Source of the DNA: Gemmatimonadales bacterium
GTDB taxonomy: Bacteria > Gemmatimonadota > Gemmatimonadetes > Gemmatimonadales > GWC2-71-9
Reading direction: 5' to 3'
Assembly: GCA_052389555.1 (NCBI GenBank)
Contig: JBQTHV010000108.1
Location: forward strand, 35-64,034
DNA length: 64,000 bases
The notes beneath the pieces were generated by a model. The model worked only from the letters and a program-made list of their open reading frames with translations. It was not told the origin of the DNA and made no database searches. Position numbers and translations under genes: made by a program. Shown here piece by piece: positions 1 through 64,000 of this stretch. The number at the start of each line of letters is the position of its first letter. Positions within the stretch are counted from its first letter, which is position 1.

Positions 1-819
1 GATACCCTGCCCCTGATACACCTTGATGAAGCCCTCGTCCTCGTCGGTGATATCGCCGTCGCCGTTGAGATCGACCGGCACGAACTCCACGCGAGTCCGC
101 GCTTCACCTTCGAGTCCGCTGGAATAGCCGGTGAAGTAGGTGTTTCCGGTCTGGGCGTAGGCCTTCAGGGCCTGGAGGTCGGCGGTGGTCGGCATCCCGA
201 TGGGATTCACGTTCTCCTGATAGCCCACGTCGAAGGTGCCGTACTGGGGATTGGAGATGTACTGGGCGGTGCGCACCACATCCCAGAAGCGGGCCCCGCT
301 GGAGTGGATCTGGATCCGGTCGTTGGAGTGAACCGGGCCGAAGATCTGGTCGCCGCCGCCGAAGTAGATCGCCCCCTCGATCGTGGTGAAGTAGGCGTAC
401 TTGGCAAAGCTCTCCTGGTTCACCTCGAGACGGCGGACCACCCTGATGTTGGTGTTGTCCACCACCTGACTGATGATGCTGCCGAAGATGCCGTATTGCC
501 CGGTGGAGTTGCCGCTCGGACCAGCCCAGGTCCAGCGGGTTATGCCTGGAATCACGGTGCCGTTCGCGTCATAGACCGCCACCCCGTTTTCCAGCGTGAC
601 GTAGTTGCTGTCGGGCCAGAGACTCGGCGTGCCGTTGAGCCGGCTCCGGCCCTCTTCCAGGCCGGCCAGCGCGGCGTCGTTCACGATCGCCAGGCGCTCG
701 TTGTAGCGACGAACCAAGGTCGAGTTCGAGGCCATCATCGCCGCGCCCAGGGAGAGGGCACTCAGCGCGAAGGCCAGCAGCAAGACCGTCACCAACGCGA
801 TACCGCGCTCGTTGCGCAT
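1..819 (-). CDS. PilX-like type IV pilus minor pilin/assembly protein (3' end beyond window)
   Basis: Absent from ORF track because there is no stop in the window. Reverse complement from 819 reads MRNERGIALVTVLLLAFALSALSLGAAMMASNSTLVRRYNERLAIVNDAALAG... I checked the frame stays open to position 1. Hydrophobic PilX_N-type N-terminus, directly downstream of three prepilin-type genes. Confidence 0.6.
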   Translation of the reverse strand, partial: MRNERGIALVTVLLLAFALSALSLGAAMMASNSTLVRRYNERLAIVNDAALAGLEEGRSRLNGTPSLWPDSNYVTLENGVAVYDANGTVIPGITRWTWAGPSGNSTGQYGIFGSIISQVVDNTNIRVVRRLEVNQESFAKYAYFTTIEGAIYFGGGDQIFGPVHSNDRIQIHSSGARFWDVVRTAQYISNPQYGTFDVGYQENVNPIGMPTTADLQALKAYAQTGNTYFTGYSSGLEGEARTRVEFVPVDLNGDGDITDEDEGFIKVYQGQGI

Positions 820-839
820 ACCATCCTCCAAGTGCAGGC

Positions 840-1991
840 TCACGGCACCGGTACCGTGATCGACACGCTTTGGAGCGACAGGGCTGGGGTGCAGTCCTGC
901 GCCACCACCGCGTACTGATATGAGGACCCGCTGACCACGTCCGGGTCCGGGAAGGTGTAGCTCGCCGAGCCGGATGAGGAGATCGAGGTGTAGGGATCGC
1001 CCCAGGGTCCCGCTCCGTTCAGCCGCCGCCACACCAGATACCGAATCACATCCTGCTCGCCCGACGCTTCATCCACCGACGCGTTCCAGCTGACCTCGAT
1101 GGCGTTCGACAAGGGATTCCACAATGCGGTGACCGGATTCCCGAAGATCGGGGTGTCACCGCAGGTGATCAGCTTTTTCACGCCGCTGTTGGGCATGGCG
1201 AGGAGTGCGGTGGCGGTCCGAATCCGCTCGTCGGGGCCGGTCCTGCCGTTGGTTACCCGATAGCGTACTTCGACGGCCCGCAGCAGGTCGATTCGGGCCA
1301 GCGTTCCCGTGTCGGGGAGCTGGCCGTGCTGCGCCGCCGAGTGCGTCAGGGCCCCCCACGCAGCCGGCACCGTATCGAGCGTGGCGTTCGCGCCGACCGG
1401 AGCGTTCATGTAGTGGTACCGGAAGAAGTTCCCGCTTTCCGGCGGAAGAATGCTCCGCATCAGCACTTCCTGAGGACGCGCATTCACCCGGCGGACCAGC
1501 ATGTAGTCGTCGGTACGAGCCGTCTCGTCATCGGGGGTAAACCAGAAAATGACGGTCTCGGCTGCGCTGTTCAGGTAGTCCACCAGGGGGTAGGTGAACG
1601 TCGAGCCCGGAATGGTGGTCGCGGTCGCCTGGGTCCAGGCGGTCACCTCGCCAGCCGGCGCGTCGACGTCTATATACACGGCCGAGATGTCAGCCGCGAG
1701 ATTCGAGACGATATCGGCGTTGAAGGCGAACGAGTTCGGGCCTCCATAGACCACGATAGGCTGCCGTGTCTGCGTATTGGCGCCGGCGTTCCGCAGGTCC
1801 TGCTCGAGCTGATCGATCCCGTAGCGGAGGTTCTGCAGCACGCCGAGCTCGTCGCCGCCGCGGCGGAACCCCTTCGACTGGCCGCCGATCGCCTGCATGA
1901 CCCCGGCCAGGACGATCAGGAAGACCGTCATGGCGACCAGGATCTCGATCATGGTCATGCCACGCTCGTCGCGCATCCGTGCCTTACTCAT
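840..1991 (-). CDS. PilW-like minor pilin with C-terminal FN3-like domain
   Basis: N-terminus MSKARMRDERG/MTMIEILVAMTVFLIVLAG (prepilin cleavage/methylation motif plus hydrophobic helix). C-terminus VSWNASVD...IRYLVWRR...YQYAVVAQD resembles fibronectin type III. ATGA overlap with upstream gene. Confidence 0.8.
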   Translation of the reverse strand: MSKARMRDERGMTMIEILVAMTVFLIVLAGVMQAIGGQSKGFRRGGDELGVLQNLRYGIDQLEQDLRNAGANTQTRQPIVVYGGPNSFAFNADIVSNLAADISAVYIDVDAPAGEVTAWTQATATTIPGSTFTYPLVDYLNSAAETVIFWFTPDDETARTDDYMLVRRVNARPQEVLMRSILPPESGNFFRYHYMNAPVGANATLDTVPAAWGALTHSAAQHGQLPDTGTLARIDLLRAVEVRYRVTNGRTGPDERIRTATALLAMPNSGVKKLITCGDTPIFGNPVTALWNPLSNAIEVSWNASVDEASGEQDVIRYLVWRRLNGAGPWGDPYTSISSSGSASYTFPDPDVVSGSSYQYAVVAQDCTPALSLQSVSITVPVP

Positions 1992-2371
1992 GGTGCCGCA
2001 ATCGTGATGGTGCGGCTCACCGCGGTGGCGAGCCCCGTGCCGCTCACCGTGACGGTCACCCGCTTGTAGTCGTTGGTCTGGCCGACGCCCCCGGTCCGCA
2101 CGATGGTCGTTATCCGGGTTAGGCCGGCGGTCGGGGTGTTGCTCTCGCTCCCCGCGTACTTGCCATCGAGCGTGGAATAGGTCGGCCAGGAGCGCACCTC
2201 GGCAATGCGGGCTTCGACCGACGCCGAGGCCAGGGTGCGCACCCGGTCGTCGGTGACCCCGCGGATCATGCTGCCGGAGAGCCGCATGAGCGAGAGGGCG
2301 GCGATGGCGAGGATCACCAGAGCAATCAGCACCTCGATCAGGGTGAAGCCCGCTTCGCGCTTGCGCGTCAT
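1988..2371 (-). CDS. PilV-like minor pilin
   Basis: MTRKREAG/FTLIEVLIALVILAIAAL prepilin motif. I prefer the internal ATG at 2371 (track ORF starts 2419), giving a 1-nt overlap with the upstream stop. Confidence 0.8.
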   Translation of the reverse strand: MTRKREAGFTLIEVLIALVILAIAALSLMRLSGSMIRGVTDDRVRTLASASVEARIAEVRSWPTYSTLDGKYAGSESNTPTAGLTRITTIVRTGGVGQTNDYKRVTVTVSGTGLATAVSRTITIAAP

Positions 2372-2955
2372 CAGAACCCCCGAATCCAGGTCGTACCCGA
2401 CCCGGTGTACCGGAACCATTCGATCCGCCCCGTGGCGCGGACCATCTCGATGGCGCGAGTGTCCCTCATGCGGCGAGTTTCCCCGGCGGCTGCCCGCACC
2501 GACGTGAGATAGAGCCCACCGGAAGCGCTGGCCGCCCCGTTACGGTGAAACACCAGGGTCTGGGTTCCATCGGAGAGCGTCACCGGTCCGGCGCCGAACG
2601 CCCGCGCGGGGGCGCCACCCCGCCCGAACACGATGTGGCGTTCCAGCGACACGCCGCGGGTCCGCTCTCCCCCGTCCGCCGCCCCGTTGCCGTTCACGTC
2701 GTAGACGATCCGGAGCCGGCTGTTCGGCGCGTCGAAGATCACCAGGACATCGTGCTGGCGCGCGACCGCTTCGCGCTGAGCCGACTGCAAGGCGGTGCCG
2801 ACCTGCAGCATCGCGCTCTCCGCGCTGTAGCGGATGTAGTCGATGGCGGGAAAAGCGATCGCAGCGAGGATGCCGATGAGCGCCACCAGCACCAGCAGCT
2901 CGACCAGCGAGAAGCCGCCGTGTCGCGTCGGTTTGAGGCCTGCATAGTGCGTCAT
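2371..2955 (-). CDS. FimT/GspH-like minor pilin
   Basis: ...TRHGG/FSLVELLVLVALIGILAAIAFP prepilin motif. First gene of the minus-strand pilin operon. ATG 2955 preferred over 2985. Confidence 0.78.
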   Translation of the reverse strand: MTHYAGLKPTRHGGFSLVELLVLVALIGILAAIAFPAIDYIRYSAESAMLQVGTALQSAQREAVARQHDVLVIFDAPNSRLRIVYDVNGNGAADGGERTRGVSLERHIVFGRGGAPARAFGAGPVTLSDGTQTLVFHRNGAASASGGLYLTSVRAAAGETRRMRDTRAIEMVRATGRIEWFRYTGSGTTWIRGF

Positions 2956-3165
2956 GAGAGGTCGGCCGGCCAAACCCGGTATCAAGGTTCTGGAGGGAAC
3001 CGCAAGCGCCGCGCCGATCGAGGACCCACCTTAACCCCTTACCCTGCCGCGCGAGCCCCCTGTCTGTAGAGGCGGTGCAACAGGGCCCCGGACCAAAAAC
3101 ATTGCAGATCGCCCAAGCTATGATGCTGCTTGCAGTTCCTCGCGCGGGCGGCCTATCTTCCCGCC

Positions 3166-4491
3166 ATGGCCACCGCAACCGTCATGGACAAGCTGGTTTC
3201 GTTGTGTAAACGCCGCGGATTCGTGTTTCAGTCCTCCGAGATCTATGGCGGGTTGGGCTCGGTCTGGGATTTTGGCCCTCTGGGCGCCGAGCTCAAGAAA
3301 AACGTAAAGGACCGCTGGTGGCACGCGATGGTCCGCACCCGGGACGACATCGAGGGACTCGACGCGGCGATCCTGATGCATCCCAGGGTTTGGGAAGCTT
3401 CCGGTCACGTCGCGGGGTTCACCGATCCGCTGGTCGATTGCCGGACTTGCAAGGCGCGGTTTCGCGCTGATCAGCTCGATCAGGCTACCTGTCCCCAGAA
3501 GCCTTCGAAGCATCCTGGCGAACACTCCACCTGCGACCTGACCCAGCCCAGGATGTTCAACCTGATGTTCAAGACCTTCATGGGTCCGGTGGAGGAGCAG
3601 GCCGCGGTCGTCTATCTCCGCCCCGAGACGGCTCAGGGGATCTACCTCAACTATCTGAACGTGCTCCAGAGCTCGCGGCAGAAGATTCCATTCGGGATCG
3701 CCCAGATCGGCAAGGCATTCCGCAACGAAATCACCCCGGGGAATTTCATCTTCCGGACCCGGGAATTCGAGCAGATGGAGATGCAGTTCTTCCTCAAGCC
3801 TGGCGATGCCGAGGGGTGGTTCGAGCGTTGGCGCGGGTGGCGGATGGACTGGTATCGGGAGTTGGGCCTTACCCCCGCCAAGCTGCGCTGGCACGAGCAT
3901 ACCGGCGCGGAGCTGGCCCACTATGCCCGGGCCGCGTTCGATATCGAGTACGAGTTTCCGTTCGGATGGAACGAGATCGAGGGCATCCACAATCGCGGTG
4001 ACTATGACCTGAGCCGGCACCAGGAGTACTCTGGGAAGAAGCTCGAGTACTTCGACCAGGCGGCAAATACCCGCTACCTCCCGCACATCGTGGAGACCTC
4101 GGCTGGAGCCGATCGGGTGGCCCTGACGCTCCTGGTGGACGCGTTTCGCGAAGAACAAGTGGAGGGGGAGACCCGTACCGTGTTAGGGTTGCATCCGGCG
4201 ATGGCGCCGATCAAGGCGGCAGTCTTCCCGCTCGTCAACAAAGACGGTATGCCGGAGACGGCGACCGCGCTCTACCAGGACCTCCGCAAGCGCCTGGTGA
4301 CGTTCTACGACGACGGCGGCGCGATCGGGCGCCGATACCGGCGGATGGACGAGGTAGGCACCCCATTCTGCATCACCGTGGACGGCCTGACCGGGAGCGA
4401 CTGCTCGGTGACGGTGCGGCAACGGGACACGATGGCCCAGGAGCGGATCGCCATCGACGCGGTTGCGGGGTACCTCGTCGAGCGATTGTGA
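3166..4491 (+). CDS. glyQS: glycine--tRNA ligase (dimeric class II)
   Basis: ATG 3166 gives MATATVMDKLVSLCKRRGFVFQSSEIYGGLGSVWDFGPLGAELKKNVKDRWW, the canonical GlyRS N-terminus. Track ORF begins at an upstream TTG (3130). Confidence 0.93.
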   Translation: MATATVMDKLVSLCKRRGFVFQSSEIYGGLGSVWDFGPLGAELKKNVKDRWWHAMVRTRDDIEGLDAAILMHPRVWEASGHVAGFTDPLVDCRTCKARFRADQLDQATCPQKPSKHPGEHSTCDLTQPRMFNLMFKTFMGPVEEQAAVVYLRPETAQGIYLNYLNVLQSSRQKIPFGIAQIGKAFRNEITPGNFIFRTREFEQMEMQFFLKPGDAEGWFERWRGWRMDWYRELGLTPAKLRWHEHTGAELAHYARAAFDIEYEFPFGWNEIEGIHNRGDYDLSRHQEYSGKKLEYFDQAANTRYLPHIVETSAGADRVALTLLVDAFREEQVEGETRTVLGLHPAMAPIKAAVFPLVNKDGMPETATALYQDLRKRLVTFYDDGGAIGRRYRRMDEVGTPFCITVDGLTGSDCSVTVRQRDTMAQERIAIDAVAGYLVERL

Positions 4492-4497
4492 GCCGCG

Positions 4498-5193
4498 ATG
4501 CGGTTGCCGGACTTCGAAGCCCTGGTGCGCCGTCAGGCGGCCGACATTCCCGCTGAGTTCTTCGAGGGCATCACCGAGGTCGTCGTGTCTCCCCGAACGG
4601 TTCCGCATTCCGAGCGGGAAGGAGTCTGGACGCTGGGCGAGTGCATCCCGCTGCCGGTCGCCGATGGCGACCCCCGGCACGCCCAGAGCCGGATCGTGCT
4701 CTTCTACGGGTCATTCGTGGCGCTGGCGCGGCAAACCGAAGGCTTCGACTGGGCCGGCGAAGCGTGGGAGACGCTCACGCACGAGGTTCGCCATCACGTC
4801 GAGTGGAAAGCCCGAGTGCCCGACCTCGTGGCGTTTGACGACGCCGCCGAGGCAAACTATGCGCGCCAGGACGGCCAGGCGTTCGATCCCCTGTTTTACC
4901 GGGATGGCCTGCGATTGTCGGACGGCTCCTTTCAAGTCGATGACGATGTGTTTCTCGAGCGGATCGTTCGGGATCTGCCCGAGATGGTGCGGTTTCGCTG
5001 GAGTGGCGAGAACCTCGAGGTCAGGGTTCCCCCGGATTGCCGCTTGCCGGCGTTCCTGGCAGTTGGGCGAATTCCCGCTCCCCCGCCGGGGGACCTGGTG
5101 CTGGTGCTGCGTCGCCCCAGTCGCTGGCTCGATTTGTTTCGTCGCCCGCCGGTGTATCAGGCGACCGTGGAGGCCAGGCCGATCCTGCATTAG
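4498..5193 (+). CDS. zincin-like metallopeptidase family protein (DUF1025-like)
   Basis: 231-aa ORF with HExxH (LTHEVRHHVEW) and N-terminal FEALVRRQAADIPAEFFEGI typical of this family. Confidence 0.65.
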   Translation: MRLPDFEALVRRQAADIPAEFFEGITEVVVSPRTVPHSEREGVWTLGECIPLPVADGDPRHAQSRIVLFYGSFVALARQTEGFDWAGEAWETLTHEVRHHVEWKARVPDLVAFDDAAEANYARQDGQAFDPLFYRDGLRLSDGSFQVDDDVFLERIVRDLPEMVRFRWSGENLEVRVPPDCRLPAFLAVGRIPAPPPGDLVLVLRRPSRWLDLFRRPPVYQATVEARPILH

Positions 5194-5202
5194 GTTGCGA
5201 CT

Positions 5203-5496
5203 ATGACCCACGAAGCCGTCACCACTCTCCTGCCGGCCGAAGTGTTTGAGCGGGCCAAGCGGTTCTTCGCCGAGCGGGTTCCCAATCAGGCCGCCTTCCC
5301 CGAAACGGAGGGATCGACCTTCCTGGTCCTTCGCGGCCAGGGCGGTGAGGAGATCAGTCTGGCGGCATTCCCGGCGACTGCGGCCGACGGAGGTACCCGG
5401 GTTAGGGCCTCTACCCTCTTCTTCGATCAGCCTGTGGCGCGCTTTCTCGCGACCCTGCCGGCAGCGGCGGCCCCGCGGCAGCGGCGCTCCGCATGA
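5203..5496 (+). CDS. hypothetical protein
   Basis: 97-aa ORF with G+C-rich third positions. Its stop overlaps the next start (ATGA at 5493-5496). Confidence 0.5.
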   Translation: MTHEAVTTLLPAEVFERAKRFFAERVPNQAAFPETEGSTFLVLRGQGGEEISLAAFPATAADGGTRVRASTLFFDQPVARFLATLPAAAAPRQRRSA

Positions 5497-5753
5497 GGGC
5501 GCCGATGGAAGTGCGGGTGACGTTGCTCGATACCTGGGAAGCGCACGTTTTCAACGTGCCGCCGACGATTCGGGTGAGCGAGCTCAAGCAGGAGGCACTG
5601 GCCCGCTCTCGGGTCCGCCGCTCCCCCGGGGAGTACGAGGTGAAGTACAACGGCGCTCGCCTCGATGACGAAGACCGCACCCTGGCAGATGCCGGAGTTC
5701 TCGACCACGCTGCCCTGATCGTCTTGCCGCTCCGGAGGAGACCCGCTCGTTGA
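5493..5753 (+). CDS. ubiquitin-like (beta-grasp) small protein, no C-terminal GG
   Basis: MEVRVTLL...FNVPPTIRVSELKQEA...NGARLDDEDRTLADAGVLDHAALIVLPLRRR aligns by eye along ubiquitin (LEVEPSDTIENVKAKI...[30 protein letters not shown]). Confidence 0.55.
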   Translation: MRAPMEVRVTLLDTWEAHVFNVPPTIRVSELKQEALARSRVRRSPGEYEVKYNGARLDDEDRTLADAGVLDHAALIVLPLRRRPAR

Positions 5754-5790
5754 CGGTTGACCGTTGACCGTTGACCGTTGACGGTTGCCG
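5749..5790. repeat. tandem heptamer array (GTTGACC/G) x6
   Basis: Read directly. Starts 2 nt before the TGA of the ubiquitin-like ORF. Confidence 0.95.
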
Positions 5791-6702
5791 CGGTTGCTCG
5801 CCGTGCCTTTGCCTGCCGTCTTTACCTCAGCCCGCTGTTTTGAGCATCGCCCCGGGCCGGCCCATCCGGAATCCCCGGAGCGGTTGCGCGCGGTGCAACG
5901 GGCCGTCCAGGCAGAGGACCCGGCGGCGCTCCGCGAGGCCGGCCCCGCGGAGCGGGAGGCGCTCGAGCGGATACACCCACGGGACTATCTCGATCGGCTG
6001 GAGCGGCTGGCCTCGAGCGGTGGCGCGATGCTGGATCCCGATACCTTCCTGAGCGCCGGGAGTTTCGAGGCTGCCCGTGCCGCCGCCGGGGCGCTGCTGG
6101 ACGCGGTCCGCCACGCGTTGGCCGGGGGTGGCAATGCGTTCGCCGCGGTGCGTCCTCCCGGTCACCACGCGCTCCGCGATACGCCGATGGGCTTCTGCTT
6201 CCTGGCCAACGTTGTCATTGCCGCGCGAGAGGCGCAGGCCCTGGGCCGGGAGCGAGTCCTGATCGTGGACTGGGATGTCCATCATGGCAACGGCACCCAG
6301 GCCTTGATGGAGCGGGACGCAACCATTCGCTTGGTCTCGCTCCATCAATGGCCTCACTATCCCGGCACCGGCGCCGCATCGGAGCGCGGGGTGGGGAACG
6401 TGTTCAACCTGCCCAGACCTCCGGGGCTTCCCGCCGAGCGATACGGGGACGACCTCCGGGGAGGGATCGCGAGTGCGCTCGAGGACTGGGCCCCGAAGCT
6501 GATCCTGATCTCAGCGGGTTATGACAGCATGCGGGGCGATCCTCTGGGCGGCTTTACCCTCGAGCCCCAGCACTACGCCGATCTGGTCTGGTGGCTCAGA
6601 GATCGCTGTGTCGGGGTGCCGATCGTGGGTGTCCTGGAAGGGGGGTACCGGCCGGAGCGGATCGCGGCAGGCGTGCTGGCGACCCTCCGCGCGCTGGTTT
6701 GA
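5785..6702 (+). CDS. histone deacetylase-family (arginase/deacetylase superfamily) protein
   Basis: RPPGHHA, DWDVHHGNGTQ and SAGYDSMRGDPLGG motifs. Start uncertain: TTG 5785 lies in the heptamer array and GTG 5803 is an alternative. Confidence 0.85.
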   Translation: MPRLLAVPLPAVFTSARCFEHRPGPAHPESPERLRAVQRAVQAEDPAALREAGPAEREALERIHPRDYLDRLERLASSGGAMLDPDTFLSAGSFEAARAAAGALLDAVRHALAGGGNAFAAVRPPGHHALRDTPMGFCFLANVVIAAREAQALGRERVLIVDWDVHHGNGTQALMERDATIRLVSLHQWPHYPGTGAASERGVGNVFNLPRPPGLPAERYGDDLRGGIASALEDWAPKLILISAGYDSMRGDPLGGFTLEPQHYADLVWWLRDRCVGVPIVGVLEGGYRPERIAAGVLATLRALV

Positions 6703-6742
6703 CGGATCAGCGCGGGCCGTCTATACTCGGCTCGCTACCAAT

Positions 6743-6777
6743 TATCAGCTATCAGCTATCAGCTATCAGCTATCAGG
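6743..6777. repeat. tandem heptamer array (TATCAGC) x5
   Basis: Read directly. Intergenic, 41 nt after the HDAC stop. CACTTTT x2 follows at about 6803-6816. Confidence 0.95.
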
Positions 6778-6830
6778 TAATCGCTGTTCGAGAACATATA
6801 TCGCCTTCACTTTTCACTTTTCCCGTTTCC

Positions 6831-7850
6831 GTGTCGCTTCGCCTCCAGGCCGACATCCTCGAGCTCAAGACGCGCCATCCGTTCATCATCGCGCGCGGGT
6901 CGCAGGATACCTATCGCACCGTAGCGGTCCGGCTGGTGGATCGCGACGGAGTGGAAGGTTGGGGCGAAGCGGCGCCCCAGCGGTTCTATGGGGAGACGCC
7001 CGAGACCGTGCTCGCGGCGCTGGAGGTGTATGCCACCGCGCTGCCGGACCATTCCTATCATCTCGACGACGCAGAGGCCCGCTTCGACTCGCTGCTCAAC
7101 GGCAACAACTCCGCCCGCGCGGCGCTCTCGGCGGCTCTCCATGACCTGGTGGGGAAGCGGCTCGGCGCACCGGTGTACCGGCTCTTCGGACTCGACCCGA
7201 TCAAGTGTCCGGTGTCCACCTTTACGATCGGGATCGACACGCCAGAGCGGATGCGACGAAAAGTGGAAGAGGCCGAGCCGTACCCCGTACTCAAGATCAA
7301 ACTCGGCACCCGGGACGATCTCGCGGTGCTGCGCGCCATCCGGGAGGTAACCTCGAAGGAGCTCCGGGTCGATGCCAACTGTGGCTGGACCCGGAAGCAG
7401 GCGATCCGGACGCTGCCGGTCCTCGAGGAGTTCGGGGTAACCGTACTCGAGCAGCCGCTCCATCCGGAGGATCTCGAAGGACTCGCCGAAGTCACGCGCC
7501 ATTCGCGCCTGCCGGTCATCGCGGACGAGAGCTGCCTGACCGCCGCCGACATTCCGCGGCTCGTGGGCAGGGTCGATGGGATCAACATCAAGCTCGCCAA
7601 GGCCGGCGGGTTACGGGAGGCGCTGCGGATGGTCGCCGTGGCCCGGGCTCACCATCTGATGGTGATGCTCGGGTGCATGATCGAGACGTCGGTAGCCATC
7701 ACCGCCATGGCCCAGATTGCGCCGCTGGTCGATCTGTGCGATCTCGACGGCGCTGCTCTCCTGGCCCACGATCCCTATGTCGGGGCAACCATCGACGGCG
7801 GACAGCTTCGGTTACCCGAGGGGCCGGGTCTCGGCCTCTCGCGGCGATGA
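6831..7850 (+). CDS. dipeptide epimerase (enolase superfamily, L-Ala-D/L-Glu epimerase-like)
   Basis: KIKLG, DANCGW, LEQP and IADES motifs. Track start 6591 overlaps the HDAC gene and a repeat array, so in-frame GTG 6831 is preferred. Confidence 0.8.
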   Translation: MSLRLQADILELKTRHPFIIARGSQDTYRTVAVRLVDRDGVEGWGEAAPQRFYGETPETVLAALEVYATALPDHSYHLDDAEARFDSLLNGNNSARAALSAALHDLVGKRLGAPVYRLFGLDPIKCPVSTFTIGIDTPERMRRKVEEAEPYPVLKIKLGTRDDLAVLRAIREVTSKELRVDANCGWTRKQAIRTLPVLEEFGVTVLEQPLHPEDLEGLAEVTRHSRLPVIADESCLTAADIPRLVGRVDGINIKLAKAGGLREALRMVAVARAHHLMVMLGCMIETSVAITAMAQIAPLVDLCDLDGAALLAHDPYVGATIDGGQLRLPEGPGLGLSRR

Positions 7851-10339
7851 TTCCCCGGTTTGCCAAGGTTGCTCTCCCGCTCCCTCTCTTCGAGCCCTAC
7901 CGCTATCGCATTCCCGAAAGCCTGGCCGACCGGATAGCTCCCGGTGCGCGCGTCGTGGTCCCGGTCCGGCGCCGCGAGCTCGTCGGGGTCGTCGTTGCCA
8001 CGGCAGGCGAACCGCCGGATCGCGAAGTCCGGGACATTCTGGGCGCCCCGGACCCGGAGCCCGCGCTTCCGGCGGCGCTGCTCCGGACCGCGGAGTGGAT
8101 GGCGGGATACTACGGCGCGCCGATTGGCATTGCGCTGAAGGCCATGCTGCCGCCGGGACTCTGGGGCGAGTCGAAGGTGCTGCTCAGGGCGGTCGGGCGG
8201 TCGGGCGGTCGGGCGGTCGGCGGGTTAGGTGGAGAGTTGCTCGAGTGGGTGGAGCGGCGAGGTGGAGAGGCGTCGCTCGCGACGGCCGCGCGCGCGCTCC
8301 GCAAGCCGCTCTGGGAGGCGGCGGATCGGCTGGTCCGCATCGGGGCGGCCGAGCTGGTCGTCGTCCCGGTCGCGACGGAACCGGCCGGGGCGATCGAACG
8401 CCGGCTGGAGCTGGTGGGCGAGCGGCTCACCCTGGTCGAGCGCAATGACCGGTTTGCGCGACGGGCCCGGCAGCGGGAGCTCTACGAGACGCTGGAGCGG
8501 CTGGGGGGATCGGCGCCAGTGACCCATCTCCGGGAGACGGTGGGGGTTGGCGACTCGGTGATCCGCTCCCTCACGGCCTCCGGCCTGGCGCGGCGGGTGT
8601 CGGTCGAGCGGGTTAGGGATCCTTTCGCCGGCGTCGAAGGCAGCCCGCCCCCGGCCGGCCTAACCCGCGAGCAGACGAGCGCCCTCGACCGCCTGCAGGC
8701 GCTGGAAGCGGGCGAGGGAGCCCTGCTCTTCGGGGTGACCGGGAGCGGCAAGACGCTGGTCTATCTCCGCGCGGTCGAGCGAATGGTCGAGGCCGGCCGG
8801 GGGGCGATCATCCTGGTGCCGGAGATCGGCCTCACGCCCCAAATGGTCAGCCGGGTGCGGGGGCTGTTCGGGAGCCGGGTTGCGGTGCTGCACAGCGGGC
8901 TTTCCGAAGGCGAGCGGGCGGACGCGTGGCGGCTGCTCCGCCGCGGCGAACGGATGGTGGCCGTGGGAGCCCGGTCCGCGGTCTTTGCGCCGCTCCAGAA
9001 CCTCGGCATCATCGTGCTCGACGAAGAGCACGAGACCAGCTACAAGAACGGCGAAGCCCCGCGCTACCACACCCGGGAGGTCGCCCTGGTTCGTGCGCGT
9101 ACGGAAGGCGCGTGTTACGTCCTGGGCAGCGCGACTCCCTCCCTCGAGACCAGGTCGCTCACTGACAGCCGAGTCCCGAGTGCCGAGCGACGAGTGCTGA
9201 GGGCCGACTCGCCGAGCCGCCGAGCCGCCGAGCCGTCCGGCAGTCTCGGGCTCCTCCGGCTGCCCCGCCGCATCGACGACCGGCCACTCCCTCCGGTCGA
9301 GCTGGTTGACCTGCGCTCGCAGCCCATGGTGCGGACCGGGCACGCCGTGCCCTGGTCCGAAGCGCTGGATCGGGCGCTGGATGGAGCCTTGGACCGGGGG
9401 GAGCAGACCATCCTCCTGCTCAACCGGCGGGGCTATTCGGCGTTTCTCCAGTGTCTGGAATGCGGGCTCGTCCCCGAGTGCCCGGACTGTTCCATCGCCC
9501 TTACTCTGCACCGGGTGCCGCCCGGGTTACGATGCCACTACTGCGGGCGGCGACTTCCGATTCCCGCCCAGTGTCCGGCCTGCGGCCACGCGGTTCAGCG
9601 CGCCCATGGCGTGGGTACCCAGCAGCTCGAGGAGCTGGTCGCGGCCCGCTTTCCGAAGGCGCGAGTGGCGCGGATGGACCTCGACACCACTTCGACCCGT
9701 TGGAGCCACGATCGGATCCTGGGGCGGATCGGGCGCGGCGAGGTCGATGTGCTGCTGGGCACTCAGATGATCGCCAAGGGGATGGACTTTCCCAACGTCA
9801 CCCTGGTCGGCGTGGTGGATGCCGATACCGCGCTGCACCTGCCCGATTTCCGGGCAGGCGAGCGCACGTTTCAGCTACTCGCCCAAGTGGCCGGGCGAGC
9901 CGGCCGGGGACCCAGGGGAGGAAAGGTGGTCGTCCAGACCCGTAACCCGGACCATCAGGCCCTGCAGTTCGCGGCAAAGCACGATACCGAAGGGTTCCTG
10001 GCCCGCGAGTTCGAGGCCCGCCGGGCGCCGCCGTACCCGCCCCACACCAACCTCGTCAACGTCATTGCGTCGGCCGAGCGGGAGGAAACCGCCGCTGCGG
10101 AAGCGCTGCGCGCCGCGGACTGGCTGGAGCAGTTGCGGGAACGGCACCAGCTTCCGATCACCGTGCTAGGACCGGCGCCCTGCCCGCTGACGCGGCTCAA
10201 AGGCCGCTGGCGCTGGCACCTGCTCCTCAAGGGCGACCGGGAACCCATCGGGCGGGTGGTGCGGTACGCGGCGCCCCGCCTGTCGGGGGGCCGGGGAACC
10301 CGTATCGTGCTGGATCGAGATCCGGTAAGCTTGCTATAA
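7847..10339 (+). CDS. priA: primosomal protein N' (replication restart helicase)
   Basis: MIPRFAKVALPLPLFEPYRYRIP N-terminus, Walker A GVTGSGKT, DEEH box, Cys-rich zinc region (CLECGLVPECPDC...CHYCG...CPACG). ATG 7847 overlaps the epimerase stop (ATGA). Track ORF start 7205 is an artefactual extension. Confidence 0.9.
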   Translation: MIPRFAKVALPLPLFEPYRYRIPESLADRIAPGARVVVPVRRRELVGVVVATAGEPPDREVRDILGAPDPEPALPAALLRTAEWMAGYYGAPIGIALKAMLPPGLWGESKVLLRAVGRSGGRAVGGLGGELLEWVERRGGEASLATAARALRKPLWEAADRLVRIGAAELVVVPVATEPAGAIERRLELVGERLTLVERNDRFARRARQRELYETLERLGGSAPVTHLRETVGVGDSVIRSLTASGLARRVSVERVRDPFAGVEGSPPPAGLTREQTSALDRLQALEAGEGALLFGVTGSGKTLVYLRAVERMVEAGRGAIILVPEIGLTPQMVSRVRGLFGSRVAVLHSGLSEGERADAWRLLRRGERMVAVGARSAVFAPLQNLGIIVLDEEHETSYKNGEAPRYHTREVALVRARTEGACYVLGSATPSLETRSLTDSRVPSAERRVLRADSPSRRAAEPSGSLGLLRLPRRIDDRPLPPVELVDLRSQPMVRTGHAVPWSEALDRALDGALDRGEQTILLLNRRGYSAFLQCLECGLVPECPDCSIALTLHRVPPGLRCHYCGRRLPIPAQCPACGHAVQRAHGVGTQQLEELVAARFPKARVARMDLDTTSTRWSHDRILGRIGRGEVDVLLGTQMIAKGMDFPNVTLVGVVDADTALHLPDFRAGERTFQLLAQVAGRAGRGPRGGKVVVQTRNPDHQALQFAAKHDTEGFLAREFEARRAPPYPPHTNLVNVIASAEREETAAAEALRAADWLEQLRERHQLPITVLGPAPCPLTRLKGRWRWHLLLKGDREPIGRVVRYAAPRLSGGRGTRIVLDRDPVSLL
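8187..8218. repeat. tandem octamer array (GGGCGGTC) x4 inside priA
   Basis: Read directly. Translated as RAVGRSGGRAVGG. Confidence 0.95.
9167..9236. repeat. GCCGAG-type heptamer/octamer array inside priA
   Basis: nnCCGAG units, then CCGCCGAG x3. Translated as RVPSAERRVLRADSPSRRAAEPS. Confidence 0.9.
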
Positions 10340-10350
10340 CGCAACGAGAA

Positions 10351-10385
10351 GGGCCGCGGGTTAGGCAAACATCGACCCACGGCCC
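10351..10385. terminator. bidirectional hairpin between convergent genes
   Basis: GGGCCGCGGGT (10351-10361) pairs with ACCCACGGCCC (10375-10385), 10 of 11 bp, 13-nt loop. It lies between the priA stop (10339) and the stop of the minus-strand gene (10412). No clear U-tract. Confidence 0.5.
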
Positions 10386-10411
10386 TCGTCTCCTGCGGGT
10401 TAGTGGCTCTC

Positions 10412-11074
10412 CTACCCGGCGAAGCAGTAGGTGCACCCGAGCTCCTGGGCGCGGCCGACCGCCAGCACGCCCGACGGCACGACCATGATCCCTGGCAGCA
10501 AGCCGGCGACCCACTCCTGCTTCACTGCGGCCGCATTTCCACCCATCTTCTGGGCCGCCATCGCGCTGTAGACCGTGAGCGCGACGTCGCAGGCCCCCAC
10601 CAGCACCCCACCCTTGAGCAGCTCGGCGATCCCCAGACCTGGGATCGGCAGGCCCGTGATGCTGGCATAGATGTTCTTGGTCGCCGGCGCGGTCCCCTCG
10701 TTGATGTGGAACATCTCGCCGAGCCTGTACTTGGCCCAGACCGGGTCCTGGAGCGCGAGCGGGAGGCCGTCATGGCGCAGAATGACCATGGCGCTGGCCC
10801 CTTCGCCCGGATAGTTGGCCTCGATGGTGTTCAGGTACACCCGGGGCCAAATCGCCGGCATGCCGTCGTTCGGCATGGGCCCGTCGAACACCTGCTTGTG
10901 CTTTCCCTTCATCTGGCCGAACCAGGCCTCGAGCTTGGCATCAAGGGCCCGTGAAGGTGTCGAGGCCGCTGCGGTCTCGGGAATGAGGGTTCCGACTCCA
11001 GTCGCTGCCATAGCGGCGGCCATCTTGCCCAAAAACCCACGACGCGGTGTAGTAGAGCCGAACAACTCAGACAT
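10412..11074 (-). CDS. Tat-signal exported protein, DsrE/F-like fold (tentative)
   Basis: Twin-arginine motif TPRRGFLGKMAAAMAATGVG. The body resembles DsrE-family proteins only by my impression. Confidence 0.7.
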   Translation of the reverse strand: MSELFGSTTPRRGFLGKMAAAMAATGVGTLIPETAAASTPSRALDAKLEAWFGQMKGKHKQVFDGPMPNDGMPAIWPRVYLNTIEANYPGEGASAMVILRHDGLPLALQDPVWAKYRLGEMFHINEGTAPATKNIYASITGLPIPGLGIAELLKGGVLVGACDVALTVYSAMAAQKMGGNAAAVKQEWVAGLLPGIMVVPSGVLAVGRAQELGCTYCFAG

Positions 11075-11199
11075 GGTGCCCTCCCAGGGTGGAAACCCGG
11101 CCGATCCGGGAAGGTTATCAAGCTATAGCGTGGGCTGGACCTGTAAAGAGCAAAGACCAAAGACCGGGGGGTGCGGGGCCGGGGGCCAGGGACCAGGGG

Positions 11200-11257
11200 T
11201 GCCGAGTGCCAAGCGCCGAGCCACCAAGCGCCGAGTGTCGAGCCCCGAGTATCGAGT
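11200..11257. repeat. GCCGAG-type heptamer array (about 8 units), intergenic
   Basis: TGCCGAG TGCCAAG CGCCGAG ... TATCGAG read directly, upstream of nadA. Confidence 0.9.
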
Positions 11258-11300
11258 CACCAGGTTAGATTCCTGTTGACGCGCACGGCCGCGCGTTCCA

Positions 11301-11360
11301 GGCGGAGAGTGGTTCGTCAGCTGCGACGAACCTAGGCGTTGCCCAATCGGCCCCTCCGCC
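11301..11360 (+). promoter_or_regulatory. structured 5' leader of nadA (nested hairpins)
   Basis: Outer stem GGCGGAG (11301-07)/CTCCGCC (11354-60) encloses a perfect 8-bp hairpin GGTTCGTC-agctgc-GACGAACC (11311-11332), 30 nt upstream of the nadA ATG. Confidence 0.35.
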
Positions 11361-11390
11361 CGGTACTGCCACCAATGGGAGCAGGGCCCG

Positions 11391-12356
11391 ATGAATCCCC
11401 CAGTTCAGAGCTCCATCTCAGGCCTCACGGCGGAGATCCGCGCCCTCAAGCGCAGTCGCCGAGCCGCCATTCTAGCTCACAACTATCAGCGCCCCGAGAT
11501 CCAGGACCTCGCCGACCTTGTAGCGGACTCGCTCCTCATGGCCCGCCGCGCGACCGAGCTCGATGCTCCGGTTCTGGTGATCTGCGGGGTCCACTTCATG
11601 GCCGAGACCGCCGCCATCGCCAATCCGGGCAAGCGGGTCCTCATTCCCGATCCCGATGCCGGCTGTTCTCTGGCGGCCACGGTCCAGGTCGCCGATGTGA
11701 GGGCCTGGCGGGCTCGGCATCCCGAGGGAATTGTGGTGGCGTACGTCAACACGTCCGCTGCGGTAAAGGCTGAGGCAGACTACTGCTGCACTTCGGGCAA
11801 CGCGGTGGCGGTGATCCGCGCCCTGCCTCCCGATCGGCCCGTGTTGTTCTTGCCGGACTTCTTCCTCGGCAATTACCTCCGCAGGGTCACCGGGCGGCAA
11901 CTCGATGTCTGGATGGGCGAGTGCCACGTGCACGCCGGACTTACCCGCGAGGTGCTCGAGCAGCGGCGGGCCGAGCAACCCGATGCCGAGTTTCTGGTGC
12001 ATCCGGAGTGCGGGTGTGTTACCGGCGCGATGTATTACGCGGAAGCGGAAGGTGACATCCAGGCCGGCCGGGTCCGCATAGTCTCGACCGAACAGATGAT
12101 GCAGCGCGCCCGGGTTTCTCCAGCGCAACGGTTTGTAGTGGCCACGGAAACCGGCGTGCTCCATCGGCTCCGGCGGGAGAACCCCGCCAAGCAATTCACT
12201 GCCGCCCTGGAGTCGGCCGAGTGCCGCTACATGAAGCTGATCACGCTGGAGAAGCTCCGGGACGCCCTCCGGTACGATCGGTATGCCGTGACGGTGCCGA
12301 CCGAAGTAGCGTCCCTGGCGCGCCGGGCGATTGACCGGATGCTGGCGATTGGCTGA
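11391..12356 (+). CDS. nadA: quinolinate synthase
   Basis: ILAHNYQRPEIQDLADLVADSL, FMAET and VHPEC motifs, length 321 aa. Confidence 0.9.
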   Translation: MNPPVQSSISGLTAEIRALKRSRRAAILAHNYQRPEIQDLADLVADSLLMARRATELDAPVLVICGVHFMAETAAIANPGKRVLIPDPDAGCSLAATVQVADVRAWRARHPEGIVVAYVNTSAAVKAEADYCCTSGNAVAVIRALPPDRPVLFLPDFFLGNYLRRVTGRQLDVWMGECHVHAGLTREVLEQRRAEQPDAEFLVHPECGCVTGAMYYAEAEGDIQAGRVRIVSTEQMMQRARVSPAQRFVVATETGVLHRLRRENPAKQFTAALESAECRYMKLITLEKLRDALRYDRYAVTVPTEVASLARRAIDRMLAIG

Positions 12357-13188
12357 GCCCTGCTGGAACGAGGTGGTCCGGCGCGCGCTGGTTGAAGATC
12401 GGGCACGCGAGGACGTCACGGCCCGTCTGCTCGACCCTGCCGCAGCGAAGCCGGCGGTCGCCCGGTTGGTAGCCGAAGCGGGAATGGTGGTCGCAGGCCT
12501 TCCCGTGATCGCGGCCACCCTGGGGGAGCTGGATCCCGGCATCGCGGTCGAGATTCAGACGAGGGAAGGGGACTGGGTTGAGCCGGGGACTGCCCTCGCT
12601 GTGGCGCGCGGGCCGGCCCGCATCCTGCTCGCCGGCGAACGCGTCGTACTCAACTTGCTGCAGCGCCTCTCCGGTATCGCGACCGCGACCAGACAGGTGG
12701 TCAAAGCCATCGAAGGGACCCGGGCCCGCATCACCCATACCCGCAAGACCACGCCGGGGCTCCGCGACTTGGAACTCTACGCAGTGCGGATCGGCGGTGG
12801 GGTTGCCAATCGGGCCAGCCTGGCGGACGCTGTGCTGTGGAAGGACAATCACTGGGCTCTGCTTACTTCACCTGCCGGGTTAGGTCCCGCGCTGGCGAAG
12901 GCGCCGGCCGGTGTGCCGGTCATCGTCGAGGTCGAGAACGGCGCTCAGGTCGAGGCTGCCCTCGCGGCGGGCGTAACCCACCTGTTGGTGGACAATCAGC
13001 CCCCGGATCGAGTGGCAATGTGGGCCACCCGGGCCGGTCCGGGCGTCACCATCCAGGTCTCGGGCGGCATCACGACGGCCACTGCTCGAGCCTATGCCGA
13101 GGCCGGTGCCGCTCTCATCGCCGTGGGATGGATCACCCATTCCGCCCCGGCGGCGCCGATCCGCTGTGATCTAGGTCCCGATACCTGA
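12331..13188 (+). CDS. nadC: nicotinate-nucleotide diphosphorylase (carboxylating)
   Basis: VRRALVEDRAREDVT, ERVVLNLLQRLSGIAT, TRKTTPGLR and KDNH motifs. Start TTG 12331 or 12349, overlapping the nadA end. Confidence 0.88.
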   Translation: MTGCWRLAEPCWNEVVRRALVEDRAREDVTARLLDPAAAKPAVARLVAEAGMVVAGLPVIAATLGELDPGIAVEIQTREGDWVEPGTALAVARGPARILLAGERVVLNLLQRLSGIATATRQVVKAIEGTRARITHTRKTTPGLRDLELYAVRIGGGVANRASLADAVLWKDNHWALLTSPAGLGPALAKAPAGVPVIVEVENGAQVEAALAAGVTHLLVDNQPPDRVAMWATRAGPGVTIQVSGGITTATARAYAEAGAALIAVGWITHSAPAAPIRCDLGPDT

Positions 13189-13203
13189 GGAAGGAGGCCC
13201 TCC

Positions 13204-13515
13204 ATGTTGCTGATCCGCGAAATCATGTACTGCAAGCCGGGCAAGGTGCGCCCCATGGTCGAGAAGTTCCTGGCCATGGACAAGCTTGGGCGGAAGGCCG
13301 GGATGCCGAAGATGCGGGTGATGACCGACTTCTGCGCCGAACGGTACTGGACCATCGTCGCAGAGATGGAAGTAGCAAGCGTGGACGAGTTCGAGCGGAT
13401 GATGCAGGGTACTGGCCAGGGCGAGGAAGACCTGAAGGAGATGGAGCGCCTGATGGCGGGCTACCACGACCTGGTGGACTACGGCCGTCGGGAGATCTAC
13501 AAGATCGAGGGCTGA
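13204..13515 (+). CDS. hypothetical small protein
   Basis: 103-aa ORF with coding-like composition, 15 nt after nadC. Confidence 0.6.
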   Translation: MLLIREIMYCKPGKVRPMVEKFLAMDKLGRKAGMPKMRVMTDFCAERYWTIVAEMEVASVDEFERMMQGTGQGEEDLKEMERLMAGYHDLVDYGRREIYKIEG

Positions 13516-13527
13516 CGGGGCGTCGGG

Positions 13528-15609
13528 CTAACGCCGCGCCCAGCTTACCGACAGCCCGACATGGGCGTGCCGGCCGGGTGCCGGCTCCAGCACCCGGCCG
13601 CCCACGCCGTTGATGTTCACCGAGCCCACCACTTTCCGGTCGAACACGTTGTTGAGGGCGCCGAACGGCTCGAGCGTGGCTTCGCCGAACCGGATCGTGC
13701 CGCTCAGCCGGACCGAGGTGATGCCCACTCCCCAACCCGCCACTGAGATGGCGTTGCGATCGTCTCCGAACATCCCTCCGGCGGTGACCTGGTCCACCTC
13801 TATCCCCACGGGACCTTGACGAACCCCGAGGACCGCGCGGAAGAAATGCCGGGGGACGCCGGCCAGCCGATTGCCATCGAGTGTATCGGTCGTGGCGCCG
13901 AGGGGGATCCGGTATTCCGTAAAGCGGTAGTCGGCGAACGAATAGGCCGCCCGCAAGCTCAGCCCTTCGAACGGCGCCAGGCCAGCGCCGGCTTCCATCC
14001 CGCTATTCCTAACCCGCCCGGCATTCTGGAAAAAGGCCCGGCCATCGACCTCGCGAGCCTGGATGATCGCGTCGCGGATCCAGTTCACGAAGCCGGCCAC
14101 CGAGTAATCGATCCAGCGGCCGATCCGGCCCCGTGCGCCGAGCTCGGCGGATACGGTGCGCTGGGGTCCCAAAGCGGTGTTGAATCCGGCCGTGGTGTTC
14201 TGCGTGTTTACGAGCTCGGTAGTCGTGGGAGACTCGAAACTCGTCGAAACGCTCGCATAGAGCGTAGCCGCCGGCGTCGCGGCGTAAGAAATCCCCGCGC
14301 TGCCGCTCGGGTTCTCCATGATGCGTTCGCCGCTGTTATCGATTCCATCCGAGAGCCACCGGTCTTGCACCCGAAAGGCCACCCGGTCATAGCGGGCCGC
14401 GCCCAGGAAGAGGAACCCCCGCCCGAGATCCCAGTGAAGCTGCGCGAAGGGCCCCAGCTCCGTCACGGTCTCCCGCTGATCGGCAAGCACCTCGCCGGTC
14501 GGTGCGCCGGCATTGCTCCGTTCGTTCCGGCGATCGTCTCGCATGCGTTGCGCATCGAGCCCCGCAGTGAGGCGGATGGATCCATCGCTCCTGAGCGGCA
14601 GGGAGCCGCTCAGCCGGACCCCGCCCACGACGCGATCGATTCGGTTATAGGTCCCGGATGCCGGCGTGACCGGCGGAGGGGGTGGTGTCGCCAATGGATT
14701 TGCGAGGTCACGGAGGAGACCGAACGCGGTGCCTTCGAGCTCGATCCCCCGGGCGTTTGCCCAGCGATAGCGGAGCGCGAGTTGCTGCTGGTCAACGTCC
14801 TTGTCTGCGCCGCGCAGGATGTTGTTCCCGGCCGCGCTGTCGCGCCGGGCCAGATACTCCGCCTCGGTGAGCGCGCCGGGATTCTCGGCCCGCGGCGCCT
14901 CCGCCCAGCCGAGGTGGACCGACAAGCTCGAGCGCGAATCCAGCTCCGCGGCAACCTTCGCCATGAACTGATAGGCGAGCGCTGCACTGTGCTGACGGAA
15001 TCCGTCGGTGCGGAAGCGGGAAAGCGATGCCATCCCTCCGAACCTGCCTTGCGCCGTCCCGATCGTTTGAGTCAGCTTGCTCGTGCCGAAGCTGCCCGCC
15101 AGCACCCGGGTGCGTGCCTGGAATGGCAGCGTGGGCGTCTCGGTGGAAAACGCAAGCACACCGCCCGCGGAGTTGCCGTAAACAGCACCTGCCGAACCGG
15201 TCAGGACCTCGACCCGATCGACCAGCGCCAGATCCAGGTTGCTGAGCTGGCTTTGGCCGTCAGGTAATGTCTGCGGGACTCCATCCAATAACACCTTGAC
15301 GCCCCGGAGGCCGAAGTTGGCGCGGCTCCCCGCACCCCGAAGGGAAACCCGCTGGTCGAGGGAGAAGTTGTAGCGATTGAGCACCACGACACCCGGCAAG
15401 CGGCTCAGCGACTCGTCCAGGCCCGCGGTAAGCTGAGCCCGCCGCACTTCTTCGGCACCCAGCACGCCAACTGCCAGGGGGAGTCGCGCTGTGGCCTCGG
15501 GGGCACGGGTGACCCGGACCTCGAGCGCCGGCAGCCTGGTCGTGTCGCGAGGCAGGGTATCCGGTTGCTGAGGCGATGCCGCCAGGATTGCAAGGATGAG
15601 TCTCGGCAT
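13528..15609 (-). CDS. TonB-dependent receptor
   Basis: Signal peptide MPRLILAILAAS. Plug region LPALEVRVTRA...LSRLPGVVVLNRYNFSLDQRVSLRGAGSRANFGLRGVKVLLDGVP, followed by a long beta-barrel-like body. ATG 15609 preferred over 15684. Confidence 0.85.
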   Translation of the reverse strand: MPRLILAILAASPQQPDTLPRDTTRLPALEVRVTRAPEATARLPLAVGVLGAEEVRRAQLTAGLDESLSRLPGVVVLNRYNFSLDQRVSLRGAGSRANFGLRGVKVLLDGVPQTLPDGQSQLSNLDLALVDRVEVLTGSAGAVYGNSAGGVLAFSTETPTLPFQARTRVLAGSFGTSKLTQTIGTAQGRFGGMASLSRFRTDGFRQHSAALAYQFMAKVAAELDSRSSLSVHLGWAEAPRAENPGALTEAEYLARRDSAAGNNILRGADKDVDQQQLALRYRWANARGIELEGTAFGLLRDLANPLATPPPPPVTPASGTYNRIDRVVGGVRLSGSLPLRSDGSIRLTAGLDAQRMRDDRRNERSNAGAPTGEVLADQRETVTELGPFAQLHWDLGRGFLFLGAARYDRVAFRVQDRWLSDGIDNSGERIMENPSGSAGISYAATPAATLYASVSTSFESPTTTELVNTQNTTAGFNTALGPQRTVSAELGARGRIGRWIDYSVAGFVNWIRDAIIQAREVDGRAFFQNAGRVRNSGMEAGAGLAPFEGLSLRAAYSFADYRFTEYRIPLGATTDTLDGNRLAGVPRHFFRAVLGVRQGPVGIEVDQVTAGGMFGDDRNAISVAGWGVGITSVRLSGTIRFGEATLEPFGALNNVFDRKVVGSVNINGVGGRVLEPAPGRHAHVGLSVSWARR

Positions 15610-15662
15610 GAGCGGAAAACATAGCGCGATGCGCAGGGAACAGCTTAGGTTCCGCGGTATCC

Positions 15663-16091
15663 ATGGTCGAGCCTCGATTGCCATTCCCCACGACTAGCCT
15701 CACGCCCGGCCCGGGACCGGGATGGGAGCGGCTTGCCCAGGGCCTGCGCGAGTCGTTTCCCGTCGGTGAGCTCGATCGAATTTGGGCCTTCCGGGTTATG
15801 CGACGTGGGGGGCAGGACTTCGGGACCGCTATCCTCTCGCGTATCGAAGGCGACCGGCGCCGTGTCTATACCGCGCGGTTCGTGCACACCGTCAAGGGGA
15901 AGAAGCGGGGCGAATTCAGCTGGGCGGTGAAAGAAGTCGGGAGCGGACCGCTGGAGGCGCTCGACGAGTTGCTGGCCCTGGTCCCCAAGCGTTCGGATGA
16001 AGAAGAGCCTCCCGTCCCCATTTCACTGGAGATCTGGTTTCCCCACTCCCCACTCCCTACTCCCCGATCCCCAGTCACCAATCCCGACTGA
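15663..16091 (+). CDS. hypothetical protein (C-terminus encoded by CCCCACT heptamers)
   Basis: 142-aa ORF divergent from the receptor gene. No recognisable domain. The last ~12 codons are the heptamer array. Confidence 0.4.
   Translation: MVEPRLPFPTTSLTPGPGPGWERLAQGLRESFPVGELDRIWAFRVMRRGGQDFGTAILSRIEGDRRRVYTARFVHTVKGKKRGEFSWAVKEVGSGPLEALDELLALVPKRSDEEEPPVPISLEIWFPHSPLPTPRSPVTNPD
16041..16075. repeat. tandem heptamer array (CCCCACT-like) x5
   Basis: CCCCACT CCCCACT CCCTACT CCCCGAT CCCCAGT at the 3' end of ORF 15663-16091. Confidence 0.95.
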
Positions 16092-16093
16092 GG

Positions 16094-16822
16094 ATGAGCG
16101 ACACCCCCAATCTGAGCATCTTCCTCGCGGTCCTCGGCGGATTGCTGAGCTTCTTGTCGCCATGCGTGCTGCCGCTGGTCCCTTCGTATCTCGGGTTCGT
16201 GACCGGATTCACCTTCGACGAAATGGCAAATCGGCGTCGAATCGCGATGGTTCACGCCGTTCTGTTCGTCTCCGGGTTCACGCTGGTCTTCATGTTGTTC
16301 GGGGCAAGTGCCACCGCGCTCGGCCGGTCCTTGAAGTACTACGAGGTCTGGATCCAGCGGATCGGCGGTGTGCTGATCATGCTATTCGGTCTCTATTGCC
16401 TCGGAGTTCTGCGGCTGTCGTTTCTGGATCGGGACGCGCGGCTGCATCTCGATCGCAAACCGGTTGGCTACCTTGGCTCGGTGCTGGTGGGCATGGCCTT
16501 CGCGGCGGGATGGACACCGTGCATCGGTCCCATCCTCGGAGGGATCCTGGGACTCGCGGCCACCCAGGAAAGCCTGTCCCGGGGCGTGGTTCTGCTCGGC
16601 GCCTATTCGTTCGGCCTCGCCATACCGTTTCTGGTAGCGGCCTATGCGGTCGAGGCGTTCCTCGACTGGTTCCAGCGATTCCGCCGCCACGTGCGCTGGA
16701 TCCAGCGCGTGAGCGGCGTTTTGCTCCTGTTGGTCGGGTTTCTGCTTGCGACCGGTCAGTTCACTCGGCTCGCGAGCTGGCTGCAGGCGCTGACCCCGGG
16801 GTTCCTGCGTAACTGGCTGTAG
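16094..16822 (+). CDS. ccdA: cytochrome c biogenesis/thiol-disulfide transporter CcdA (DsbD family)
   Basis: GGLLSFLSPCVLPLVPSYLG and GWTPCIGPILG motifs, multi-TM. Confidence 0.85.
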   Translation: MSDTPNLSIFLAVLGGLLSFLSPCVLPLVPSYLGFVTGFTFDEMANRRRIAMVHAVLFVSGFTLVFMLFGASATALGRSLKYYEVWIQRIGGVLIMLFGLYCLGVLRLSFLDRDARLHLDRKPVGYLGSVLVGMAFAAGWTPCIGPILGGILGLAATQESLSRGVVLLGAYSFGLAIPFLVAAYAVEAFLDWFQRFRRHVRWIQRVSGVLLLLVGFLLATGQFTRLASWLQALTPGFLRNWL

Positions 16823-16931
16823 GCTATTGGCTATTGGCTATTGGATGTCCCGTGAGCGGGTGGGAACCTCGGTTGCGGCTCGCGCCCGTGCATCGCCCTA
16901 TCCAATAGCCGATAGCCAATAGCCAATAGCC
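16822..16931. repeat. inverted heptamer arrays (GGCTATT x3 ... CCAATAG x4) forming a hairpin, possible terminator
   Basis: Left arm 16822-16844 starts in the ccdA stop codon. Right arm 16902-16931. Loop about 57 nt. Confidence 0.9.
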
Positions 16932-17004
16932 CCACCCCGTGCCAACAACCGCCCTGCCCACGTCTCCCTTAAGAGACCCCATGTCCAATACTGGGAGGAT
17001 TGCA

Positions 17005-17802
17005 ATGCGGATTGTTGCGTTTGCGCTCGTAGGTATGGTGGCGGTGGCGGGATGTCGTCGGGGTGACCAGTACGCGGCCACCGACACCACGGCGCGCGAT
17101 ATTCAGCTGCCGAATGCTGACACGACGCTATCGTTCGGAGATCGACCGGTAGCTCCGGCCCCCGCGCCGGCTCCGGCCACACCCACACCGAGGCCAACGG
17201 CGCCTGCACCTCGGCCGCCAGCGGCCGCACCGGCTCCGGCACCGGCGCCGCCCGCTCCTGCACCGGCGCCGAGAGCAGCGCCCCGGCTCGAGGCAGGGGC
17301 GACCATCGAGGCGCGAGCCACGCGCGAGATCACGTCGAAGGTGAACAAGGCGGGTGAGATGTTCACGGCCCGCATCAGTGACGCCGTCACCGGAGCCGAT
17401 GGGCGAATGGTCATCCCGGCCGGCTCCGAGGTCACCATGACCATCGTGGATATCAAGCCGGCCCCGAACAAGGGTGCGAAGGACGGCACCCTGGTGCTCC
17501 GCGCCACCAGCGTCACGATCAACGGGAAGTCCCATCCGCTCGATGCGGAGGTGACCTACGTTGAGCACACGCTCAAGGGCAGAGGCGTCGGGACTGCCGA
17601 GGCAGCCAAGGTTGGTGTCGGCGCTGCCGCCGGTGCCATTATCGGCAAAGTGATCGGCGGCGGAGCGGGCGCCGCTGCCGGTGCCGTGACCGGCGCCGCG
17701 GCGGGAGCCGCCGTTGCCGTGGAGACCGCTGATCGCGACGTGGTGATCCCGTCCGGCGGGCTTATCCGGATCTCGTTGCGCTCTCCGTTGATCGCGGACT
17801 AA
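17005..17802 (+). CDS. lipoprotein with Pro/Ala-rich linker and glycine-zipper C-terminus
   Basis: MRIVAFALVGMVAVAGC lipobox after RBS GGGAGGA, (PAPA)n low-complexity region, GAAAGAIIGKVIGGGAGAAAGAVTGAAAGAAVA. Confidence 0.65.
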   Translation: MRIVAFALVGMVAVAGCRRGDQYAATDTTARDIQLPNADTTLSFGDRPVAPAPAPAPATPTPRPTAPAPRPPAAAPAPAPAPPAPAPAPRAAPRLEAGATIEARATREITSKVNKAGEMFTARISDAVTGADGRMVIPAGSEVTMTIVDIKPAPNKGAKDGTLVLRATSVTINGKSHPLDAEVTYVEHTLKGRGVGTAEAAKVGVGAAAGAIIGKVIGGGAGAAAGAVTGAAAGAAVAVETADRDVVIPSGGLIRISLRSPLIAD

Positions 17803-19526
17803 TACCCGGCGCCACCCCCGCCCCGACGGGGGTCGCTCACACCTTGCCAGCCCTGGGGAACGCGGATGATGGCCGCCACGTCTCCCCAGGGTGCTCCTTC
17901 AATCACCGAATGTCCCATCTGTCTCAGGCTGTCGAGCACAGCCCGACCGAATCCGTTCCGCTCAACCCGGATAGTGTCGGGCAGTGCCTGATGATGGAGC
18001 CGTGGCGCCGTCACCGCATTGGCGAGCGTCATCCGGTGGTCAATCACGTTGGAGATCACGTGATAAACCATTGTGATGATGCGCGGCCCTCCTGGCGTAC
18101 CCGCAACCATCAGCAGGCGCCCTTGGGGATCCAGCACGATGCTAGGGGTCATCGCCGACAACATGCGCTTGCCGGGCGCGATCGCGTTCGCCTCGCCCTG
18201 GACCAGGCCGTACATGTTGGGTCTGCCGGGCGCCGTCGCGAAGTCATCCATCTCGTCGTTGAGGAGGAACCCCGCCCCGGTCACCGTGACGGCTGACCCA
18301 TAGCTGTTGTTCAGGGTCGTGGTGCAGCTCACCGCATTGCCGTCTGCATCGACGACCGAGTAGTGGGTCGTCGACGATCCGCGTGGCGCGCTGGCGGTGA
18401 ATCGAGGGGTCGGGGTCGCCCGAGCGGGATCGATCTGCATTCGCAGGCTGTCGGCGTGCTCCTTGGAGATCAGACGCTCGATCGGAGCGGTGACGAAGGC
18501 GGGATCGCCGAGATAGTGATTGCGGTCCATGAAGGCCCGGCGCATCGCTTCCGCCTCACGGTGGAGCAGGGCAGTCGACCCGAAGGGCGGCAGCGGTGAC
18601 CATCCCTCCATGATGTTGAGGATTTCCGCGATCGTCACGCCGCCCGAGCTGGACGGCGGCATCGAATAGATGGTGTGGTCCCGATAGCGAATGAGCACAG
18701 GCTCCCGCCAGATCGCCCGGTAGTTCGCCAGGTCTTCGCGGGTTATGATCCCGCCGCTCCGCTCCATCTCGCGGACGATGAGTTCCGCGACCCGCCCCCG
18801 GTAGAATCCGGCCGCTCCCTGGCCACGGATGGCGAGGAGTGTCCGAGCCAGGTCGGGCTGCCGGAGCCGGCTTCCCGGTGCCGGCGCGGGTCCACCGGGC
18901 AGGAACTGCTGACGTGAGGCGGGAAAGAGATAGAGCCGGTTGCGGTCGGAATCGATCGAAGCGCTGCGGAAGGAATCGACCACGAATCCGTCGCGGGCCA
19001 GCGCAACGGCAGGATCGATGACCGTGCGGAACGGCAGCTTCCCATAGCGGCGATGGGCCTCGACCAAACCCGCCACCGACCCCGGCACGCCCGCCGAGAG
19101 TGCCCCGGTGATGCTCAGCTCGGTGGGGTTCCCGCGGCGGTTGAGATACAGGTCGCGAGTGGCGCGGCCGGGTGCGATCTCGCGGTAATCGAGAGCCTGG
19201 ACCTTCCCGTCGGCGGTGCGAATCACCATGAACCCGCCGCCCCCGATATTGCCGGCCTCGGGATGAACGACCGCCAGCGCAAAGCCGACCGCGACAGCGG
19301 CATCGACGGCGTTGCCGCCGCGCTGGAGGATCTCGCGGCCTACTTCGCTCGCGATGGGACTGCCCGAGACAACCATGGCGCGGGGTGCCTCAGTGACGCG
19401 GGCTCGGCCCGCGAGCGGCCAGGTAGGCTCCCCGCGTGGTGCGGGGCCCTGAGCGGGAGCGGCGCTGATCGGAATGATCCCCAGGAGGATCGATCCGAGG
19501 AATCGGAGATGACGGAGAGTGGTCAT
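17799..19526 (-). CDS. ggt: gamma-glutamyltransferase
   Basis: 575 aa with signal peptide, nucleophile region GSSTTHYSVVDADGNAVSCTTTLN, and GGPRII. Confidence 0.9.
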   Translation of the reverse strand: MTTLRHLRFLGSILLGIIPISAAPAQGPAPRGEPTWPLAGRARVTEAPRAMVVSGSPIASEVGREILQRGGNAVDAAVAVGFALAVVHPEAGNIGGGGFMVIRTADGKVQALDYREIAPGRATRDLYLNRRGNPTELSITGALSAGVPGSVAGLVEAHRRYGKLPFRTVIDPAVALARDGFVVDSFRSASIDSDRNRLYLFPASRQQFLPGGPAPAPGSRLRQPDLARTLLAIRGQGAAGFYRGRVAELIVREMERSGGIITREDLANYRAIWREPVLIRYRDHTIYSMPPSSSGGVTIAEILNIMEGWSPLPPFGSTALLHREAEAMRRAFMDRNHYLGDPAFVTAPIERLISKEHADSLRMQIDPARATPTPRFTASAPRGSSTTHYSVVDADGNAVSCTTTLNNSYGSAVTVTGAGFLLNDEMDDFATAPGRPNMYGLVQGEANAIAPGKRMLSAMTPSIVLDPQGRLLMVAGTPGGPRIITMVYHVISNVIDHRMTLANAVTAPRLHHQALPDTIRVERNGFGRAVLDSLRQMGHSVIEGAPWGDVAAIIRVPQGWQGVSDPRRGGGGAGY

Positions 19527-19548
19527 ACCCGTAATTTACCCGGCACCC

Positions 19549-20490
19549 ATGGACTCCCCTTCCTCGCGGCAGCCGTCCCCTCCGCTTCGAGTCACCGAAC
19601 GCCGCAATCCGCGCACCGCCAATATCGACATCGCGACTCCGCTCGAGATCGTCGATCTGATCGCGCGGGAGGATGCCGGCGTGTCCGCGGCAGTCGCGAG
19701 CGCGCGGCTCGAGATCGCCCGTGCCATGGAGCTGATCGAGGCGTCGTTCCGGACGGGCGGCCGGCTGATCTACGTCGGTGCCGGTACCAGCGGACGGCTC
19801 GGCGTGCTCGACGCGGCGGAGTGCCCCCCGACGTTCGGTACGACGCCGGAGATGGTGGTCGGCATCATTGCCGGCGGGCGCGAGGCCCTAACCCGCTCGG
19901 TCGAAGGCGCGGAGGACGATGCCGCGGCCGGTGCCGCGGTGATGGATGAGCACGGGGTGGGCTCGTCGGATACCCTCGTGGGCATCGCGACCAGCGGGAC
20001 GACCCCGTATGTCCGCGCCGCGCTGCTCCAGGCCAGGGCCCGCGGGGCCCGGACCGTGTTCCTAACCTGCGTGGAGCCTCCCGAGGGCATCCGGGACGCC
20101 TGCGACGTCACCATCGCGGTGCTCACGGGCCCGGAAGTGGTGACCGGTTCGACTCGCATGAAGGCGGGCACGGCCACGAAGCTCGTGCTCAACACCCTCA
20201 CCACCGGTGCCCTGGTGCGGCTCGGCAAGACCTACGGCAACCTGATGGTGGACCTGCAGGCCTGGAATCAGAAGCTGACCGATCGCGGTGAGCGGATCGT
20301 GATGGCCGTGACCTCCGTGGATCGCGACGCCGCACGTGCGGCCATCGCCGCGGCGAGCGGATGGGTGCGTACCGCGATCGTGATGGTTCGGCGGGGCTGC
20401 TCGCGCGAGGAGGCCGAAGCGCTGCTCCAGGCCAACGACAACCATCTCCGCCCAATTCTGGGAGAACCGCCGCCTATCGGTCCGGAATGA
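19549..20490 (+). CDS. murQ: N-acetylmuramic acid 6-phosphate etherase
   Basis: ERRNPRTANID, GAGTSGRLGVLDAAECPPTFG, VEGAEDD and GSTRMKAGTATK motifs. ATG 19549 avoids overlap with the divergent ggt. Confidence 0.9.
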   Translation: MDSPSSRQPSPPLRVTERRNPRTANIDIATPLEIVDLIAREDAGVSAAVASARLEIARAMELIEASFRTGGRLIYVGAGTSGRLGVLDAAECPPTFGTTPEMVVGIIAGGREALTRSVEGAEDDAAAGAAVMDEHGVGSSDTLVGIATSGTTPYVRAALLQARARGARTVFLTCVEPPEGIRDACDVTIAVLTGPEVVTGSTRMKAGTATKLVLNTLTTGALVRLGKTYGNLMVDLQAWNQKLTDRGERIVMAVTSVDRDAARAAIAAASGWVRTAIVMVRRGCSREEAEALLQANDNHLRPILGEPPPIGPE

Positions 20491-21656
20491 CCAGCCGTCC
20501 TGCCTTCCCGCCGTCCTGCATGACCAGCGGTCCTGCCGTCCCACCGTCCAGCCGTCCGGCGACCGGGATCGGTCTCATGTCCGGCACCTCCCTCGACGGT
20601 ATGGACGCCGCGCTGGTGCGGTTCACCGGACCCACCCATGCCGAGCTGGTTGGTTTTGCCCACCGCCCCTATCACCCGGAGGAGCGGCGGGAGATCGAGG
20701 AGGCCATCGAGCGGCAGGTCGGCGGTGCGCGGCGCCTCGCGCATCTCCACGCGCGACTCGGCGAGTGGGCGGTGGAGGCCGTCGAGGAGGTCCTAACCCG
20801 CTCACGCTTCACCGCGCAGGGCCTCGACTTCATTGCCTTTCATGGCCAGACCGTGTGGCACGAGCCGCCGCTGGTCACGTTGCAGCTTGGCGAACCGGCC
20901 TGGCTGGCCGAACGGTTCGGCGTGCGGGTGGTGTCCGGGTTCCGGGGCCGGGACCTCGCGGCCGGAGGCGAAGGGGCCCCGCTCGTCCCCATGGCCGATG
21001 TGCTCCTGTTCGGCGCCGAGCAGGGTCCCCGGATTCTGCTCAACCTGGGCGGCATGGCAAACCTGACGTACGTGCTGCGCCGAGCGGTAGAGGACGGCGC
21101 GTTTGCCTTCGACACCGGGCCAGGGATGGCGGTGATCGATGGGGTCGCGCGGCTGGTTGACCCGTCGCTTCCATTCGATCTCGACGGGGCGCTCGCTCGC
21201 TCGGGTCATCCGGACGAAGCCGTGTTGGGGGAGTTGCTGGCCGACCCCTTCTTCGCTCAAGAGCCGCCCAAGAGCACCGGGCGGGAGCGGTTCGGCACCG
21301 CTTACGCGCAACGCCTTTATGGGCGTCTCGGCAGCAATGCGGTGGTGACAGCGGTGGAGCTGACTGCCCGGTCGATTGCCCACGCGCTCGAAGCGTGGAC
21401 TCCGGCCGGAGTGGAAGTCGTCGCGTCTGGCGGTGGCTGCCGGCATCCCATCCTCTGGAGCGCGCTCGCCGATCGGCTGTCGCGCCAGGGCCGGTCCCTT
21501 CGGCCGTTCGACCAGCTCTTCTTTCCCGGGGAAGCGAAGGAAGCAGTGGCGTTCGCCCTGCTTGGCTATCTCACCATTCACGGACAGCCCGGGAATCTCC
21601 CCGCCGCTACCGGCGCCCGAGGGCCTCGCGTGTTAGGAGTGATCACTCCTCCGTGA
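20487..21656 (+). CDS. anmK: anhydro-N-acetylmuramic acid kinase
   Basis: GLMSGTSLDGMDAALV signature. ATG 20487 overlaps the murQ stop (ATGA). The first ~25 codons are repeat-derived, and ATG 20576 is an alternative start. Confidence 0.88.
   Translation: MTSRPAFPPSCMTSGPAVPPSSRPATGIGLMSGTSLDGMDAALVRFTGPTHAELVGFAHRPYHPEERREIEEAIERQVGGARRLAHLHARLGEWAVEAVEEVLTRSRFTAQGLDFIAFHGQTVWHEPPLVTLQLGEPAWLAERFGVRVVSGFRGRDLAAGGEGAPLVPMADVLLFGAEQGPRILLNLGGMANLTYVLRRAVEDGAFAFDTGPGMAVIDGVARLVDPSLPFDLDGALARSGHPDEAVLGELLADPFFAQEPPKSTGRERFGTAYAQRLYGRLGSNAVVTAVELTARSIAHALEAWTPAGVEVVASGGGCRHPILWSALADRLSRQGRSLRPFDQLFFPGEAKEAVAFALLGYLTIHGQPGNLPAATGARGPRVLGVITPP
20490..20560. repeat. CCGTCC-type octamer-like array in anmK 5' region
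   Basis: CCAGCCGTCCTGCC...CCGTCCTGC...GGTCCTGCCGTCCCACCGTCCAGCCGTCC read directly. Confidence 0.8.
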
Positions 21657-23068
21657 CGCCCGGTCGCCTGGTTTTTCCGGCGCTCCGCTGGCGCGAGGAG
21701 ACCGGCTTCGCCCATGAGGAAGACGCGATGGAGCGGGCGCTCGGCTTCGGCACCGGGGGATTCATCCTGTTCGGCGGGACCCGGGAGACCGTGGCCGAGC
21801 TCACCGCCCGATTGCGCCGAGCGGCCGGCCGCCCGCTGCTCTTTGCCGCCGATCTGGAGCGCGGGCCGGGCCAGCAGGTGCGCGGCCTGGACGAGTTGCC
21901 GCCACCCATGGCGCTCGCGTCGCTCGGCGATGCCGCCGTGCTGCGCGGGGCCGGCGTGCTAACGGGCCTCGAGGCGCTCTCGGTGGGCATCAATTGGGTG
22001 CTTGCCCCCGTCGCCGATCTCGACATCGAGCCCGAGAATCCGATCGTGCAAACCCGTGCCTTTGGCGACGACCCGGCGGGAACCGCTGCTGCGGTGGCGG
22101 CGTGGATCGTGGGCTGCGAAGCGGCCGGCGCTCTGGCGTGCGGGAAGCACTTTCCCGGCCATGGCCGGACCTGCCGCGATTCGCATCTCGAGCTGCCGGT
22201 CGTCACCGCCGATGCTACCACCCTGCGCGGCACCGATTTGGAGCCGTTTCGGGCCGCCATTGGGGCGGGGGTGAGCACAATGATGACCGCCCACGTGGCC
22301 TATCCGGCGCTGGATCCGAGCGGCGCGCCCGCGACCTTCTCGGCGCCCATCATCGAGATCCTGCGCCGCGAGCTCGGGTTCGCGGGAATCGTGGCCTCGG
22401 ATGCCCTGATCATGGCAGGGGCAACCGGTCGTCCCGCGGAGCGCGCCGCGCTCGATGCGGTACGGGCTGGGGTGGATGTTCTGCTTTATCCCGATGACCC
22501 GGTAACCATTGCGGGGGCCCTGGATCGCGAATCAGGCCGAGACCCGACGGTTCGAGCCCGGGTGGATGCCGCGCTCGAACGGTACCAGACGGCGCTGGAG
22601 GCCGTAGCGGGTGCGGAACTGGTCGAGCCGGTGCCACCCGCCGGTTCCGCCCAGGCGCTGGGCGACTGGCTGCTCACCGCCCCGCTGCTTCGGGGCGAGT
22701 TCCCCGCCTTGCGAGCGCCGCTCGAGCTAGTGATCGTGGACGACGATCTGGCCGGGCCGGGGCCGGTCTCCCCTAACACGCAGGTCGCCGAGGCGCTCGC
22801 CGCGCGGGGGGTTCCGCTCGGACCCGGCGGCAGCCGGATCGTGCTGGCCTTCACCGAGCCGCGCGGCTACAAAGGATGGGCGGGCTTCGGCCCGGCCAGC
22901 CGGGAGGCCCTAACCCGCGCCGCTCCGGAGGCCGCCCTGGTCGTGCTCTTTGCCCATCCCCGCCACGCGGCGGCCATCCCGGGCCGGGCGCCGATCCTCT
23001 TGGCCTGGCATCGCCAGCGGCTCATGCAGGAGGCGGTGGCCCGGCGGGTCAGCGCCGCTCTCGGGTGA
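21653..23068 (+). CDS. nagZ: beta-N-acetylhexosaminidase (GH3)
   Basis: GKHFPGHGRT and GH3 N-terminal domain pattern. GTG 21653 overlaps the anmK stop. Confidence 0.88.
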   Translation: MTPGRLVFPALRWREETGFAHEEDAMERALGFGTGGFILFGGTRETVAELTARLRRAAGRPLLFAADLERGPGQQVRGLDELPPPMALASLGDAAVLRGAGVLTGLEALSVGINWVLAPVADLDIEPENPIVQTRAFGDDPAGTAAAVAAWIVGCEAAGALACGKHFPGHGRTCRDSHLELPVVTADATTLRGTDLEPFRAAIGAGVSTMMTAHVAYPALDPSGAPATFSAPIIEILRRELGFAGIVASDALIMAGATGRPAERAALDAVRAGVDVLLYPDDPVTIAGALDRESGRDPTVRARVDAALERYQTALEAVAGAELVEPVPPAGSAQALGDWLLTAPLLRGEFPALRAPLELVIVDDDLAGPGPVSPNTQVAEALAARGVPLGPGGSRIVLAFTEPRGYKGWAGFGPASREALTRAAPEAALVVLFAHPRHAAAIPGRAPILLAWHRQRLMQEAVARRVSAALG

Positions 23069-24702
23069 CCGCGCTCGACTGGCTGGTCGTGGCCCTGTAT
23101 CTCGGGGTCACGCTCACGGTCGGCCTGCTCCTCGCCCGGCGAGGTGCGAAGAGCCTCGCCGAGTTCTTCGTCGGCGCGCGCTCGATTCCGTGGTGGCTGG
23201 CCGCCACCTCCATGGCGGCGACGACTTTCAACGTGGACACGCCGCTGTACGTGGCGGGTCGGGTGGCCCAGGCCGGCGTGGCCGGGAACTGGGAATGGTG
23301 GAGCTTCGCCTTCGCCCATGTGCTGCTCGCGGTCTTGCTGGCGAAGCTCTGGCGGCGGGCCGGCATCCTGACCGACATGGAGCTCACCCAGCTCCGGTAC
23401 GGGGGGCGGCCGGCCGCGGTGCTGCGCTCGGTCCGGGCCTTTCTCTTCGCAGTGCCGATCAACTGCATCGGGATCGGCTACGGGATGCTCGCGATGCGAA
23501 AGGTCATCGTCGGGCTCGACCTGCTGGGCGGACTTCCCGACCTGCCGGGCGATCCTCGCCTCTGGGCGCTGCTCCCGATCGTGGTGATCGTGCTGGCGTA
23601 CACGGCGGCGGCGGGTCTCTGGGGAGTCGTGGCCACCGATTTCGTCCAGTACCTGCTGGCCCTCGCCGGGGCGTTCACCGTCATGGGCTTTGCGCTCCAC
23701 GAGCTCGGCGGGTTAGGGTCGATGCTGGACCGCCTTCGAGCGACGGGGCAGGGCAACCGGCTGGCGCTGGTTCCGCTGGGGTCGGAGGCCCTCGTGCCAC
23801 TCTCGACGTTCCTCGGATATATCGGGATCCAGTGGTGGGCGTTCCGGAACAGCGACGGCGGCGGGATGTTCGTCCAGCGGCTCTCCGCTACGGCCAACGA
23901 GCGGGAAGCGCGCAAGGCGGCCCATGCATTCAACGTGCTCAATTACGTCGTGCGCACCTGGCCCTGGGTCCTGGTGGGCCTCGCCGCACTGGTGGTCTTG
24001 CCGGGTCTGGCCGATCCGGAGCTTGCCTATCCGCTGCTCATGGTGCGCTATCTCCCGGCGGGTTTGCTGGGACTGGTGTTCGCGAGCCTCCTCGCCGCAT
24101 TCATGTCCACGGTCTCGACTCAGGTGAACTGGGGCGCGAGTTACCTCGTCCATGACCTCTACGCGCGCTGGCGCCCGACCGGCGACGAGCGCAAGCTGCT
24201 TCGGGTCGCGCGTTGGGCGACGATCGGCATCACCCTGCTGGCTGCGATCGTGTCGTTCTTCATGGAAAGTGTGGGCACGGTCTTCCGGTTCCTGATACTG
24301 ATTGGGAACGGGCCGGGGCTCGTCCTGCTGCTGCGCTGGTTCTGGTGGCGGGTGAACGCCTGGGCCGAGATCTCGGCGATGCTCGCGGGATTGGGAATCG
24401 CGCTGCTCACCTACCTTCCGCCTCTGGCGCATCTGACCTTCGGGGCTCGCCTGATGCTCACCGGGTTCGGCTCGCTGGCGGTCTGGCTGCCGGTGATGCT
24501 GCTTACCCGGCCCGAGGCGCCCGCGGTCCTGGATCGGTTCTACGCGCGAGTGAGGCCCGGAGGCGCCTGGGGGCCGGTGCGCCAGCGGGTTAGGCTCGCT
24601 CCTCTCGACGACCTGGCCGCTGATGCCCGGCGCTGGCTCCTCTGGATGGTCGTGATTCTGGGCGGCATGCTGGGGATCGGGTGGATGCTCTTGGCTCAGT
24701 GA
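23065..24702 (+). CDS. sodium:solute symporter family transporter
   Basis: FFVGARSIPWWLAATSMAATTFNVDTP, about 13 TM segments. GTG 23065 overlaps the nagZ stop. Confidence 0.85.
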   Translation: MTALDWLVVALYLGVTLTVGLLLARRGAKSLAEFFVGARSIPWWLAATSMAATTFNVDTPLYVAGRVAQAGVAGNWEWWSFAFAHVLLAVLLAKLWRRAGILTDMELTQLRYGGRPAAVLRSVRAFLFAVPINCIGIGYGMLAMRKVIVGLDLLGGLPDLPGDPRLWALLPIVVIVLAYTAAAGLWGVVATDFVQYLLALAGAFTVMGFALHELGGLGSMLDRLRATGQGNRLALVPLGSEALVPLSTFLGYIGIQWWAFRNSDGGGMFVQRLSATANEREARKAAHAFNVLNYVVRTWPWVLVGLAALVVLPGLADPELAYPLLMVRYLPAGLLGLVFASLLAAFMSTVSTQVNWGASYLVHDLYARWRPTGDERKLLRVARWATIGITLLAAIVSFFMESVGTVFRFLILIGNGPGLVLLLRWFWWRVNAWAEISAMLAGLGIALLTYLPPLAHLTFGARLMLTGFGSLAVWLPVMLLTRPEAPAVLDRFYARVRPGGAWGPVRQRVRLAPLDDLAADARRWLLWMVVILGGMLGIGWMLLAQ

Positions 24703-24766
24703 GACGGGAGGACGGTAGGGCGGTAAGACGGTAAGACGGTAAGACGGTAAGACGGTAGGACGGTAG
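24703..24766. repeat. tandem octamer array (GACGGTAA/G) x8, left arm of inverted pair
   Basis: Units read directly, starting the base after the transporter TGA (24700-24702). Confidence 0.95.
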
Positions 24767-24784
24767 GATGAGGGTAGCGTTCGG

Positions 24785-25144
24785 CTACCCCTTTCTCGCC
24801 GCCGCTTCGTAGAGGCGCCAGAGCTGCTTGCCGGCTTCGTCTCGGTTGCGCTCGATCGTTTCCCACTCACCCCTAGCAAGAAACCCAAGATCGCGAGCTA
24901 CCAGGAGGACATAGCTCAACTCCGCAGTCGACCCAATCGCCATATCGAGGAATCGACGGAACTCCCGGGGTCCTCGCTTGGCGGCTCCTTCAGCGATGTT
25001 TGAGGCGATCGAAAAGGCTGCCCGCCGGGCTTGAGTGGTCAGCCCGTAGATCTCATGTCTAGGCCAAGTCCCGGTGGCCTGGTAGACTAGCAGAACGAGT
25101 TGGTGGGACGCCTTCCATGCTCGGAGCCGCTCATAGGGTGCCAT
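24785..25144 (-). CDS. four-helix-bundle protein (23S rRNA intervening-sequence protein / Avd-like family)
   Basis: MAPYERLRAWKASHQLVLLVYQAT...EIYGLTTQARRAAFSIASNIAEGAAKRGPREFRRFLDMAIGSTAELSYVLLVARDLGFL matches the family signature (QLRRAa.SI..NIAEG..r....e..rFl.iA.GS..El...l). Confidence 0.85.
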   Translation of the reverse strand: MAPYERLRAWKASHQLVLLVYQATGTWPRHEIYGLTTQARRAAFSIASNIAEGAAKRGPREFRRFLDMAIGSTAELSYVLLVARDLGFLARGEWETIERNRDEAGKQLWRLYEAAARKG

Positions 25145-25276
25145 GGTCCTAGCCTAGGAAGCCCGGGGGAATAACAACAACCATTTCTACCCTGGATAGG
25201 ATCTTTCCTACGCCAATCGACGATCTGGCCCAAACGCCCCCCAACCGCCCCAGCGTCTCATCCGGCGGGGCACTTT

Positions 25277-25337
25277 CCCTCTTACCCTCTTACCCTCTTA
25301 CCGTCTTACCGTCTTACCGTCTTACCGTCCTACCGCC
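25277..25337. repeat. tandem octamer array (CCCTCTTA x3, CCGTCTTA x3, CCGTCCTA), right arm
   Basis: Reverse complement of the left arm. About 33 nt are near-perfectly complementary (CTTACCGTCTTACCGTCTTACCGTCCTACCGCC versus the reverse complement of 24719-24750). Contains the phosphatase stop codon (25330-25332). Confidence 0.95.
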
Positions 25338-26403
25338 TGAGCACCAAATACACCAGGAGCAACACCGCGAGTACCACGACCGTGACCACTGCAATCACCG
25401 CCGGCGAGCCGCTTCGCCGGGCTGGGGCGGCAGGCGGTCCGGACGTTTCTTCGGATTGGTGGATCAGTGCCTCTGGCTTACCGCTCGGCGGCTCGGGGTT
25501 CGATGGCTCGGCGTTCGGTGGCTCGTCGCCTCGGCGTGGAAGATCGGACTGCGGGTTGTCCGGGGCAGACGCTGCCGCGGTGCGCAGCCCATCCCCGTCG
25601 AATCGGACCGCGACCACCGTGATATTGTCGGGGCCCCCGCGCTCATTGGCAAGCGCTACCAGCCGGTCGCACACCTGGTCGAGATCGGGAACCTCCTCGA
25701 CCAGCGTGGCGATCTCCTCGCGCTTGACCTGGCCGGAAAGGCCGTCGCTGCAAATCACCAGCGTATCGCCGCGCTGGAGCTCCGTGCGGGTTAGGTCCAC
25801 CCGGATCCGGGGGTCGGGCCCCAGCGCCTGGAGGATGATGTTGCGACGCTCGCTCTGGGCCGCCTCTTCCTCAGTCAGCTCGCCCGCATCGACCAGCCGC
25901 TGCATCAGCGACTGGTCCTTGGTGAGCTGGGTCGCGACGCCATTCCGGATCAAATAGCCCCGACTATCCCCCACCTGGGCCAGATAAAGCGCCCCATCGA
26001 GCACTCCCGCGACCGTCGCGGTCGTACCCATGCCCCGTACGTCGGGATGCTCCTGGGCGTACGCATGCAAGCGATCGTTGGCCTGTTCGACCGCTTCGCG
26101 CAGGCGCTCGGTGAACAGCTCGGGGCTCCGCGCGCCATCGCGACTCCAGTGCTCGGTGAGATAGGTGACGATGAACTGGGCGGCCATCGAGCTGGCCAGC
26201 TCGCCGGCGGCCGCGCCACCCATCCCGTCGGCCACCAGGAACACGCTTCCCCGGTCCCCGACCCGGTGGGGTCCCCCATTGGCGAGGTCCTTCCCGCCGC
26301 TCAGGTCGGCGATCCGGAAGACGTCTTCGTTGTGGTCGCGGGTTTGGCCCGGATCGCTTCGGGCCCGGACCGTGACGGAGACCGGCGGCGGGCTGGTAGT
26401 CAT
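25330..26403 (-). CDS. PP2C-family Ser/Thr phosphatase with C-terminal TM anchor
   Basis: SDPGQTRDHNEDVF, LVADGMGG, LICSDGL and GGPDNITVV motifs. C-terminal AVIAVVTVVVLAVLLLVYLVL. ATG 26403 overlaps the kinase stop (ATGA). Confidence 0.88.
   Translation of the reverse strand: MTTSPPPVSVTVRARSDPGQTRDHNEDVFRIADLSGGKDLANGGPHRVGDRGSVFLVADGMGGAAAGELASSMAAQFIVTYLTEHWSRDGARSPELFTERLREAVEQANDRLHAYAQEHPDVRGMGTTATVAGVLDGALYLAQVGDSRGYLIRNGVATQLTKDQSLMQRLVDAGELTEEEAAQSERRNIILQALGPDPRIRVDLTRTELQRGDTLVICSDGLSGQVKREEIATLVEEVPDLDQVCDRLVALANERGGPDNITVVAVRFDGDGLRTAAASAPDNPQSDLPRRGDEPPNAEPSNPEPPSGKPEALIHQSEETSGPPAAPARRSGSPAVIAVVTVVVLAVLLLVYLVLRR
25484..25535. repeat. GCTCGG-type (reverse GCCGAG) array in phosphatase 3' region
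   Basis: CTCGGCG GCTCGGG GTTCGAT GGCTCGG CGTTCGG TGGCTCG. Encodes the PEPSNAEP-like tail before the TM anchor. Confidence 0.8.
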
Positions 26404-27458
26404 CGGGTGTCGGGTCCGGCGAGCCGTCGGCTGGAAGACCCACTGAGCCGCTCCCACAGCCCGCCGAGCCAACGTCCAGCCGAGCGTCGAGCGCCGAGCG
26501 CCGAGCCACCGTCCATAACCCGCACCACGGCGAAAGCAAACTCGCGAACGCTGGCAAACCGTTCACCAGGCTCTCGTGCCAGGGCCCGGCTCATGACCGC
26601 CTGCAAGCTGGCGGGAAATCCACCGTCCGGCCGGGCCTGGTGCAGGGGACGCGGCGGTTCGGTGAGTCGTTTGGAGAGCGCGCCGCGCAGGGAACCGCCC
26701 TCGAAGGGGAGTAGGCCGGTGATGGCCTCGTAGAACACGAGGGCCAGGCTGTACTGGTCCGATCGCGCATCCACGCGGGCCCCGGAGAGTTGTTCCGGAC
26801 TCATGTATTCCGGGGTCCCCACGATGAATCCCGTCCGGGTGACCCCGGATTCCCCTTCGCCCGCGATCGCCTTCGCAATGCCGAAGTCAACCAGCTTGAC
26901 CCTTTCTGCCGATTCACCGCCGGCGGAAACCACCATAATATTGTCCGGCTTGAGATCGCGATGGACAATCCCCAGGTCATGCGCGGCTTGCAGTCCCGCA
27001 GCGCACTGGCTGAGAAGGGCGGCCGCTCGGGGAACCGGCAGCCGACCAAATTCCGTCAGCAGCGCCCTCAGGGGCTGCCCCTCAACGTACTCCATGGCCA
27101 GGAAAACCAGTCCGTCGGCGGTCAATCCGAAGTCGTACACCGCGCAGACGTTGGGGTGAGAGATCCGGCTCGCGTTGGTCGCCTCCCGGTTGAAGCGCTT
27201 GATGGCTTCGGGATCCTGAGTGAGGTCGCGGCTCAGGATCTTGAGCGCGGAGAGTCTCCCCATCAGGACGTGCCGGGTGAGATAGACCTCTCCCATGCCG
27301 CCTCCGCCGAGCCGACGCTCAATAGCATAGCGCTCGGCGACAACGCGTCCCAGGAGCTCGTCCGGGTCCGACCCCACCGGCCGAAGGGGGGTCCGATCCT
27401 GGGCGCAGAACGCAGCATCTTCGCCGTACTCGGCGCTACAGACGGGGCACACTCGCAC
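26400..27458 (-). CDS. Ser/Thr protein kinase with N-terminal zinc ribbon, no TM or sensor domain
   Basis: CPVCSAEYGEDAAFCAQD, GGGGMGEVY...ALKIL, HRDLKPDN, DFG and GTPEYMSPE motifs. GTG 27458 follows AAGGA at a suitable spacing. The track ORF (to 28109) would overlap the divergent amidase gene. Confidence 0.88.
   Translation of the reverse strand: MRVCPVCSAEYGEDAAFCAQDRTPLRPVGSDPDELLGRVVAERYAIERRLGGGGMGEVYLTRHVLMGRLSALKILSRDLTQDPEAIKRFNREATNASRISHPNVCAVYDFGLTADGLVFLAMEYVEGQPLRALLTEFGRLPVPRAAALLSQCAAGLQAAHDLGIVHRDLKPDNIMVVSAGGESAERVKLVDFGIAKAIAGEGESGVTRTGFIVGTPEYMSPEQLSGARVDARSDQYSLALVFYEAITGLLPFEGGSLRGALSKRLTEPPRPLHQARPDGGFPASLQAVMSRALAREPGERFASVREFAFAVVRVMDGGSALGARRSAGRWLGGLWERLSGSSSRRLAGPDTR
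26461..26512. repeat. GCCGAG-type array in kinase 3' region
   Basis: CCGCCGAGCCAACGTCCAGCCGAGCGTCGAGCGCCGAGCGCCGAGCC read directly. Confidence 0.85.
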
Positions 27459-27537
27459 GCCAGCAATCCTTGAATCGGTCCCGAAATAGAGGCCGCGATC
27501 GGTTCCGGCGCAATGGAGGTGTTGATAGTTTCCTCCT

Positions 27538-29535
27538 ATGCAACGGAGCGCGTGGATCGCCGCGGTTCTCCTCGCCGGGTGCGCCCGTCCGCCCGGGCCG
27601 GAAGTCATTGCCCCACAACCCGAGCGTCCCGCCCTCGACATCCCTGGGGAAACCACGGCTCCAGGCCGGCTACCCCCCGTGCCGGAGTCCCGGGGCCCGC
27701 TCCGCATTCGGGTGGTGTATCCGGATTCCCTCGCCCGGGTGGATATCCGGGATTCCAGTTTCATCTTCGGCTCGGTGGGCGATGGTACCGCCATCCTCAC
27801 CATCAACGGCCAGTCGGTGCCAGTCGCGGCGAACGGGGCGTGGCTTGCCTGGCTGCCTTTTGCCGGTGACAGTGTGATCAGCTTTGCGATCGCGGCCCGG
27901 ACCGCAACCGACTCGGCAACACTCTTATATCGGGTGCGCCGCTCTTCCCGGTTCACTCCGGCGCCAGGGCAAGCGCTCTGGATCGACACGACCAGCTTCT
28001 CGCCGCGAGGACGGGTATGGTGGCCTCGGGATGAATTCCTACCGTTGTCGGTGCGCGCCAGCGAGGACGCGAATCTACGGCTCGCGCTCCCGAGCGGCAC
28101 CGTGATCACTCTGTCGGCAGACTCGGTGGCCGAGGATGTCGCTGAGGGTATTCGGGCCTTCGACCGCGAGGTCGCGAATCTCGCGCGTCCGGTCCGGGCG
28201 GACCGCTATCGTACCATGCTGCGCGGCATAACGCTCGGCGACGCGGGGCCGCTCTTCGATACCATCCTGCCGTCCGGCCGCCCTGCCGTCCTGCCACCAA
28301 CGGGGCCGCCGAGCCGCCGAGCCGTCCAGCCGTCCAGCCGTCCAGCCCTCGAGCTTCTTGCCATCAGAGGACGTGACACCGTCCGTGCCGTCTGGCCCCT
28401 GACCCTCGCGCTTCTCGACTCCACTCCGATCGCGGTGACGCTCAACGACGATCGCGAACGCCGCGGCGGCACCGATCGGCTCACGATGGGAAGAACCACG
28501 CCGGGCGGCACCTATACCTGGTTCTTTCCAACCGGGACTCGCGGCCGCGTGTCAGGGCGGATCAACGGTGACCTCCGCCTCGCTCTCTCCCGGCGGAGCG
28601 ACGCCTGGGTCTCCGCTGCCGAAGCTCTGCCGAGCCCCGGACCAACGACCGCGGTGGTTGGTTCAATCACCCTGACGCCAAACCCGGACCGGGTGATCGC
28701 GCGGATACCGGTTGGGGTACGCCTGCCGTTTCAGGTCCACGAGGAGGAACGCGCGCTCACGATCGTGTTGTATGGGGCGCGCTCCGACGTGAATTGGCTT
28801 CGGTACGGGCCGGCTGATCCACTGGTGCGATTGGCTATCACCCGGCAAACGAGTGCCGACGAGTTGGAGCTTCGTTTCGACCTCAGCACCCCGGTCTGGG
28901 GATACCGGACTGAGTGGGACGGCACCGACCTGCTGTTTGCGATCCGAAGGCCGCCGCGCCTGGACCGGAGCAATGTGCTGGCCGGCATGACGGTCGTGGT
29001 CGATCCGGGGCACCCGCCAATCGGTGCCACCGGGCCGACCGGGCTTACCGAGGCCGAGGCCAATCTCGCGATCGCGCAGGTCCTGGTCGGGCTGTTGGCG
29101 CGGGAGGGGGCTCACCCGATCCTAACCCGCACCGACATGCGCCCGCTCGACCTCTGGCCGCGGGTCCGCCTGGCCGACAGCCTCAACGCCCAGCTCCTGG
29201 TCTCCATCCACAACAATGCGCTGCCCGACGGCATCAATCCGTTCACCAACAACGGGCCGAGTGTGTTCTACCACCACCCTCGCGCGTTACCGCTGGCCCG
29301 GGCCATTCAGTCCCGATTCGTCGGGCGCTTCGGGCTGCGCGATCTCGGCGTGGGACGGGCGGATCTCGCGCTCGCGCGTCCCACCTGGATGCCAGCCGTG
29401 CTGACCGAAGGTCTGTTCCTGATGATTCCGGAGCAGGAGGCTGCCCTGGCCCAGTCCGAGGGGCAACGCCTTTATGCGCTTGCCGTGCTCGAGGGAATTC
29501 GCCAGTTCCTCGAGCAGGTGCGGGATGCCCGATGA
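27538..29535 (+). CDS. N-acetylmuramoyl-L-alanine amidase (Amidase_3) lipoprotein
   Basis: MQRSAWIAAVLLAGC lipobox. C-terminal VVDPGHPPIGATGPTGLTEAEANL...SIHNNA...GLFLMIPEQE. Confidence 0.85.
   Translation: MQRSAWIAAVLLAGCARPPGPEVIAPQPERPALDIPGETTAPGRLPPVPESRGPLRIRVVYPDSLARVDIRDSSFIFGSVGDGTAILTINGQSVPVAANGAWLAWLPFAGDSVISFAIAARTATDSATLLYRVRRSSRFTPAPGQALWIDTTSFSPRGRVWWPRDEFLPLSVRASEDANLRLALPSGTVITLSADSVAEDVAEGIRAFDREVANLARPVRADRYRTMLRGITLGDAGPLFDTILPSGRPAVLPPTGPPSRRAVQPSSRPALELLAIRGRDTVRAVWPLTLALLDSTPIAVTLNDDRERRGGTDRLTMGRTTPGGTYTWFFPTGTRGRVSGRINGDLRLALSRRSDAWVSAAEALPSPGPTTAVVGSITLTPNPDRVIARIPVGVRLPFQVHEEERALTIVLYGARSDVNWLRYGPADPLVRLAITRQTSADELELRFDLSTPVWGYRTEWDGTDLLFAIRRPPRLDRSNVLAGMTVVVDPGHPPIGATGPTGLTEAEANLAIAQVLVGLLAREGAHPILTRTDMRPLDLWPRVRLADSLNAQLLVSIHNNALPDGINPFTNNGPSVFYHHPRALPLARAIQSRFVGRFGLRDLGVGRADLALARPTWMPAVLTEGLFLMIPEQEAALAQSEGQRLYALAVLEGIRQFLEQVRDAR
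28268..28347. repeat. composite CCGTCC / CCGCCGAG / CCGTCCAG x3 array inside amidase gene
   Basis: Read directly. Translated as RPAVLPPTGPPSRRAVQPSSRPA. Confidence 0.9.
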
Positions 29536-31796
29536 CCCAGAGGACGGCAGGACGGCAGGACAGCAGGACGGCAGGACCGCTTGGCGGCTCGGGGGCTCGG
29601 CACTCGGTGTTGCTGGTTACCCGGTTCGCCCGGTTCACCCGGTTCGCCCCGTTCGTCCTGTTCGCAAACCTCAGCGCCCAGCCGCCGGAAGAACGAAAGG
29701 CCATCGAGGCGTTTCGCGACACGCTCCTTACGGTGAGTGATACGGTTGTGCTGCAAGAGCGGGAAGCCCTCCTGCTCCGTTCATCTCAGCGGCTCCGGAA
29801 CGACCCCGCCTTTCACCTCCTCATCGGTCACCTTGCGCTTCGTCGAGGCGAACTCGGCGGCACGAGCCACCTCGACGAGGCGGCGGCCGAGTTTCGCTGG
29901 GCCGCCGCGCTTGCCCCGCGATGGCCTTACGCCTGGCTCGGCCTCGGCACCGCCGAATTCACGCTGGGTAGCCGACTTTCCGAGCCGGGAGGTGCGACTG
30001 CTCGCGAAGCGCGCTCGCGAGACGCCTACTCGCGAGCGGGGCAGGCGTTTGCGCGAGCCGTGCTTCTCGAACCTGGCTTCGCGCCCCGCTTGGAAGCGCT
30101 CGCCCGCCGCGCGGTGCGCGAGAAATCTCCCGAACGCGCCGCCGTCGTTCGGAGTGCTTTCGAACGCGCGGTCAGCACCACCCGGACCCCGGTTCCCCGG
30201 CTCCTGCTTGCCCTGGGTCGGGTCCAGCGGGAGCTGGACGATTCCAGCGCTTTGACAACGCTCGCGCGGTATCTCTCGATTCAGGATAATCCCGCGGTGG
30301 GGCTCATCGAGTTGGGGCGGGCCCTGCTCCTGCGCGGTGATCCAAGCGGTGCGGCGAGATACTTGGCCGGCGCCGGCAGCGACGATCCGCAGGCCACCGC
30401 GGAGTATCGGGCCGATTTGGCTCCGATCGCGACTGACTGGGAGCTTGCCGAGTTCGATCGCCGGCGCGGATGGATGCGAGCGGAGCTGGTGCGCCGGTTC
30501 TGGACTGCACGGGACCGACTCGAGCTGCGCCGCGACGGGGAGCGCCTTGCCGAGCACCTTCGGCGTCTGCGCGTGGCCCAGCGGGAATTCCTTGTCGTCA
30601 TGGCAGACAGCACCACGCGGCTCGACGATCGCGGCCGGGTATTCGTGCGCCACGGCAAGCCGGACGAGCGGGCAAGCTTCACCTGGGTCGGCATCCCTCC
30701 CAATGAATCGTGGCGATATCGCCGGGGCGGGGAAGGTCCCGACCTCGTCCTGCATTTCGTGTCGCGACAAGCCCAGAATGATTACCGGTTGGTCGAGAGC
30801 GTGCTGGACGTGCCAGTAGTCCAAAACCTGCCGACCGAAGCTCTGTTTCGGTCCCGCTGGACTCTCGCGCCGGTCTACCGGCAGCCGGGAGCCCAACGGA
30901 GCCGGCTCGCTCCGGATATCCTAACCCGCGAGCGCGCGCTGGGCAGGTACGGCATCCGGGTCGCCACCGGATCCGACCGGTATCCGTTGCGGTTTGCCCG
31001 GGAGCTCGAGGCGTGGGGAGCCATGCTGGTGGCGGGTGGGAGTGGGGCGCAGCCCGCGATTCAGGTGGTGTTCGCGATCCCCGACTCTTTGCTCGGAACG
31101 CCGGGTGCGGAACCGCCGAGCCGCCGAGCCGCCGAGTCGTCTGTTCGCGTCCGCTTCATCGCGCTCGACCTCGCCGGAAACGTGGTGGCTTCGGCGGACT
31201 CGACGGTCCGGCCCGAAGCGGTGGAATATCCGGGAGAAGGTCGCGCCCTCGGGGGCCGCATCGCGGTCCCGGTGCGGCCCGGCCGCCTGGTTGCCCATGC
31301 CGCGATTCAGTATCGCGAGGGCGGGTCAGCCTTCGGAATCGATACGCTTTCAGTGCCTTCACCGGGCGCCGGGGAGCTTGCCCTGGGCGATCTGTTGCTC
31401 GGCTCCCCGGAGCAGGGCCTGGACGTTCCTCTGGGAGACGGGAGCAGGTTCGCACTCGCCCCTGCCGCGCTGATTCGCCAATCTCAAGACCTGCACATCG
31501 CCACCGAGATCTTCGGTCTTCTGCCTGGCGGTCAGGCGAACCTCCGGATCTATGTTGCCCCACGAGATCGCCTCCAGCCGGTCGAACCGGAGGTGCTCAA
31601 GTGGCGGCCGGTTCCGGGGAACCGGGGAGCGGCCGCGATCAATCGCGGTGCCAGTTCGGGTCCCATCGTTTCGTGGAGAACGGTCTTGCCATCACGGGAG
31701 CTCAGTCCGGGGTTCTGGGCACTGGCGGTGGTGGTGCGGGATGGTGCGGGACGGGAAGTCCGGCGGGAGGCCCGGCTGGTGGTAGTGGAGCCCTGA
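29532..31796 (+). CDS. GWxTD-like domain protein with TPR-like N-terminal region
   Basis: FWTARDRLELRRDGERLAEHLRRLRVAQREF...DDRGRVFVRHGKPDE...ESWRYRRG...LVLHFV..DYRLVES resembles the GWxTD domain. ATG 29532 overlaps the amidase stop. The N-terminal 50 aa are repeat-encoded. Confidence 0.6.
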   Translation: MTQRTAGRQDSRTAGPLGGSGARHSVLLVTRFARFTRFAPFVLFANLSAQPPEERKAIEAFRDTLLTVSDTVVLQEREALLLRSSQRLRNDPAFHLLIGHLALRRGELGGTSHLDEAAAEFRWAAALAPRWPYAWLGLGTAEFTLGSRLSEPGGATAREARSRDAYSRAGQAFARAVLLEPGFAPRLEALARRAVREKSPERAAVVRSAFERAVSTTRTPVPRLLLALGRVQRELDDSSALTTLARYLSIQDNPAVGLIELGRALLLRGDPSGAARYLAGAGSDDPQATAEYRADLAPIATDWELAEFDRRRGWMRAELVRRFWTARDRLELRRDGERLAEHLRRLRVAQREFLVVMADSTTRLDDRGRVFVRHGKPDERASFTWVGIPPNESWRYRRGGEGPDLVLHFVSRQAQNDYRLVESVLDVPVVQNLPTEALFRSRWTLAPVYRQPGAQRSRLAPDILTRERALGRYGIRVATGSDRYPLRFARELEAWGAMLVAGGSGAQPAIQVVFAIPDSLLGTPGAEPPSRRAAESSVRVRFIALDLAGNVVASADSTVRPEAVEYPGEGRALGGRIAVPVRPGRLVAHAAIQYREGGSAFGIDTLSVPSPGAGELALGDLLLGSPEQGLDVPLGDGSRFALAPAALIRQSQDLHIATEIFGLLPGGQANLRIYVAPRDRLQPVEPEVLKWRPVPGNRGAAAINRGASSGPIVSWRTVLPSRELSPGFWALAVVVRDGAGREVRREARLVVVEP
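29542..29665. repeat. composite array: GGACGGCA x4, CTCGG-type units, then nonamer CCGGTTCGC x5
   Basis: Octamers 29542-29577, nonamers 29621-29665. All lie inside the first 45 codons of CDS 29532. Confidence 0.92.
31113..31136. repeat. tandem octamer array (CCGCCGAG) x3 inside GWxTD-like gene
   Basis: Read directly. Translated as PPSRRAAE. Confidence 0.95.
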
Positions 31797-31982
31797 TCAG
31801 ATTTGTGATGTGCACGACTGATTTTCGCGTCGTTCCTTGAAATCCGGAGCGGATTGTCACAGCCCCGTCACGATCCTAATTTGAGCTTCCCCAACGCCCC
31901 GCGGGAGCGAGCCCGCGCCGAGCCGCGGGATGAGCCGCCCAGCTTCGTCATTACATTTCAGACCCGGATAAGAGGAAGACCC

Positions 31983-34508
31983 ATGGGAACTGCTCCGCCG
32001 CGGGTTCCGCTGCAGCTTTCGCCTAACGCGATCACCGTTCTCGAAAAGCGCTACCTGGTGCGCGACGAGTCCGGGAAGCCGGTCGAGACCCCGGCCGAGC
32101 TTTTTGTGCGGGTAGCCCGGACCGTCGCGGAACCGGACCGGCAGTACGGCGCCAGCGAAGGCGCGGTCGAGCAGCTCACCGAGGCATTCTACGGTTTGAT
32201 GGCGCAGCGGCAGTTCATGCCCAACAGTCCGACGCTGATGAATGCGGGCCGGCCGCTGGGGCAGCTCTCCGCGTGCTTTGTCCTGCCCGTAGATGATGCG
32301 CTCTCCAACGGGCGCAGCGGAATCTACGATACCCTGACGGCGATGGCGCTGGTGCACCAGTCAGGTGGCGGGACCGGGTTCAGCTTCTCGAAACTGCGGC
32401 CCAAGAACGACATCGTGCGCTCGACGATGGGGGTCGCCTCGGGACCGGTCTCTTTCATGTCGCTGTTCGACGCGTCGACCGACGTGGTGAAGCAGGGGGG
32501 GACCCGCCGCGGTGCCAACATGGGGATCCTGCGGGTCGATCATCCCGACATCCTCGATTTCATCACCTGCAAGGACGACACCACCAAGATCACCAACTTC
32601 AACATTTCGGTCGCGGTGACCGACGCGTTCATGGAGGCGCTCGAAGCGGGAGCCGACTACGAGCTGATCCATCCTAACACGCGAAAGCCGGTGGGCCGCC
32701 TGTCGGCCCGGCTGGTGTGGGAGAAGATCATTCAGGGGGCCTGGAAGACCGGCGAGCCCGGGGTGTTCTTCATCGACCGCGCCAACGCGGTCAACCCGGT
32801 ACCGCACCTGGGCGGCTACGAGGCCACCAATCCGTGCGGCGAGCAGCCGCTCCTGCCCTACGATGTGTGCAATCTGGGCTCGATCAATCTCGGGGTGTTC
32901 GTCCAGGGCGACGACCTCGACTGGGACGCCTTGCGGCGCGCCGTTCATCTCTCGACCCATTTCCTCGAGAACGTCATCGACGCCAACAGCTATCCGTTGC
33001 CGGAGATCACCTCCCTGGCGCAGCGGATTCGCCGGATTGGGCTCGGGGTCATGGGCCTGGCCGACGCATTGGTTCGGCTCGGGGTGCCCTACGACTCCGA
33101 GGAGGCGGTCGCGCTGGGCCGCCAGATCCAGCGCTTCGTGGATGACGAGGCGAAGACCGAATCGGAGCGGCTGGCCGGCATCCGGGGACCGTTCCCCGAA
33201 TGGGAGCGAAGTATCTGGGGTCCGGATGCGACCTGCGCCCGAGATCCGCAAGGCCGGCGGATCCGCCCGATGCGGCGCCTGCGCAACTGCAACGTGACGA
33301 CGGTGGCGCCCACCGGGACGATCTCGATCATCGCGGGCTGCAGTTCGGGGATCGAACCGCTCTTCGCCGTCGCGTTCATGCGCCACCAGGCGGGCGTACT
33401 CATGCCCGATGTGAATGAAGACTTCGTGCGGGTCGCGAAGGAGGAGGGATGGTACTCCGAGGAGCTGATGCGTTCCACCGCCGAGACCGGCCATGCCGGG
33501 TTCCCCGAGGTGCCGGAGGGGTGGCAGCGCGTGTTCGTCACTGCCAATGAGATCAAACCGGAATGGCACGTCCGGATGCAGGCCGCCTTCCAGGAGTTCA
33601 ACGACTCCGCGATCTCCAAGACCGTGAATTTCGCGAGAGATGCCACCGAGGCCGACGTGGAGCAGATCTATCGACTGGCCCACGCGCTGGGGTGCAAGGG
33701 AGTAACCGTCTATCGCGATGGCAGCCGGGAGATGCAGGTGCTCTCGGCCGGCAAGACCGCTCAGCAGGTCCAGGAGGCGGCGCTTCGCAGCGGTCGCGCC
33801 GAGGTCCGCTCCGACCTGGTCGAGGTCCTGGCTACCGGCACGACCAGCGAGCGCCGGGCTGTCGCGGCCGACATCGCCGGCGAGTTGGCTGAGCTTCGCG
33901 CCGAGAACGAGCGACTGCGGCGGCAGGTTCACGAGCTCGAATCGGAGACGCTCCAGCGGCGCCAGAAGCGGAGTCGGCCCGAGCTCCTCCGCGGCACCAC
34001 CCGCCGCCTGGAGACCCCGCTCGGCACGCTGTATGTGACGATCACCGAAGACGACAAGGGCCAGCCGTTCGAGGTCTTCATGACGCTCGGCAAGGCAGGC
34101 GGAGCGATCATGGCCGACGTCGAGGCGATGGGTCGGCTTATCTCCCTCGCGCTGCGTTCCGGGATTCCGATTCGCGAGATCTACCGCCAGCTCCGCGGAA
34201 TCAGCTCCGACAAGGTGCTGGGCCTCGGGCCGGCCAAGGTGATGTCGGTCCCCGACGCGGTCGGCATTGCCCTCGAGCGCTACATGGCCGAGAAGCAGGG
34301 GGTGCAGGGCGAATTGCTGCCCTCGCACGATCCCAGCGCCACCGAGCCGATGGCGGTTACCCAGCCGGTCGTGCGCAGCAACGAGCAGATGCTCCTCACC
34401 GGATTGGCCGAGGCGCTGGTAGGCTCCTGTCCCGACTGCAGCTCGCAGCTCGAGTTCTCGGAGGGCTGCGTGAAATGTCCCGTCTGCGGGTATTCCGAGT
34501 GTGGTTGA
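31983..34508 (+). CDS. nrdJ: adenosylcobalamin-dependent ribonucleoside-diphosphate/triphosphate reductase (class II)
   Basis: LSPNAITVLEKRYL, NSPTLMNAG, ATNPCGEQPL, TVAPTGTIS and VYRDGSR motifs. C-terminal zinc ribbon CPDCSSQLEFSEGCVKCPVCG. ATG 31983 follows AAGAGGAAG. Confidence 0.92.
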   Translation: MGTAPPRVPLQLSPNAITVLEKRYLVRDESGKPVETPAELFVRVARTVAEPDRQYGASEGAVEQLTEAFYGLMAQRQFMPNSPTLMNAGRPLGQLSACFVLPVDDALSNGRSGIYDTLTAMALVHQSGGGTGFSFSKLRPKNDIVRSTMGVASGPVSFMSLFDASTDVVKQGGTRRGANMGILRVDHPDILDFITCKDDTTKITNFNISVAVTDAFMEALEAGADYELIHPNTRKPVGRLSARLVWEKIIQGAWKTGEPGVFFIDRANAVNPVPHLGGYEATNPCGEQPLLPYDVCNLGSINLGVFVQGDDLDWDALRRAVHLSTHFLENVIDANSYPLPEITSLAQRIRRIGLGVMGLADALVRLGVPYDSEEAVALGRQIQRFVDDEAKTESERLAGIRGPFPEWERSIWGPDATCARDPQGRRIRPMRRLRNCNVTTVAPTGTISIIAGCSSGIEPLFAVAFMRHQAGVLMPDVNEDFVRVAKEEGWYSEELMRSTAETGHAGFPEVPEGWQRVFVTANEIKPEWHVRMQAAFQEFNDSAISKTVNFARDATEADVEQIYRLAHALGCKGVTVYRDGSREMQVLSAGKTAQQVQEAALRSGRAEVRSDLVEVLATGTTSERRAVAADIAGELAELRAENERLRRQVHELESETLQRRQKRSRPELLRGTTRRLETPLGTLYVTITEDDKGQPFEVFMTLGKAGGAIMADVEAMGRLISLALRSGIPIREIYRQLRGISSDKVLGLGPAKVMSVPDAVGIALERYMAEKQGVQGELLPSHDPSATEPMAVTQPVVRSNEQMLLTGLAEALVGSCPDCSSQLEFSEGCVKCPVCGYSECG

Positions 34509-34510
34509 TG

Positions 34511-34633
34511 AGGAGGTAGTAAGTAGGAGGTAGTAAGAAGGGACAAACCTGACCGAGGCATGGTCGTTGCAGCGGGCGGTGCTGTTCCCTACTCACTACC
34601 TCCTGCTTACTATCTCCTTCTGTCCTTTCCTAC
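34511..34633. repeat. hairpin element, arms built from GGAGGTAGTAAGTA-type 14-mers (family copy 1)
   Basis: Left arm 34511-34547 starts 3 nt after the nrdJ stop. Right arm 34585-34633. About 26 of 30 complementary positions by eye. Confidence 0.9.
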
Positions 34634-34640
34634 TAACTCT

Positions 34641-35477
34641 GTGAGTAAAGTCCCGATCACCGTCCTGGTTCATGCCTTGAACGAGGAGGTGAATATCCCG
34701 CACACTCTGCGCGACGTCGTGGGATGGGCCGATCAGATATTCGTGATTGATTCCGAAAGCAGCGACCGCACCGCGGAGATTGCCGGGGAAGCCGGCGCCA
34801 CGGTGGTCTCCCGACCCTGCACTCGATCGACCCTCGTCGAGCAGCGCAACTGGGCCCTCGACAACCTCCCTATCGCCCACGAATGGGTTTTGATCCTCGA
34901 TGCGGACGAAACCATGGACCCGGAGCTCAAGGCCGAGGTCGCGGCGGCGGTGGCCCGGAACGATCCCGAGCGGGACGGGTACTGGGTACGGGTCAAGCTG
35001 ATCTTCATGGAACGCTGGATCCGGCATGCCAGCATGTACCCGACCTGGAGCTTGCGTCTCTTTCGGAAAGGAGTGGTCCGCTACGAGCGTCGGAACGTCA
35101 ATGCGCATCCGCTGGTCGCCCCGGACAGGGAGGGCCGCTTCAAGGGTCACCTGCTCAATCACGACCGCAAGGGGTGGAGCTCGTATGTCCAGCGAATGGA
35201 CGAGTTTTCGACGCTGGAAGCGCGGGCCTACCAGGCGGCGCGGGAAGGCAGCGGGTCGCCCGGTGCTGTACTCGGCTCCCGTGCGGCGCGCCGTCGTTGG
35301 CTCAAAGAGCGATTCATGCGGCTGCCGTTCCGGCCGGTTGTGTTGTTCGGTTACCTCTATCTGGTCCGGGGCGGCTTTCTGGATGGACGGGCGGGCTTCG
35401 ATTACTGTGTCTTCAAAGCGACGATCGAATGGATGATCACCGTCAAGCTGCGCCAGGCGCGCCGGGCCGGGCCGTGA
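34641..35477 (+). CDS. glycosyltransferase family 2
   Basis: ITVLVHALNEEVNIPHTLRDV...IFVIDSESSDRT...ILDADE. GTG 34641 lies just after the hairpin element. Confidence 0.8.
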   Translation: MSKVPITVLVHALNEEVNIPHTLRDVVGWADQIFVIDSESSDRTAEIAGEAGATVVSRPCTRSTLVEQRNWALDNLPIAHEWVLILDADETMDPELKAEVAAAVARNDPERDGYWVRVKLIFMERWIRHASMYPTWSLRLFRKGVVRYERRNVNAHPLVAPDREGRFKGHLLNHDRKGWSSYVQRMDEFSTLEARAYQAAREGSGSPGAVLGSRAARRRWLKERFMRLPFRPVVLFGYLYLVRGGFLDGRAGFDYCVFKATIEWMITVKLRQARRAGP

Positions 35478-35492
35478 TGCCCTGGTGATGCG

Positions 35493-36731
35493 ATGATCGC
35501 CCGCGCGCTGCTGGTCACGTTTGCCGTTGTGGTGCTGCTCTTCCCGCAGGGAACCATAACTCGCAGCGGAACCGCCGAAGCCCTGGTGGCCGGGTTTCTC
35601 GCGGTAACGGCTCTGGTGGCGTTGCTGGAGCGAAGCTTCGCCCCGGCGCCCCAGCGCCGGTGGCAGCCGCTCGGTCTCCTGCATCCGATGCTGCTGGCAC
35701 TGGTGGTATACCTGCTCGCCCTCAATCCCTACCTCTCCTGGCTTCAGGGAAATGATCCGGGGCTCATCACCCGCACGACCGTCCCGTTCGTCATTCTCTG
35801 CGCCTATTACCTGCTGGTCCTGGCCAGGATCGCCGAGCGGGAGGTGGCCTGGTTTCTCGATGCGACTCTGGTCGGAACCGTTCTGCTGTGCGCCTCGATC
35901 TGGTGGGTCAGCCTCTCCCAGGGTGCGGGGCTCGAGCGGGTGACGGTCATCGAGGCGGGCGGGCAGCGCACCCTGATCTATCCCTTGCTGGCCATCGGAG
36001 GCACCGTCGCGTTTACCCGGCTGCTGGGAGACCAGCGCTGGCCGCGCCGCCTGGCGGCGGGAGTGGTCTTCCTGTTCGCGCTCTCCGCCATCCTCCTCAC
36101 CGTAACCCGCGCCATGCTCGCGGCCCTGCTGATCGGCTGCCTCGCGAGTCTGGGGGCGCTCGCCCTGGTGCGGCGGGGCCGGCAGCTGGTCGGCGTGCTG
36201 GCCAGCGCGGTCGCCGCGACGGTCGTCGGTCTCGCCTTGGTGCCGCCGTTCCTAACCCGCTGGGAGGCGCGCCTGAGCAGCGAGAATCTCGAAGGCATCA
36301 GCACCCTGGTGGGCCGGGTCGAGGAATTCCGGGCGTTCTGGACCGAGTTCCGCCAATCGCCCCTGACCGGGCAGGGTCTGGGGCACCAGTTCGGAGATCC
36401 CACCTCGAGCGACATCGGGCTCGCCACCGTCGGACTGACGCTGCCCCACAATCATCTGGCTTTCGTTGCAGGGACCCTGGGAGTGGTAGGCCTGGTGCTG
36501 TACTATGGCGTGCTGGTCGGAGCGCTGGGACGGGGGGCGCGGCTGCTGCATCGCTGGCGGCGCGAACCTCAGGTCTACACCCTGATCCTCGCGATCCTCG
36601 CGGGCCTGGGGGCCGGACTGACCTTCACCATGGCCTCGACGACCTATACCGCCCTGTCGTATAACTACTTCGTCGCGTTCGCCGTGTATGCCCTCCGGCT
36701 CCGGTGGACATCCCCGGTAGTCTCGGCCTGA
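35493..36731 (+). CDS. O-antigen ligase/polymerase-like membrane protein (Wzy family)
   Basis: About 10-12 TM segments. LLTVTRAMLAALLIG and a periplasmic loop before GQGLGH typical of Wzy_C. Confidence 0.6.
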   Translation: MIARALLVTFAVVVLLFPQGTITRSGTAEALVAGFLAVTALVALLERSFAPAPQRRWQPLGLLHPMLLALVVYLLALNPYLSWLQGNDPGLITRTTVPFVILCAYYLLVLARIAEREVAWFLDATLVGTVLLCASIWWVSLSQGAGLERVTVIEAGGQRTLIYPLLAIGGTVAFTRLLGDQRWPRRLAAGVVFLFALSAILLTVTRAMLAALLIGCLASLGALALVRRGRQLVGVLASAVAATVVGLALVPPFLTRWEARLSSENLEGISTLVGRVEEFRAFWTEFRQSPLTGQGLGHQFGDPTSSDIGLATVGLTLPHNHLAFVAGTLGVVGLVLYYGVLVGALGRGARLLHRWRREPQVYTLILAILAGLGAGLTFTMASTTYTALSYNYFVAFAVYALRLRWTSPVVSA

Positions 36732-37703
36732 ATGTCGCGCGTCTGGCGCCTGCTTCGCTGGATGCCGGCCCCGCTGCTGCGTCTGGCCCGGCAGGTAATT
36801 CCGGCGGACCGGCGCTACCGGTGGCGCGAGCGGTTCGGCGCGAAGGTCGCCGATATTCCCGATGGAGAGGTGACGGTGGCCGATGGCCGCCGGTTTCACA
36901 TCGGCCCGGACAGCATGTACTGGGCGATTCACCAGGGCCTCGAGTACGAGCCGGAAGTCACCGCGCTGTGGCGAAGCCTAACCCGGGCGGGTGATGTGGC
37001 CGTCGATGCCGGCGCCAACTTCGGCTGGTTCACCACCCTGTTCGCGACGCTGGCCGGCCGGGACGGGCTGGTCCTGGCGTTCGAACCGGTTCCCGCGACC
37101 TTCGCCCGGCTCGAGGAGCACGTGACGCTGAACCCCGGACCAGCCCGGGTCGTGCTTCGCGCCGCGGCGCTGGCCGAGTGCGCGGGAACCGGATCCGTCA
37201 CCATTCCGGCGGGGGCCAGCGGCGAGGCGAGCCTGACCAGTGGCGCGACGCCGGGTGGGCTTGCGGTGCCGCTCGTCCGGTTGGACGATGAGCTGGCTGC
37301 GATCGGCCTCGACGGTTGCGATCTCCTCAAGCTGGATGTCGAAGGGGCCGAGCTCCGGGCGCTCAGGGGGGCGCGGCGAACGCTTCGCGGCCCTCGGCCG
37401 CCGATTATCCTGGTGGAGCTCAACGCCGCGGCGTGCCGGAGTGCGGGTTATGAGCCCGCCGCGCTGTATGACTTCCTGCACGAAGCCGGATACGACGCTT
37501 TCTTTGGCATTGCCAGCGGCCGCCGCCTGGTCCGCGTGAGCGGTCCCCAGGAGTTTGGGTCGCTGGCGGCGGGACCGGCGGTCCCGGCCCGCCGGGACGT
37601 CGTCCCGGGGATGGCGGTGGCGGCGCCCCGCACCCGGATCGTCCCGCGGCTCGAGGACGCCAGCATCGTGATCCGCGAGCCCGCGACCGGGCGAGCTCGC
37701 TAG
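36732..37703 (+). CDS. FkbM-family methyltransferase
   Basis: VDAGANFGWFTTLFA...AFEPVP...LKLDVEGAE. Confidence 0.8.
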   Translation: MSRVWRLLRWMPAPLLRLARQVIPADRRYRWRERFGAKVADIPDGEVTVADGRRFHIGPDSMYWAIHQGLEYEPEVTALWRSLTRAGDVAVDAGANFGWFTTLFATLAGRDGLVLAFEPVPATFARLEEHVTLNPGPARVVLRAAALAECAGTGSVTIPAGASGEASLTSGATPGGLAVPLVRLDDELAAIGLDGCDLLKLDVEGAELRALRGARRTLRGPRPPIILVELNAAACRSAGYEPAALYDFLHEAGYDAFFGIASGRRLVRVSGPQEFGSLAAGPAVPARRDVVPGMAVAAPRTRIVPRLEDASIVIREPATGRAR

Positions 37704-37707
37704 GCGC

Positions 37708-39597
37708 ATGTGCGGAATCTGCGGCGTTATCCTAACCCGGGACCCCGACCCCGGGGAGCTCGAGGCCCTGGTCTCCCGAATGACCGGGGCGCTGGCGCAC
37801 CGCGGCCCCGACGGGCGGCGGACCTGGACCGCCGGCCGGCTGGGGCTCGGCCACACCCGGCTGGCCATCATCGATCTGTCGGATGAAGCGGCCCAGCCCC
37901 TGAGCGCGCCGGGATCGCCCGCCCGCATCGTCTTCAACGGCGAACTTTACAACTACCGCGAGCTGCGCCGGATCCTGGAAGGGCAGGGCAGGGTCTTCCG
38001 AACCCGGAGCGATACCGAGGTCGTGCTCCAGGCCGTGCTCGAGTGGGGTCCTCCGGCGTTCGAGCGCATGCTCGGCATGTGGGGCCTGGCCCTGTATGAT
38101 CCCGACCGCCGCGAGCTGCTGCTCTCGCGGGACCGGTTCGGGATCAAGCCCCTGTACTACGCGGTGGCCCCGGACGGCCTGGTGTTCGGATCCGAGATCC
38201 GGGCGCTCTTGGCCAGCGGGTTAGTTGCGCGCGAGCCGCATCGCGCGGCGTGCGCGGTGTTTCTCAGCCGCGGCGAGACCGATTGCGCCGGCGCAACGTT
38301 CTTCGAGGGTATCCGGAGAGTTCCCGCGGGCAGCTGGACCCGGATCCCGCTCGACCCGGTCCGGCCTCCGCCATTTGAGCGCTACTGGGACCCGGCACCG
38401 TTGTTCACTCCGCCGGGCAATCCACTTTCCTTTCCCGAAGCAACCTCGGAGTTCCGCCGGCTCCTCGAGAGCGCGGTGGACTTCCACCTGCGGAGCGATG
38501 TCCCGGTCGGCATGTGTCTGTCGGGCGGAATCGATTCTTCCTCTCTGGTTGCGCTGGCCGCTGCGCGACTGGCCGAGGGGGGCACCGCTCCCTACACCTT
38601 CACCGCGAGTTTCCCGGGCCAGCCGTTCGATGAATCCCGCTACGCCACGGCCGTGGCAGAACGGTTCCGGGTTAGGCGGGTCTTCGTCGCGCCGACCGCA
38701 ACGGATTTCGACCGCGACCTGGAACGGCTGGTCGAAGCGCAGGAAGAGCCGTTCGGCTCGACCGGCGTGTATCTCCAGTGGCGGCTGTTTCAGCAGATCC
38801 AGGATTCCGGTCTCAAGGTCGTGCTCGATGGACAGGGATCGGATGAGTACCTGGGCGGATACCTCACCTTCTTCCTGCCGCTCCTGGTGGACCAGATCCG
38901 CGGGGGCCACTTGGGGGCGGCGGTGGGGACCATGGCCGAAATCGTTCGCCACAAGCGGCCCCCGCGGCTCTCGGCCGGGTACCTGCTGGCTATTGGGCGC
39001 CGCGCTCTCGGCCGGCGTGCCGCGGATTCGGGCGAAGGAGAGCGAGCCTGGCTCGCTGACGCGATGCGGACCGCCGGGGCAGCCTCAACCGGTGACACCG
39101 AGTTGGCGGAGCTCAGACCGGAGCCCGGGGTCTCGCGGTTCCGGCGGGCCCTGTGGGCCTACTTCTTTCGCTACTCGCTCCCCGGCTTGCTCCGTTATGA
39201 GGACAAGAACGCGATGGCGTTCGGGGTCGAGTCGCGGGTGCCGTACCTCGACCACCGCCTGGTCGAGTTCGCCGCGGCGCTGCCCGACGAGTATCTCTGT
39301 CATCGCGGCGTGACCAAGCGAATTCTGCGCGACGCGATGCGGGACGCGCTTCCCGAATCCGTCGTCACCCGCCGGGACAAGCTGGGCTTCGCGAGCCCGA
39401 TCGGCCCCTGGGTGGCGCAGGCGATCGTGCCGCGGCTCGCCCGCCTCCTGGAATCCTCGTTCGCCGCCGAGTACGTGGATCCCCTCCGGGTTAGGCACGC
39501 GGCTGAATGCTTTCTCCGGCGACCGGGGGGGCGGCATCTGGGCCTCTGGCGGGTGTATTCGGTGCTGGCCTGGCACGAACGGTTCCTGGCCCGGTGA
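37708..39597 (+). CDS. asparagine synthase (glutamine-hydrolysing) family amidotransferase 1
   Basis: MCGICG N-terminal nucleophile, LSGGIDSS PP-loop. Confidence 0.88.
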   Translation: MCGICGVILTRDPDPGELEALVSRMTGALAHRGPDGRRTWTAGRLGLGHTRLAIIDLSDEAAQPLSAPGSPARIVFNGELYNYRELRRILEGQGRVFRTRSDTEVVLQAVLEWGPPAFERMLGMWGLALYDPDRRELLLSRDRFGIKPLYYAVAPDGLVFGSEIRALLASGLVAREPHRAACAVFLSRGETDCAGATFFEGIRRVPAGSWTRIPLDPVRPPPFERYWDPAPLFTPPGNPLSFPEATSEFRRLLESAVDFHLRSDVPVGMCLSGGIDSSSLVALAAARLAEGGTAPYTFTASFPGQPFDESRYATAVAERFRVRRVFVAPTATDFDRDLERLVEAQEEPFGSTGVYLQWRLFQQIQDSGLKVVLDGQGSDEYLGGYLTFFLPLLVDQIRGGHLGAAVGTMAEIVRHKRPPRLSAGYLLAIGRRALGRRAADSGEGERAWLADAMRTAGAASTGDTELAELRPEPGVSRFRRALWAYFFRYSLPGLLRYEDKNAMAFGVESRVPYLDHRLVEFAAALPDEYLCHRGVTKRILRDAMRDALPESVVTRRDKLGFASPIGPWVAQAIVPRLARLLESSFAAEYVDPLRVRHAAECFLRRPGGRHLGLWRVYSVLAWHERFLAR

Positions 39598-40988
39598 CGG
39601 CGCCCCCGCCCTCGGAGGTCCGCCGGGCGCGCCACCTGCTGTTCGGCTATGCGACGCAGGTCGCCTCCTTCGGCATTCTCGCGGCCACCAATCTCCTGCT
39701 GCCGCGATTTCTCTCCGGATCGCAGCTCTTCACCCTCAACCTGGCGCTGGCTCACGCCCTCCTGCTCACCGGCACGACCGGCGAGGCGATGAGCTACCAG
39801 TTGATCCTGCGCACCGGCGAGGCGAAGGGCGGCGTTCCCGATCCCCGGTTGTTCTGGCGGACCGCTGGAGAGTACCTGGCGATGCTTCTGCCCGGCATCC
39901 TCGTGCTGGAAGCCCTGTGGGGGTTCGCCGGAGGAGCCAACGGGGGGTGGTTCTGGTTGATCGTAGCCCTGCCCACCGTGCTCGTGGTCGCCTTCTACAT
40001 GGTGGTGATCGCCTGGCTCACCGCGTCGTTCCGCAATCAGACCGTCGTCGTTTTGGCGCTTGTGAATGGCGCCCTCGGGCTGGTGGTTCCGCTGCTCCTC
40101 GCTCGGGCCCAGGGGAACCTTGCCTGGTCCCCGCTTCTGGCGCACTTGGGATCGCTGGCGCTGGCCCTCGTCGTGGCGGGCCTTCCGGCGAGTGCCCTCG
40201 CGCTGTGGCGCCCGTTCCGGCTCGAGGTGCTCTCCTGGCGGGCGTTCCCGGCCCTGGCGTCACCGGCCATCTACAAGCAGTGCGTGTTATGGGGGCCGAT
40301 TCTCTTCCTCGGCGCGGGTGGTCGGGAACTCGACGCCAACAACTTCCGGATCGCCAGCAGTCTGGTCGAAGGTGCGCTGAGCCTGGTCCCCTTTCCGCGC
40401 ACCACGATGCTGACGCTCTCTCGCGGGATCGGCCGTCTCTCCGAGGATGCCCGTCGGTGGGTCGCCACGACTGCCCTGCTGGTGGCTGCGGTAGGGTCCC
40501 TGATCCTGACGGCCGGCCGCGAGCCGCTCACCGCCCTGCTGTACCCGGCAGAGTATGCCGGGGTAGCCGACAACCTCCGTTTCCTGGGTCCTGTCCTGTT
40601 GATCCAGGTCGTGGCGATCGTGCTGGTGAATGAGTTGCTTGCCGCGGGAGCGACCGGCCGGATCCTTCGAAGCTATGCGGTCGCGATGCTCGCGGCCATC
40701 GTGGCTATTCCAGTGGCTGCGACACCGGCATCGGTGCCGCTCCTGGGCGCCGTGGCCCTCGCCCTGGCGGCAGTCCTGGCGCTGGGACCGTCGATTGGAG
40801 CAGTAGGTCAGCCGGTGTTCGTCCTCTCCGTCGGACTTTCGGCCTCGGTTGCCATGGCGGCGCTCGGATTCCCGGTCCCGGCGGCGTCGGGGTTCATCCT
40901 GGTGGTCGTGGCGTTCTCCCTGGTGCGACCCGGCCGGCGGTACTGGTCGATGGCCCGTGAGACCACCCAACGGGCTCGCCGCGGATGA
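39594..40988 (+). CDS. polysaccharide flippase-like membrane protein (Wzx/MOP-type)
   Basis: About 12-14 TM segments. GTG 39594 overlaps the upstream stop. Function inferred from topology and context. Confidence 0.55.
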   Translation: MTAPPPSEVRRARHLLFGYATQVASFGILAATNLLLPRFLSGSQLFTLNLALAHALLLTGTTGEAMSYQLILRTGEAKGGVPDPRLFWRTAGEYLAMLLPGILVLEALWGFAGGANGGWFWLIVALPTVLVVAFYMVVIAWLTASFRNQTVVVLALVNGALGLVVPLLLARAQGNLAWSPLLAHLGSLALALVVAGLPASALALWRPFRLEVLSWRAFPALASPAIYKQCVLWGPILFLGAGGRELDANNFRIASSLVEGALSLVPFPRTTMLTLSRGIGRLSEDARRWVATTALLVAAVGSLILTAGREPLTALLYPAEYAGVADNLRFLGPVLLIQVVAIVLVNELLAAGATGRILRSYAVAMLAAIVAIPVAATPASVPLLGAVALALAAVLALGPSIGAVGQPVFVLSVGLSASVAMAALGFPVPAASGFILVVVAFSLVRPGRRYWSMARETTQRARRG

Positions 40989-41034
40989 ACCGCGCCGATT
41001 AGCTCGCTATACTTCGGTCTTCACTCCCTTTCTC

Positions 41035-43179
41035 ATGCTTCAGGTTCTCCAGCACGTCGGTTCGGGCAAGCTCGAGGTCGCCGAGGTACCGGAGCCCTCG
41101 CTCCGCGCCGGCGGCGTGCTGGTGCGCAACACCGCTTCCCTGATCAGTCTGGGCACCGAGCGAAGCGTGGTGGAATTCGCCGCCAAGTCGCTGATCGGGA
41201 AGGCGCGAGAACGGCCCGATCTGGTGCGGCAGGTGCTTGACAAAGTCCGCCGCGATGGAATCGGAGCTGCGTGGCGGACCATCTCGAGTCGCCTGGACCG
41301 GCCGGTTGCCCTCGGGTATTCGTGTGCCGGTCGCGTGCTCGAGGTCGGCGCCGGCGCGGACGAGTATGCGGCTGGCATGCGGGTTGCCTGCGCGGGCCAG
41401 GGATATGCCTCCCATGCTGAAGTCGTCTGGGTTCCCCGCAATCTCAGCGTTCCGATCCCGGAGGGCGTCTCGGATGAGGACGCGGCCTATGTGACCGCGG
41501 GGGCAATTGCGCTGCAGGGATTCCGGATCGCCGACCTTCGAATGGGCGAGACCGCGGTCGTGATCGGTCTGGGATTACTCGGCCTCCTGACGGTTCAGCT
41601 GCTCAACGCGTCAGGCTGCCGGGTGATCGGCATTGATCTCGATGCGGGGAAGGTCCGCCGGGCCAAGTCGCTTGGCGTCGAGCTCAGTCTCGATCGGTCC
41701 GCCGATGTCGGGTCGCGGGTGACGGACTTCACGAATGGGTACGGCGCCGACGGGGTGATCATCACCGCGGCTACCGAAAGCCACGATCCCATCGAGCTCG
41801 CGGGCGAGCTCGCGCGCGACCGCGGGCGCGTCACGGTGGTGGGCGCCGTCGGGATGCAGGTGCCCCGGAAGCGCTACTACGAGAAGGAGCTCGAGGTCCG
41901 GTTGTCCCGATCCTACGGCCCCGGCCGCTACGACCCGCTGTACGAGGAAGCCGGGATCGACTTCCCGTTCGGGTATGTGCGCTGGACCGAGCGCCGCAAC
42001 ATGGCCGAGTTCCTTCGGCTGGTCGGCGAAGGCAAAGTGACCCCCGCTCGCCTCACCTCGCACCGGTTCCCCATAAGCCGCGCGCTCGAGGCCTACGCCC
42101 TCGTCTCGGAGGCACGCGGCCAGCCCGTCACCGGGGTCGTGCTCACCTATCCGGCCGGCGATCGGCCCAGCCGGCGCTCGATCGTGACTTCGGCGCATCC
42201 GGCGGCGCAAGGAACCCTGCAGATCGGCTTTATCGGCGCCGGGAACTTTGCCCAGGCTGTGCTCCTGCCCGAGCTCAAGCGGATCGGGGGCGTCTCGCTC
42301 TCGCGGGTGGTCACCGCGAATGGCGCTTCCGCCAAGCAAGTGGCCAGCCGCTTTGGATTCCGCTCGGCCGGCACTGACCCTGGCGAGGTCTTCGCCGATC
42401 CGGACATCGATGCGGTAATCATCGCGACTCGGCACCGCTCGCACGCGGAGTTCGCCACCCAGGCCCTCCGAGCCGGCAAGGCCGTCCTGGTCGAAAAGCC
42501 ACTCGCGATCGACGAAGCCGGCCTGGCCGGAGTTGTGGAGGCGGCGAGGGAGAACGGTCGGTTGCTCGCGGTCGGATTCAACCGGCGTTTCGCTCCGCTT
42601 GCCGTGGAGCTCCGGGCAGCGTTCGAGGGCACCCGCGCGCTGTCGATGGTGTATCGGGTAAACGCCGGGTCGCTCCCGCCGGAGAGCTGGATTCAGTTTC
42701 CCTCGGAAGGCGGCCGCATCGTGGGCGAGGTGTGCCACTTCATCGATCTCCTGGCCTTTCTCAGTGGCGAGCGGCCGGTCGAGGTGTTTGCTCACGGGCT
42801 GTCAGGGCCCGAGGTTCCCTGCCGGGACTCCCTGACGGCATCGGTTCGCTTTACGGGAGGGTCGGTCGCCGCGCTCGCCTACCTCACGACCGGAGACCGC
42901 CGGGCGGCGAAGGAGCGGGTCGAGGTGTTCGGCTCGGGACAGATCGCGGTGCTGGAGGAGTTCCGTTCGGTGCTCATAACCCGCGGCGGCCGGCGCCGGC
43001 GCCGGCGCCTCCTCCGCCCGGACAAGGGGTTCCGCGGCGAGCTCAACGCGTTTCTCCGCGCGGTTCGCACCGGGGCGCCTCCCATCAGTCTCGAGTCTCT
43101 GATAGCCACGACGCGAGCGACCTTCGCGATTCTGACCTCGTTGCGGACCGGCACTCCCCAGGCCATCGCGGCGGACTAG
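41035..43179 (+). CDS. bi-domain oxidoreductase (Zn-ADH/MDR + Gfo/Idh/MocA)
   Basis: N-terminal MDR pattern (VIGLGLLGLLTVQLL). C-terminal IGFIGAGNFAQ...EKPLA Gfo/Idh/MocA pattern. Confidence 0.8.
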   Translation: MLQVLQHVGSGKLEVAEVPEPSLRAGGVLVRNTASLISLGTERSVVEFAAKSLIGKARERPDLVRQVLDKVRRDGIGAAWRTISSRLDRPVALGYSCAGRVLEVGAGADEYAAGMRVACAGQGYASHAEVVWVPRNLSVPIPEGVSDEDAAYVTAGAIALQGFRIADLRMGETAVVIGLGLLGLLTVQLLNASGCRVIGIDLDAGKVRRAKSLGVELSLDRSADVGSRVTDFTNGYGADGVIITAATESHDPIELAGELARDRGRVTVVGAVGMQVPRKRYYEKELEVRLSRSYGPGRYDPLYEEAGIDFPFGYVRWTERRNMAEFLRLVGEGKVTPARLTSHRFPISRALEAYALVSEARGQPVTGVVLTYPAGDRPSRRSIVTSAHPAAQGTLQIGFIGAGNFAQAVLLPELKRIGGVSLSRVVTANGASAKQVASRFGFRSAGTDPGEVFADPDIDAVIIATRHRSHAEFATQALRAGKAVLVEKPLAIDEAGLAGVVEAARENGRLLAVGFNRRFAPLAVELRAAFEGTRALSMVYRVNAGSLPPESWIQFPSEGGRIVGEVCHFIDLLAFLSGERPVEVFAHGLSGPEVPCRDSLTASVRFTGGSVAALAYLTTGDRRAAKERVEVFGSGQIAVLEEFRSVLITRGGRRRRRRLLRPDKGFRGELNAFLRAVRTGAPPISLESLIATTRATFAILTSLRTGTPQAIAAD

Positions 43180-43188
43180 CGCGACGCG

Positions 43189-45174
43189 ATGTGCGGAATC
43201 GCTGGGTTCGCCGGCCGCTTCGAGCCTGCGCTGCTCGACCGCATGAGCGCGCTCATCGCGCACCGCGGGCCGGACGGCGCGGGGCAGACGGTGCTCGCCA
43301 CGCCCCATCCCGGGGTTTCCGTCGGGCTGGCCCACCGGCGGCTCTCCATCATCGACCTGAGCCCGAGAGCGGCGCAGCCTATCACGCCGCGTTGTCCGGC
43401 CTGCGGCCCCGGCGCGGAGGGCGCCCTCGTGCTGATCTACAACGGCGAGATCTACAACTTCGCCGAACTGCGGCGTGGGCTGGAACGCCGCGGGCATACC
43501 TTCCGCAGCGCGACCGACTCCGAGGTGCTGCTCCATCTCTGGAGCCAAGAAGGTCCGGCCCTCCTAACCCGCCTCAACGGCATGTTTGCGTTCGCGCTGG
43601 TCGATGCCCGGCCCGCCGGGCGACCCGAGGGAATCGAGCCGGGCGACCTGTTCCTGGCGCGCGACCCCATCGGTGTCAAGCCGCTCTACGTGGCGACGGT
43701 CCCCGACGGCATCCTCTTCGGCTCCGAGCTCAAGGCCTTCCTCGATGTGCCGGGGTTGTCCCGCGACCTCGATCTGGAGGGCTTGCACTACCATCTCGCC
43801 TATCTCTGGACCCCGGCTCCCCGCACCCTCCTCAGGAACGTCGCGAAGGTGCGCCCAGGCGAGTGGCTGCTGATCCGGAACGGTGAGGTCGCCCGGCGAG
43901 CGTCCTACTATGATCTGCCTTACGGCCAGGCACCGCTCGACGAGCCGCGCGACCGGATCGCGGAGGCGCTCCGCGACCGGATCGCCGAGGCGGTGCGGCG
44001 GCAGTTGGTGGCCGACGTTCCGGTGGGCCTCCTGCTGTCCGGTGGGCTCGACTCCAGCGCCATCCTCGCGGCGATGCGGAATGCTCATCCGGATCATCAC
44101 CCGGCGTGTTACAGCATCGCGTTTCCGCCCGGGCAAGCGATCGACGGGAGCCCGCCGGACCTTCCCTATGCGCGACGCGTCGCGGCGTGGCTGGGGGGTG
44201 AGCTTCGCGAGGTGCCGATGGGCGCCGGCATCGGTGCCGAGTTCCTCCGCCTCCTGTATGCCCTGGACGAGCCGCAGGTCGATCCGGCGCCCTTCAATAT
44301 GTTGCGGATCGCCCAGCGCGCCCGTGGGGACGGGATCCCGGTGCTGCTGAACGGGACTGGGGGTGACGACCTCTTCTCGGGCTATCGCCGGCATCGGGCA
44401 CTCCGCTCCGAGGAATGGTGGGGCTGGTGGCCGGCGTGGGTGCGCACCCTGGCCGCTCGACCGGCTCGGGCCGCGGCCGCCGGGGGCGCTCCGGGTCTCT
44501 CCCGCACCGGTCTCCGGCGCGCCGTCAAGGTCCTGGAGCACGCCGACCTGGATCCGGACCGGCGCCTGGTCGCCTACTTCTGGTGGGCGGGGGAGCGACT
44601 GCGGCGCGGGCTGTATGGGTCCCGGATGGCCGAGGCGACCAGGAGGCTCGACACGGCGGAGCCGCTGCTCGAGTCCCTAACCCGCATTCCCGGGGAGACC
44701 GATCCCCTCAATCGGATGCTGTACCTCGAAGGCAAGCACTTTCTGGCTGACCACAACCTCCTCTATGCCGACAGGATGGCGATGGCCTGCGGCGTCGAGG
44801 TCCGGGTCCCGCTCCTCGATCTCGAGCTCGTGTCCTTCGCCGCCCGCATTCCCTCCCGGTACAAGCAGGACGGGAAGACCGGCAAAGCCATCTTCAAACG
44901 CGCGATGGAACCGGTCCTCCCGCGCGAGGTGATCTACCGTCCCAAAACCGGATTCGGGGTGCCGCTGCGCCACTGGCTGCGCCACGAGCTGCGGCCGTTC
45001 CTGCAGGATGCGCTCTCGGAGTCGTCCCTCGCCGGCCGCGGCCTCTTCGATCCCGGGGCCGTCACCCGGTTGCGCGCGGCGGACCAGGCTGGCCGGATCG
45101 ACGGCTCCTGGGTGCTCTTCGCGCTGTTGTCGGTCGAGCTCTGGTGCCGCCGGTTCGTGGATCGGCGCGACTAG
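43189..45174 (+). CDS. asparagine synthase family amidotransferase 2
   Basis: MCGIAG nucleophile, LSGGLDSS PP-loop. Confidence 0.88.
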   Translation: MCGIAGFAGRFEPALLDRMSALIAHRGPDGAGQTVLATPHPGVSVGLAHRRLSIIDLSPRAAQPITPRCPACGPGAEGALVLIYNGEIYNFAELRRGLERRGHTFRSATDSEVLLHLWSQEGPALLTRLNGMFAFALVDARPAGRPEGIEPGDLFLARDPIGVKPLYVATVPDGILFGSELKAFLDVPGLSRDLDLEGLHYHLAYLWTPAPRTLLRNVAKVRPGEWLLIRNGEVARRASYYDLPYGQAPLDEPRDRIAEALRDRIAEAVRRQLVADVPVGLLLSGGLDSSAILAAMRNAHPDHHPACYSIAFPPGQAIDGSPPDLPYARRVAAWLGGELREVPMGAGIGAEFLRLLYALDEPQVDPAPFNMLRIAQRARGDGIPVLLNGTGGDDLFSGYRRHRALRSEEWWGWWPAWVRTLAARPARAAAAGGAPGLSRTGLRRAVKVLEHADLDPDRRLVAYFWWAGERLRRGLYGSRMAEATRRLDTAEPLLESLTRIPGETDPLNRMLYLEGKHFLADHNLLYADRMAMACGVEVRVPLLDLELVSFAARIPSRYKQDGKTGKAIFKRAMEPVLPREVIYRPKTGFGVPLRHWLRHELRPFLQDALSESSLAGRGLFDPGAVTRLRAADQAGRIDGSWVLFALLSVELWCRRFVDRRD

Positions 45175-45182
45175 CGGTCCCT

Positions 45183-46910
45183 ATGGGCATCGTGGACGCA
45201 GCCCTGCGGTACGCGAGGACCGTTCCGACCCTTCGCCCCCGGCAGATCCTCTACCGCCCGCTCCGGCGGTTGCAGCGGGTCCTGCCGCTCGGTCCGCCCC
45301 GGGTGGAAGCCCGCTTTGCGGCGGCTCGCGCCGGCCGACTCCGGGCGGAGCTGCTGGCGGCGGGACAGCCCGGCTCGCGAACCCTAACCCGCGCCGACGA
45401 CCTCTGCCGGGGGCGGGTGAGGATACTCGATCGCACCGCCGAGCTGCGCGGGGGGCACGACTGGGAGGGCCGGCCCCAAAGCCCGCTGTGGCGCTACCAG
45501 CTCCACGCCTTTGGCTGGGCGGAGGAGCTGGTGGAGGCGTTCCGGCAGCGCGGCGACCCGCGGTACGCCCGGCGCTGGATCGAGTTCGCCGAATCGTGGC
45601 TCGACGCCACTCGGGGGACCCGCGGTGAAGGGTGGGATCCGTATCCGCTCTCCCTTCGCATCGGGCACTGGATCCGTGCGGTGCTCCTGCTCGACGAAGC
45701 CCTCCCGGCCCGGACCGGGCAGCGGCTGCTCGAGGCGATCGCTCAGCAGGCCGCGTACCTGGACCGGAGGCTGGAGTACCACCTCCTCGGTAACCACCTG
45801 CTCGAGAATCTGCGGGCGCTCGCGCTGGCCGGGCTGCTGTTCGATGGGGCCGCCCCGGAACACTGGCGCATCCGGCGAGCCGGGCAATACTGGGACGAGC
45901 TGGCCCGGCAGGTGTTACCCGATGGGGTCCACCAGGAGCGATCGCCCATGTACCACGATCTGCTGTTGCAGGGCGCGCTCGAGCTGTTGCTGCTCCAGCG
46001 GGCTGCCGGTCTCGAGCCCGGCGAGACGCCTGTTCGGCTCCTGGGCGCCATGCTGGAGGCGACGGCCTGCTTGCACCGGCCCCTCCCGGACGGTCGACCC
46101 TATCTGTTCAACGACACCAGCGAAGCCACCGATCCCGATCTCCCCGGGTTAGGCCGGCTGGCCCTGCGCCTGGGTCTGATCCTGCCGCCGCCGCCCCGCG
46201 GGTCTTGGCACCTCACGGCCAGCGGATTCCTGGGATACGCCGGGGAGCAGCTCCGGATTGCCGTTGATGCGGGCGAACCGGGTCCCCGCTGGCTGCCGGC
46301 GCATGCCCACTGCGGAATGCTCAGTTACGAGCTGGATCTTGGGGGTGGGCCGCTGGTGGTGGATTCCGGCGTTGCGGGCTATGACGGCGATCCCCTCCGT
46401 GAGTACGGGCGCAGCACTCGCGCCCATAATACGGTGCAGATCGGGGGCCGGGAGCAACACGAAGTCTGGGGTGTCTTCCGCATGGCCCGCCGGGCAAAGC
46501 TCCATCGGGTGGAGGTGAATCGCGAGCCCGCGCTGCGAATGACCGCGGAGATCTCACCCTACTGGAGCACCCGGGTCCGGCACGAGCGGGTCATCCAGGT
46601 CGGCGAAGCGGGTGTCGACGTGACGGACCAGGTGCGCGGGGCCGACGGCGCCCCGGTGGCGAGCATGGTCCATCTGCATCCCGGGCTTGCCGTGGAGCCG
46701 GCGCAGGACGCCTGGATCGCCACGGGCCAGACCGTCCGCGCTCGCATCATCCCGAGCGGGTTCACCCGGGTGCGCCTGGTTCGCGGGGAAACCAGGCCGG
46801 CTCAGGGGTGGTACTGTCCGAGTTTTGGCGTCGCTCAGCCCGCCCCCTGCCTGGTAATGGAGACGGTGGGAAGCACCCAGCGGTTCGGCTACCGGATCGA
46901 GCTGGTCTGA
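45183..46910 (+). CDS. heparinase II/III-like protein
   Basis: HAHCGMLSYELDLGG..VVDSGVAGY...RSTRAHNTVQIGG pattern of the family. Confidence 0.75.
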   Translation: MGIVDAALRYARTVPTLRPRQILYRPLRRLQRVLPLGPPRVEARFAAARAGRLRAELLAAGQPGSRTLTRADDLCRGRVRILDRTAELRGGHDWEGRPQSPLWRYQLHAFGWAEELVEAFRQRGDPRYARRWIEFAESWLDATRGTRGEGWDPYPLSLRIGHWIRAVLLLDEALPARTGQRLLEAIAQQAAYLDRRLEYHLLGNHLLENLRALALAGLLFDGAAPEHWRIRRAGQYWDELARQVLPDGVHQERSPMYHDLLLQGALELLLLQRAAGLEPGETPVRLLGAMLEATACLHRPLPDGRPYLFNDTSEATDPDLPGLGRLALRLGLILPPPPRGSWHLTASGFLGYAGEQLRIAVDAGEPGPRWLPAHAHCGMLSYELDLGGGPLVVDSGVAGYDGDPLREYGRSTRAHNTVQIGGREQHEVWGVFRMARRAKLHRVEVNREPALRMTAEISPYWSTRVRHERVIQVGEAGVDVTDQVRGADGAPVASMVHLHPGLAVEPAQDAWIATGQTVRARIIPSGFTRVRLVRGETRPAQGWYCPSFGVAQPAPCLVMETVGSTQRFGYRIELV

Positions 46911-48178
46911 TGGCGGGCCACCGGCTTCGCATCGGGTACCTGATCCAGCAGTTTCCTCCCGAAGTGGGCGCCGGGCCGGCCCGCACGGTGGAAATGGCGC
47001 GGCGCTGGCTGGAGTGCGGTGCGTCGGTCACCGCCATCACCGCGATGCCCCACGGCCGGCTTCCGGGCCTCGCCCACGGGACCGTTCCCGCGGCGTACCG
47101 GGGCCGCGTGTTAGGGGAGGAGAGCTGGGACGGCATTCGCGTCCTGCGGTCCTGGACCTACGCCTCGCCTCGCCTGAGCCGGCGCGACACGATCGCAAAC
47201 AACGTCAGCTTCATGGCAACTGCGCTGCTCTCCGCCGTGCGCGCCGAGCTCGACGTCCTGATCGCGAGCGAGCCGCCGTTTCTGCCCCATGTGTCGGGTT
47301 GGCTCGCCGCGGCCTACCATCGGGTACCGCTGGTGCTCGAGGTGCGCGACCTCTGGCCCGACTATCTCGTCGGACTGGGTTTGCTGCGGTCCGGCCGCCC
47401 GGCCGCGCAGGCGCTCTTCGGGCTCGAACGGTTCCTGCTCCGCCGCGCGAATCATGTCGTGGCGGTCACCGAGTCCTTTCGCCGGCGTCTCATCGCCAAG
47501 GGAGTCCCGGCCGACCGGGTTACCGTCATCCCCAACGGCGTGGATCTGGAGCGTTACACGCCGGGCCCCGCGAGGAGTCCACCACCGCGGCCGGAGTTGC
47601 ACCACCGGGGAGACGAAATCGTGGTTGGCTACCTCGGCACCTTCGGGGCGGGGCAGGGGCTCGAAACCGTCGTCGAGGCCGCCGCGTTGCTCCAGAACGG
47701 GCTCCTCCGAGTCCGATTCGTCCTCGCGGGAGACGGACCGCAGCGCCAGCGGGTGGCGGCCCGGGTCCGAGAGCTCGGGGTCCGTAACATCACGCTGACC
47801 GGGATTCTACCTCGCGACGCGACCCGCGAGTTCTACGCTGCCTGTGATCTGTGCCTGGTCCCGCTGGCTCCCGTCGATATCTTTCGGGACACGGTTCCCT
47901 CCAAGCTCTTCGAAATCATGGCGTGCGGGCGTCCCGTGATTGCCGCAGTCGAGGGAGAGGCTCGGGCCCTGGTGGAGGAAGCGAGCTGTGGAACTGCGGT
48001 CAGCCCGGGCGATCCCCGCGAGCTTGCGGAGACGATCGCCCGGGAGGCCGGCCGCCCTGAGCCGGAGCGCGCGGCGATGGGCGCGCGGGGCCGTGCCTTC
48101 GTGGCCGAACGTTTCGATCGACGGCACCTGGCTGACCGCTACCTGGAGCTCCTAACCCGCTTGGCCCGAGTGCCGTGA
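46910..48178 (+). CDS. glycosyltransferase family 4 (WbuB-like)
   Basis: RIGYLIQQFPPEVGAGPARTVEMARRW N-terminus and GT4 C-terminal EGEA...E motif. ATG shares its A with the upstream TGA. Confidence 0.8.
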   Translation: MAGHRLRIGYLIQQFPPEVGAGPARTVEMARRWLECGASVTAITAMPHGRLPGLAHGTVPAAYRGRVLGEESWDGIRVLRSWTYASPRLSRRDTIANNVSFMATALLSAVRAELDVLIASEPPFLPHVSGWLAAAYHRVPLVLEVRDLWPDYLVGLGLLRSGRPAAQALFGLERFLLRRANHVVAVTESFRRRLIAKGVPADRVTVIPNGVDLERYTPGPARSPPPRPELHHRGDEIVVGYLGTFGAGQGLETVVEAAALLQNGLLRVRFVLAGDGPQRQRVAARVRELGVRNITLTGILPRDATREFYAACDLCLVPLAPVDIFRDTVPSKLFEIMACGRPVIAAVEGEARALVEEASCGTAVSPGDPRELAETIAREAGRPEPERAAMGARGRAFVAERFDRRHLADRYLELLTRLARVP

Positions 48179-48185
48179 GGATGCC

Positions 48186-49172
48186 ATGACCGATCGCGAA
48201 GAGCTGTCGCTGCTCGCCGTCGCCGCGGGTCTCTTGCGGCACCGCCGGCGCATCATCGGCGCCGCGCTGGGGCTGGGTCTGCTCGCCGCGATCGTCACCG
48301 TGGTTCGGCCTCGCCAGTACCTCGCCAACGCGTCGTTCATCGCCCAGGTCCGCAGCACCAACGCGGCGCTCTCCGGGGTGGCCGCCCAGTTCGGGGTGAC
48401 GGTCACCCCCGTCGAGCCGGGTCAGTCACCCAGCTTCTACGCGGATCTGCTGCGCTCCCGCGAGCTGCTGAGCGCGCTCGCCACCTCCCGGTTCCCGCCC
48501 GCCGCCGGCGATTCGGCGACGCTGCTCGAGATTCTGGGTATCGGCGGCGCGACCCCGGCCCTCCAGGTGGAGCGCGCGGTGGCCCGCTTGCGCCGCCGGC
48601 TCGAGGTCTCGATCGCTGCGCGCACCGGGGTGGTTTCCCTGGGGCTCGCGGCCCCGACGCCGGAATTGGCCCAGCAGGTCACCGCGCGACTGCTCGAGCT
48701 GCTCAACCAGTTCAATGTTTCCACCCGCCGGTCCCAGGCTTCCGAGGAGCGGCGGTTCACCGAACAGCGGCTGCGGGAGGTCATGGACGAGCTCCGTCAG
48801 GCCGAAGATCGGCTGGTCGTCTTTACCCAGCAGAATCGGGACATTCGCAGCTCGCCGCGGTTGCAGGCCGAATTTGCCCGACTGGAGCGGCAGGTCCTGC
48901 TGCGGCAGCAGGTCGTGATTCAGTTGTCCCAGGCCGCGGAACAAGCCAAGATCGAAGCGGTTCGGGATACGCCGGTGCTCACGGTCATCGAGCGGCCGGT
49001 GGTCCCGGCCCGCGCGGCCTCCCGCCGGCTGGTGGCCTGGATCGGGTTCGGCCTGGTGGTGGGGGGCGTGTTAGGACTCTTGTGGGCGGTCTGGGCCGAC
49101 AACCTGCAGCGCGCCCGGGCCGCCGATTCCCAGGCCTATCGTGACTATCGACAAGCCTTGGCCCGATCCTAA
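48186..49172 (+). CDS. Wzz-like chain-length determinant (no kinase domain)
   Basis: N-terminal TM followed by RPRQYLANASF, central coiled coil, C-terminal TM. Confidence 0.6.
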   Translation: MTDREELSLLAVAAGLLRHRRRIIGAALGLGLLAAIVTVVRPRQYLANASFIAQVRSTNAALSGVAAQFGVTVTPVEPGQSPSFYADLLRSRELLSALATSRFPPAAGDSATLLEILGIGGATPALQVERAVARLRRRLEVSIAARTGVVSLGLAAPTPELAQQVTARLLELLNQFNVSTRRSQASEERRFTEQRLREVMDELRQAEDRLVVFTQQNRDIRSSPRLQAEFARLERQVLLRQQVVIQLSQAAEQAKIEAVRDTPVLTVIERPVVPARAASRRLVAWIGFGLVVGGVLGLLWAVWADNLQRARAADSQAYRDYRQALARS

Positions 49173-49176
49173 TCTT

Positions 49177-49302
49177 AGGAGGTAGTAAGTAGGAGGTAGT
49201 GAGCAGGAGGTAGTGAGAAGGGACAAAACTTGCCGTGGCAAGAAACACGCACCGGCAGGGTTTGTCCTTCTCACTACCTCCTGCTCGCTACCTCCTCCTA
49301 CC
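49177..49302. repeat. hairpin element, same family (copy 2), between convergent wzz-like and wza-like genes
   Basis: Left arm AGGAGGTAGTAAGTAGGAGGTAGTGAGCAGGAGGTAGTGAGAAGGGACAAA (49177-49227). Right arm TTTGTCCTTCTCACTACCTCCTGCTCGCTACCTCC... (49261-49302). The loop holds a small hairpin CTTGCC-gt-GGCAAG. Confidence 0.93.
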
Positions 49303-51748
49303 GTGTCGCCACGACAATTATGGCAACCGTACTCGCCAGGATCTGCGCGATGGACGCCGCGAGCCCCACGAAATCTTTCTTGTCACTCGGATCCCGCTGC
49401 GGCACAAACACGACCGCTCCCGGACTCGGCTCGGGTATGGTGTCCTCAAAGAGGAACCGCCGCTTGACGCTCTCGACTTTGCCGTTCGCCTGGGTCACGA
49501 ATGCCTTGCCCTTGTCCCCCATCCGGCTATACCCACCCGCGCTTGCCACATAGAAATCGATATCCCGCCCGGGGACATACGCGACCGCCATCGGCGAGTT
49601 GACCGCGCCCTCGACTCGCACGACGGGGATGTATTCCGGAATCACGATCGAGTCTCCCGCCGTCAGCACCAGGTTGTCCCGATGCGAGGGATTCCTGAGC
49701 ACCGCGGGAAGATCGATGCCGATCCGGCCCTGCGAGATGGACCGGCGCACGAACCTGATCCCGGCCGGATAGGCCTCCCGGTTGAGCCCGCCGGCCCGCC
49801 CGATCATGTCGGAAAGCCGCTCGGTCCGGGTCCGCAGGGCATAGGTTCCGGGGAACTGAATCTGGCCTTCAATGCGGACCGTTCGGTGCAACTCCCATTC
49901 CGGCTGTCTGAAGACCAGGATGTTGTCGTAGGGCTCGAGCGCGACTTCCGGTGCCCCTCGGGCCTGGGCTGCGAGTCCCGGAGGGCCCAGGTACTCACCG
50001 TTCGGCCCGCGATCGAAGAGGTACGTTGAGTCCAGCGGAACCCTGGTGGTGGTAGCCAGGCCGCCGCCGGATCGATCCTCCGGAATGCGGGCAATTTCGG
50101 CCTCGGTGAGCAGAGCGTCTTCGGTGAGTCCTTCGGCGAGGAGAACCGCGTCTCGCAGGGTCATTCCTTCCCGGAAGGGAACACTTCCCGGCCGCTTGAC
50201 CGCTCCGGCCACCGTGACATAACGCGCGGGCCGGAACGTCGTCCGCGCGAACACGGTGATCTCGTCGTCTTCCTGGAGCGGGAAGTTGTCCCGGATAGCG
50301 CCCACCGAGTCGGCGAAGGCGCCCCGCAATTGAATCCGGGTGGAATCCGGCTGCAATCGGGACACCAGGATCTGATCCAGATACACGTCTGGCTTGGGTC
50401 CGCCCGCCAGCCGGATCGCTTCTTCGAGCCGCATTCCTGGAACGAATCCGACGGGGCCTTCGTTCCATACTGCCCCGCGGACGACGATCTGATTGCGGCG
50501 CCGTCCCGCGATTTCGAACACGCGGACCTCGTCGCCGGGTTCCAGCGCGAAGCGGGGCACCGTGCCGTCGGCGAACTGTTCGGGACCGAGATCCAGCACG
50601 ACTCGATCGCGCCCGCCAGGCTGCCGCTGGGCGGGCGGAAGAATCCGATCGATCTGCACCCGGCGTTGCAGCGCAGTGGCTTCGAACCCGCCGGCCGAGG
50701 CGATGAGCTCGCGGAGGGTCTCACCCGGCTTGAGTTCGTATTCCGCGGGACGCACCACCCGTCCGGTAACCCGCACGATCGACCCTCGCACCGGCACGAA
50801 GACGACGTCGCCGTTCTCGAGCCGGATGTCCCGGCTATTGTCGCCGCGAATCAGATAGTCGTAGAGATCGAGTTCGCCCACCGTGCGCGGACCGCCGCCT
50901 CCCACCCCGTTGCCTCCCGATCCGCGCCGGACCTGAACGCTGCGGAACGACCCATTGACCGTCGGGCCCCCCGCGGCATAGAGCGCGGTGAGCACCGTGC
51001 CGACAGCGGGAATCTGATACGAGCCCGGGTGGGCGACGTCACCGATCACGTACACCTGATTCACCCGAAGCCGGGTTACCGTGACCTGAAACCGGGTGGC
51101 GGCGCCGGCCCCTCGGCGAACGCTGCTATAGACGCGGCCCAGCCGTTCGTAGAGCAGGTTCTCGAGCTGGCTCATGTTGAGCCCGGCCACGAAAAGCTGC
51201 CCGACCTGCGGGATCACGATGAAGCCTTCCCGGCTCACCTCGAGCTGGTGGGTGAGCTCGACTTCGCCGGTCAGAATCAAGGCGAGCGCGTCGCCTGGTC
51301 CGAGCCGATAGCTGGGATCGACCGGCCCGGCCAGCGAAGGCTGAAACTGTGACGTGGCTCGCTTGAATACTTCCATTCCGAACCGAACCTGCGCGCCACT
51401 CGGAGGAGCCGCCAGCGGAATCGTATCAGTCGTCGCAGGGGTCTCTCCAGGGAGAAACCCCAGGGCCGAGCTTGCCGCCACCACCTGCTCGTTGAGGGGC
51501 ACGCTGATGCCTTGAGGGGGCGTGCTCAAATAGGGATCGAGAAGACTCGCTGGATAACCAGTTGCGCTGAGCCGAGACCGGACCTGGTCCGCCGTGAGTC
51601 CCGATGCCTGAATCTGCCGGCGGATCGCCTCGGAAAGGTCAGGACGGGACGCGAGGATATTGCGAATCTGTTCGGCCGAAAGCGACTGAGAATGAGCCGG
51701 GCCCGTCGCTGCGGCGAAGAGGCCCAGGGCCAGTACGAATGCTCGCAC
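49298..51748 (-). CDS. polysaccharide export protein (Wza/OPX family, multiple SLBB domains)
   Basis: Signal peptide MRAFVLALGLFAAATGPAHSQ, PYRLGPGDAL motif, repeated SLBB-like segments, C-terminal TM. Confidence 0.8.
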   Translation of the reverse strand: MRAFVLALGLFAAATGPAHSQSLSAEQIRNILASRPDLSEAIRRQIQASGLTADQVRSRLSATGYPASLLDPYLSTPPQGISVPLNEQVVAASSALGFLPGETPATTDTIPLAAPPSGAQVRFGMEVFKRATSQFQPSLAGPVDPSYRLGPGDALALILTGEVELTHQLEVSREGFIVIPQVGQLFVAGLNMSQLENLLYERLGRVYSSVRRGAGAATRFQVTVTRLRVNQVYVIGDVAHPGSYQIPAVGTVLTALYAAGGPTVNGSFRSVQVRRGSGGNGVGGGGPRTVGELDLYDYLIRGDNSRDIRLENGDVVFVPVRGSIVRVTGRVVRPAEYELKPGETLRELIASAGGFEATALQRRVQIDRILPPAQRQPGGRDRVVLDLGPEQFADGTVPRFALEPGDEVRVFEIAGRRRNQIVVRGAVWNEGPVGFVPGMRLEEAIRLAGGPKPDVYLDQILVSRLQPDSTRIQLRGAFADSVGAIRDNFPLQEDDEITVFARTTFRPARYVTVAGAVKRPGSVPFREGMTLRDAVLLAEGLTEDALLTEAEIARIPEDRSGGGLATTTRVPLDSTYLFDRGPNGEYLGPPGLAAQARGAPEVALEPYDNILVFRQPEWELHRTVRIEGQIQFPGTYALRTRTERLSDMIGRAGGLNREAYPAGIRFVRRSISQGRIGIDLPAVLRNPSHRDNLVLTAGDSIVIPEYIPVVRVEGAVNSPMAVAYVPGRDIDFYVASAGGYSRMGDKGKAFVTQANGKVESVKRRFLFEDTIPEPSPGAVVFVPQRDPSDKKDFVGLAASIAQILASTVAIIVVATR

Positions 51749-51851
51749 GGCAGCTCCGGTGCTGGGATGAACTGGATGAATCGGGTTTACCTGCCTGCTC
51801 GCAAATTAACGGCAAAACGGTAGCGGGCCAGCCTCGATATAGCTTTCGGCG

Positions 51852-52802
51852 ATGCTCCCCTGGGAAAGACGGGCGGTAGTCATCTCCGGCGCCAGCGGCT
51901 TTCTGGGAACCATCATTGCTTCCGCCGCGAGCCAGGCCGGTGCTTCGGTGCGCGGACTCGTCCGGCGGAGCGACGCTCCGCTCCCCGGTGGTGTCGAACC
52001 AGTCCTGATCCGCGATCTCGGCGACCCGGCGATCCTCGCGACCGCCTGTGAGGGCGCGGACCTCGTCATTCACCTTGCGGCGCGGGTTCACCGCCTGCGA
52101 GCTTCCGAGCGCGAGGATGAGGCGGCCTTCCGCCGCGATAACGTCGAGGGAACCGCCTCGCTGCTCAGCGCCGGCGCACGAACCGGCGTGCGAACGTTCA
52201 TCTTCATCAGCTCGGTAAAGGCGATCGCGGAGCGGAGCGACGACCCCCTTCCGGAATCCATCGCGCCTCGCCCGGAGGATGCCTACGGGCGCTCGAAGCT
52301 CGCGGCCGAACAACTGGTAACCGAGTGGGGACGTGACGATACCCGTCGAGTCGTGGTTCTCCGGCTTCCCCTCGTCTATGGCCCCGGCATGGGTGCGAAC
52401 ATGCTGCGGCTGTTTCGCGCGGTGGCCCGAGGAATCCCACTTCCCCTGGGATCCATTCGCAACCGGCGGAGCGTGCTTAGCGCGGCCAACCTGGTTCGGG
52501 CTCTCGGTGCGGTCCTGACTGGTCCGAACGGAAGTGTGGTGTATCATGTCGCTGATCCGGACCCCTTGAGTACCCCCGAGCTCGTTCATCAGATCGCGGG
52601 TTCCCTTGGCGTCACCCCACGACTGGTGCCCTTTCCGCCCGGGCTGCTTCGCCGTTTGGGCGGAATGGGGAAACGGCTGGTGGACTCGCTGGTGCTCGAC
52701 ACCCGTGCGATCGCACACGACTACCCCGCGCTCGTCCTCGATCCCACCGCGATTGGTCTGCGAGAAACCGCCAGGTGGTTTTGGAGCACCCAGCGGTCGT
52801 GA
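51852..52802 (+). CDS. NAD-dependent epimerase/dehydratase
   Basis: VISGASGFLG Rossmann motif, YGRSK catalytic motif. Confidence 0.8.
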   Translation: MLPWERRAVVISGASGFLGTIIASAASQAGASVRGLVRRSDAPLPGGVEPVLIRDLGDPAILATACEGADLVIHLAARVHRLRASEREDEAAFRRDNVEGTASLLSAGARTGVRTFIFISSVKAIAERSDDPLPESIAPRPEDAYGRSKLAAEQLVTEWGRDDTRRVVVLRLPLVYGPGMGANMLRLFRAVARGIPLPLGSIRNRRSVLSAANLVRALGAVLTGPNGSVVYHVADPDPLSTPELVHQIAGSLGVTPRLVPFPPGLLRRLGGMGKRLVDSLVLDTRAIAHDYPALVLDPTAIGLRETARWFWSTQRS

Positions 52803-53827
52803 GTCGGCCTTGGATCCTGCTGCTGGGGGCCGTGATCGCCTCGTGGGCACTGACTGGCGCGATTCGCCGGTGGGCCTTGCGAACAGGGGCACTCGATGTT
52901 CCTGGTCCGCGAAGTCTTCACGTCGTTCCAGTCCCGCGAAGCGGAGGGGCCGCCATCGCCACGGTAACGCTCGCCGCAGTGGCGGGCTTGGGGGCCTTTG
53001 GACTGATTTCCGCTTCTCTGGCGCAAGCAATCTTCCCCGGCGGACTCTTGATCGCGACAGTGGGTTGGCTCGACGACCGGCAACAGCTCGCCCCCGGGCT
53101 GCGGCTGGTCGTGCATTTCGCGGCTGCCGGATGGGCGGTCTGGAGCCTCGGCGGGCTCTCTGGTCTCGAACTCGGCCTAACCCGAATTCACTTGGGAACT
53201 GTCGGAGCGGTCCTTGCAGTACTCGCAATCGTCTGGGCTATCAACCTCTATAACTTCATGGACGGTATAGACGGCCTTGCGGGTGCGGAGGCAGTTCAGG
53301 TCGGAATCGCCGGGGCTCTGCTCGCGGCCTCCAACCCCTCGGGGCTTTCCTGGGTCGCGGCGGTGATGGCTGCTGCCTCGGCCGGGTTTCTCTGGTGGAA
53401 CCGGCCGCCCGCGCGGATCTTCATGGGCGACGTCGGCAGCGGCCTGCTGGGCTTTACGATGGGCGTGCTGGCTATCGCTTCCGAAACGACCGGCGGCCCG
53501 CCCAGCGCGGTCTGGCTGCTCCTCCTCGGCGTGTTTGTGTTCGATGCCACCGTGACGCTGGCACGGCGGCTGCTGGCTGGCGAGCCGGTCTACCGGCCGC
53601 ACCGCTCACACGCGTATCAACGGATGATCCTGGCGGGAGCGACGCACGGCCGGGTGACCGCGATAGTCGTCGGCATCAACGTTGCCCTGGCTTTGCTCGC
53701 GTTTGCGGCAGTGCAGTATCCTCGCGGCTTACCCGCCGCCATCGGCATGGCCGGGCTTGGATTGGCGAGCGGATATGTCGCGATTGAGCGCAGGCAACCC
53801 ATGACTTCGTCAACGCCCGGATTGTGA
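52799..53827 (+). CDS. undecaprenyl-phosphate HexNAc-1-phosphate transferase (MraY/WecA family)
   Basis: NLYNFMDGIDGLAG and FMGDVGS motifs. GTG 52799 overlaps the upstream stop. Confidence 0.82.
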   Translation: MSRPWILLLGAVIASWALTGAIRRWALRTGALDVPGPRSLHVVPVPRSGGAAIATVTLAAVAGLGAFGLISASLAQAIFPGGLLIATVGWLDDRQQLAPGLRLVVHFAAAGWAVWSLGGLSGLELGLTRIHLGTVGAVLAVLAIVWAINLYNFMDGIDGLAGAEAVQVGIAGALLAASNPSGLSWVAAVMAAASAGFLWWNRPPARIFMGDVGSGLLGFTMGVLAIASETTGGPPSAVWLLLLGVFVFDATVTLARRLLAGEPVYRPHRSHAYQRMILAGATHGRVTAIVVGINVALALLAFAAVQYPRGLPAAIGMAGLGLASGYVAIERRQPMTSSTPGL

Positions 53828-53848
53828 CGGGTATATCTTAGGGCCGCC

Positions 53849-55798
53849 ATGAGTCGATCCGCGCCGCGGACGGTACCTCATCTCCGGAATCGATATCTCT
53901 TGCTGAGCGACGCCGTCCTCTTCACGGTGTCTCTCGGCCTCGCCTTCACCTTGCGGTACGAGGCCCTCGAGTGGCCGCCCGGGCAGGGCCGCACCTTTCT
54001 GCTGCTCGTCGCGATCTTCGTCCCGATCAAGCTCGCGTTGCTTTATGCGGTGGGACTGTACCGGCGGCTCTGGAGCTTCGCCGGGGTCGCCGAGCTGGAG
54101 CGCATCATTGTCGGCGGAATCCTGGTCGCAGTCGTAACCGGGATGTTGGGTGCCTGGATCCTTCCGGTGGCCGGTTTGCTCAATCCCAGGCCCGCGTTAG
54201 GAGTGCTTGCCTTCGATGCATTCCTGACCAGCGCGTTCCTGGCCGCCCCCCGGCTCCTGGCTCGCATTCTCCATCGTCGCGCCGCCACCGGTGTGTACGC
54301 GGGCGCCAAGCGCGTCCTGATCGCCGGGGCCGGCTCCTCCGGGGAGATCCTGGTCCGCCAGCTCCGCACCAATCCGCAGCTCGGTCTGCTTCCCATCGGA
54401 TTCCTCGACGATGACGAGAAGAAGCAGGGCCTCGTCATGCAGGACCTTCCGGTCTTCGGGGCCATCAGTCAACTTCGCCAGATCGCTCGCGAGGAGCAGG
54501 CCCGCGAAGTCATCATTGCCATGCCCTCGGCGCCGGGCACGGTGATTCGGCGGGTCCTTGACCTCGCGCGCGAGGCCGGCCTCGAGACCCGGACCATGGC
54601 CGGCGTCACCGAGTCGCTGTCGGGCCGCGCCGGTGCCTCCATCCTGAGGCCGGTGCGGATCGAAGACGTCCTTCGGCGCGAAGCGGTCCGCACCAACCTC
54701 GAGCGGGTTCGCGAGTTCGTGCAGGGTGCCACCGTTCTGGTCACCGGGGCCGGGGGCTCGATCGGGAGCGAGCTCTGCCGGCAGATCAGCTCGCTGGGTC
54801 CGGCCCGATTGCTTCTGCTGGGCCATGCCGAGAACGACATTTTCGAGATTCATGAGGAGCTGCGCGAGCGGCACCCCTCCATTCAGTTGGTGCCGCTGAT
54901 CGCGGATGTCCGCGACCGCAAGCGAATCGACCGGCTCCTCCGCGGCAGCCCTCCGACCACGATCTTCCACGCGGCGGCGCACAAGCACGTGCCGTTGATG
55001 GAAGAGAACATCGCCGACGCGATTACCAACAACGTGCTCGGTACCCTGAATGTCGCCGAGCTCGCGGTCGAGCTGGGGACCCGCCATATGGTGCTGGTCT
55101 CCACCGACAAGGCGGTTCGACCGACCAATGTGATGGGGGCGACCAAACGCGTGGCGGAGCAGGTAGTCCAGGAGCTCTCCACCCCGCACGAGCGGCATTT
55201 CATCGCCGTTCGGTTCGGCAACGTGCTCGGCAGCCGGGGCAGCGTCATTCCTAGCTTCCTTGCCCAGATCGCGGCTGGTGGACCCGTGCGGGTAACCCAT
55301 CCCGAAATGCGCCGCTTCTTCATGACGATCCCGGAGTCGGTTCAGCTCGTGCTCCAGGCCGCCGCGTTAGGACGGGGTGGGGAGGTCTTTGTGCTCGACA
55401 TGGGCGAGCCGGTTCGCATCCTGGATCTGGCCCGCGACCTGATTCGGCTGTCCGGCCTGGAGGAAGGGAAGGACATCCAGATCCACTTCAGCGGGGTGCG
55501 TCCCGGCGAGAAGCTGTACGAAGAGCTCTTCTTCGGGGCGGAAGTCGCTGCTCCAACCGAACATCCGAAGATCCTCAAGGCTCGGCATGCCGAAATCCAG
55601 GAGCCGGTGATGCCGGCCGTCGCTGCGTTGATCGAGGCGGCCCGCGCCGGCGCGCCTGACGAAGTCCTCCTTGCCTGGCTCCGCAAGCTGGTGCCTGACT
55701 ACGATCCCGCCAAGAGCCCGCACAACATCACCGGTCGGATGCAGGACAAGGCGACGCCCCGCCTCACCGAGGCTCCGCCCGTCCCGCCGGCAACCTGA
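53849..55798 (+). CDS. polysaccharide biosynthesis protein, CapD/WbpM/PglF-like UDP-HexNAc 4,6-dehydratase
   Basis: N-terminal TM segments, VLVTGAGGSIGSEL, HAAAHKHVP, STDKAV. Confidence 0.85.
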   Translation: MSRSAPRTVPHLRNRYLLLSDAVLFTVSLGLAFTLRYEALEWPPGQGRTFLLLVAIFVPIKLALLYAVGLYRRLWSFAGVAELERIIVGGILVAVVTGMLGAWILPVAGLLNPRPALGVLAFDAFLTSAFLAAPRLLARILHRRAATGVYAGAKRVLIAGAGSSGEILVRQLRTNPQLGLLPIGFLDDDEKKQGLVMQDLPVFGAISQLRQIAREEQAREVIIAMPSAPGTVIRRVLDLAREAGLETRTMAGVTESLSGRAGASILRPVRIEDVLRREAVRTNLERVREFVQGATVLVTGAGGSIGSELCRQISSLGPARLLLLGHAENDIFEIHEELRERHPSIQLVPLIADVRDRKRIDRLLRGSPPTTIFHAAAHKHVPLMEENIADAITNNVLGTLNVAELAVELGTRHMVLVSTDKAVRPTNVMGATKRVAEQVVQELSTPHERHFIAVRFGNVLGSRGSVIPSFLAQIAAGGPVRVTHPEMRRFFMTIPESVQLVLQAAALGRGGEVFVLDMGEPVRILDLARDLIRLSGLEEGKDIQIHFSGVRPGEKLYEELFFGAEVAAPTEHPKILKARHAEIQEPVMPAVAALIEAARAGAPDEVLLAWLRKLVPDYDPAKSPHNITGRMQDKATPRLTEAPPVPPAT

Positions 55799-57263
55799 AC
55801 GACAGCGCCGCCATGACGCGCGCTTCGACGCTGGTGCGAGTCCGGCCATCCTGGTGCTCCGCGTTTCGGGTGTGCCGCACGCCCGCCTCGACCTGAACGT
55901 CCAGCGGGCCGCCTAACCCGGCAAGCGAGGCGCCGGCCCACCCAGTCCGCGCGATCGTCCCGATGAAGCGGGCCGGGGTCGTAGCCGCCTCCTCTGGCGG
56001 CGGGAATGGGGCGTTGATCCGCCCTTCGCCTTGCCGGAGCAACGCCAGCTTCGGAGAGATCAGCCAGGTGCCCCGCACCGGGATCCCGACCGAGAGAAAG
56101 GCCTGCTCATTATCCGGAAAGAGCCGGCCAATTCCGACCCCCCGGTCAACCCAGCTCTCTTCCGGGCGAAAGGTCCGGAGGGCCAGACTGGACACCGTGG
56201 CATAACCCGCTATCCACGAGGCTCTCGGACCCAATGCCCCCGCGCCGGTAACCGTCGCCGCCCATCGCTGCGGGTACGGGTTGTCACCGAAGTTCCAGTC
56301 GTCGATCGCGAGCTCGGCCTCGATCCGTATCCCTCGGCGCACCCGCCACGACAGGGATAGGCCGACCATCTCGTTCCGATGAAACTGGGATGCGTAAACG
56401 GCAGGGTAGATCAGCAGCGGCACGACGGCCTTGGTCACGCCGTCGAGCTCAGCCGCCGGGCCGGCGATGACGGCCGCTTCCCAGGCGGCGATGCTCAAGG
56501 AACCAGCCGGTCGTAGGGTGAGGCGATGCTGGACCAGGTAACGTTGAATCGGTTCGCCGCCCTCCACCTCGACGTCTTGCAGGCGCGTCGCCAGGGCATC
56601 GTACCGGACCGCTTCCAGGCCGAGCGTCACCCCGAGATCGGGGCGCGGGTAACCCGCATCGCTGATAGCGGTCCCGGGAAATCCGACCGGCCCCCAGTTC
56701 CGGGCCAGCTGTCCGGCGTGCACCACGATCCAGCGGTGCTGCAACCCGGCGTACCCCTCGATGGCGCGGAGGACCAGTGATTGGTCTGCGATCCGCTCCG
56801 GCTCCGGCCACTCGGGATCTCCCTTGAGCCGATTCTCCGCCGCACCTCGTGCCGCAATGATGAGTGGCCCGGACACTACCCAGCCGCCGAGCTCACCGTA
56901 TCCCCGAATTGCGCCCTCACTGCCGCCGGGCCTCAGGAGGTCCTGCCGGCCCTGCGAGAAACCTTGCAGTCCCCCTCGGCCCACCACCTGCCAGTGCTCG
57001 CCCGGGCTGGCCAGCGCGCGCGCGAGCCGCGCTGCCAGGCGATCATCCGTGGTGGCGAGCGCCGCCATGAGATCGGTTCGTCGAAGCGGTCGCATCAGCG
57101 GTGACGGATCCCGAATCGCACCGCGCGCGATCAGGTGCTCGACGAGCGGCATCGCCGGATGATCGGTCGGGATGAATGGCGACGCCTGCGCGGCCGCCCT
57201 TTCGACACCGAACACGAGGAGACCGTACCAGAGTACGGACGCGGAGCAATGGGCACCCGACAT
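55764..57263 (-). CDS. Wzi-like capsule assembly/outer-membrane protein (tentative)
   Basis: ATG 57263 gives a signal-like N-terminus, then IPTDHPAMPLVEHLIARGAIRDPSP..RP..R.D as in Wzi-family proteins. The track ORF start 57542 would overlap the neighbouring gene. Confidence 0.5.
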   Translation of the reverse strand: MSGAHCSASVLWYGLLVFGVERAAAQASPFIPTDHPAMPLVEHLIARGAIRDPSPLMRPLRRTDLMAALATTDDRLAARLARALASPGEHWQVVGRGGLQGFSQGRQDLLRPGGSEGAIRGYGELGGWVVSGPLIIAARGAAENRLKGDPEWPEPERIADQSLVLRAIEGYAGLQHRWIVVHAGQLARNWGPVGFPGTAISDAGYPRPDLGVTLGLEAVRYDALATRLQDVEVEGGEPIQRYLVQHRLTLRPAGSLSIAAWEAAVIAGPAAELDGVTKAVVPLLIYPAVYASQFHRNEMVGLSLSWRVRRGIRIEAELAIDDWNFGDNPYPQRWAATVTGAGALGPRASWIAGYATVSSLALRTFRPEESWVDRGVGIGRLFPDNEQAFLSVGIPVRGTWLISPKLALLRQGEGRINAPFPPPEEAATTPARFIGTIARTGWAGASLAGLGGPLDVQVEAGVRHTRNAEHQDGRTRTSVEARVMAALSFRLPAGRAEPR

Positions 57264-57341
57264 TTGGCTGTAAGGTAGACTCTCCCGATTCCCCACACGC
57301 GGCGATATCTTCAGCCGCTCTCCACCAAGGAAGCGGCTGGT

Positions 57342-57614
57342 ATGTCCGAGGAAAAACTCAAGCCCATCGCACCGGCTCGCATCGCTGCTGAGCTGCGCAA
57401 GCTTTCCGAAGGCCGCCAGAGCGGCCAGTATGATGCGGATGAGTACGAGCACCGGTTCGCCCGGATGATCAGTGAGCTCCGGGACCGCAGGATCGAAGGG
57501 AACCGTGCCGAGATCATGGCCGCCCTGACTCCGCTCCGGCAAGATGGCACGCTGGACCCCGTGGCCTGGGAGCGGTTAACCCGCTCGTTGGGATTGGGGC
57601 AGGGTGGACTATAG
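57342..57614 (+). CDS. hypothetical small protein (SHOCT-like motif)
   Basis: 90-aa ORF. GQYDADEYEHRFARMISEL resembles SHOCT. Confidence 0.5.
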   Translation: MSEEKLKPIAPARIAAELRKLSEGRQSGQYDADEYEHRFARMISELRDRRIEGNRAEIMAALTPLRQDGTLDPVAWERLTRSLGLGQGGL

Positions 57615-57615
57615 G

Positions 57616-57651
57616 GTGAACCGGACGAACCGGGCGCCCGGGGCGAACCGG
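57616..57651. repeat. tandem nonamer array (GCGAACCGG-like) x4, reverse orientation of CCGGTTCGC
   Basis: GTGAACCGG ACGAACCGG GCGCCCGGG GCGAACCGG, starting 2 nt after the stop at 57612-57614. Confidence 0.9.
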
Positions 57652-57713
57652 TAGGAGACAGGCAAGCGGCCCCCGCCTCGCTTGTCCCGATCGCCTCGTA
57701 CGCCCTGATCGCC

Positions 57714-58589
57714 GTGCGTTCCCGCCCTCCCGCTCCAGGTCTTCCAGAAGTCTCTGTCGTCGGGTTCGGCGGAATGCCCCTCTCGATCCAGGGGCGCCCC
57801 GACCAGGCTACCGCCATCACCGTCCTGCATGCCGCCTTCGACGCCGGCGTGACCCTCGTGGACACCGCCGACGTGTATTGCTTCGACGATCGCGACCTCG
57901 GACACAATGAGCGGCTCATCGCGCAGGCGCTGCGGTCCTGGCAGGGTCCCCGCGACCGGATTCTCGTCGCCACCAAGGGAGGCCTAACCCGCCCCGAAGG
58001 CCGCTGGGATCGCAATGCAAGCCCCAAGCATCTCCGCCAGGCCTGCGAGCGCTCGTTGCTCGCGCTGGGTGTCGAGCAGATCGCGCTCTACCAGCTCCAC
58101 GCTCCCGATCCGGTCATCCGGCTCGAGGACAGCATCGCGACTCTGGCGGACTTGCAGCGAGAAGGGAAGATCCGCTGGATCGGGCTCTCCAATGTCACCG
58201 TTCCGCAGATCCTCGCGGCAGAAGCCATCGGGTCTGTTGCCACGGTACAGAACCGGCTGAATCCCTTCTACCGCGAGGCGCTCTCCGATGGCGTCGTGGC
58301 CCATTGCGCCTCTCGAGACATCGGGTTTCTCGCCTACGGTCCGGTCGGGGGGCGAAGGCTCAACCAGCGGCTGCCAGAGCATCCCGTGTTGCGAAGCCTT
58401 TCTGCCCGGCTCGGCGAGTCGCCGCACGCTATCGTCCTTGCGTGGGTGCTTGCCCAAGGGCGGACCGTGTTCGCCATCCCGGGGGTGCGCACCGTGCCCC
58501 ATGCTCGCGACTCCGCCCGCGCCGCAGACCTGATACTCTCCCGTACCGATCTCCGCGCGATCTCCCAGGCGCACTTCGAGCGGACGTAG
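57714..58589 (+). CDS. aldo/keto reductase
   Basis: [23 protein letters not shown]. Confidence 0.85.
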
Positions 58590-58701
58590 GCGGGAAGACG
58601 GAAAGACGGTCAGACAGTCAGAGGTTATCCGCCGAGGCTCGACGAACGTAGCCCTTCCACCTGTCCGTCTGTCCGCCTGTCCGTCTGTCCGTCTGACCGT
58701 C
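58589..58701. repeat. inverted octamer arrays (GAAGACGG-like ... CTGTCCGT x5) forming a hairpin
   Basis: Left arm 58589-58624 starts in the AKR stop codon. Right arm 58660-58701. Upstream of ispG. Confidence 0.88.
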
Positions 58702-58722
58702 AAACCACCTTACTTTTCCGGC

Positions 58723-59937
58723 ATGGCTCTCACCTCCCGCCGCCCCACCCCGACCGTCTGGATTGGACCCGTCCCGGTCGGCTCGTGCCATCCGATCGTG
58801 GTCCAGTCCATGACCAATACCGATACCGCCGACGTGGCGGCGACGGTGGCTCAGGTTCGGGCCCTCGCCGAAGCGGGGAGCGAACTGGTTCGGGTGACCG
58901 TCAACAATGCGGAAGCGGCCCAGGCCGTGCCGGAGATCGTCGCTCGCCTGGAGCGTGAGGGATGCCGGGTGCCCGTCGTCGGAGACTTCCACTACAACGG
59001 CCACCTCTTGCTCACCCGCTATCCTGAGTGCGCCGCGGCACTGGCGAAGTACCGCATTAACCCGGGGAATGTCGGCACCAAACGGCGGGACGAGAACTTC
59101 CGCGCGATCGTGGATGTGGCGGCCCGGAACCACAAGCCGGTGCGGATCGGAGTCAACTGGGGCTCGCTCGACCAGGATCTCCTGACCGAGCTCATGGATC
59201 GCAATGCCGGGCTCCCCGAGCCGGATGATGCGCGGACCGTTACCATCGAGGCGATGGTCGAGAGCGCCCTCCGCTCGGCCCGTCTCGCCGAGGAAAGCGG
59301 GTTGTCGCACGACCGGATCGTGCTCTCGGCCAAAGTCTCCGGAGTACCCGACCTCCTCCAGGTGTATCGCGAGCTCGCGGCCCGCTGCGACCATCCGCTC
59401 CACCTGGGTCTTACCGAGGCGGGTATGGGGATGAAGGGGGCGGTCGCCAGCGCAGCCGCGCTCGCCGTGCTCCTCGAAGAGGGAATCGGCGACACGATCC
59501 GGGTCTCGCTCACCCCTGCTCCCGGCGGCGACCGGACCGAAGAAGTGCGGGTGGCCCAGCAGATCCTGCAATCGCTGGGGCTCCGGAGCTTCGCGCCCCA
59601 GGTCACCAGTTGTCCCGGTTGCGGCCGCACCACCAGCACGTTTTTTCAGCAGATGGCTCAGGACATTCAGAGCTATGTGCAGTCGCGCATGAGCGAGTGG
59701 AAGGCCTCGCGACCTGGCGTGGAAACGCTGCGCGTCGCGGTGATGGGCTGCGTGGTAAACGGACCGGGGGAATCCAAGCACGCCGACATCGGGATTTCCC
59801 TGCCCGGCACGTTCGAGGAGCCCAAGGCCCCCGTATATATGGACGGGCGCCTGCACGCGACGCTCAAGGGCGATACCATCGTCGCTGACTTCCTCGCCAT
59901 TCTCGACGACTACGTCGCCCGCCGGTTTCCGGGTTGA
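58723..59937 (+). CDS. ispG: 4-hydroxy-3-methylbut-2-en-1-yl diphosphate synthase
   Basis: [43 protein letters not shown]. Confidence 0.92.
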
Positions 59938-60635
59938 TCCAGGCCGCGAGCTCCCAGCTTCTCGCCAGTCCGCTCGAGGCGCTCCCGGTCCTCTTCGGAG
60001 CGGGTCTGGTCACCAGCCTCAATCCCTGCATCTATCCGATGATTCCGATCACCATCGGGATTCTGGGCGGCGCCGGGGCGGCAACCCGAAGCCGCCGGAA
60101 GACGATTGGGTACACTCTGCTGTATGCGCTCGGGCTCGCCCTGGTCTATGCTGTGCTGGGCCTGGTCGCCGGCCTCACCGGGACCCTCTTCGGCTCAGTC
60201 AGCTCCAACCGGTGGGCCTACCTCTTCATGGCGAACCTGCTCCTGCTTGCCGGTCTCGCCATGCTCGACGTCTTTCCTGTTACCATGCCGAAGCGGATCG
60301 TGGCCTGGGCGAGCCGGTTCGGCAGCCGGTCGGCGGGATCCGTGTTTCTGATGGGGGCGACCTCCGGGCTGGTGGCCGCACCCTGTGGCGCGCCGGCGTT
60401 TGCCGCGGTGCTCACTTTTGTGGGTCAGACCCGGAGTGCCGGGTTAGGGTTCCTGTACCTCCTGGTCTTTTCGCTGGGGATGACGACGCTGCTCATTGGG
60501 GTGGGCCTATCCGCGGGCACCCTCGCCGCGCTGCCCAAGCCGGGCCGGTGGATGGCCTGGGTGAAGAAAGTCGCCGGCGTGGTTATTCTGGGGATGGCGG
60601 AGTATTACCTCATTCAGGCGGGAAAAGTATGGTGA
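59934..60635 (+). CDS. ccdA: CcdA/DsbD-family thiol-disulfide transporter (second copy)
   Basis: [18 protein letters not shown] and VAAPCGAP motifs. TTG 59934 overlaps the ispG stop. Confidence 0.82.
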
Positions 60636-61249
60636 ACTGGACGGCTGGACGGCTAGGCGGCTGGACGGCTGGAAACCCGGTTGGCGCGGAGTGCCGAGTC
60701 GCCGGGCCGCCGAGCGGTCCAGCCGTCCAGCCGTCCAGCCGACGAACTCTCCGGTTCGTCCGGTTCGTCCTGTTCGCCCTGCTCGCCCGGTGCCCCCCGG
60801 TTTCCGCGCAGCTCGAAGCCGGCATTGCGGTGGGCGCGACCGCTCCCGCGGTCATCATCAACGATCTGGATGGTCGCCCCGTCGACCTCGGCGGCGTGTT
60901 AGGAAAGAAGCCCGTGCTTCTCGAGTTCTGGGCGACCTGGTGCTCGCTGTGCAAGGCGCTCCTCCATCAGCTCGATGCGGTGCATGAGGCCTATGGAGAT
61001 CGCCTCGCGATGTTCGGGGTGAATGTCACCGTCAACGAGTCGAAGGCCCGGATCCGGCGTTATCTCGAGGAACACCGCCCCCCGTTCCAGGTGCTCTATG
61101 ACGAGAAAGGGGCTGGGGTGCGCGCCTATGACGTTCCCTCCACTTCGTTCATCGTGGTCATCGACTCGGCCGGCAAGGTCGTCTATACCGGCTCCGGGGA
61201 AAAGCAGGATCTGCTGTCGGCCGTGGGGCGGGCCTTCCCCAAGCCATGA
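60629..61249 (+). CDS. TlpA-like thioredoxin-fold thiol:disulfide oxidoreductase
   Basis: KPVLLEFWATWCSLCK (CxxC). ATG 60629 overlaps the ccdA end. The N-terminal ~55 aa are repeat-encoded and end in a signal-like RFVRFVLFALLARCPPVSAQ. Confidence 0.82.
   Translation: MVNWTAGRLGGWTAGNPVGAECRVAGPPSGPAVQPSSRRTLRFVRFVLFALLARCPPVSAQLEAGIAVGATAPAVIINDLDGRPVDLGGVLGKKPVLLEFWATWCSLCKALLHQLDAVHEAYGDRLAMFGVNVTVNESKARIRRYLEEHRPPFQVLYDEKGAGVRAYDVPSTSFIVVIDSAGKVVYTGSGEKQDLLSAVGRAFPKP
60637..60786. repeat. composite element: CTGGACGG x4, GCCGAG loop, CCAGCCGT x3 (inverted), then nonamer CCGGTTCGT x4
   Basis: Arms 60637-60672 and 60717-60741, nonamers 60751-60786. All lie inside the 5' part of the tlpA-like CDS. 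Confidence 0.92.
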
Positions 61250-61276
61250 CCGGGCGGCCAAAGCCAGGCCGGGCCA

Positions 61277-61320
61277 GGCCGAGTGCCGAGCGGTCGAGTG
61301 CTGAGCAGCCGAGCGCCGAG
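61277..61320. repeat. GCCGAG-type heptamer array, intergenic
   Basis: GGCCGAG TGCCGAG CGGTCGAG TGCTGAG CAGCCGAG CGCCGAG, 28 nt after the tlpA-like stop. Confidence 0.9.
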
Positions 61321-61540
61321 CAACGTGTCCGCCTGACCGCCTGAACGCCCGACTGGCGTGCGATCTGCCCGCTCTTGCGGGTTGGGTGACGACCGTTGCA
61401 TCGTGGCTATCTCGATGTGCTCGTGTGAGTTAGGTGTCCTCAGGATGGCTGCGGCACACGGATTGCCCTTCCCTTTCGCCGGCCAGCCCAGGCGCAAGGT
61501 GCCGGGGTGCTCGTGAGCAGGGTGAGTCGAGATCGATCTC

Positions 61541-61569
61541 TTGACCACGATTAGTCCGAGCGTTATCTT
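61541..61569 (+). promoter_or_regulatory. candidate sigma70-type promoter for the surface-protein gene
   Basis: TTGACC (61541-46), 17-nt spacer, TATCTT (61564-69). It sits in the least G+C-rich stretch of the window and would give a ~250-nt leader. Confidence 0.3.
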
Positions 61570-61824
61570 GGCCGCGCTGTCAAAAGCCAACCCCTTGAGC
61601 AGCTTCAAGGGCACAACCAAATCACATCGGATGGGCGGGGCAAATTTTTTCCGCTCCTTCGATGCTCACCTGTAGTGTGCCCTTGAACGGGGTGACGCAA
61701 TTCCCTGCGTCGCGCAGTTGCAGGATAGCACTCGCGGGTTAGATGGTGTTGTCGGACTGAAGACTGTACTTCCGAGGATTGCAGGTCAGTTGGGCAGGAT
61801 CACCTACCACTCCTGAGGGGGGAT

Positions 61825-64000
61825 ATGAGTAAGCTCAACCGTTCCTTGCTGTGGTCCGGCTTGGTCGTAGCGGGCGTGGCAGCATGCGGTGACGATGTCA
61901 CCGTGACGCCGCCACCTCCGCCACCTCCACCGACCTGCAGCAGCGTCAGCGTGGCGCCTAGCGGCGTAACGCTGGTTCACCCCACGACCCAGCAGATGAC
62001 AGCGGCGGTCAGTTGCGACGCCGGCATCGCGACTGCGGTGACGTGGTCGGCGAGCCCGGCGAGCGTGGCGACTATTAACGCGAGCGGGTTGCTGACCACC
62101 GCGGGCACCGGCAATGTTGCCGTGCAGGCCTGCGTGACCGCGGTGCCGACGGTTTGCGGCGTCGCGACGCTCAGCGTCACGACTGGGCCCGTGCCGACGG
62201 TCACCCAGGTCCTGGTGAGTCCGGCCAACGCCGTGATGACCCGGCCGGCCACTGGTACCACTACCCTCCAGCTCACCGCCGCCGTCATCGGCACCAACAA
62301 TCCGCCCCAGGCCGTGACCTGGTCGCTGGCCACCGCGGTCACCGGGGTTTCGGTGAGCGCGACGGGTCTCCTGACCATCTCCTCGACCACGCCGGCGGGA
62401 ACCTTCAACGTCCAGGCGTGCTCGACCCTGGCTGGGTTCACCACGGTCTGCGGTTCTGCCGCGGTCAACGTGCAGATCCCGGCCCCCGCCACGGTCAGCA
62501 TCCAGAGCATCACCTGGGTGCCGCAGACGCCCGGAACCTGCATCGTGATTCCGGCCAGCGTTCCGCAGCCGGTCGTCCTGACCAACGTGAACTGCCAGAT
62601 CGAGGTTACCGCGAACGTCAATGCGGGTGACCAGCAGCTCGGGCGCCTCGACATCTTGATCGGCGGCGAGGTGGTCGCGAGCCAGACCTTCCCCGGCACG
62701 GTTGCCGCCGAGGGTGAAGAGGCGGCCATCAGCGCTCCGGTCGATATCACCCAGAGCGTCAACACCCGCCAGCTCCAGGATGCCGGGGCCAACAAGATCC
62801 CGGTGATCTTCAACGGGAACAAGCAGGTCGTGGCCAATCTGTACGTCGTGGGAGCGGCCGTGCCGCTTGCGTCCAACGCCGTACCGGTGGTGATGAACAA
62901 CCTGGACATCTTCCACGTCACGCCGGGCATTGACGGCGCGAGCCTGCTGCGGACGGCGGTAGTTGCGCCAGCTCCGGTCGTGGCTGGCGGCGCCACCTGG
63001 TGGAAGGGCACCCAGACGGCGTCCGGGAACTTCATCGCCTACTCCGCCACCACGCCCACTGCCTTCGTTTGGGCGGCGGGAACGGTCTGCGCCACCACGC
63101 CCGCCGGTGTGATTACGGGAACTCCGACGGCCGGAATCGTGGTCGCCGGCGTGTTTGCCTGCGCCGCGGTTGAGGGGCAGAACTTCCTGAATGGGGCCTC
63201 GCCGACGTCGGGAGCCGCAGGGTCATTGGTTTACGGTACCGCTACCACGGGGCCGGACGGAACCGTCCTGGCCACTGGTGGCGCCCCGCTGCCGCTGCCG
63301 GCTCCGGGTGCCAACATGACGGCGCTGACCTACACCAACGTGGGGAGTGCCTATACGGTGCCCACGGGCCCGCTCGCTGCGCCCGCGCCGGAGAGCCGAT
63401 ATAACCCGACGCCGTATGCCGTGGGTTTGGCGGCAACCGCAGGGCCCCCGGCGACCCCGAATTTCTTCGCGGGGCTGCCGAGCGGATTCATTGACAACGA
63501 AGGCCCATCGGTCGATATCGCGAGCAGCACTACGCTGCTCTTCGCGGCTGCGCCACCGCTTCCAGCGGCTGCCGGTCCGCGGCCGGTGTCCTTCTTCGCC
63601 CCGTCTGCCGCCAACCCCAGCTTCGATCAGTACTGGATCAGCGGCGGGGTGGCGGCGAGCGCGACCTCGCCTGCGTTTGGCCCCTTTGGTCTCGCGGTCT
63701 GCGCTCCGGGTTCGACCAAGACGGCTGATGCGACGCCTCCGGGTGGCGCATTTACGGCTGGCGTGTTCGCGCCGGGCTGCGGTACGTCCGGCTACATCGC
63801 GGCGGCGGACGGTGGTGTTGGCTTAGACGCCGCCACCCGGACCGCTCGCCGGGTTGATCTCACCACTTCGACCGGCACGGCGGCCGATGCGTGCGCCGGG
63901 CCGGATGTAACGAACGGCGGCGATGCGGACATTCCGCCGACGTTGGCGAGTTCCTGGAACGCCGGCCCCGGCACGCCGCCTGCCATGAGCACGGGCTATA
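61825..64000 (+). CDS. large surface lipoprotein with Big_2-like Ig domains (3' end beyond window)
   Basis: Absent from the track (no stop in window). RBS GAGGGGGG, then MSKLNRSLLWSGLVVAGVAAC lipobox, PPPPPPPP linker, repeated V.V.P....L......Q.TA.V...GL.T...G...V.A segments. Confidence 0.75.
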   Translation, partial: MSKLNRSLLWSGLVVAGVAACGDDVTVTPPPPPPPPTCSSVSVAPSGVTLVHPTTQQMTAAVSCDAGIATAVTWSASPASVATINASGLLTTAGTGNVAVQACVTAVPTVCGVATLSVTTGPVPTVTQVLVSPANAVMTRPATGTTTLQLTAAVIGTNNPPQAVTWSLATAVTGVSVSATGLLTISSTTPAGTFNVQACSTLAGFTTVCGSAAVNVQIPAPATVSIQSITWVPQTPGTCIVIPASVPQPVVLTNVNCQIEVTANVNAGDQQLGRLDILIGGEVVASQTFPGTVAAEGEEAAISAPVDITQSVNTRQLQDAGANKIPVIFNGNKQVVANLYVVGAAVPLASNAVPVVMNNLDIFHVTPGIDGASLLRTAVVAPAPVVAGGATWWKGTQTASGNFIAYSATTPTAFVWAAGTVCATTPAGVITGTPTAGIVVAGVFACAAVEGQNFLNGASPTSGAAGSLVYGTATTGPDGTVLATGGAPLPLPAPGANMTALTYTNVGSAYTVPTGPLAAPAPESRYNPTPYAVGLAATAGPPATPNFFAGLPSGFIDNEGPSVDIASSTTLLFAAAPPLPAAAGPRPVSFFAPSAANPSFDQYWISGGVAASATSPAFGPFGLAVCAPGSTKTADATPPGGAFTAGVFAPGCGTSGYIAAADGGVGLDAATRTARRVDLTTSTGTAADACAGPDVTNGGDADIPPTLASSWNAGPGTPPAMSTGY

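Follow-up and report, generated by a model that had tools for sequence, protein, structure and literature searches.

Over-representation of a 9-bp word in Gemmatimonadales DNA and its likeness to DNA uptake sequences

Why should a single 9-bp word, CCTAACCCG, recur about once per 2 kb, nearly always within genes, in a 64-kb stretch of DNA from an uncultured Gemmatimonadales bacterium (the whole of which is hereinafter referred to as the window)? An earlier note had described the word as hyper-abundant, with 30 copies, and an exact search of both strands recovered the same number (17 on the plus strand, 13 on the minus strand; Table 1). The plus-strand starts listed there were accurate save one (43563 rather than 43564), and most complement starts were one base late because the start of GGGTTAGG had been quoted, with one misplaced altogether (12876 instead of 12887).

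Abundance and coding context of the word

Dinucleotide-preserving shuffles predict 0.29 copies (maximum 2) and an order-3 Markov model 0.46, so that the excess over the 0.3-0.5 copies expected by chance is ~100-fold. The earlier note had also proposed a codon-aware comparison, for which synonymous codons were shuffled among positions encoding the same amino acid or, alternatively, codons were permuted inside each gene; these nulls yielded 1.24 and 1.18 copies, respectively, including the one unshuffled intergenic copy, and were surpassed ~25-fold. The over-representation is therefore real. A sequencing artefact was rejected as its source. Copies are spaced uniformly across the window (KS p = 0.79; CV 0.76), and the word is sharply bounded at 9 bp. 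The following base is C in 19 copies, G in 10 and A in one, as previously counted (C or G in 29 of 30), and no flank conservation was found around the copies in the window. TAACCCG, the relaxed core, is present at 52 positions, 22 of them beyond the perfect copies; the six such positions named before are genuine but fall well short of the total.

Gene calling yielded 50 genes (94.6% coding), which contain 29 of the 30 copies, 17 in sense and 12 in antisense orientation. As had been claimed, these are read in three frames, namely, Leu-Thr-Arg (17, all sense), Arg-Val-Arg and Gly-Leu-Gly (6 each, all antisense), imposing the rare codons CTA, TTA and AGG. CTA accounts for 1.6% of Leu codons, and 17 of 37 CTA and 16 of 27 TTA codons fall within the word family. 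The Leu-Thr-Arg tripeptide is itself in excess (21 observed vs 11.7, P = 0.009) and is spelled CTAACCCGN (CTA-ACC-CGN) in 17 of the 21 cases, leaving four exceptions where only two had been noticed; the cheapest codon context is saturated by the word. Because the word is accommodated in three frames and both orientations, forces rare codons and changes amino acids relative to orthologues, there is strong support for a force that targets the DNA word itself, rather than protein or RNA, in agreement with the selection on the word suggested at the outset.

Near matches carry a graded benefit. At sites where the perfect word is incompatible with the protein, the closest permitted variant takes its place, again with rare codons, as with ATA-ACC-CGN, GTG-TTA-GG and GGT-TAT (for which the perfect word would create a TAG stop). 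The highly conserved nrdJ contains variants only and not a single perfect copy.

Table 1. Perfect copies of CCTAACCCG, its near-match variants and the pilin cluster in the window
Feature	Position	Strand	Context
Perfect	2115..2123	-	sense Leu-Thr-Arg (CTA ACC CGG), minor-pilin-like gene 1988-2419(-)
Perfect	5398..5406	-	antisense Arg-Val-Arg, ORF 5203-5496(+)
Perfect	8221..8229	-	antisense Gly-Leu-Gly (GGG TTA GGT), priA
Perfect	8609..8617	-	antisense Arg-Val-Arg, priA; forms an inverted pair with the 8659 copy (spacing 41 nt)
Perfect	8659..8667	+	sense Leu-Thr-Arg, priA
Perfect, sole intergenic	10357..10365	-	between two convergent genes, within a stable hairpin (dG -31.9 kcal/mol; z -2.3)
Perfect	12876..12884	-	antisense Gly-Leu-Gly, nadC-like gene 12331-13188(+)
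Perfect	14008..14016	+	antisense Arg-Val-Arg, TonB-dependent receptor gene 13528-15609(-)
Perfect	19887..19895	+	sense Leu-Thr-Arg, SIS/MurQ-like gene; relatives Leu-Val-Arg
Perfect	20792..20800	+	sense Leu-Thr-Arg, anmK; relatives Leu-Glu/Asp/Ala-Arg
Perfect	22909..22917	+	sense Leu-Thr-Arg, GH3 gene; relatives Leu-Ala-Arg
Perfect	23709..23717	-	antisense Gly-Leu-Gly, sodium:solute symporter gene; word shared at position by relative L003
Perfect	24586..24594	-	antisense Arg-Val-Arg, symporter gene; relatives Arg-Val-Gly
Perfect	25787..25795	-	sense Leu-Thr-Arg, PP2C gene 25330-26472(-); relatives Leu-Thr-His/Phe/Trp
Perfect	29121..29129	+	sense Leu-Thr-Arg, amidase gene; sister genome GCTAACCCG; others ATG ACS CGN
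Perfect	30920..30928	+	sense Leu-Thr-Arg, GWxTD-domain gene; relatives Leu-Ala-Arg
Perfect (island)	36251..36259	+	sense Leu-Thr-Arg, Wzy_C gene
Perfect (island)	36977..36985	+	sense Leu-Thr-Arg, FkbM methyltransferase gene
Perfect (island)	37731..37739	+	sense Leu-Thr-Arg, asparagine-synthase-like gene 37708-39597
Perfect	38668..38676	-	antisense Arg-Val-Arg, same gene
Perfect	39487..39495	-	antisense Arg-Val-Arg, same gene
Perfect (island)	43563..43571	+	sense Leu-Thr-Arg, amidotransferase gene 43189-45174
Perfect	44676..44684	+	sense Leu-Thr-Arg, same gene
Perfect (island)	45383..45391	+	sense Leu-Thr-Arg, heparinase II/III-like gene
Perfect	46145..46153	-	antisense Gly-Leu-Gly, same gene
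Perfect (island)	48151..48159	+	sense Leu-Thr-Arg, 3' end of glycosyltransferase gene 46910-48178
Perfect (island)	53176..53184	+	sense Leu-Thr-Arg (CGA), Glycos_transf_4 gene; sole copy with A next
Perfect	55912..55920	+	antisense Gly-Leu-Gly, gene 55764-57542(-)
Perfect	57983..57991	+	sense Leu-Thr-Arg, aldo/keto reductase gene; same word in L004; others Ile/Met-Val/Ile-Arg
Perfect	60440..60448	-	antisense Gly-Leu-Gly, DsbD_TM gene; relatives Val/Ala-Leu-Gly with CTG/CTC
CATAACCCG (position 2 C>A)	536..544	-	sense Ile-Thr-Arg, rare ATA
CATAACCCG	6515..6523	-	antisense Gly-Tyr (GGT TAT), perfect word = TAG stop; conserved in sister genome
CATAACCCG	15792..15800	-	antisense Arg-Val-Met
CATAACCCG	18739..18747	-	sense Ile-Thr-Arg, ggt; sister genome CGTAACCCG (Val-Thr-Arg)
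CATAACCCG	26514..26522	+	outside called genes
CATAACCCG	37444..37452	-	antisense Gly-Tyr frame (TAT, not TAG stop)
CATAACCCG	42975..42983	+	sense Ile-Thr-Arg
CATAACCCG	56201..56209	+	antisense Gly-Tyr frame
CCTAACACG (position 7 C>A)	4179..4187	-	antisense Val-Leu-Gly, rare TTA
CCTAACACG	21629..21637	-	antisense Val-Leu-Gly (TTA)
CCTAACACG	22772..22780	+	sense Pro-Asn-Thr
CCTAACACG	32673..32681	+	sense Pro-Asn-Thr, nrdJ
CCTAACACG	47107..47115	-	antisense Val-Leu-Gly (TTA)
CCTAACACG	49067..49075	-	antisense Val-Leu-Gly (TTA)
CCTAACACG	60895..60903	-	antisense Val-Leu-Gly (TTA)
CGTAACCCG (position 2 C>G)	7607..7615	-	antisense Gly-Leu-Arg (TTA)
CGTAACCCG	9523..9531	-	antisense Pro-Gly-Leu-Arg, priA; sister genome identical
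CGTAACCCG	9941..9949	+	sense Arg-Asn-Pro, priA
CGTAACCCG	36101..36109	+	sense Val-Thr-Arg, rare GTA
CCTAACGCG (position 7 C>G)	32022..32030	+	sense Pro-Asn-Ala, nrdJ
CCTAACGCG	54193..54201	-	antisense Ala-Leu-Gly (TTA)
CCTAACGCG	55363..55371	-	antisense Ala-Leu-Gly (TTA)
Minor-pilin-like cluster, type IV	1..2985	-	three prepilin-type proteins and a large protein running off left end
Prepilin-type gene	840-1991	-	in the cluster
Prepilin-type gene, GspI/PilV-like	1988-2419	-	in the cluster
Prepilin-type gene, GspH/FimT/ComGD-like	2371-2985	-	in the cluster

Origin and phylogenetic range

At 8 of the 10 alignable sites, the residues in the window differ from the consensus of relatives (Leu-Val/Ala/Glu-Arg replaced by Leu-Thr-Arg), so that the word arose through point substitution at permissive positions, not insertion; the orthologue alignments across the sites are collinear. 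A 23-kb polysaccharide island, missing from relatives at this locus, contains the word at a density equal to that of the core (12 copies in 22.8 kb and 18 in 41.2 kb, respectively).

The empirical null sample of 160 related Gemmatimonadales loci (2.23 Mb) contains 6 copies, 5 of them in the nearest clade, and more distant Gemmatimonadales DNA has ~1 copy in ~2 Mb. TAACCCG enrichment is weak in the nearest clade and was not found among the more distant relatives examined. The sister genome M001 (local AAI 72%) carries 6 copies in 41 kb, against 0.17 expected, about one third of the density in the window; the positions are non-orthologous and the mix of variants is different, and this lineage is accumulating the word independently. 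L081 is related to the window about as closely as M001 is (AAI 71%; NrdJ 89.6%), and 15 kb of its sequence contain no perfect copy. Judged from these comparisons, the phylogenetic range of the word is very narrow and its phylogeny dialect-like.

Uptake signal or another kind of DNA word

The leading reading, to which we give about even odds, is that CCTAACCCG is a self tag akin to DNA uptake sequences (DUS/USS), spread through biased horizontal transmission. The likeness drawn in the earlier note holds for the null comparisons, the orientation and the response to mismatches: the observed-to-expected ratio drops with mismatch load from 112 to 2.7 and 1.0, a steep non-linear fall like that of the uptake sequences of H. 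influenzae and N. gonorrhoeae, which show 92- and 82-fold drops, respectively, from 0 to 1 mismatch (Bakkali 2007, PMC1939737). It does not extend to location or range. Whereas approximately half of the DUS/USS copies are located in terminators, where inverted pairs are frequent, intergenic DNA here accounts for only 1 of the 30 copies, and a single loose inverted pair is present; furthermore, DUS/USS range family-wide, and the range of CCTAACCCG is much narrower. In the literature searched, neither transformation nor uptake bias is documented for Gemmatimonadota.

All the genomic signatures found would likewise be expected under any other mechanism that favours transmission of, or conversion toward, the word. 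A HIP1-like word linked to repair or methylation, or the site of a chromosomal protein, is a rival explanation. Orientation is informative for the Chi/KOPS class, which the earlier note had proposed to assess by this means: polarity is absent over the 64 kb of the window and the 41 kb of the sister genome, which excludes a KOPS-type reading; a Chi-like signal is disfavoured.

Should CCTAACCCG be an uptake tag, we infer that DNA uptake would be the biased step and a pilin the receptor. The apparatus that imports DNA would bear a sequence-specific receptor, for which a minor pilin from a retractile type IV pilus is the most plausible candidate. This receptor would bind double-stranded DNA containing the word in either orientation, and DNA released by kin would be preferentially imported and recombined. 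The minor-pilin cluster at the left end of the window is a candidate machinery only. In the sister genome (M001 / L161), a gene for a PilT/PilU-family retraction ATPase adjoins the same cluster. The pilins of the window display no sequence similarity to ComP or any solved DNA-receptor pilin past the N-terminal helix. Genes for type IV pilins are widespread, and their presence is no evidence of sequence-specific uptake.

Under such a molecular drive, mutations creating or improving the word would be passed on more often than the alternative and, with time, the word would be written wherever the protein tolerates it. A word of this kind is new for the phylum Gemmatimonadota, and its signature, the overwriting of codons and amino acids, has until now been known chiefly from DNA-uptake tags in relatives of Neisseria and Haemophilus.

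Abundance, form and coding context of the word

Exact search of both strands recovers 30 copies of CCTAACCCG in the window, 17 on the plus strand and 13, read as CGGGTTAGG, on the minus strand, corresponding to 4.7 copies per 10 kb and matching the number counted in the earlier note. The coordinates listed there are nearly all correct on the plus strand, whereas most of the complement starts were placed one base late, and two sites, 12887 and 43564, lie at 12876 and 43563, respectively. The G+C content is 65–70% along the whole length of the window (67% quoted overall), and dinucleotide-preserving shuffles (n = 100) yielded a mean of 0.29 copies, with a maximum of 2, whereas an order-3 Markov model predicts 0.46. 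The earlier note had proposed comparison with a codon-aware null, and the excess withstands two such nulls: shuffling synonymous codons among positions sharing an amino acid leaves 1.24 copies and permuting codons within genes leaves 1.18, against 30 observed, one of the expected copies being the unshuffled intergenic one. Both are conservative because rare codons contributed by the word are reused in the shuffled sequences. Across all nulls, 0.3–1.2 copies are expected.

The edges of the word are sharp, with 30 occurrences of CCTAACCC, 30 of CCTAACCCG and 33 of CTAACCCG. The base on the 5′ side is free, and that on the 3′ side is C in 19 copies, G in 10 and A in one, as the earlier note had observed (C or G in 29 of 30). 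Within 30 nt on either side, no conservation was found beyond a G at position −5 (20/30) and the C/G at +1, both of which become marginal once codon position and multiple testing are considered; with these two signals alone, an extended or gapped motif is unsupported. A link to the telomere-like CCCTAA is likewise unsupported, C at −1 being present in 8 of 30 copies, no more than in the background. A de novo k-mer scan of the window revealed no second hyperabundant word, the other top k-mers being variants of the same word or units of short tandem repeats.

A codon-usage model called 50 genes covering 94.6% of the window, and 29 of the 30 copies lie inside them, read, as the earlier note had proposed, as Leu-Thr-Arg (LTR), Gly-Leu-Gly (GLG) or Arg-Val-Arg (RVR). 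All 17 sense copies have the form xxC-CTA-ACC-CGN (LTR), whereas the 12 antisense copies comprise six of CGG-GTT-AGG (RVR) and six of GGG-TTA-GGN (GLG); none falls in the two frames that would give a stop codon. The word spells 17 of the 21 LTR tripeptides, even though CTA represents 1.6% of Leu codons; the earlier note had recognized this predominance but counted only two exceptions, a figure that does not hold. The corresponding fractions are 6 of 21 for GLG and 6 of 22 for RVR, and the word family accounts for 17 of the 37 CTA and 16 of the 27 TTA codons in the window. LTR tripeptides are themselves in excess (21 versus 11.7 expected from amino-acid composition; P = 0.009). By our estimate from the window codon table, about two changes lead to the word from a typical LTR and about three from GLG or RVR. 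Because LTR is thus nearest to the word under this codon usage, its higher saturation needs no preference for the sense strand. Selection on protein or sense RNA was rejected, since the copies occupy three frames on both strands.

Enrichment falls steeply with mismatch load, the observed-to-expected ratio in the window being 112 for perfect copies, 2.7 for one mismatch and 1.0 for two. Enrichment of single mismatches is restricted to a few positions, chiefly 2 and 7, with CATAACCCG (C>A at position 2; 8 observed, 0.24 expected), CGTAACCCG (C>G at position 2; 4 versus 0.40), CCTAACACG (C>A at position 7; 7 versus 0.16) and CCTAACGCG (C>G at position 7; 3 versus 0.47). A further 11 single-mismatch copies are changed at position 3 (four T>A, three T>C and four T>G), and positions 4–6, 8 and 9 are essentially invariant. 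When mapped onto genes, each enriched variant proved to be the closest form that the protein permits: ATA-ACC-CGN is found at sites requiring isoleucine, GTG-TTA-GG or GCG-TTA-GG at sites requiring Val/Ala-Leu-Gly, and a GGT-TAT variant in the antisense frame in which TAG would result from the perfect word. The variants use rare codons as well, and near matches are therefore also favoured, though far less than perfect ones. This variant profile is the graded, non-linear pattern of the uptake sequences of Neisseriaceae (DUS) and Pasteurellaceae (USS), for which a steep fall from zero to one to two mismatches has been reported (PMC1939737).

Orthologous DNA alignments are collinear at the word sites, so the copies arose by substitution and not by insertion. 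An origin as a 9-bp in-frame insertion or a miniature mobile element was accordingly rejected, the flanks of the copies also being unrelated. Many sites required three to four base changes, non-synonymous ones among them, and at 8 of 10 alignable sites at least one residue departs from the consensus of the relatives, typically by conversion of Leu-Val/Ala/Glu-Arg into Leu-Thr-Arg. Conservation at word sites is slightly below average (mean percentile 0.40, not significant), and the highly conserved nrdJ contains no perfect copy and only two variants, encoding Pro-Asn-Thr/Ala.

Copies are distributed along the window in a manner that fits a uniform distribution (KS p = 0.79), with a mean gap of 2.0 kb and a spacing slightly more even than random (CV 0.76 versus 0.97, P = 0.08); some lie only 50 and 388 bp apart. 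Forty of the 50 genes are on the plus strand, and 57% of the copies lie on the majority strand, with no switch in orientation. The interleaving of orientations described in the earlier note is borne out, there being no polarity across the 64-kb window or 41 kb of the sister genome. The sole intergenic copy is a single one, located in a stable hairpin between convergent genes, and one inverted pair of copies, 41 nt apart, is found within priA.

Genes and repeats of the window

The window represents ordinary chromosome of an uncultured Gemmatimonadales bacterium, encoding hisS, priA, nadA/nadC, a TonB-dependent receptor, ggt, anmK, nrdJ, ispG and a polysaccharide locus. An Rfam scan of the window gave no matches, and no phage, gene-transfer-agent, conjugation or DNA methyltransferase gene, nor a repair gene of the type considered for the cyanobacterial HIP1 word, was found among its genes. 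The polysaccharide locus is a 23-kb island of biosynthesis and export genes, including those for Wzy, Wzz, glycosyltransferases, two asparagine-synthase-like amidotransferases, a heparinase II/III-like protein and a PEP-CTERM-type export protein. The relatives all have, directly after nrdJ, the region found at 57.3 kb in the window, and hence the island is lineage-specific at this position. Word density is equal in the island (12 copies in 22.8 kb) and the core (18 copies in 41.2 kb); the island is either a long-standing resident or derived from a word-carrying donor.

A type IV minor-pilin-like cluster occupies the left end of the window. The same cluster is present in the sister genome (locus L161, 1–5870), with proteins 68–74% identical, and there it adjoins purA and a gene for a PilT/PilU-family ATPase. 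Searched against PDB sequences, the three pilins of the window match solved pilins in the N-terminal helix only, and no ComP-like globular domain was detectable in them by sequence search. The cluster reveals a type IV filament system, probably a retractile one; judged from sequence, it is a candidate machinery only and does not imply sequence-specific DNA binding.

Short tandem arrays built of 3–8 copies of a 7- or 8-bp unit are present in nearly all intergenic spacers; each array has its own unit, and inverted pairs of arrays able to fold into a long hairpin are frequent. Paired arrays of like kind occur in other Gemmatimonadales loci (L005, L010, L051 and the sister genome M001) and recall the heptamer STRR repeats of cyanobacteria. 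Two of these arrays flank a gene of the "23S rRNA-intervening sequence protein" family, and this 0.9-kb unit is absent from the sister genome at the same position and therefore looks like an insertion. Another array, exact in sequence, lies in the N-terminal part of priA and abuts the word copy at 8221; PriA of the window has 830 residues, compared with 811–817 in most relatives. A Zincin_1-family metallopeptidase-like gene is followed by two overlapping small ORFs, of which the pair but not the metallopeptidase gene is kept in the sister genome.

Coordinates of pilin genes, the polysaccharide island, repeats and other features in the window
Feature	Position	Strand	Remark
Type IV minor-pilin-like cluster, whole	1–2985	−	three prepilin-type proteins and a large protein without family match
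Prepilin-type protein, large	840–1991	−	minor-pilin cluster
GspI/PilV-like prepilin-type protein	1988–2419	−	minor-pilin cluster
GspH/FimT/ComGD-like prepilin-type protein	2371–2985	−	minor-pilin cluster
Zincin_1-family metallopeptidase-like gene	4498–5193
Small ORF	5203–5496		overlaps next ORF
Small ORF	5493–5753		weak ubiquitin-fold match, E = 0.003, below Pfam cut-off
Tandem array	5748–5787
Tandem array	6743–6776
Octamer array in priA	8187–8220		GGGCGGTC, 4.2 copies
Tandem array	11145–11256
Tandem array	16040–16089
Tandem arrays	16814–16844 / 16902–16931
Tandem array	20494–20557
Tandem arrays	24702–24768 / 25273–25335		inverted arrays of octamer AGACGGTA, 8 and 7 copies
"23S rRNA-intervening sequence protein" family gene	24785–25144	−	PF05635, E = 3e-29
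Tandem array	28265–28347
Tandem array	29541–29577
Polysaccharide island	34510–57340
Tandem array	34511–34541		14-bp unit AGGAGGTAGTRAGA, island left edge
Tandem arrays	49177–49221 / 49265–49296		same 14-bp unit, with inverted partner
Tandem array	58591–58701
Tandem array	60637–60791
Tandem array	61278–61353

Distribution of the word among relatives

The word is rare outside the focal lineage. In 160 related loci (2.23 Mb), most of which have no copy, there are six in total, five of them in the nearest clade, and a de novo search of the same loci revealed no lineage-specific alternative hyperabundant words. The best NrdJ matches in the genome and metagenome collections scanned are 86–88% identical and come from MAG and metagenome contigs, and no relative of the window PriA exceeds 74% identity among 5.8 billion proteins; two window proteins looked up by exact sequence matched no record. 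The sister genome could be compared over 41.4 kb, obtained by merging two overlapping loci of CAVSLV010000001.1, syntenic with the window and with a local AAI of 72%. This region carries six perfect copies against 0.17 expected, all antisense and three on each strand, as well as five copies of CGTAACCCG and three of CATAACCCG; its observed-to-expected ratios for zero, one and two mismatches are 36, 2.1 and 0.94. None of the six perfect copies coincides with a copy in the window. A few sites are shared in variant form, for instance the copy at 29121 facing GCTAACCCG in the sister genome, and CATAACCCG at 18739 facing CGTAACCCG.

Of the nearer loci, L003 and L004 each have one perfect site in common with the window, whereas L081, which stands at much the same distance from the window as the sister genome does, lacks perfect copies over 15 kb. 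Pooled over the nearest clade (AAI 69–72%), the relaxed core TAACCCG occurs 20 times versus 3.1 expected. In more distant loci, the word and its C-led variants are not enriched, and the relaxed core is found mostly as GGTAACCCG, which probably reflects a conserved protein motif. Density thus descends from about 4.7 per 10 kb with near-saturated LTR in the focal lineage, through about 1.5 at differing sites in the sister genus, to almost none in the next relatives, and this gradient at differing sites indicates a young, graded trait that continues to build up independently in at least two lineages. As a separate observation, the AT-rich 8-mers ATTTGTGA, TTTGTGAT and TGTGATGT are over-represented in the pooled near-clade NrdJ loci (L081, L002–L004, L082–L086 and others), with 9–10 copies versus about 0.3–0.5 expected; their probable source is a regulatory element conserved near nrdJ in all these loci.

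Possible origin and significance of the word

On our analysis, the finding is best classed as a hyperabundant short genomic word of the DUS/USS/HIP1 type with a putative function. Like the word, the USS core of Pasteurellaceae (AAGTGCGGT / ACAAGCGGT) is an asymmetric 9-mer present near once per 1–2 kb in both orientations (PMC1939737; 10.1101/2025.10.24.684340), with many genic copies in stop-avoiding frames, an origin by point substitution at permissive positions and the same steep dependence on mismatch load (PMC1939737). The word itself, however, is unrelated in sequence, resides in Gemmatimonadota at 67% G+C, lacks AT-rich flanking segments or any other flank signal, is almost without terminator association and belongs to one narrow lineage rather than a family. 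DUS is a hyperabundant 10–12-mer self tag read by the minor pilin ComP, with related dialects at differing densities in related lineages (PMC3630211); similarly, the sister genome has the core of the word with another variant mix, and minor pilin genes are present. DUS are largely intergenic, as inverted repeats in terminators, and about half of all DUS/USS copies are located in intergenic terminators, often in this form (10.1101/2025.10.24.684340), whereas the word is almost wholly coding. Both DUS and USS are exact words of 9–12 bp present in hundreds to thousands of copies per genome and family-wide with genus dialects, compared with 30 copies in 64 kb, a lower density in the sister genome and a weak signal in the nearest clade. 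Their hosts are naturally transformable, possessing a type IV pilus, ComEA, ComEC and DprA, show a preference for word-bearing DNA in uptake and have a specific receptor (ComP, or the predicted ComN); the candidate counterparts here are the minor-pilin cluster, in which no ComP-like domain was found by sequence, and, in the sister genome, the adjoining PilT/PilU-family ATPase.

The data require a directional, per-site force that acts on double-stranded DNA sequence in both orientations and rewards similarity to one 9-mer, and this force must be strong enough to prevail over codon preference and, where a position tolerates it, over amino-acid identity. As in DUS/USS, an uptake bias could favour word-bearing DNA, which, once imported, would replace homologous sequence and so generate molecular drive. 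Uptake bias combined with homologous replacement is the known mechanism with exactly such a footprint (10.1101/2025.10.24.684340; PMC1939737) and appears to be the best explanation; we infer the uptake step and consider the explanation as a whole about evenly poised between right and wrong. With a little less assurance, and hence tentatively, we propose that the word marks a third specificity system for DNA uptake, which would have evolved independently, would be the first beyond Pseudomonadota and would still be spreading in an uncultured Gemmatimonadales lineage.

A per-site force, as indicated by LTR saturation, would also be expected from biased repair, and near-cognates might be rewritten, without any DNA uptake, by an intracellular process, for example a sequence-specific modification enzyme linked to biased mismatch repair or to short-patch gene conversion. 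The precedent is HIP1 of cyanobacteria (GCGATCGC), described as an 8-bp word in 15- to 300-fold excess, frequent in genes, of lineage-specific abundance and unsettled function, without a proven uptake role and tied to orphan methyltransferases (PMC5861425, PMC4390886), and the narrow, graded range of our word fits the recent gain of one enzyme. We nevertheless regard this origin as unlikely: HIP1 is a phylum-wide palindrome with methylase sites, whereas the word is asymmetric, has no palindromic methylase-type core and is confined to one small clade; the three to four base changes at many sites, some non-synonymous, are not readily produced by single-mismatch repair bias; protein constraint accounts for the enriched variants, which are C>A and C>G transversions, and the C>T variants that 5-methylcytosine would lead one to expect are missing; and no methyltransferase or repair gene of this kind is located in the window. 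Slightly less likely again is an array of binding sites for an abundant chromosomal protein (for nucleoid organization, segregation or occlusion), in which selection on the cell, and not biased transmission, would maintain the sites. The sharp asymmetric motif, with invariant positions 4–6 and 8–9 and tolerant positions 2 and 7, does resemble the footprint of a single DNA-binding domain, and the spacing, slightly more even than random, is in keeping with such an array, but a need for one site per region leaves the near-saturation of LTR and the copies 50 and 388 bp apart unexplained, and close relatives with the same gene order do without the word. Neither does the pattern resemble the known arrays of parS, matS, Noc and SlmA sites, which comprise tens to about a hundred sites, most of them palindromic, and are not known to alter coding sequence.

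The population-genetic signatures call for preferential transmission of word-bearing DNA and not for uptake specifically, so that a tag biasing another route of gene transfer, such as a signal linked to conjugation or used for packaging by a gene-transfer agent or domesticated phage, would set up the same molecular drive; a 2026 preprint ties HIP1 abundance to type IV secretion systems (10.64898/2026.06.24.733823). Such a vehicle seems improbable, however, given that the window contains no phage, gene-transfer-agent or conjugation gene and that the machinery adjoining the region is of pilus type. The headful packaging of known gene-transfer agents, moreover, has to our knowledge no sequence specificity. 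In its G-richness, the complement CGGGTTAGG recalls the short Chi and KOPS/SRS words, which are over-represented and tolerated in coding sequence, and the word could in principle be a Chi-like recombination hotspot or self-marker for RecBCD/AddAB or a KOPS-like polar motif for FtsK. These words are co-oriented with replication, about 75% for Chi and at least 85% for KOPS, and are modestly enriched (few-fold for Chi in E. coli), whereas ours is orientation-neutral and about 100-fold enriched; the probability of finding no more than 17 of 30 copies on the majority strand is 0.02 under a Chi-like skew of 75% and 2e-6 under a KOPS-like skew of 90%, and the sister region shows an even division between strands, which makes this reading very improbable. 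Some long-read data are known to contain systematic errors at methylated motifs, and the sister genome is a long-read MAG, but an artefact of sequencing, base-calling or assembly that turned some true motif into CCTAACCCG can be considered refuted: the 27 one-mismatch neighbours are together expected only about 14 times, so a single-base miscall cannot yield 30 copies, orthologous sites depart from the word by three to four bases and in amino acid, reading frames are intact, and the pattern recurs at other positions in an independent assembly.

Searched for in the literature, the word and its complement turned up only in primers and telomere oligonucleotides, and searches for uptake sequences, competence or transformation in Gemmatimonadota and for novel uptake sequences found no relevant report. 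A 2025 survey (10.1101/2025.10.24.684340) states that no uptake-enhancing sequences are known beyond Neisseriaceae and Pasteurellaceae, and whether molecular drive or selection is the source of the tags is still argued (10.1101/2025.10.24.684340; PMC1939737). A metagenomic study inferred competence to be widespread among abundant soil bacteria; where it deals with ComEC and competence it names no phylum, though Gemmatimonadetes species are among the populations studied (PMC7305173). The setting would be new for such tags: a distant, soil-associated, uncultured, high-G+C phylum, in which the word is almost wholly intragenic and graded in sister lineages. For these reasons, it bears on whether tags are a general outcome of transformation and on how fast they spread. 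Irrespective of its cause, a DNA-level force that accounts for about half of the CTA and TTA codons in the region and changes amino acids matters for codon-usage and dN/dS analyses of such genomes, and the word can serve as a marker for binning contigs of the lineage and as a candidate handle for its transformation. Should the cause not be uptake, a 100-fold enriched asymmetric 9-mer in genes would need a mechanism not yet described. If it is indeed a third uptake system, the focal lineage and its relatives would provide a natural time series for the birth of uptake tags and would show how far molecular drive overrides codon usage and protein sequence.

Follow-up and report, generated by a model that had tools for sequence, protein, structure and literature searches.

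The STRR repeats of cyanobacteria reportedly comprise several heptamer families per genome, which lie between genes and are transcribed, and small dispersed repeats with conserved hairpin cores are said to be embedded in their arrays. To our knowledge, neither a stop-codon rule nor a fixed polarity of paired arrays has been described for them.

In Xanthomonas, a high-G+C diderm, coding-strand heptamer arrays close to or overlapping stop codons, inverted pairs between convergent genes and a preference for four units are on record (Rehm et al. 2015, PMC4692102), so that the first-pass annotation was mistaken in regarding such arrays as new to this kind of bacterium. The tandem heptamers concerned, GGGAATC in Xanthomonas and GGGGA(C/T)T in Nostoc, are of one unit at about 190 mostly non-coding loci; they are scarcer between divergent genes and are conserved at corresponding intergenic sites of two species, where their sequence and length vary (PMC4692102). 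Transcript starts and ends at the Xanthomonas repeats exceed controls (PMC4692102), and XCC0516, the Xanthomonas PDB homologue, adjoins a GGGAATC array (PMC4692102, supplement). Among the dispersed hairpin repeats of the REP type, termini that supply TAG stops have already been published (PMC3733652). Coxiella burnetii has an intervening sequence (IVS) that combines an S23p ORF with a terminal stem of 28 bp and with tandem heptamers whose copy number varies between strains, and S23p IVS are suspected to be mobile (Warrier et al. 2016, PMC4990558).

The arrays reported here share with the repeats of Rehm et al. short common units at many dispersed loci, G-rich coding-strand arms near or over stops, convergent pairs, a mode of four units and scarcity between divergent genes. 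Unlike those, their main units lack G-tracts of >=3 G. The density is about tenfold higher than in Xanthomonas and Nostoc, with more than 20 families, most of which are unable to form G4; furthermore, abutment is resolved to 0-5 nt, in-frame coding insertions are present, and a link to PF05635 cassettes is demonstrated in place of the single adjacency of XCC0516 in their table. A known repeat type that has had no explanation is met here in a richer form, with many families, a higher density and the PF05635 link. With STRR repeats the arrays share several heptamer families per genome and an intergenic location, but the host belongs to another phylum and has another base composition.

Tandem arrays in the genome

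The window, i.e. the whole 64-kb stretch of DNA analysed, is part of a soil Gemmatimonadales MAG (3.2-Mb, 93%-complete). TRF detected about 1,100 strong tandem-repeat arrays in this MAG, mostly with units of 7, 8 or 9 nt, which sort into 137 units with few dominant ones (GGCTATT 149, GAGAGGT 110, GCCGAGC 98). More than 20 unit families with lengths of 7, 8, 9 and 14 nt were found, the leading ones each occupying tens to more than 100 loci, in agreement with the earlier statement that unit families are common to several loci. Gene ends are not their only site: some arrays occupy spacers between divergent genes, and others lie at 5' ends or within genes in frame.

The GGGNATC heptamers of Xanthomonas and Nostoc have been proposed to be regulatory simple-sequence repeats that form G-quadruplexes. 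Such an explanation would suit the location, polarity, convergent pairs and four-unit preference, all of which are as in those genomes. It is nevertheless very improbable here. The main families GGCTATT, GTGAGAG, AGCTATC and GTGAAAA contain no run of three G, which is confined to minor families such as AGGGGCC, and since GGG-less families still favour four units (84/157 GGCTATT arrays), G4 formation cannot explain that preference.

Arrays of the window

Genes were called with our own frame-aware codon-bias caller. Every array listed in the first-pass annotation was recovered by TRF, and the stops lie where it had placed them; one correction concerns the stop before 57616. The plus-strand array (CGTTGAC/CGGTTGAC) x5.7 (5748..5787) contains the stop TGA 5751-5753 of the gene 5505-5753 inside its first unit. 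Three arrays that had been placed further from a stop, or in a spacer, were located correctly: the solo array (TATCAGC) x4.9 (6743..6776, plus strand) lies 40 nt past the stop 6700-6702, and congener G010 carries (GGTCAAC)n in about the same place; (GCCGAGY) x6 + (CCGCCTGA) x3 (61278..61353, plus strand) lies 28 nt past the stop 61247-61249; and the composite island of AAAGACC, GGGGCCA and GCCGAGY arrays near 11200 (11145..11256) is positioned in a divergent spacer with no stop association. For the array (GGGCGAACC) x4.2 (57614..57651, plus strand), the proposed contact with a stop stands in so far as it begins at TAG 57612-57614, but this stop terminates only a 90-aa ORF (57342-57614) without family match, a putative gene that looks protein-like.

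Two further stop-abutting arrays, at 20490 and 29535, had been missed. The CCGTCCTG-type arrays (20480..20557, plus strand) occupy the whole spacer after the stop 20488-20490, the matching congener spacer being 29-nt. The other site, (AGGACGGC) x4.6 followed by (CCCGGTTCG) x5 (29541..29665, plus strand), starts 5 nt past the stop 29533-29535, and its second array codes for the RF(A/T)RF... N-terminus of the following gene.

As a correction to the window-wide rule formulated earlier, many arrays lie inside ORFs. In PriA, GCCGAG-type arrays (9169..9235, plus strand) are translated as a 24-aa in-frame insertion missing from three orthologues, while protein length is unaltered by a second array (8187-8220). 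Octamer arrays (28265..28354, plus strand) are translated as an insertion of approximately 18 aa in the gene 27679-29535, and smaller in-frame arrays of this kind are found at 25483-25536 and 31113-31136.

Several elements consist of two inverted arms. In the GGCTATT hairpin element (16814..16931; 57-nt core, dG -78 kcal/mol), which is reproduced in a Logan assembly independent of the MAG, the (GGCTATT)n arm begins at the G of the stop TAG 16820-16822 and the second arm, (AATAGCC)n, spans 16902-16931. A hairpin of the 14-mer AGGAGGTAGTAAGT (34510..34619, dG -68 kcal/mol) starts 2 nt past the RNR stop 34506-34508. Another 14-mer hairpin (49177..49296, dG -86 kcal/mol) fills a convergent spacer from 4 nt past the stop 49170-49172 to 1 nt short of the minus-strand stop 49298-49300. 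Upstream of ispG, the (AGACGGNC)/(CTGTCCGT) hairpin (58591..58701, dG -52 kcal/mol) begins 1 nt past the stop 58587-58589. At 60637..60791 a (CTGGACGG)/(AGCCGTCC) hairpin (dG -83 kcal/mol), 1 nt past the stop 60633-60635, is combined with a (TCCGGTTCG) nonamer array; in the following gene this array codes for the core of the signal peptide.

Placement relative to stop codons

Across the genome, array islands abut stop codons beyond what random intergenic placement explains. The median gap to the facing stop is 4 nt for 523 stop-facing flanks, with TRF boundaries uncertain by a few nt, and 55% of these flanks lie <=5 nt from the stop, compared with 33% if placement within that spacer were uniform and with 18% of the flanks that face a start. 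Array occupancy is highest in convergent spacers (51%). Frequently the stop codon forms part of the first repeat unit. The kind of stop follows the unit: the share of TAG is 54% at GGCTATT, 67% at AGGGGCC and 91% at AGCGAGT arrays (background 29%), that of TGA 73% at GAGAGGT and 82% at GTGAAAA arrays (background 58%). The same stop rule is found in a congener with a 1.7-Mb contig (7/11 at <=5 nt).

Such a pattern could arise without targeting if arrays settled anywhere in non-coding DNA, short spacers, spared RBS and promoters, and ORFs ending in stop-containing units producing the apparent rule. Array-free spacers are indeed tiny (median length 7-12 nt), uniform placement alone yields the 33% given above, and the GTGAGAG, GTGAAAA and AGCGAGT units carry stops in all three frames, with ORFs running a few codons into them. 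This account is nonetheless improbable, as in co-directional spacers with >=100 nt free 41/112 arrays (37%) are found within 5 nt of the stop versus 2.9% expected (binomial P = 8e-34); the abutment is thereby borne out as a rule. No sense frame of GGCTATT contains a stop, and the median gap of this unit to the stop is still 0. Moreover, PF05635 cassettes of relatives in other families of the order are biased alike (19/27 stop-facing flanks <=5 nt from a stop), and the stops themselves are native, as outlined in the following.

Orthologous gene ends

Relative to the orthologues of congener G017, the C-terminal offset is 0 in 18/42 and <=3 aa in 31/42 cases, and 38 of these 42 gene ends carry no array in G017. 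CcdA, which precedes the 16814..16931 element, ends at a conserved ...WL* stop in 12 congeners, where the array is absent. Because the C-termini match those of the orthologues, the stops are native, which again speaks against an absence of targeting. The comparison shows the arrays to be lineage-specific insertions that do not alter the C-terminus of the host protein, in support of the earlier proposal of insertions targeting gene ends. Array density is about 34 per 100 kb here versus 0-24 in congeners, some having none over 20 kb, and differs about tenfold between members of the genus; of 61 relatives, only 4 have GGCTATT arrays.

Some gene ends bear arrays of differing units in several species, which would also fit a conserved function there. 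The RNR gene end has a GTGAGAG-type pair in G005 and unique long hairpins in G004 and G002, and a GGCTATT pair is located in G005 at the stop equivalent to 60633-60635.

Polarity and folding of paired arrays

The polarity of the pairs is fixed in the three largest paired families (60/60 for GGCTATT, 30/30 and 14/14), and 129/152 pairs have more G than C in their 5' arm. Solo stop-abutting arrays show the same preference, with 86 in the 5'-arm orientation and 16 in the opposite one. An inverted partner is present for 176/367 stop-abutting arrays, leaving 52% unpartnered. For no fewer than five inverted pairs in the window, the folding energy lies between -52 and -86 kcal/mol, with z between -4 and -12, in accordance with the five pairs described previously, while folding of solo arrays gives no structure (z about 0).

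As had been noted before, U-tract terminators are not evident: a scan gave 7 versus 8.2 and 8 versus 9.0 in shuffled sequence. The hairpins are without T-run and thus do not have the make-up of intrinsic terminators, a G+C-rich hairpin followed by a U-tract.

The suggestion that the arrays are the terminators of the lineage, or 3'-end stabilisers, can be phrased as host selection of 3' elements, Rho-independent terminators or stabilisers being kept at stops and repeat arms easing the building or repair of stems. The chance level of U-tract terminators, the stability of the paired forms, the high occupancy of convergent spacers and the sense-specific orientation are all compatible with it, as are the differing units at shared gene ends, the unique long hairpins that abut the RNR stop in array-free congeners and the Xanthomonas transcripts that start or stop at such repeats above controls. 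We still judge it unlikely. Congeners are 4- to 10-fold poorer in arrays or lack them over 20 kb (0-9 arrays per 100 kb in the congeners set against about 34 here), and this about tenfold variation within the genus argues against arrays being general terminators of the lineage; the array-free G017 gene ends (38/42) and the structureless, unpartnered half of the stop-abutting arrays point in the same direction. Other arrays occupy divergent spacers or 5' ends, form in-frame parts of PriA and further genes, or surround a selfish-looking gene. Finally, ordinary 3' hairpins in array-poor congeners begin at a median of about 20 nt past the stop, so contact with the stop is not required of a terminator.

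Loops are locus-unique in most families. In a comparison of 117 loops of >=20 nt, 16 cluster, all of them from the GGCTATT family with its two conserved core types, and no non-GGCTATT loop has detectable similarity to another, which speaks against a simple process in which complete elements are copied and pasted.

Gene-bearing cassettes

The arrays at 24703 and 25337, both listed in the first-pass annotation, enclose a gene that it overlooked. In this cassette (24702..25335) the 5' arm (AGACGGTA)8 (24702-24768) abuts the stop TGA 24700-24702 and the 3' arm (TCTTACCG)7 (25273-25335) overlaps the minus-strand stop TAG 25330-25332. The minus-strand ORF in between (24785-25144) encodes a four-helix bundle matching PF05635 (E = 3e-29), TIGR02436 and PDB 2GSC (3e-23). 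By enclosing this gene, the pair links the arrays to rRNA intervening sequences with an ORF; these resemble the arrays more closely than do the STRR repeats named in the first-pass annotation.

Six genes of this 23S-rRNA-IVS/Avd family are present in the genome, all with an arm <=10 nt from a stop. Four of the six are bracketed by inverted arrays of the same family, compared with 13/2,893 genes overall. In relatives, 18/20 sampled copies have such brackets, whose arms are separated by 416-550 nt. Polarity and stop abutment of the bracketed cassettes match those of the gene-less arrays across three families of the order. In G017, cassette L164 has as its arm units the commonest dispersed units of that genome, ACGGGCGG, ACCGGCGG and ACAGGCGG, and in G005 a CAGGTGG pair matches that genome's cassette L180. 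In the present genome the GGCTATT and AGCTATC families each have a gene-bearing copy, while none was found for the large GAGAGGT, GCCGAGC, AGCCGCCG and AGGGGCC families in the 93%-complete assembly; the number of PF05635 copies per genome (0-13) does not rise and fall with array density.

As in the Leptospira and Coxiella 23S rRNA IVS, a stem-loop of roughly 430-600 nt carries a PF05635/S23p gene in its loop, with terminal inverted repeats as a long stem and tandem short units. The ORF is present in cassette 24702-25335 and five other copies and is lacking in the gene-less hairpins. In contrast to the IVS, the cassettes are positioned between protein genes, behind their stops, and not in a 23S rRNA helix; their arms are pure tandem arrays, and there are hundreds of gene-less derivatives. 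The arrays appear to be gene-less relatives of the PF05635 cassette known from rRNA intervening sequences.

Origin and propagation

Taken together, the arrays are probably the ends and remnants of an IVS-like family of insertional, repeat-armed hairpin elements that settle at gene 3' ends. The full form would be a cassette of roughly 600 nt, with the PF05635 gene in its loop, four to eight usually G-rich 7/8-mers in tandem as its 5' arm and the complementary units as its 3' arm. More commonly, the same arm pair would enclose a short loop without gene, and solo arrays may be half elements or products of their decay. New copies would be copied from existing arrays, no transposase being recognised here, with slippage later tuning the unit number, and insertion or survival would be centred on the stop codon.

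No target-site duplications or flank consensus were found at the elements and no movement was seen; as no IS with such ends was seen either, an assignment as MITE was rejected. Of the enzymes named earlier as candidates, RAYT (Y1/HUH, PF01797) is absent from this genome (control genomes were positive), PF01797 is lacking in 27 of 31 genomes searched (this one and 30 relatives), and the sole reverse transcriptase is of the group-II-intron type. We know of no catalytic activity of the four-helix bundle. These negatives count against the reading, as do the large families without gene-bearing copy and the PF05635 copy numbers given above. The first-pass observation is confirmed as a whole, its interpretation partly supported.

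Like REP/REPIN sequences, including GTAG- and CGTC-tagged REPs, the elements are dispersed hairpin repeats downstream of ORFs in co-directional and convergent settings, with some intragenic copies and with termini that often provide a TAG stop; a REPtron, a gene flanked by its own REP family, parallels the PF05635 cassettes, and CGTC-tagged REPs are likewise without known transposase (PMC3116915, PMC3733652). Unlike REP/REPIN-RAYT systems, there is no Y1/HUH transposase in this genome, the arms are tandem short units as opposed to a unique 20-40-bp palindrome, and the associated gene encodes a four-helix bundle.

In transcripts, paired forms would open the 3' UTR with stems of -50 to -86 kcal/mol, which could stop 3' exonucleases or RNA polymerase from advancing. 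Such an action would be incidental, although some sites perhaps depend on it, and would not be the reason for the existence of the elements. IVS are excised by RNase III, but a search of 21 genomes of the order for such an enzyme (PF14622, PF00636, TIGR02191) yielded none, and its apparent absence would allow perfect stems to persist.

A small conserved hairpin core of 28 nt is embedded in the GGCTATT elements, a small core within a heptamer array being a feature in common with STRR repeats.

Arrays and hairpins of the window

Tandem Repeats Finder (TRF) detects about 40 arrays with a period of 7, 8, 9, 14 or 16 in the 64-kb window, positions 35-64034 of contig C108, recovering all those listed by the first-pass annotation; array edges assigned in this way are uncertain by a few nucleotides. 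Genes were called with our own codon-bias caller, trained on long ORFs with high GC3, which yields 2,893 genes at 90% coding for the source genome (67% G+C, 3.2 Mb, 202 contigs). According to these calls, the stop codons claimed to adjoin arrays are real at 5753, 16822, 24702, 25330 (minus strand), 34508, 49172, 49298 (minus strand), 58589 and 60635, and the arrays at 20490 and 29535 likewise abut stops. The looser cases are as described, with 6743 at +40, 61278 at +28 and 11200 in a divergent spacer. For the array at 57616 a stop is indeed present upstream, but it ends only a putative ORF of 90 amino acids (57342-57614, plus strand). This ORF, at whose stop the array begins, has a protein-like composition, is masked by the minus-strand ORF 55764-57542, whose 5′ end is over-extended, and matches neither Pfam nor NCBIfam.

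Folding of the five inverted pairs of the window gives -52 to -86 kcal/mol with z-scores of -4 to -12, and the z-scores of solo arrays are near 0. No Rfam family was matched in a search of the window.

Proximity to stop codons

Strong arrays number 742 with period 7, 281 with period 8 and 66 with period 9 in the genome, and a few families dominate, namely GGCTATT (149), GAGAGGT (110), GCCGAGC (98), AGCCGCCG (65), AGGGGCC (52) and AGCTATC (37). At the stop-facing flanks of array islands (n = 523) the median gap is 4 nt and 55% lie within 5 nt of the stop, compared with 33% for uniform placement of the island in the same spacer and 18% at start-facing flanks. Because spacers are short, a test was limited to long free ones: in co-directional spacers with at least 100 nt free, 41 of 112 arrays are found within 5 nt of the stop versus 2.9% expected (P = 8e-34). 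The excess near stops over random intergenic placement extends genome-wide and persists in long free spacers, and the stop rule is measured against a proper null. The result in long spacers speaks against passive selection as a sufficient cause of the focus on stops; insertion preference and selection are not separated by the data.

An array is present between -25 and +5 of the stop in 367 of 2,601 genes (14%). Reciprocal-best orthologues in the congener G017 were available for 42 such genes, whose C-termini are not offset at all in 18 cases and by at most three residues in 31, as in array-free genes. This agreement of the C-termini with those of orthologues indicates that the stop rule is no artefact of spurious ORFs. 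The type of stop follows the unit, with TAG in 54% of cases for GGCTATT, 67% for AGGGGCC and 91% for AGCGAGT (background 29%) and TGA in 73% for GAGAGGT and 82% for GTGAAAA (background 58%), and therefore the first unit often shares or supplies the stop. A GTGAGAG array serving as a combined stop and Shine-Dalgarno cassette was rejected, the next start being a median of 68 nt away and within 15 nt in only 8 of 60 cases.

Anatomy of the paired elements

In the 152 inverted pairs found the order of the arms is fixed, being GGCTATT...AATAGCC in 60/60, GTGAGAG...CTCTCAC in 30/30 and AGCTATC...GATAGCT in 14/14. G exceeds C in the 5′ arm of 129 pairs, and the arms, with a median length of 31 nt, typically comprise four units. 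Of the 367 arrays abutting a stop, only 176 are matched by a partner no more than 200 nt away; among stop-abutting solo arrays, 86 of 102 are oriented like a 5′ arm.

The GGCTATT element has a defined phase, (GGCTATT)4GG - core - CC(AATAGCC)4, and its cores are of two types, a conserved 28-nt core and a 57-nt class. The 28-nt core AAACTGCCCTAACCCGGAGGGCTGTTGA includes CCTAACCCGG and is found in elements on contigs C25, C57 and C161, for example, and in none of the window. A set orientation of this core relative to genes was considered and rejected, as both orientations occur. Outside the GGCTATT family each loop is unique to its locus, and loops common to different families were not found.

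A TA or other target motif with target-site duplication was likewise rejected: neither a flank consensus nor a duplication was detected, and the flank logos display only a mild A/T enrichment which stems from the stops themselves. Seeding by microhomology is suggested by the site at the CcdA gene (native TGGCTGTAG versus the unit TGGCTAT), but was discarded given the weak flank profile across the family.

Cassettes carrying PF05635 genes

The arrays 24702-24768 and 25273-25335 are of the same family, lie 504 nt apart and flank the minus-strand ORF 24785-25144, which was skipped by our caller. Its product matches PF05635 (23S rRNA intervening-sequence protein; E = 3e-29), TIGR02436 (four-helix-bundle protein) and PDB entry 2GSC, Xanthomonas XCC0516 (E = 3e-23); a sister copy shows a weak match to the DGR Avd model. 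The genome harbors six PF05635 genes, four of them bracketed by inverted arrays of one family (units GGCTAT[GT], AGCTATC, TAGTGGT and AGACGGTA) and two with an array on a single side. For each of the six, the distance from an arm to a neighbor's stop is at most 10 nt, and bracketed genes overall amount to only 13 of 2,893.

The same arrangement recurs among relatives. Nine of these, belonging to three families of the order, supplied a sample of 20 PF05635 loci, and in 18 of them inverted repeats separated by 416-550 nt flank the gene, with arms that are mostly arrays of 7- or 8-mers. The 5′ arm is G-rich in 17 of these 18, and 19 of their 27 stop-facing flanks are located within 5 nt of the stop. 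Furthermore, gene-less arrays match the cassettes of their own genome: the commonest units of G017 are those of its cassette L164, and a CAGGTGG pair of the congener G005 corresponds to its cassette L180. In the present genome the GGCTATT and AGCTATC families have one gene-bearing copy each. PF05635 copy number was rejected as a predictor of array load, no correlation being observed.

Comparison with related genomes

Protein identity to same-genus relatives is about 70-80%, and IspG of the window is 72-78% identical to its counterparts among Gemmatimonadales MAG proteins; an exact-protein look-up returned a single contig of the same strain. Relatives were covered by sampling; among 61 of them, just 4 genomes contain GGCTATT arrays. 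Array density per 100 kb is about 34 here, the densest case of these repeats found in this analysis, 24 in G005, 7 in G017 (1.7-Mb contig), 4-9 in the congeners G015 and G011, and 0 in several relatives' samples of 8-20 kb. Where arrays are present the stop rule holds as well, with 7/11 in G017 and 5/6 in G005 within 5 nt.

The hairpin of GGCTATT units at 16822, which is also present in an independent Logan assembly, starts at the stop of the CcdA gene. In twelve congeners CcdA ends at the same ...WL* stop and is followed by unrelated sequence, and therefore the element was inserted exactly at a conserved stop, in line with the first-pass proposal that arrays at gene ends may arise by insertion. 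In G017 an array is present at no more than 4 of the 42 orthologous gene ends. At the gene ends 24702, 34508, 60635 and 6702 and at two junctions on other contigs, arrays of different units are found in different species. Comparable inverted pairs were seen at other Gemmatimonadales and Acidobacteriota loci; in Acidobacteriota MAGs, the spacers near ispG (L030-L032, L038, L039, L063, L074) contain heptamer or octamer arrays, each with its own unit and some as inverted pairs.

In array-free congeners, unique long hairpins abut the stop of the ribonucleotide reductase (RNR) gene. A tendency of ordinary hairpins to adjoin stops in array-poor congeners was rejected: the trend was only weak, and its measure is prone to noise at high G+C. 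Five congeners share the spacer motif GTGACAGATTTGTGATGTGAA...CGTATTGTCC upstream of the RNR gene (leader 31797-31982); the motif has no match in Rfam and may be a regulatory site.

Possible origin and function

The data show shared families, fixed polarity, a proximity to stops beyond chance, lineage-specific insertion at conserved ones, and rules that gene-bearing and gene-less forms have in common. The arrays are probably the arms and remnants of a family of repeat-armed hairpin elements resembling the intervening sequences (IVSs) of 23S rRNA, which would spread by copying from locus to locus, slippage tuning the number of units.

Several published systems offer parallels. Xanthomonas GGGAATC heptamers, for which no function was found, prefer four units and form 70-75 convergent pairs, their G-rich strand being the coding strand very near or overlapping the stop (Rehm et al., PMC4692102), and at XCC0516, which encodes the PF05635 protein of 2GSC, one such array overlaps the gene start (PMC4692102 supplement). 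REPs reside mainly 3′ of ORFs, where their GTAG termini often provide a TAG stop, and also within genes, and those of the CGTC type are without a transposase (Di Nocera et al., PMC3733652). In the Coxiella IVS, a stem-loop that has a terminal stem of 28 bp and tandem heptamers of variable number holds the ORF of the IVS protein S23p; RNase III excises this IVS, which may be an old mobile element (Warrier et al., PMC4990558). In the present genome the stop rule and the four-unit preference are independent of G-quadruplex potential. A search of the literature on Gemmatimonadota found nothing on such repeats. To our knowledge, the cyanobacterial STRR and Xanthomonas GGGAATC heptamer families and the S23p-bearing rRNA IVSs have stood without explanation for decades.

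A role as the lineage's terminators or 3′-end stabilizers had been suggested, since U-tract terminators are not evident; indeed, hairpins followed by a T-tract occur at shuffle level. In RNA, paired forms would make stems of great stability where the 3′ UTR begins, and a terminator or 3′-barrier function is plausible at some sites. It cannot be the general explanation, because some congeners are poor in arrays and arrays also occur singly or as coding insertions. RNase III was found neither in this genome (PF14622, PF00636, TIGR02191) nor in 20 relatives (PF00636, TIGR02191), several of them 100% complete, and 8 or 9 bacterial control genomes match. Going by these profile searches, the lineage may be without canonical RNase III; if so, long perfect stems would escape the cleavage which removes IVSs, and this may have permitted their expansion.

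The enzymes put forward as drivers were rejected. No RAYT, the transposase of REP/REPIN repeats, exists in this genome, and its only reverse transcriptase (C10:855-2174, on a 2.9-kb contig) is of group-II-intron type, seemingly with a maturase tail. By analogy, it is conceivable, if rather unlikely, that PF05635 four-helix-bundle proteins and short-unit arrays constitute one self-propagating system similar to REPIN-RAYT without an HUH enzyme. The protein of each cassette, a pentamer with which the mode of 4-5 units per arm would agree, would then recognize its own 7- or 8-nt unit and promote templated copying of that unit onto DNA ends or single-stranded DNA that become exposed exactly at the point where translation ceases and the transcript first becomes naked. 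Copying at the end of translation would create fixed-polarity pairs, solo arrays and the stop rule. If true, one mechanism would underlie the rRNA IVSs as well as the gene-less arrays seen in Xanthomonas, cyanobacteria (STRR), Acidobacteriota and Gemmatimonadota. Gene-less arrays are tied here to PF05635 cassettes whose units match within a genome; together with the array density, the quantified stop rule and the independence from G-quadruplex potential, this turns an oddity into testable questions, namely whether the protein binds its own arms, whether arms mark RNA 3′ ends and whether strains differ in filled and empty sites.

Arrays within coding sequences

Heptamer and octamer families rich in G+C lie mainly within ORFs. 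Arrays at 9169-9235 form an in-frame insertion of 24 amino acids in PriA which is missing from three congener orthologues, and those at 28265-28354 one of about 18 amino acids in a peptidoglycan-amidase-like protein, also missing from congeners. Two signal peptides owe their hydrophobic core to arrays of the nonamer CCGGTTCG. At 29620-29665 and 60750-60791, in two exported proteins, the nonamer arrays (CCGGTTCGC) give RF(A/V)RF...LFA in translation as this core, and the orthologues have unrelated signal-peptide sequence at these positions. Annotation is affected as well: repeats gave rise to about 14% of the gene ends, to several signal peptides and to loops of core enzymes here. A further array, (TCCCCAC/TCCCCAG) x7 at 16040-16089, is translated into the C-terminal tail (PHSPLPTPRSPVTNPD) of the ORF 15678-16091; its unit resembles CCCCAGT, that of cyanobacterial STRR1.

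Follow-up and report, generated by a model that had tools for sequence, protein, structure and literature searches.

The junction between an SSF transporter gene and a PP2C phosphatase gene in the window (the whole 64-kb stretch of DNA that was analysed) is likely to hold one complete copy of a widespread gene cassette, a non-ribosomal and invertible form of the ORF-carrying intervening sequence (IVS) element of rRNA. The cassette unit is an array of 7–8-nt repeats, a short leader, a four-helix-bundle gene (TIGR02436/PF05635) and a complementary array. At the present locus the two inverted arrays (24703–24768 and 25277–25337) comprise about eight GACGGTAA units each and have a 33-nt perfect core. 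The features of the locus are collected in Table 1.

Table 1. Features of the cassette and of the two host genes that flank it (window coordinates).
Feature	Position	Strand	Description
SSF transporter (sodium:solute symporter family, PF00474)	22876..24702	+	Host gene; stop codon is the left edge of the insertion
Left arm	24703..24768	.	Tandem octamers (about 8), GACGGTAA with variants; 3' arm as seen from the enclosed gene
Small hairpin	24772..24790	-	GGGTAGC / GCTACCC with a 5-nt loop; overlaps the four-helix-bundle ORF at its stop codon; present as a local helix in the predicted fold
Four-helix-bundle gene	24785..25144	-	Intact, 119 aa; PF05635 / TIGR02436, S23p / XCC0516-like, distantly Avd-like
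Leader inside the stem	25145..25276	-	132 nt; two-block motif GCG-N7-GRT
Right arm	25277..25337	.	About 7–8 tandem octamers, TTACCGTC and variants, pairing with the left arm; 5' arm relative to the gene
PP2C phosphatase	25330..26472	-	Host gene downstream of a Ser/Thr kinase gene; stop codon is the right edge of the insertion

An earlier, sequence-only reading of this stretch had described a complete four-helix-bundle gene enclosed by inverted octamer arrays of about 60 nt, and this description is borne out by repeat analysis. TRF placed the left array at 24702–24765 (period 8, 8.0 copies, 89% matches, unit AGACGGTA) and the right array at 25280–25335 (period 8, 7.0 copies, 95% matches, unit TCTTACCG). 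Inverted repeats were found between 24702–24763 and 25277–25338 (62 nt, 87% complementarity) and between 24713–24768 and 25280–25335 (56 nt, 91% complementarity, 511 nt in between). The near-perfect complementarity over some 33 nt that had been claimed corresponds to a perfect 33-nt run, read off the 56-nt arm alignment. The proposed edges of the arrays also agree with the coordinates: the left array begins at 24703, one base past the TGA of the transporter, while the PP2C stop codon TAG (CTA at 25330–25332) and the last codons before it fall within the outermost unit of the right array. The cassette spans exactly the interval from stop codon to stop codon of these convergent genes, and the arms enclose the 119-aa ORF and a 132-nt spacer and nothing else. 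When the 661-nt RNA was folded in silico, a closing stem of approximately 60 bp was predicted (-307.9 kcal/mol, z=-9.2), and the small hairpin within this fold may be the 3'-end structure of the four-helix-bundle gene itself. No rRNA or any other Rfam family was detected, either in a permissive search of 24000–26000 or at gathering thresholds across the whole window; a tRNA scan returned no tRNA, and a scan of 24500–25600 for sigma-70 promoters and intrinsic terminators was likewise negative. Pfam scans of the 13 neighbouring ORFs revealed housekeeping functions only, with no transposase, integrase, reverse transcriptase or invertase nearby.

The 119-aa product is a clear member of its family, matching PF05635 (E=3.3e-29), TIGR02436 (97 bits vs a cut-off of 24) and PDB 2GSC (E=3.3e-23). 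Its closest families are TIGR02436 and XCC0516, the latter being the nearest solved homologue, and a weak match to a phage Avd family (phrog_3206, E=3e-6) was also seen. The crystal structure of Xanthomonas XCC0516 (PDB 2GSC) is cited as a homopentameric ring in work on the Coxiella IVS (PMC4990558). Among homologues, dN/dS ranges from 0.03 to 0.12 at dS values of 0.5 to more than 3, and the arms are nevertheless kept; as judged from these substitution rates, the four-helix-bundle gene is maintained by strong purifying selection. With clustering at 50% identity, approximately 31,000 clusters fit the profile with E<=0.001 and approximately 14,000 with E<=1e-10. The window's own 119-aa protein was absent from the records in an exact look-up, no second four-helix-bundle paralogue is present within the 64-kb window, no homologue was found in a phage collection, and the PADLOC models for anti-phage defence gave no match.

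The sequence-only reading proposed to check whether paralogues of the gene are bracketed by inverted arrays, and paralogues and homologues are indeed arranged in this way. The inverted-repeat score of one flank against the other was at least 36 in 86% of 73 homologous loci and in none of 228 shifted control windows, where the maximum score was 32 (Mann–Whitney p=4e-34). The arrays at the bracketed loci are inverted, with units of 7–9 nt that are specific to the locus. The same array-gene-array build is found on cyanobacterial plasmids (Nostoc, Trichormus), and also in Xanthomonas, where an XCC0516-type gene separates accB from accC and the arms are of the form GGGAATN (Rehm et al., supplement). 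A plasmid of Azospirillum lipoferum (locus L167) carries a genuine 23S rRNA IVS (RF02541, 2082 bits) whose homologous ORF sits between inverted, purine-rich heptamer arrays. Arm units vary widely between phyla (GGGAATC, CAGGAGT, AAAAGCT and GGGAAAA among them), and the CAGTTAT arms seen in Acidobacteriota and Planctomycetota read as TAACTGA repeats on the opposite strand. Within the Gemmatimonadota the octamers have a fixed core, G-R-C-G-G, together with three free positions (6.81 bits vs 5.16 +/- 0.20 for shuffled units). Selection of units for stop codons in all three frames was considered and dropped, as many units contain no stop triplet. In 38 of 43 loci the next gene downstream is in convergent orientation, and the arms abut stop codons. 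No literature linking non-rRNA four-helix-bundle genes to flanking repeat arrays was found, in a search that covered few subscription journals.

Comparison of the transporter/phosphatase junction with that of relatives indicates that the cassette is an insertion, with arms and gene forming a single unit. In the syntenic relative L081 (SSF 83% and PP2C 76% identical) only 44 nt separate the two stop codons, with neither arms nor gene, and the SSF and PP2C proteins have their C-terminal ends at the same residue as in the window. This is the empty site that had been sought for the proposed mobile cassette. The junction measures 6–37 nt in L112, L116 and L118, and the closer relatives L169 and L170 have the cassette. 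No target-site duplication was evident at the junction upon comparison with L081.

The base composition of the cassette also supports an inserted segment, as originally suggested. The 132-nt spacer has a G+C content of 59%, compared with 67.5% for the window, which places it among the lowest 4% of 132-nt windows; it is visibly poor in G+C, as had been stated, but not the poorest sequence nearby, since intergenic positions 49173–49297 reach 54%. The whole cassette, arms and gene together, is low in G+C (about 60%), and the GC3 of the four-helix-bundle gene is 0.67 vs approximately 0.81 in host genes. The G+C content of the cassette gene is below that of its flanks in 60/60 homologous loci. Together with the empty junction of L081 and the bracketed homologues, this atypical interior is indicative of an inserted cassette.

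Alignment with relatives further revealed that the interior can be inverted. Window positions 24713–25324 align to the minus strand of L170 (72% identity), whereas both flanks align to the plus strand (79–84%). Inversion was observed in 22–24 of 67–72 syntenic locus pairs, about a third, distributed over at least six groups, and gene identity was 67.2% for pairs in the same orientation vs 64.6% for inverted pairs, at equal flank identity. That orientation differs in so many pairs indicates recombination between the two arms at the level of DNA. The frequency of inversion in these alignments thus shows a DNA-level activity of the arms, unforeseen in the sequence-only reading. That reading had also placed the element in an mRNA context downstream of the kinase-phosphatase operon; the placement is not essential, as the interior is reversed in the close relative L170.

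The leader contains a two-block motif, GCG-N7-GRT, with an A-rich middle that is TAGAAT-like in some copies, and this motif is conserved inside the stem in Gemmatimonadota cassettes. At the present locus one copy, GGGTAGAAATGGTT, lies at 25179–25192, 34 nt upstream of the ATG, and a second, similar copy lies at approximately 25200–25215. Its specificity is moderate (96 PWM hits when approximately 1.07 million positions were scanned on the two strands of other DNA, about 535 kb in all). The motif is a candidate promoter or operator of the cassette; no convincing reading of it as a standard promoter was obtained. This conserved motif probably also drives expression of the gene in the Gemmatimonadota. 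As the motif lies within the stem, the gene's own transcript would hold just one arm, which counts against a stem acting in RNA.

The rRNA IVS, long considered a selfish or possibly mobile element, is the closest known counterpart of the cassette. The 23S rRNA IVSs of Leptospira, Coxiella burnetii and Haemophilus, with their S23p ORF, share the PF05635/TIGR02436 protein family and, like the cassette, carry the ORF in the loop of a long terminal-inverted-repeat stem that is built of tandem heptamers or octamers of varying copy number. In Coxiella, tandem GACAGAT heptamers form part of the 28-bp terminal stem, and RNase III cleaves this stem at the first repeat (PMC4990558). The IVS-like architecture that had been recognised from the window alone therefore stands, as both the Azospirillum L167 rRNA IVS and the Coxiella IVS (PMC4990558) combine the ORF with a heptamer stem. 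However, rRNA IVSs sit within a 23S or 16S rRNA gene, where they replace the loop of helix 25 or 45, whereas the cassette lies outside rRNA, between two convergent protein-coding genes. Moreover, the cassette has a unit of 8 nt, arms of about 60 nt and a 132-nt leader with a conserved motif in the stem; its ORF is under purifying selection whereas that of Coxiella is decaying; and inversion of the interior between relatives is undescribed for rRNA IVSs.

On the preferred reading, that of an invertible IVS-like cassette, a transcript crossing both arms, from either flanking gene, would fold into a duplex of about 60 bp. By analogy with the rRNA-borne copies, RNase III would cut this duplex, freeing the cassette RNA and leaving host transcripts with a base-paired 3' end, and on the same analogy we infer processing of the stem at the present locus. 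Release of the cassette and pairing of the host 3' ends would explain why such elements are tolerated in rRNA helices, in operons and between convergent genes. What upholds the complementarity of the arms would be arm-arm recombination or gene conversion, a selective advantage of the stem, or the two together; arm-arm recombination could be enough for this on its own.

Other repeat families resemble parts of this arrangement. The heptamer repeats of Xanthomonas (GGGAATC), of cyanobacteria (STRR / GGGGAYT) and of Beggiatoaceae and cyanobacteria (TAACTGA) are tandem 7-nt units, compared with 8 nt in the cassette, and like the cassette arms they are intergenic, very close to the upstream stop codon and frequently present as convergent inverted pairs able to form stem-loops. 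The published description of convergent heptamer pairs fits the cassette arms, given 8-nt units, and fits the gene-less pairs of the window too. In the heptamer-repeat papers, however, the repeats are stand-alone elements (quadruplex-forming or regulatory) and a four-helix-bundle gene is unmentioned in text and supplement, whereas the cassette pair encloses one. MITEs, other terminal-inverted-repeat elements and REP/BIME sequences likewise have inverted termini, lie in intergenic regions next to gene 3' ends and are polymorphic for presence, and all of them resemble the cassette in that numerous short gene-less copies exist beside few gene-carrying ones. The termini of the cassette differ from those of MITEs and transposons in being tandem arrays, the unit of which varies by locus, with no conserved recognition sequence, and the cassette has neither transposase nor target-site duplication, its cargo being a small non-enzymatic protein. 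A resemblance of Pfam family PF05635 to Avd has been noted (PMC10053308); Avd serves diversity-generating retroelements as an accessory protein. Avd shares the four-helix-bundle fold family and gives a weak profile match to the cassette protein; it belongs to a different subfamily, and the cassette has no reverse transcriptase and no template/variable repeats. We know of no Avd genes that are bracketed by arrays.

The existence of gene-less hairpins suggests a different order of events, in which the arms are host 3'-end, terminator or stabiliser hairpins that Gemmatimonadota, like Xanthomonas and cyanobacteria, would set directly behind stop codons, and the four-helix-bundle gene is a distinct element that inserts into pre-existing loops. 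Five to six gene-less inverted-array hairpins are present in the 64-kb window, each starting 0–5 nt past a stop codon, and loop lengths are bimodal (approximately 20–110 nt or 400–600 nt). In L095, L107, L109, L111 and L137 such hairpins also follow the orthologous transporter gene, and in Xanthomonas 70–75 convergent pairs occur at a mean of 28 nt past the upstream ORF (PMC4692102). In keeping with this explanation, arm units are drawn from a limited shared vocabulary with the core GRCGG, and rRNA IVSs likewise occupy hairpin loops. However, L081 lacks the arms as well as the gene, and pairs of cassettes whose proteins are 75% or more identical have arm units in common, even when their flanks showed no similarity (L022 and L043 are one such pair). 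Moreover, the rRNA-borne copy carries its own heptamer arms into helix 45, and arrays of the same unit cluster around cassettes (L040, L046), which suggests outward spread from the cassette and not the opposite direction. At L040 a same-unit array pair brackets a small pseudopilin gene instead of a four-helix-bundle gene. We consider prior host hairpins rather unlikely as a general explanation, while a two-step origin at this junction, hairpin first and then gene, is possible in the light of the gene-less hairpins near orthologous transporter genes. Slightly better placed, if still improbable, is the proposal that the arms act at the DNA level only, as the ends of an invertible segment; recombination or gene conversion would leave them complementary as a by-product, and inversion would be either a switch or neutral. 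Both orientations are found among relatives, with breakpoints in the arms; the gene seems to own its leader motif within the stem, and in tandem-gene contexts it is antisense to its neighbours in 8 cases vs 2. Mismatches between the arms show no clear strand-specific excess of wobble pairs (G:U 134 vs A:C 114), a signal that inversion would be expected to blur, and nothing therefore singles out a constraint at the RNA level. Against action in DNA alone, the stem of rRNA copies is a demonstrated RNase III site in Coxiella (PMC4990558), and no invertase gene lies nearby. In cyanobacterial and Xanthomonas operons the arrays abut start and stop codons and leave no room for a promoter, so that the stem must be transcribed there. 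A function as a switch is also hard to see, since the arms are symmetric and flipping would alter nothing outside the cassette.

The arrays might alternatively be periodic binding sites of the pentameric four-helix-bundle protein, serving in autoregulation, RNA protection or copying and moving, with arm pairing secondary. The conserved octamer core, the pentameric ring of the homologue XCC0516 and the strong purifying selection on the protein are all consistent with this. Avd, a related protein, binds nucleic acid and a reverse transcriptase, which also counts in its favour. Yet unit sequences differ widely between phyla and the conserved core could reflect mere common descent, and this role seems doubtful to us. 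A G-quadruplex function, as proposed for the heptamer repeats of Xanthomonas and Nostoc, is very unlikely. Repeats of the same class in these organisms are able to form quadruplexes (PMC4692102) and the Gemmatimonadota 5' arm is G-rich on both strands, but GACGGTAA has GG runs only, spaced 6 nt apart; many arm families, including CAGTTAT, AAAAGCT and GGAGATA, cannot form quadruplexes, and a complementary partner array is always present, which points to a duplex. The least probable explanation by far is that the gene is a remnant or an Avd accessory gene of a diversity-generating retroelement. The weak phrog_3206 match and the shared fold family speak for it, whereas the genes around it have housekeeping roles and include no reverse transcriptase, the repeats in 24500–25600 are the arrays and short chance pairs with no template/variable pair, and the protein has no phage matches in the collection searched, its closest families lying elsewhere. 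The missing reverse transcriptase and TR/VR pair effectively refute membership of such an element for the present locus.

A bolder extension, which we regard as unlikely, is that the four-helix-bundle gene is the autonomous core of a large, cross-phylum hairpin family, of which the gene-less STRR, GGGAATC, TAACTGA and window hairpins would be derivatives. The pentamer would recognise the repeat core and would, in trans, create, maintain, invert or spread arrays that serve as transposon ends in place of a conventional transposase system.

The four-helix-bundle family is very large and has a crystallised member, yet its function is known only within retroelements. If the habitat of the family is the loop of a long inverted array, then rRNA IVSs, heptamer repeats (in cyanobacteria, Xanthomonas and sulfur bacteria) and stray four-helix-bundle genes (in cas, conjugation and accBC operons) would be one kind of element. 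This would, if true, explain how such a gene can reside harmlessly inside essential transcripts, and it would add a frequent type of invertible segment that is passed over in genome annotation. The Xanthomonas campestris accB/accC copy and the plasmid copies of Nostoc and Trichormus offer tractable systems in which these ideas may be tested.

The inverted octamer arrays that the sequence-only reading had placed around a four-helix-bundle gene, with about 33 near-perfectly complementary nucleotides, are present as described. Tandem Repeats Finder (TRF) recovered both arrays, and the arms align as inverted repeats of 62 nt at 87% complementarity, or of 56 nt at 91%, with a perfect core of 33 nt and a spacing of 511–513 nt. 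The ORF between them matches PF05635 (E = 3.3e-29), TIGR02436 (97 bits; cut-off 24) and XCC0516 of Xanthomonas, whose crystal structure is PDB 2GSC (E = 3.3e-23), with a leader of 132 nt from arm to ATG and a gap of 16 nt from stop codon to arm. No second four-helix-bundle paralogue was found in the 64-kb window. Folded as RNA, the 661-nt unit is predicted to form a closing stem of ∼ 60 bp (−307.9 kcal/mol, z = −9.2). The G+C content of the cassette interior is ∼ 60%, against 67.5% for the window, and the GC3 of the gene is 0.67, against ∼ 0.81 in host genes; the spacer, which had been described as poorer in G+C than anything nearby, does have a reduced G+C content, although a still poorer stretch exists nearby.

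Coordinates of the cassette, its flanking genes and other repeat arrays in the window
Feature	Position	Strand	Remarks
Sodium:solute symporter (SSF) gene	22876-24702		Ends TGA; left array begins next base
Left array	24702-24765		8.0 copies of 8-nt unit (TRF)
Four-helix-bundle ORF	24785-25144	minus	119 aa; sole ORF between arms
GCG-N7-GRT motif	25179-25192
Right array	25280-25335		7.0 copies of complementary 8-nt unit (TRF)
PP2C phosphatase gene	25330-26472	minus	Its TAG lies inside right array
Gene-less inverted array pair	16815-16846 / 16900-16931
Gene-less inverted array pair	34511-34543 / 34586-34618
Gene-less inverted array pair	49177-49221 / 49265-49299
Gene-less inverted array pair	58596-58622 / 58661-58701
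Gene-less inverted array pair	60631-60673 / 60706-60757
Unpaired tandem arrays	9169-9235, 11201-11256, 26479-26506, 31113-31136, 61278-61322; 29620-29665, 60750-60791

The transporter/phosphatase junction was compared in metagenome contigs encoding relatives of the transporter, and the cassette is present in some relatives and absent from others. In the syntenic locus L081 (83% protein identity for the transporter, 76% for the phosphatase) the two stop codons are separated by 44 nt, with no arrays and no gene, and neither protein differs from its window counterpart in the residue position of its end, so that the 627-nt cassette exactly fills the intergenic space. This empty orthologous junction supports the earlier suggestion of an inserted cassette. 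Three further junctions (L112, L116 and L118) measure 6–37 nt; that of L137 holds a gene-less array hairpin, and gene-less hairpins of GTGATGR or GTGAGAA units lie directly past the transporter gene in L095, L107, L109 and L111. The closest relatives found via the four-helix-bundle protein carry the cassette beside PP2C (L169, PP2C 93%; L170/L171, SSF 89% and PP2C 91%). The last two codons and stop of the window PP2C gene (25330-25337; AGG CGG TAG, protein end ...LRR) double as array unit GGCGGTAG, and the L081 phosphatase (3172-3180) terminates in ...LRD with TGA; from these termini, the gene end seems to have been overwritten or supplied by the array.

The bracketing extends well beyond this junction. 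A scan at one genome per species gave 80 loci encoding protein relatives, mostly from Gemmatimonadales MAGs, in which the 450-nt upstream flank was aligned to the reverse complement of the downstream flank; 228 windows displaced by 2–3 kb inside the same loci served as controls. A strong inverted repeat was found in 86% of the 73 testable loci and in 0/228 controls (median score 48 versus 20); bracketing of other family members had been proposed as a check, and the outcome is in favour of an inserted cassette. The arm unit varies by locus (CGGGAAGT, GGCGGTAG, GGACAGAC, GGAATGAT, CAGTTAT and others) with a period of 8 in Gemmatimonadota and 7 in Acidobacteriota, Planctomycetota and others, besides some 9–20-nt units, and the octamers have a core of G-R-C-G-G plus three free positions (6.81 bits versus 5.16 ± 0.20 for shuffled units). 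Gemmatimonadota 5′ arms are rich in purines, on both strands because the arms are symmetric, and in 60/60 loci of this phylum the gene is lower in G+C than its flanks. The median leader is ∼ 70 nt and the stop-codon-to-arm gap ∼ 10 nt, and loops of array hairpins in the homologous loci are bimodal in length (∼ 20–110 or 400–600 nt). Cassettes favour convergent intergenic regions, the downstream neighbour being convergent in 38 of 43 loci, with stop codons abutted by arms. Cassettes whose proteins are at least 75% identical have arm units in common, including pairs whose flanks showed no similarity (e.g. L022/L043), an argument for arms and gene moving, or being duplicated, as one. In the type II secretion/pilus operon of a Gemmatimonadaceae MAG (L040, 1288-2182 and 3821-4488), arrays with the cassette-arm unit (GGACAGAC/GGGCAGAC) fill several intergenic spacers, and one inverted pair encloses a pseudopilin gene of ∼ 90 aa rather than a four-helix-bundle gene.

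Strong purifying selection acts on the four-helix-bundle protein (dN/dS 0.03–0.12), and the arms have been kept at divergences where synonymous sites approach saturation. A two-block motif, GCG-N7-GRT, is found 33–36 nt upstream of the ATG in roughly half of the cassettes from Gemmatimonadota, with a second similar copy ∼ 21 nt farther upstream in the window, L169 and L170; the motif is a candidate promoter or operator. PADLOC returned no match for the protein, and the Avd profile matched it weakly. The genes surrounding the cassette have housekeeping functions (among them a NagZ-like glycosidase, AnmK, an amidase and ribonucleotide reductase), and none encodes a transposase, integrase or reverse transcriptase. 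The PP2C gene follows a Ser/Thr kinase gene, and this pair, like the cassette, is situated amid genes for AnmK (anhydro-MurNAc kinase), a family-3 NagZ-like glycosidase, the SSF transporter and an amidase (20361-24702 and 27538-29535), a cluster that looks like one for peptidoglycan recycling.

Comparison of L170 with the window revealed flanks aligning on the same strand (79–84%) and an interior, 24713-25324, aligning on the opposite strand (72%). Among the 80 genome loci, gene orientation is flipped relative to the flanking genes in 22–24 of 67–72 syntenic pairs, in at least six independent groups, with breakpoints within the arms; the arms therefore recombine with each other. Gene identity is 67.2% in same-orientation and 64.6% in inverted pairs (flank identity 75.5% and 75.4%); the inverted ones resemble orthologous cassettes that have turned over rather than new insertions.

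Dozens of 7–9-nt tandem arrays were detected across the window by TRF. Five inverted pairs of 7-, 8- or 14-nt arrays form gene-less hairpins with loops of 38–55 nt, each starting no more than a few bases from the upstream gene's stop codon. They are of the same class as the cassette arms and fit the GGGAATC heptamers catalogued in Xanthomonas by Rehm et al., mostly convergent pairs directly past ORFs (PMC4692102). Their abundance makes the cassette arrays one case of a genome-wide class, in which the peculiarity of the cassette is the gene in its loop. Two hairpins, after the ribonucleotide reductase gene (34511-34618) and after a Wzz-like gene (49177-49299), have in common a 14-nt unit, AGGAGGTAGTRAGN, including a perfect Shine-Dalgarno-like AGGAGG, and identical first loop bases, GGGACAAA, the remaining loop being unlike; the two give the impression of a single hairpin family dispersed to separate loci. 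The unpaired arrays (GCCGAGC/GCCGAGT heptamers, CCGCCGAG octamers, CCGGTTCG nonamers) have no obvious inverted partner in their vicinity. Arrays at 28262-28350, inside a long ORF (27538-29535) with a C-terminal N-acetylmuramoyl-L-alanine amidase domain, are complementary to one 1200 nt away, just past the stop (29527-29596), with a pyrimidine-rich-first polarity opposite to the usual one; this could be a pair of genes, or else the inner array could code for a low-complexity linker.

The same build occurs in other phyla and in rRNA. On cyanobacterial plasmids, genes annotated 'four helix bundle / S23 ribosomal' lie between heptamer arrays touching start and stop codons. Some are located within operons, separating cas6 from cas4 or cmr2 (cas10/cmr2) from cmr3, in a conjugation cluster, or among type I secretion genes; the arrays contact the neighbouring genes (L163, Pseudanabaena; L164, Picosynechococcus; L162/L165, Trichormus and Nostoc). 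In X. campestris and X. sacchari (L172/L174, ∼ 1923-2433) an XCC0516-type gene, with PDB 2GSC as a close homologue, separates accB from accC in the acetyl-CoA carboxylase operon, with inverted GGGAATN heptamers on either side ending 0–6 nt from both host genes; the supplement of Rehm et al. lists one array 6 nt past accB, overlapping the annotated XCC0516 start (PMC4692102). The suggested likeness to 23S rRNA intervening sequences (IVSs) is matched by Azospirillum lipoferum 4B plasmid AZO_p2 (L167, 13192-15882), where a 23S rRNA gene (RF02541, 2082 bits) contains a helix-45-type IVS encoding a four-helix-bundle protein, with 36-nt arms of GAGGACG/GATGACA heptamers and the ORF start within the 5′ arm. 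The plasmid collection, whose gene table is incomplete and carries no RNA genes, has no annotation for this stretch. The Coxiella IVS provides a further match, having a 28-bp terminal stem and tandem GACAGAT heptamers of strain-variable number, at the first of which RNase III cuts (PMC4990558).

The window unit of arms, leader and gene, lying between transporter and phosphatase genes, is thus best read as an IVS-type cassette in non-ribosomal form, with a conserved architecture, a compositional signature, a protein under selection, an interior that inverts and a presence that differs between relatives at this junction. The main rival assigns the hairpins to the host, the gene having come to occupy one of their loops. 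It is kept in play by the numerous hairpins without a gene that other relatives have at this site, but the L081 junction is empty and paralogues in different contexts have common arms, and we consider it unlikely. That the arms act purely at the DNA level is a somewhat stronger possibility, if still an improbable one: recombination between them makes gene conversion an alternative to RNA-stem selection for their complementarity, and their mismatches (G:T 134, A:C 114) give no strand-specific wobble signal, a lack for which inversion accounts. That the arms are protein-binding arrays is less likely still.

For the IVS-type cassette, RNase III would probably cleave the ∼ 60-bp stem in read-through transcripts, since the rRNA copies are analogous and such a duplex is a natural substrate; cleavage would render insertion harmless in rRNA, operons and gene ends. 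ORF-containing IVSs and convergent heptamer repeats have already been described, separately. A full-text literature search, with most subscription journals outside it, found no paper linking non-rRNA four-helix-bundle genes to flanking repeat arrays and no report of their inversion. Cassettes inside cas/cmr operons may explain the reported CRISPR association of the family. The family is very large, with ∼ 31,000 clusters at 50% identity matching at E ≤ 0.001, and the finding carries an implication at the level of the class.
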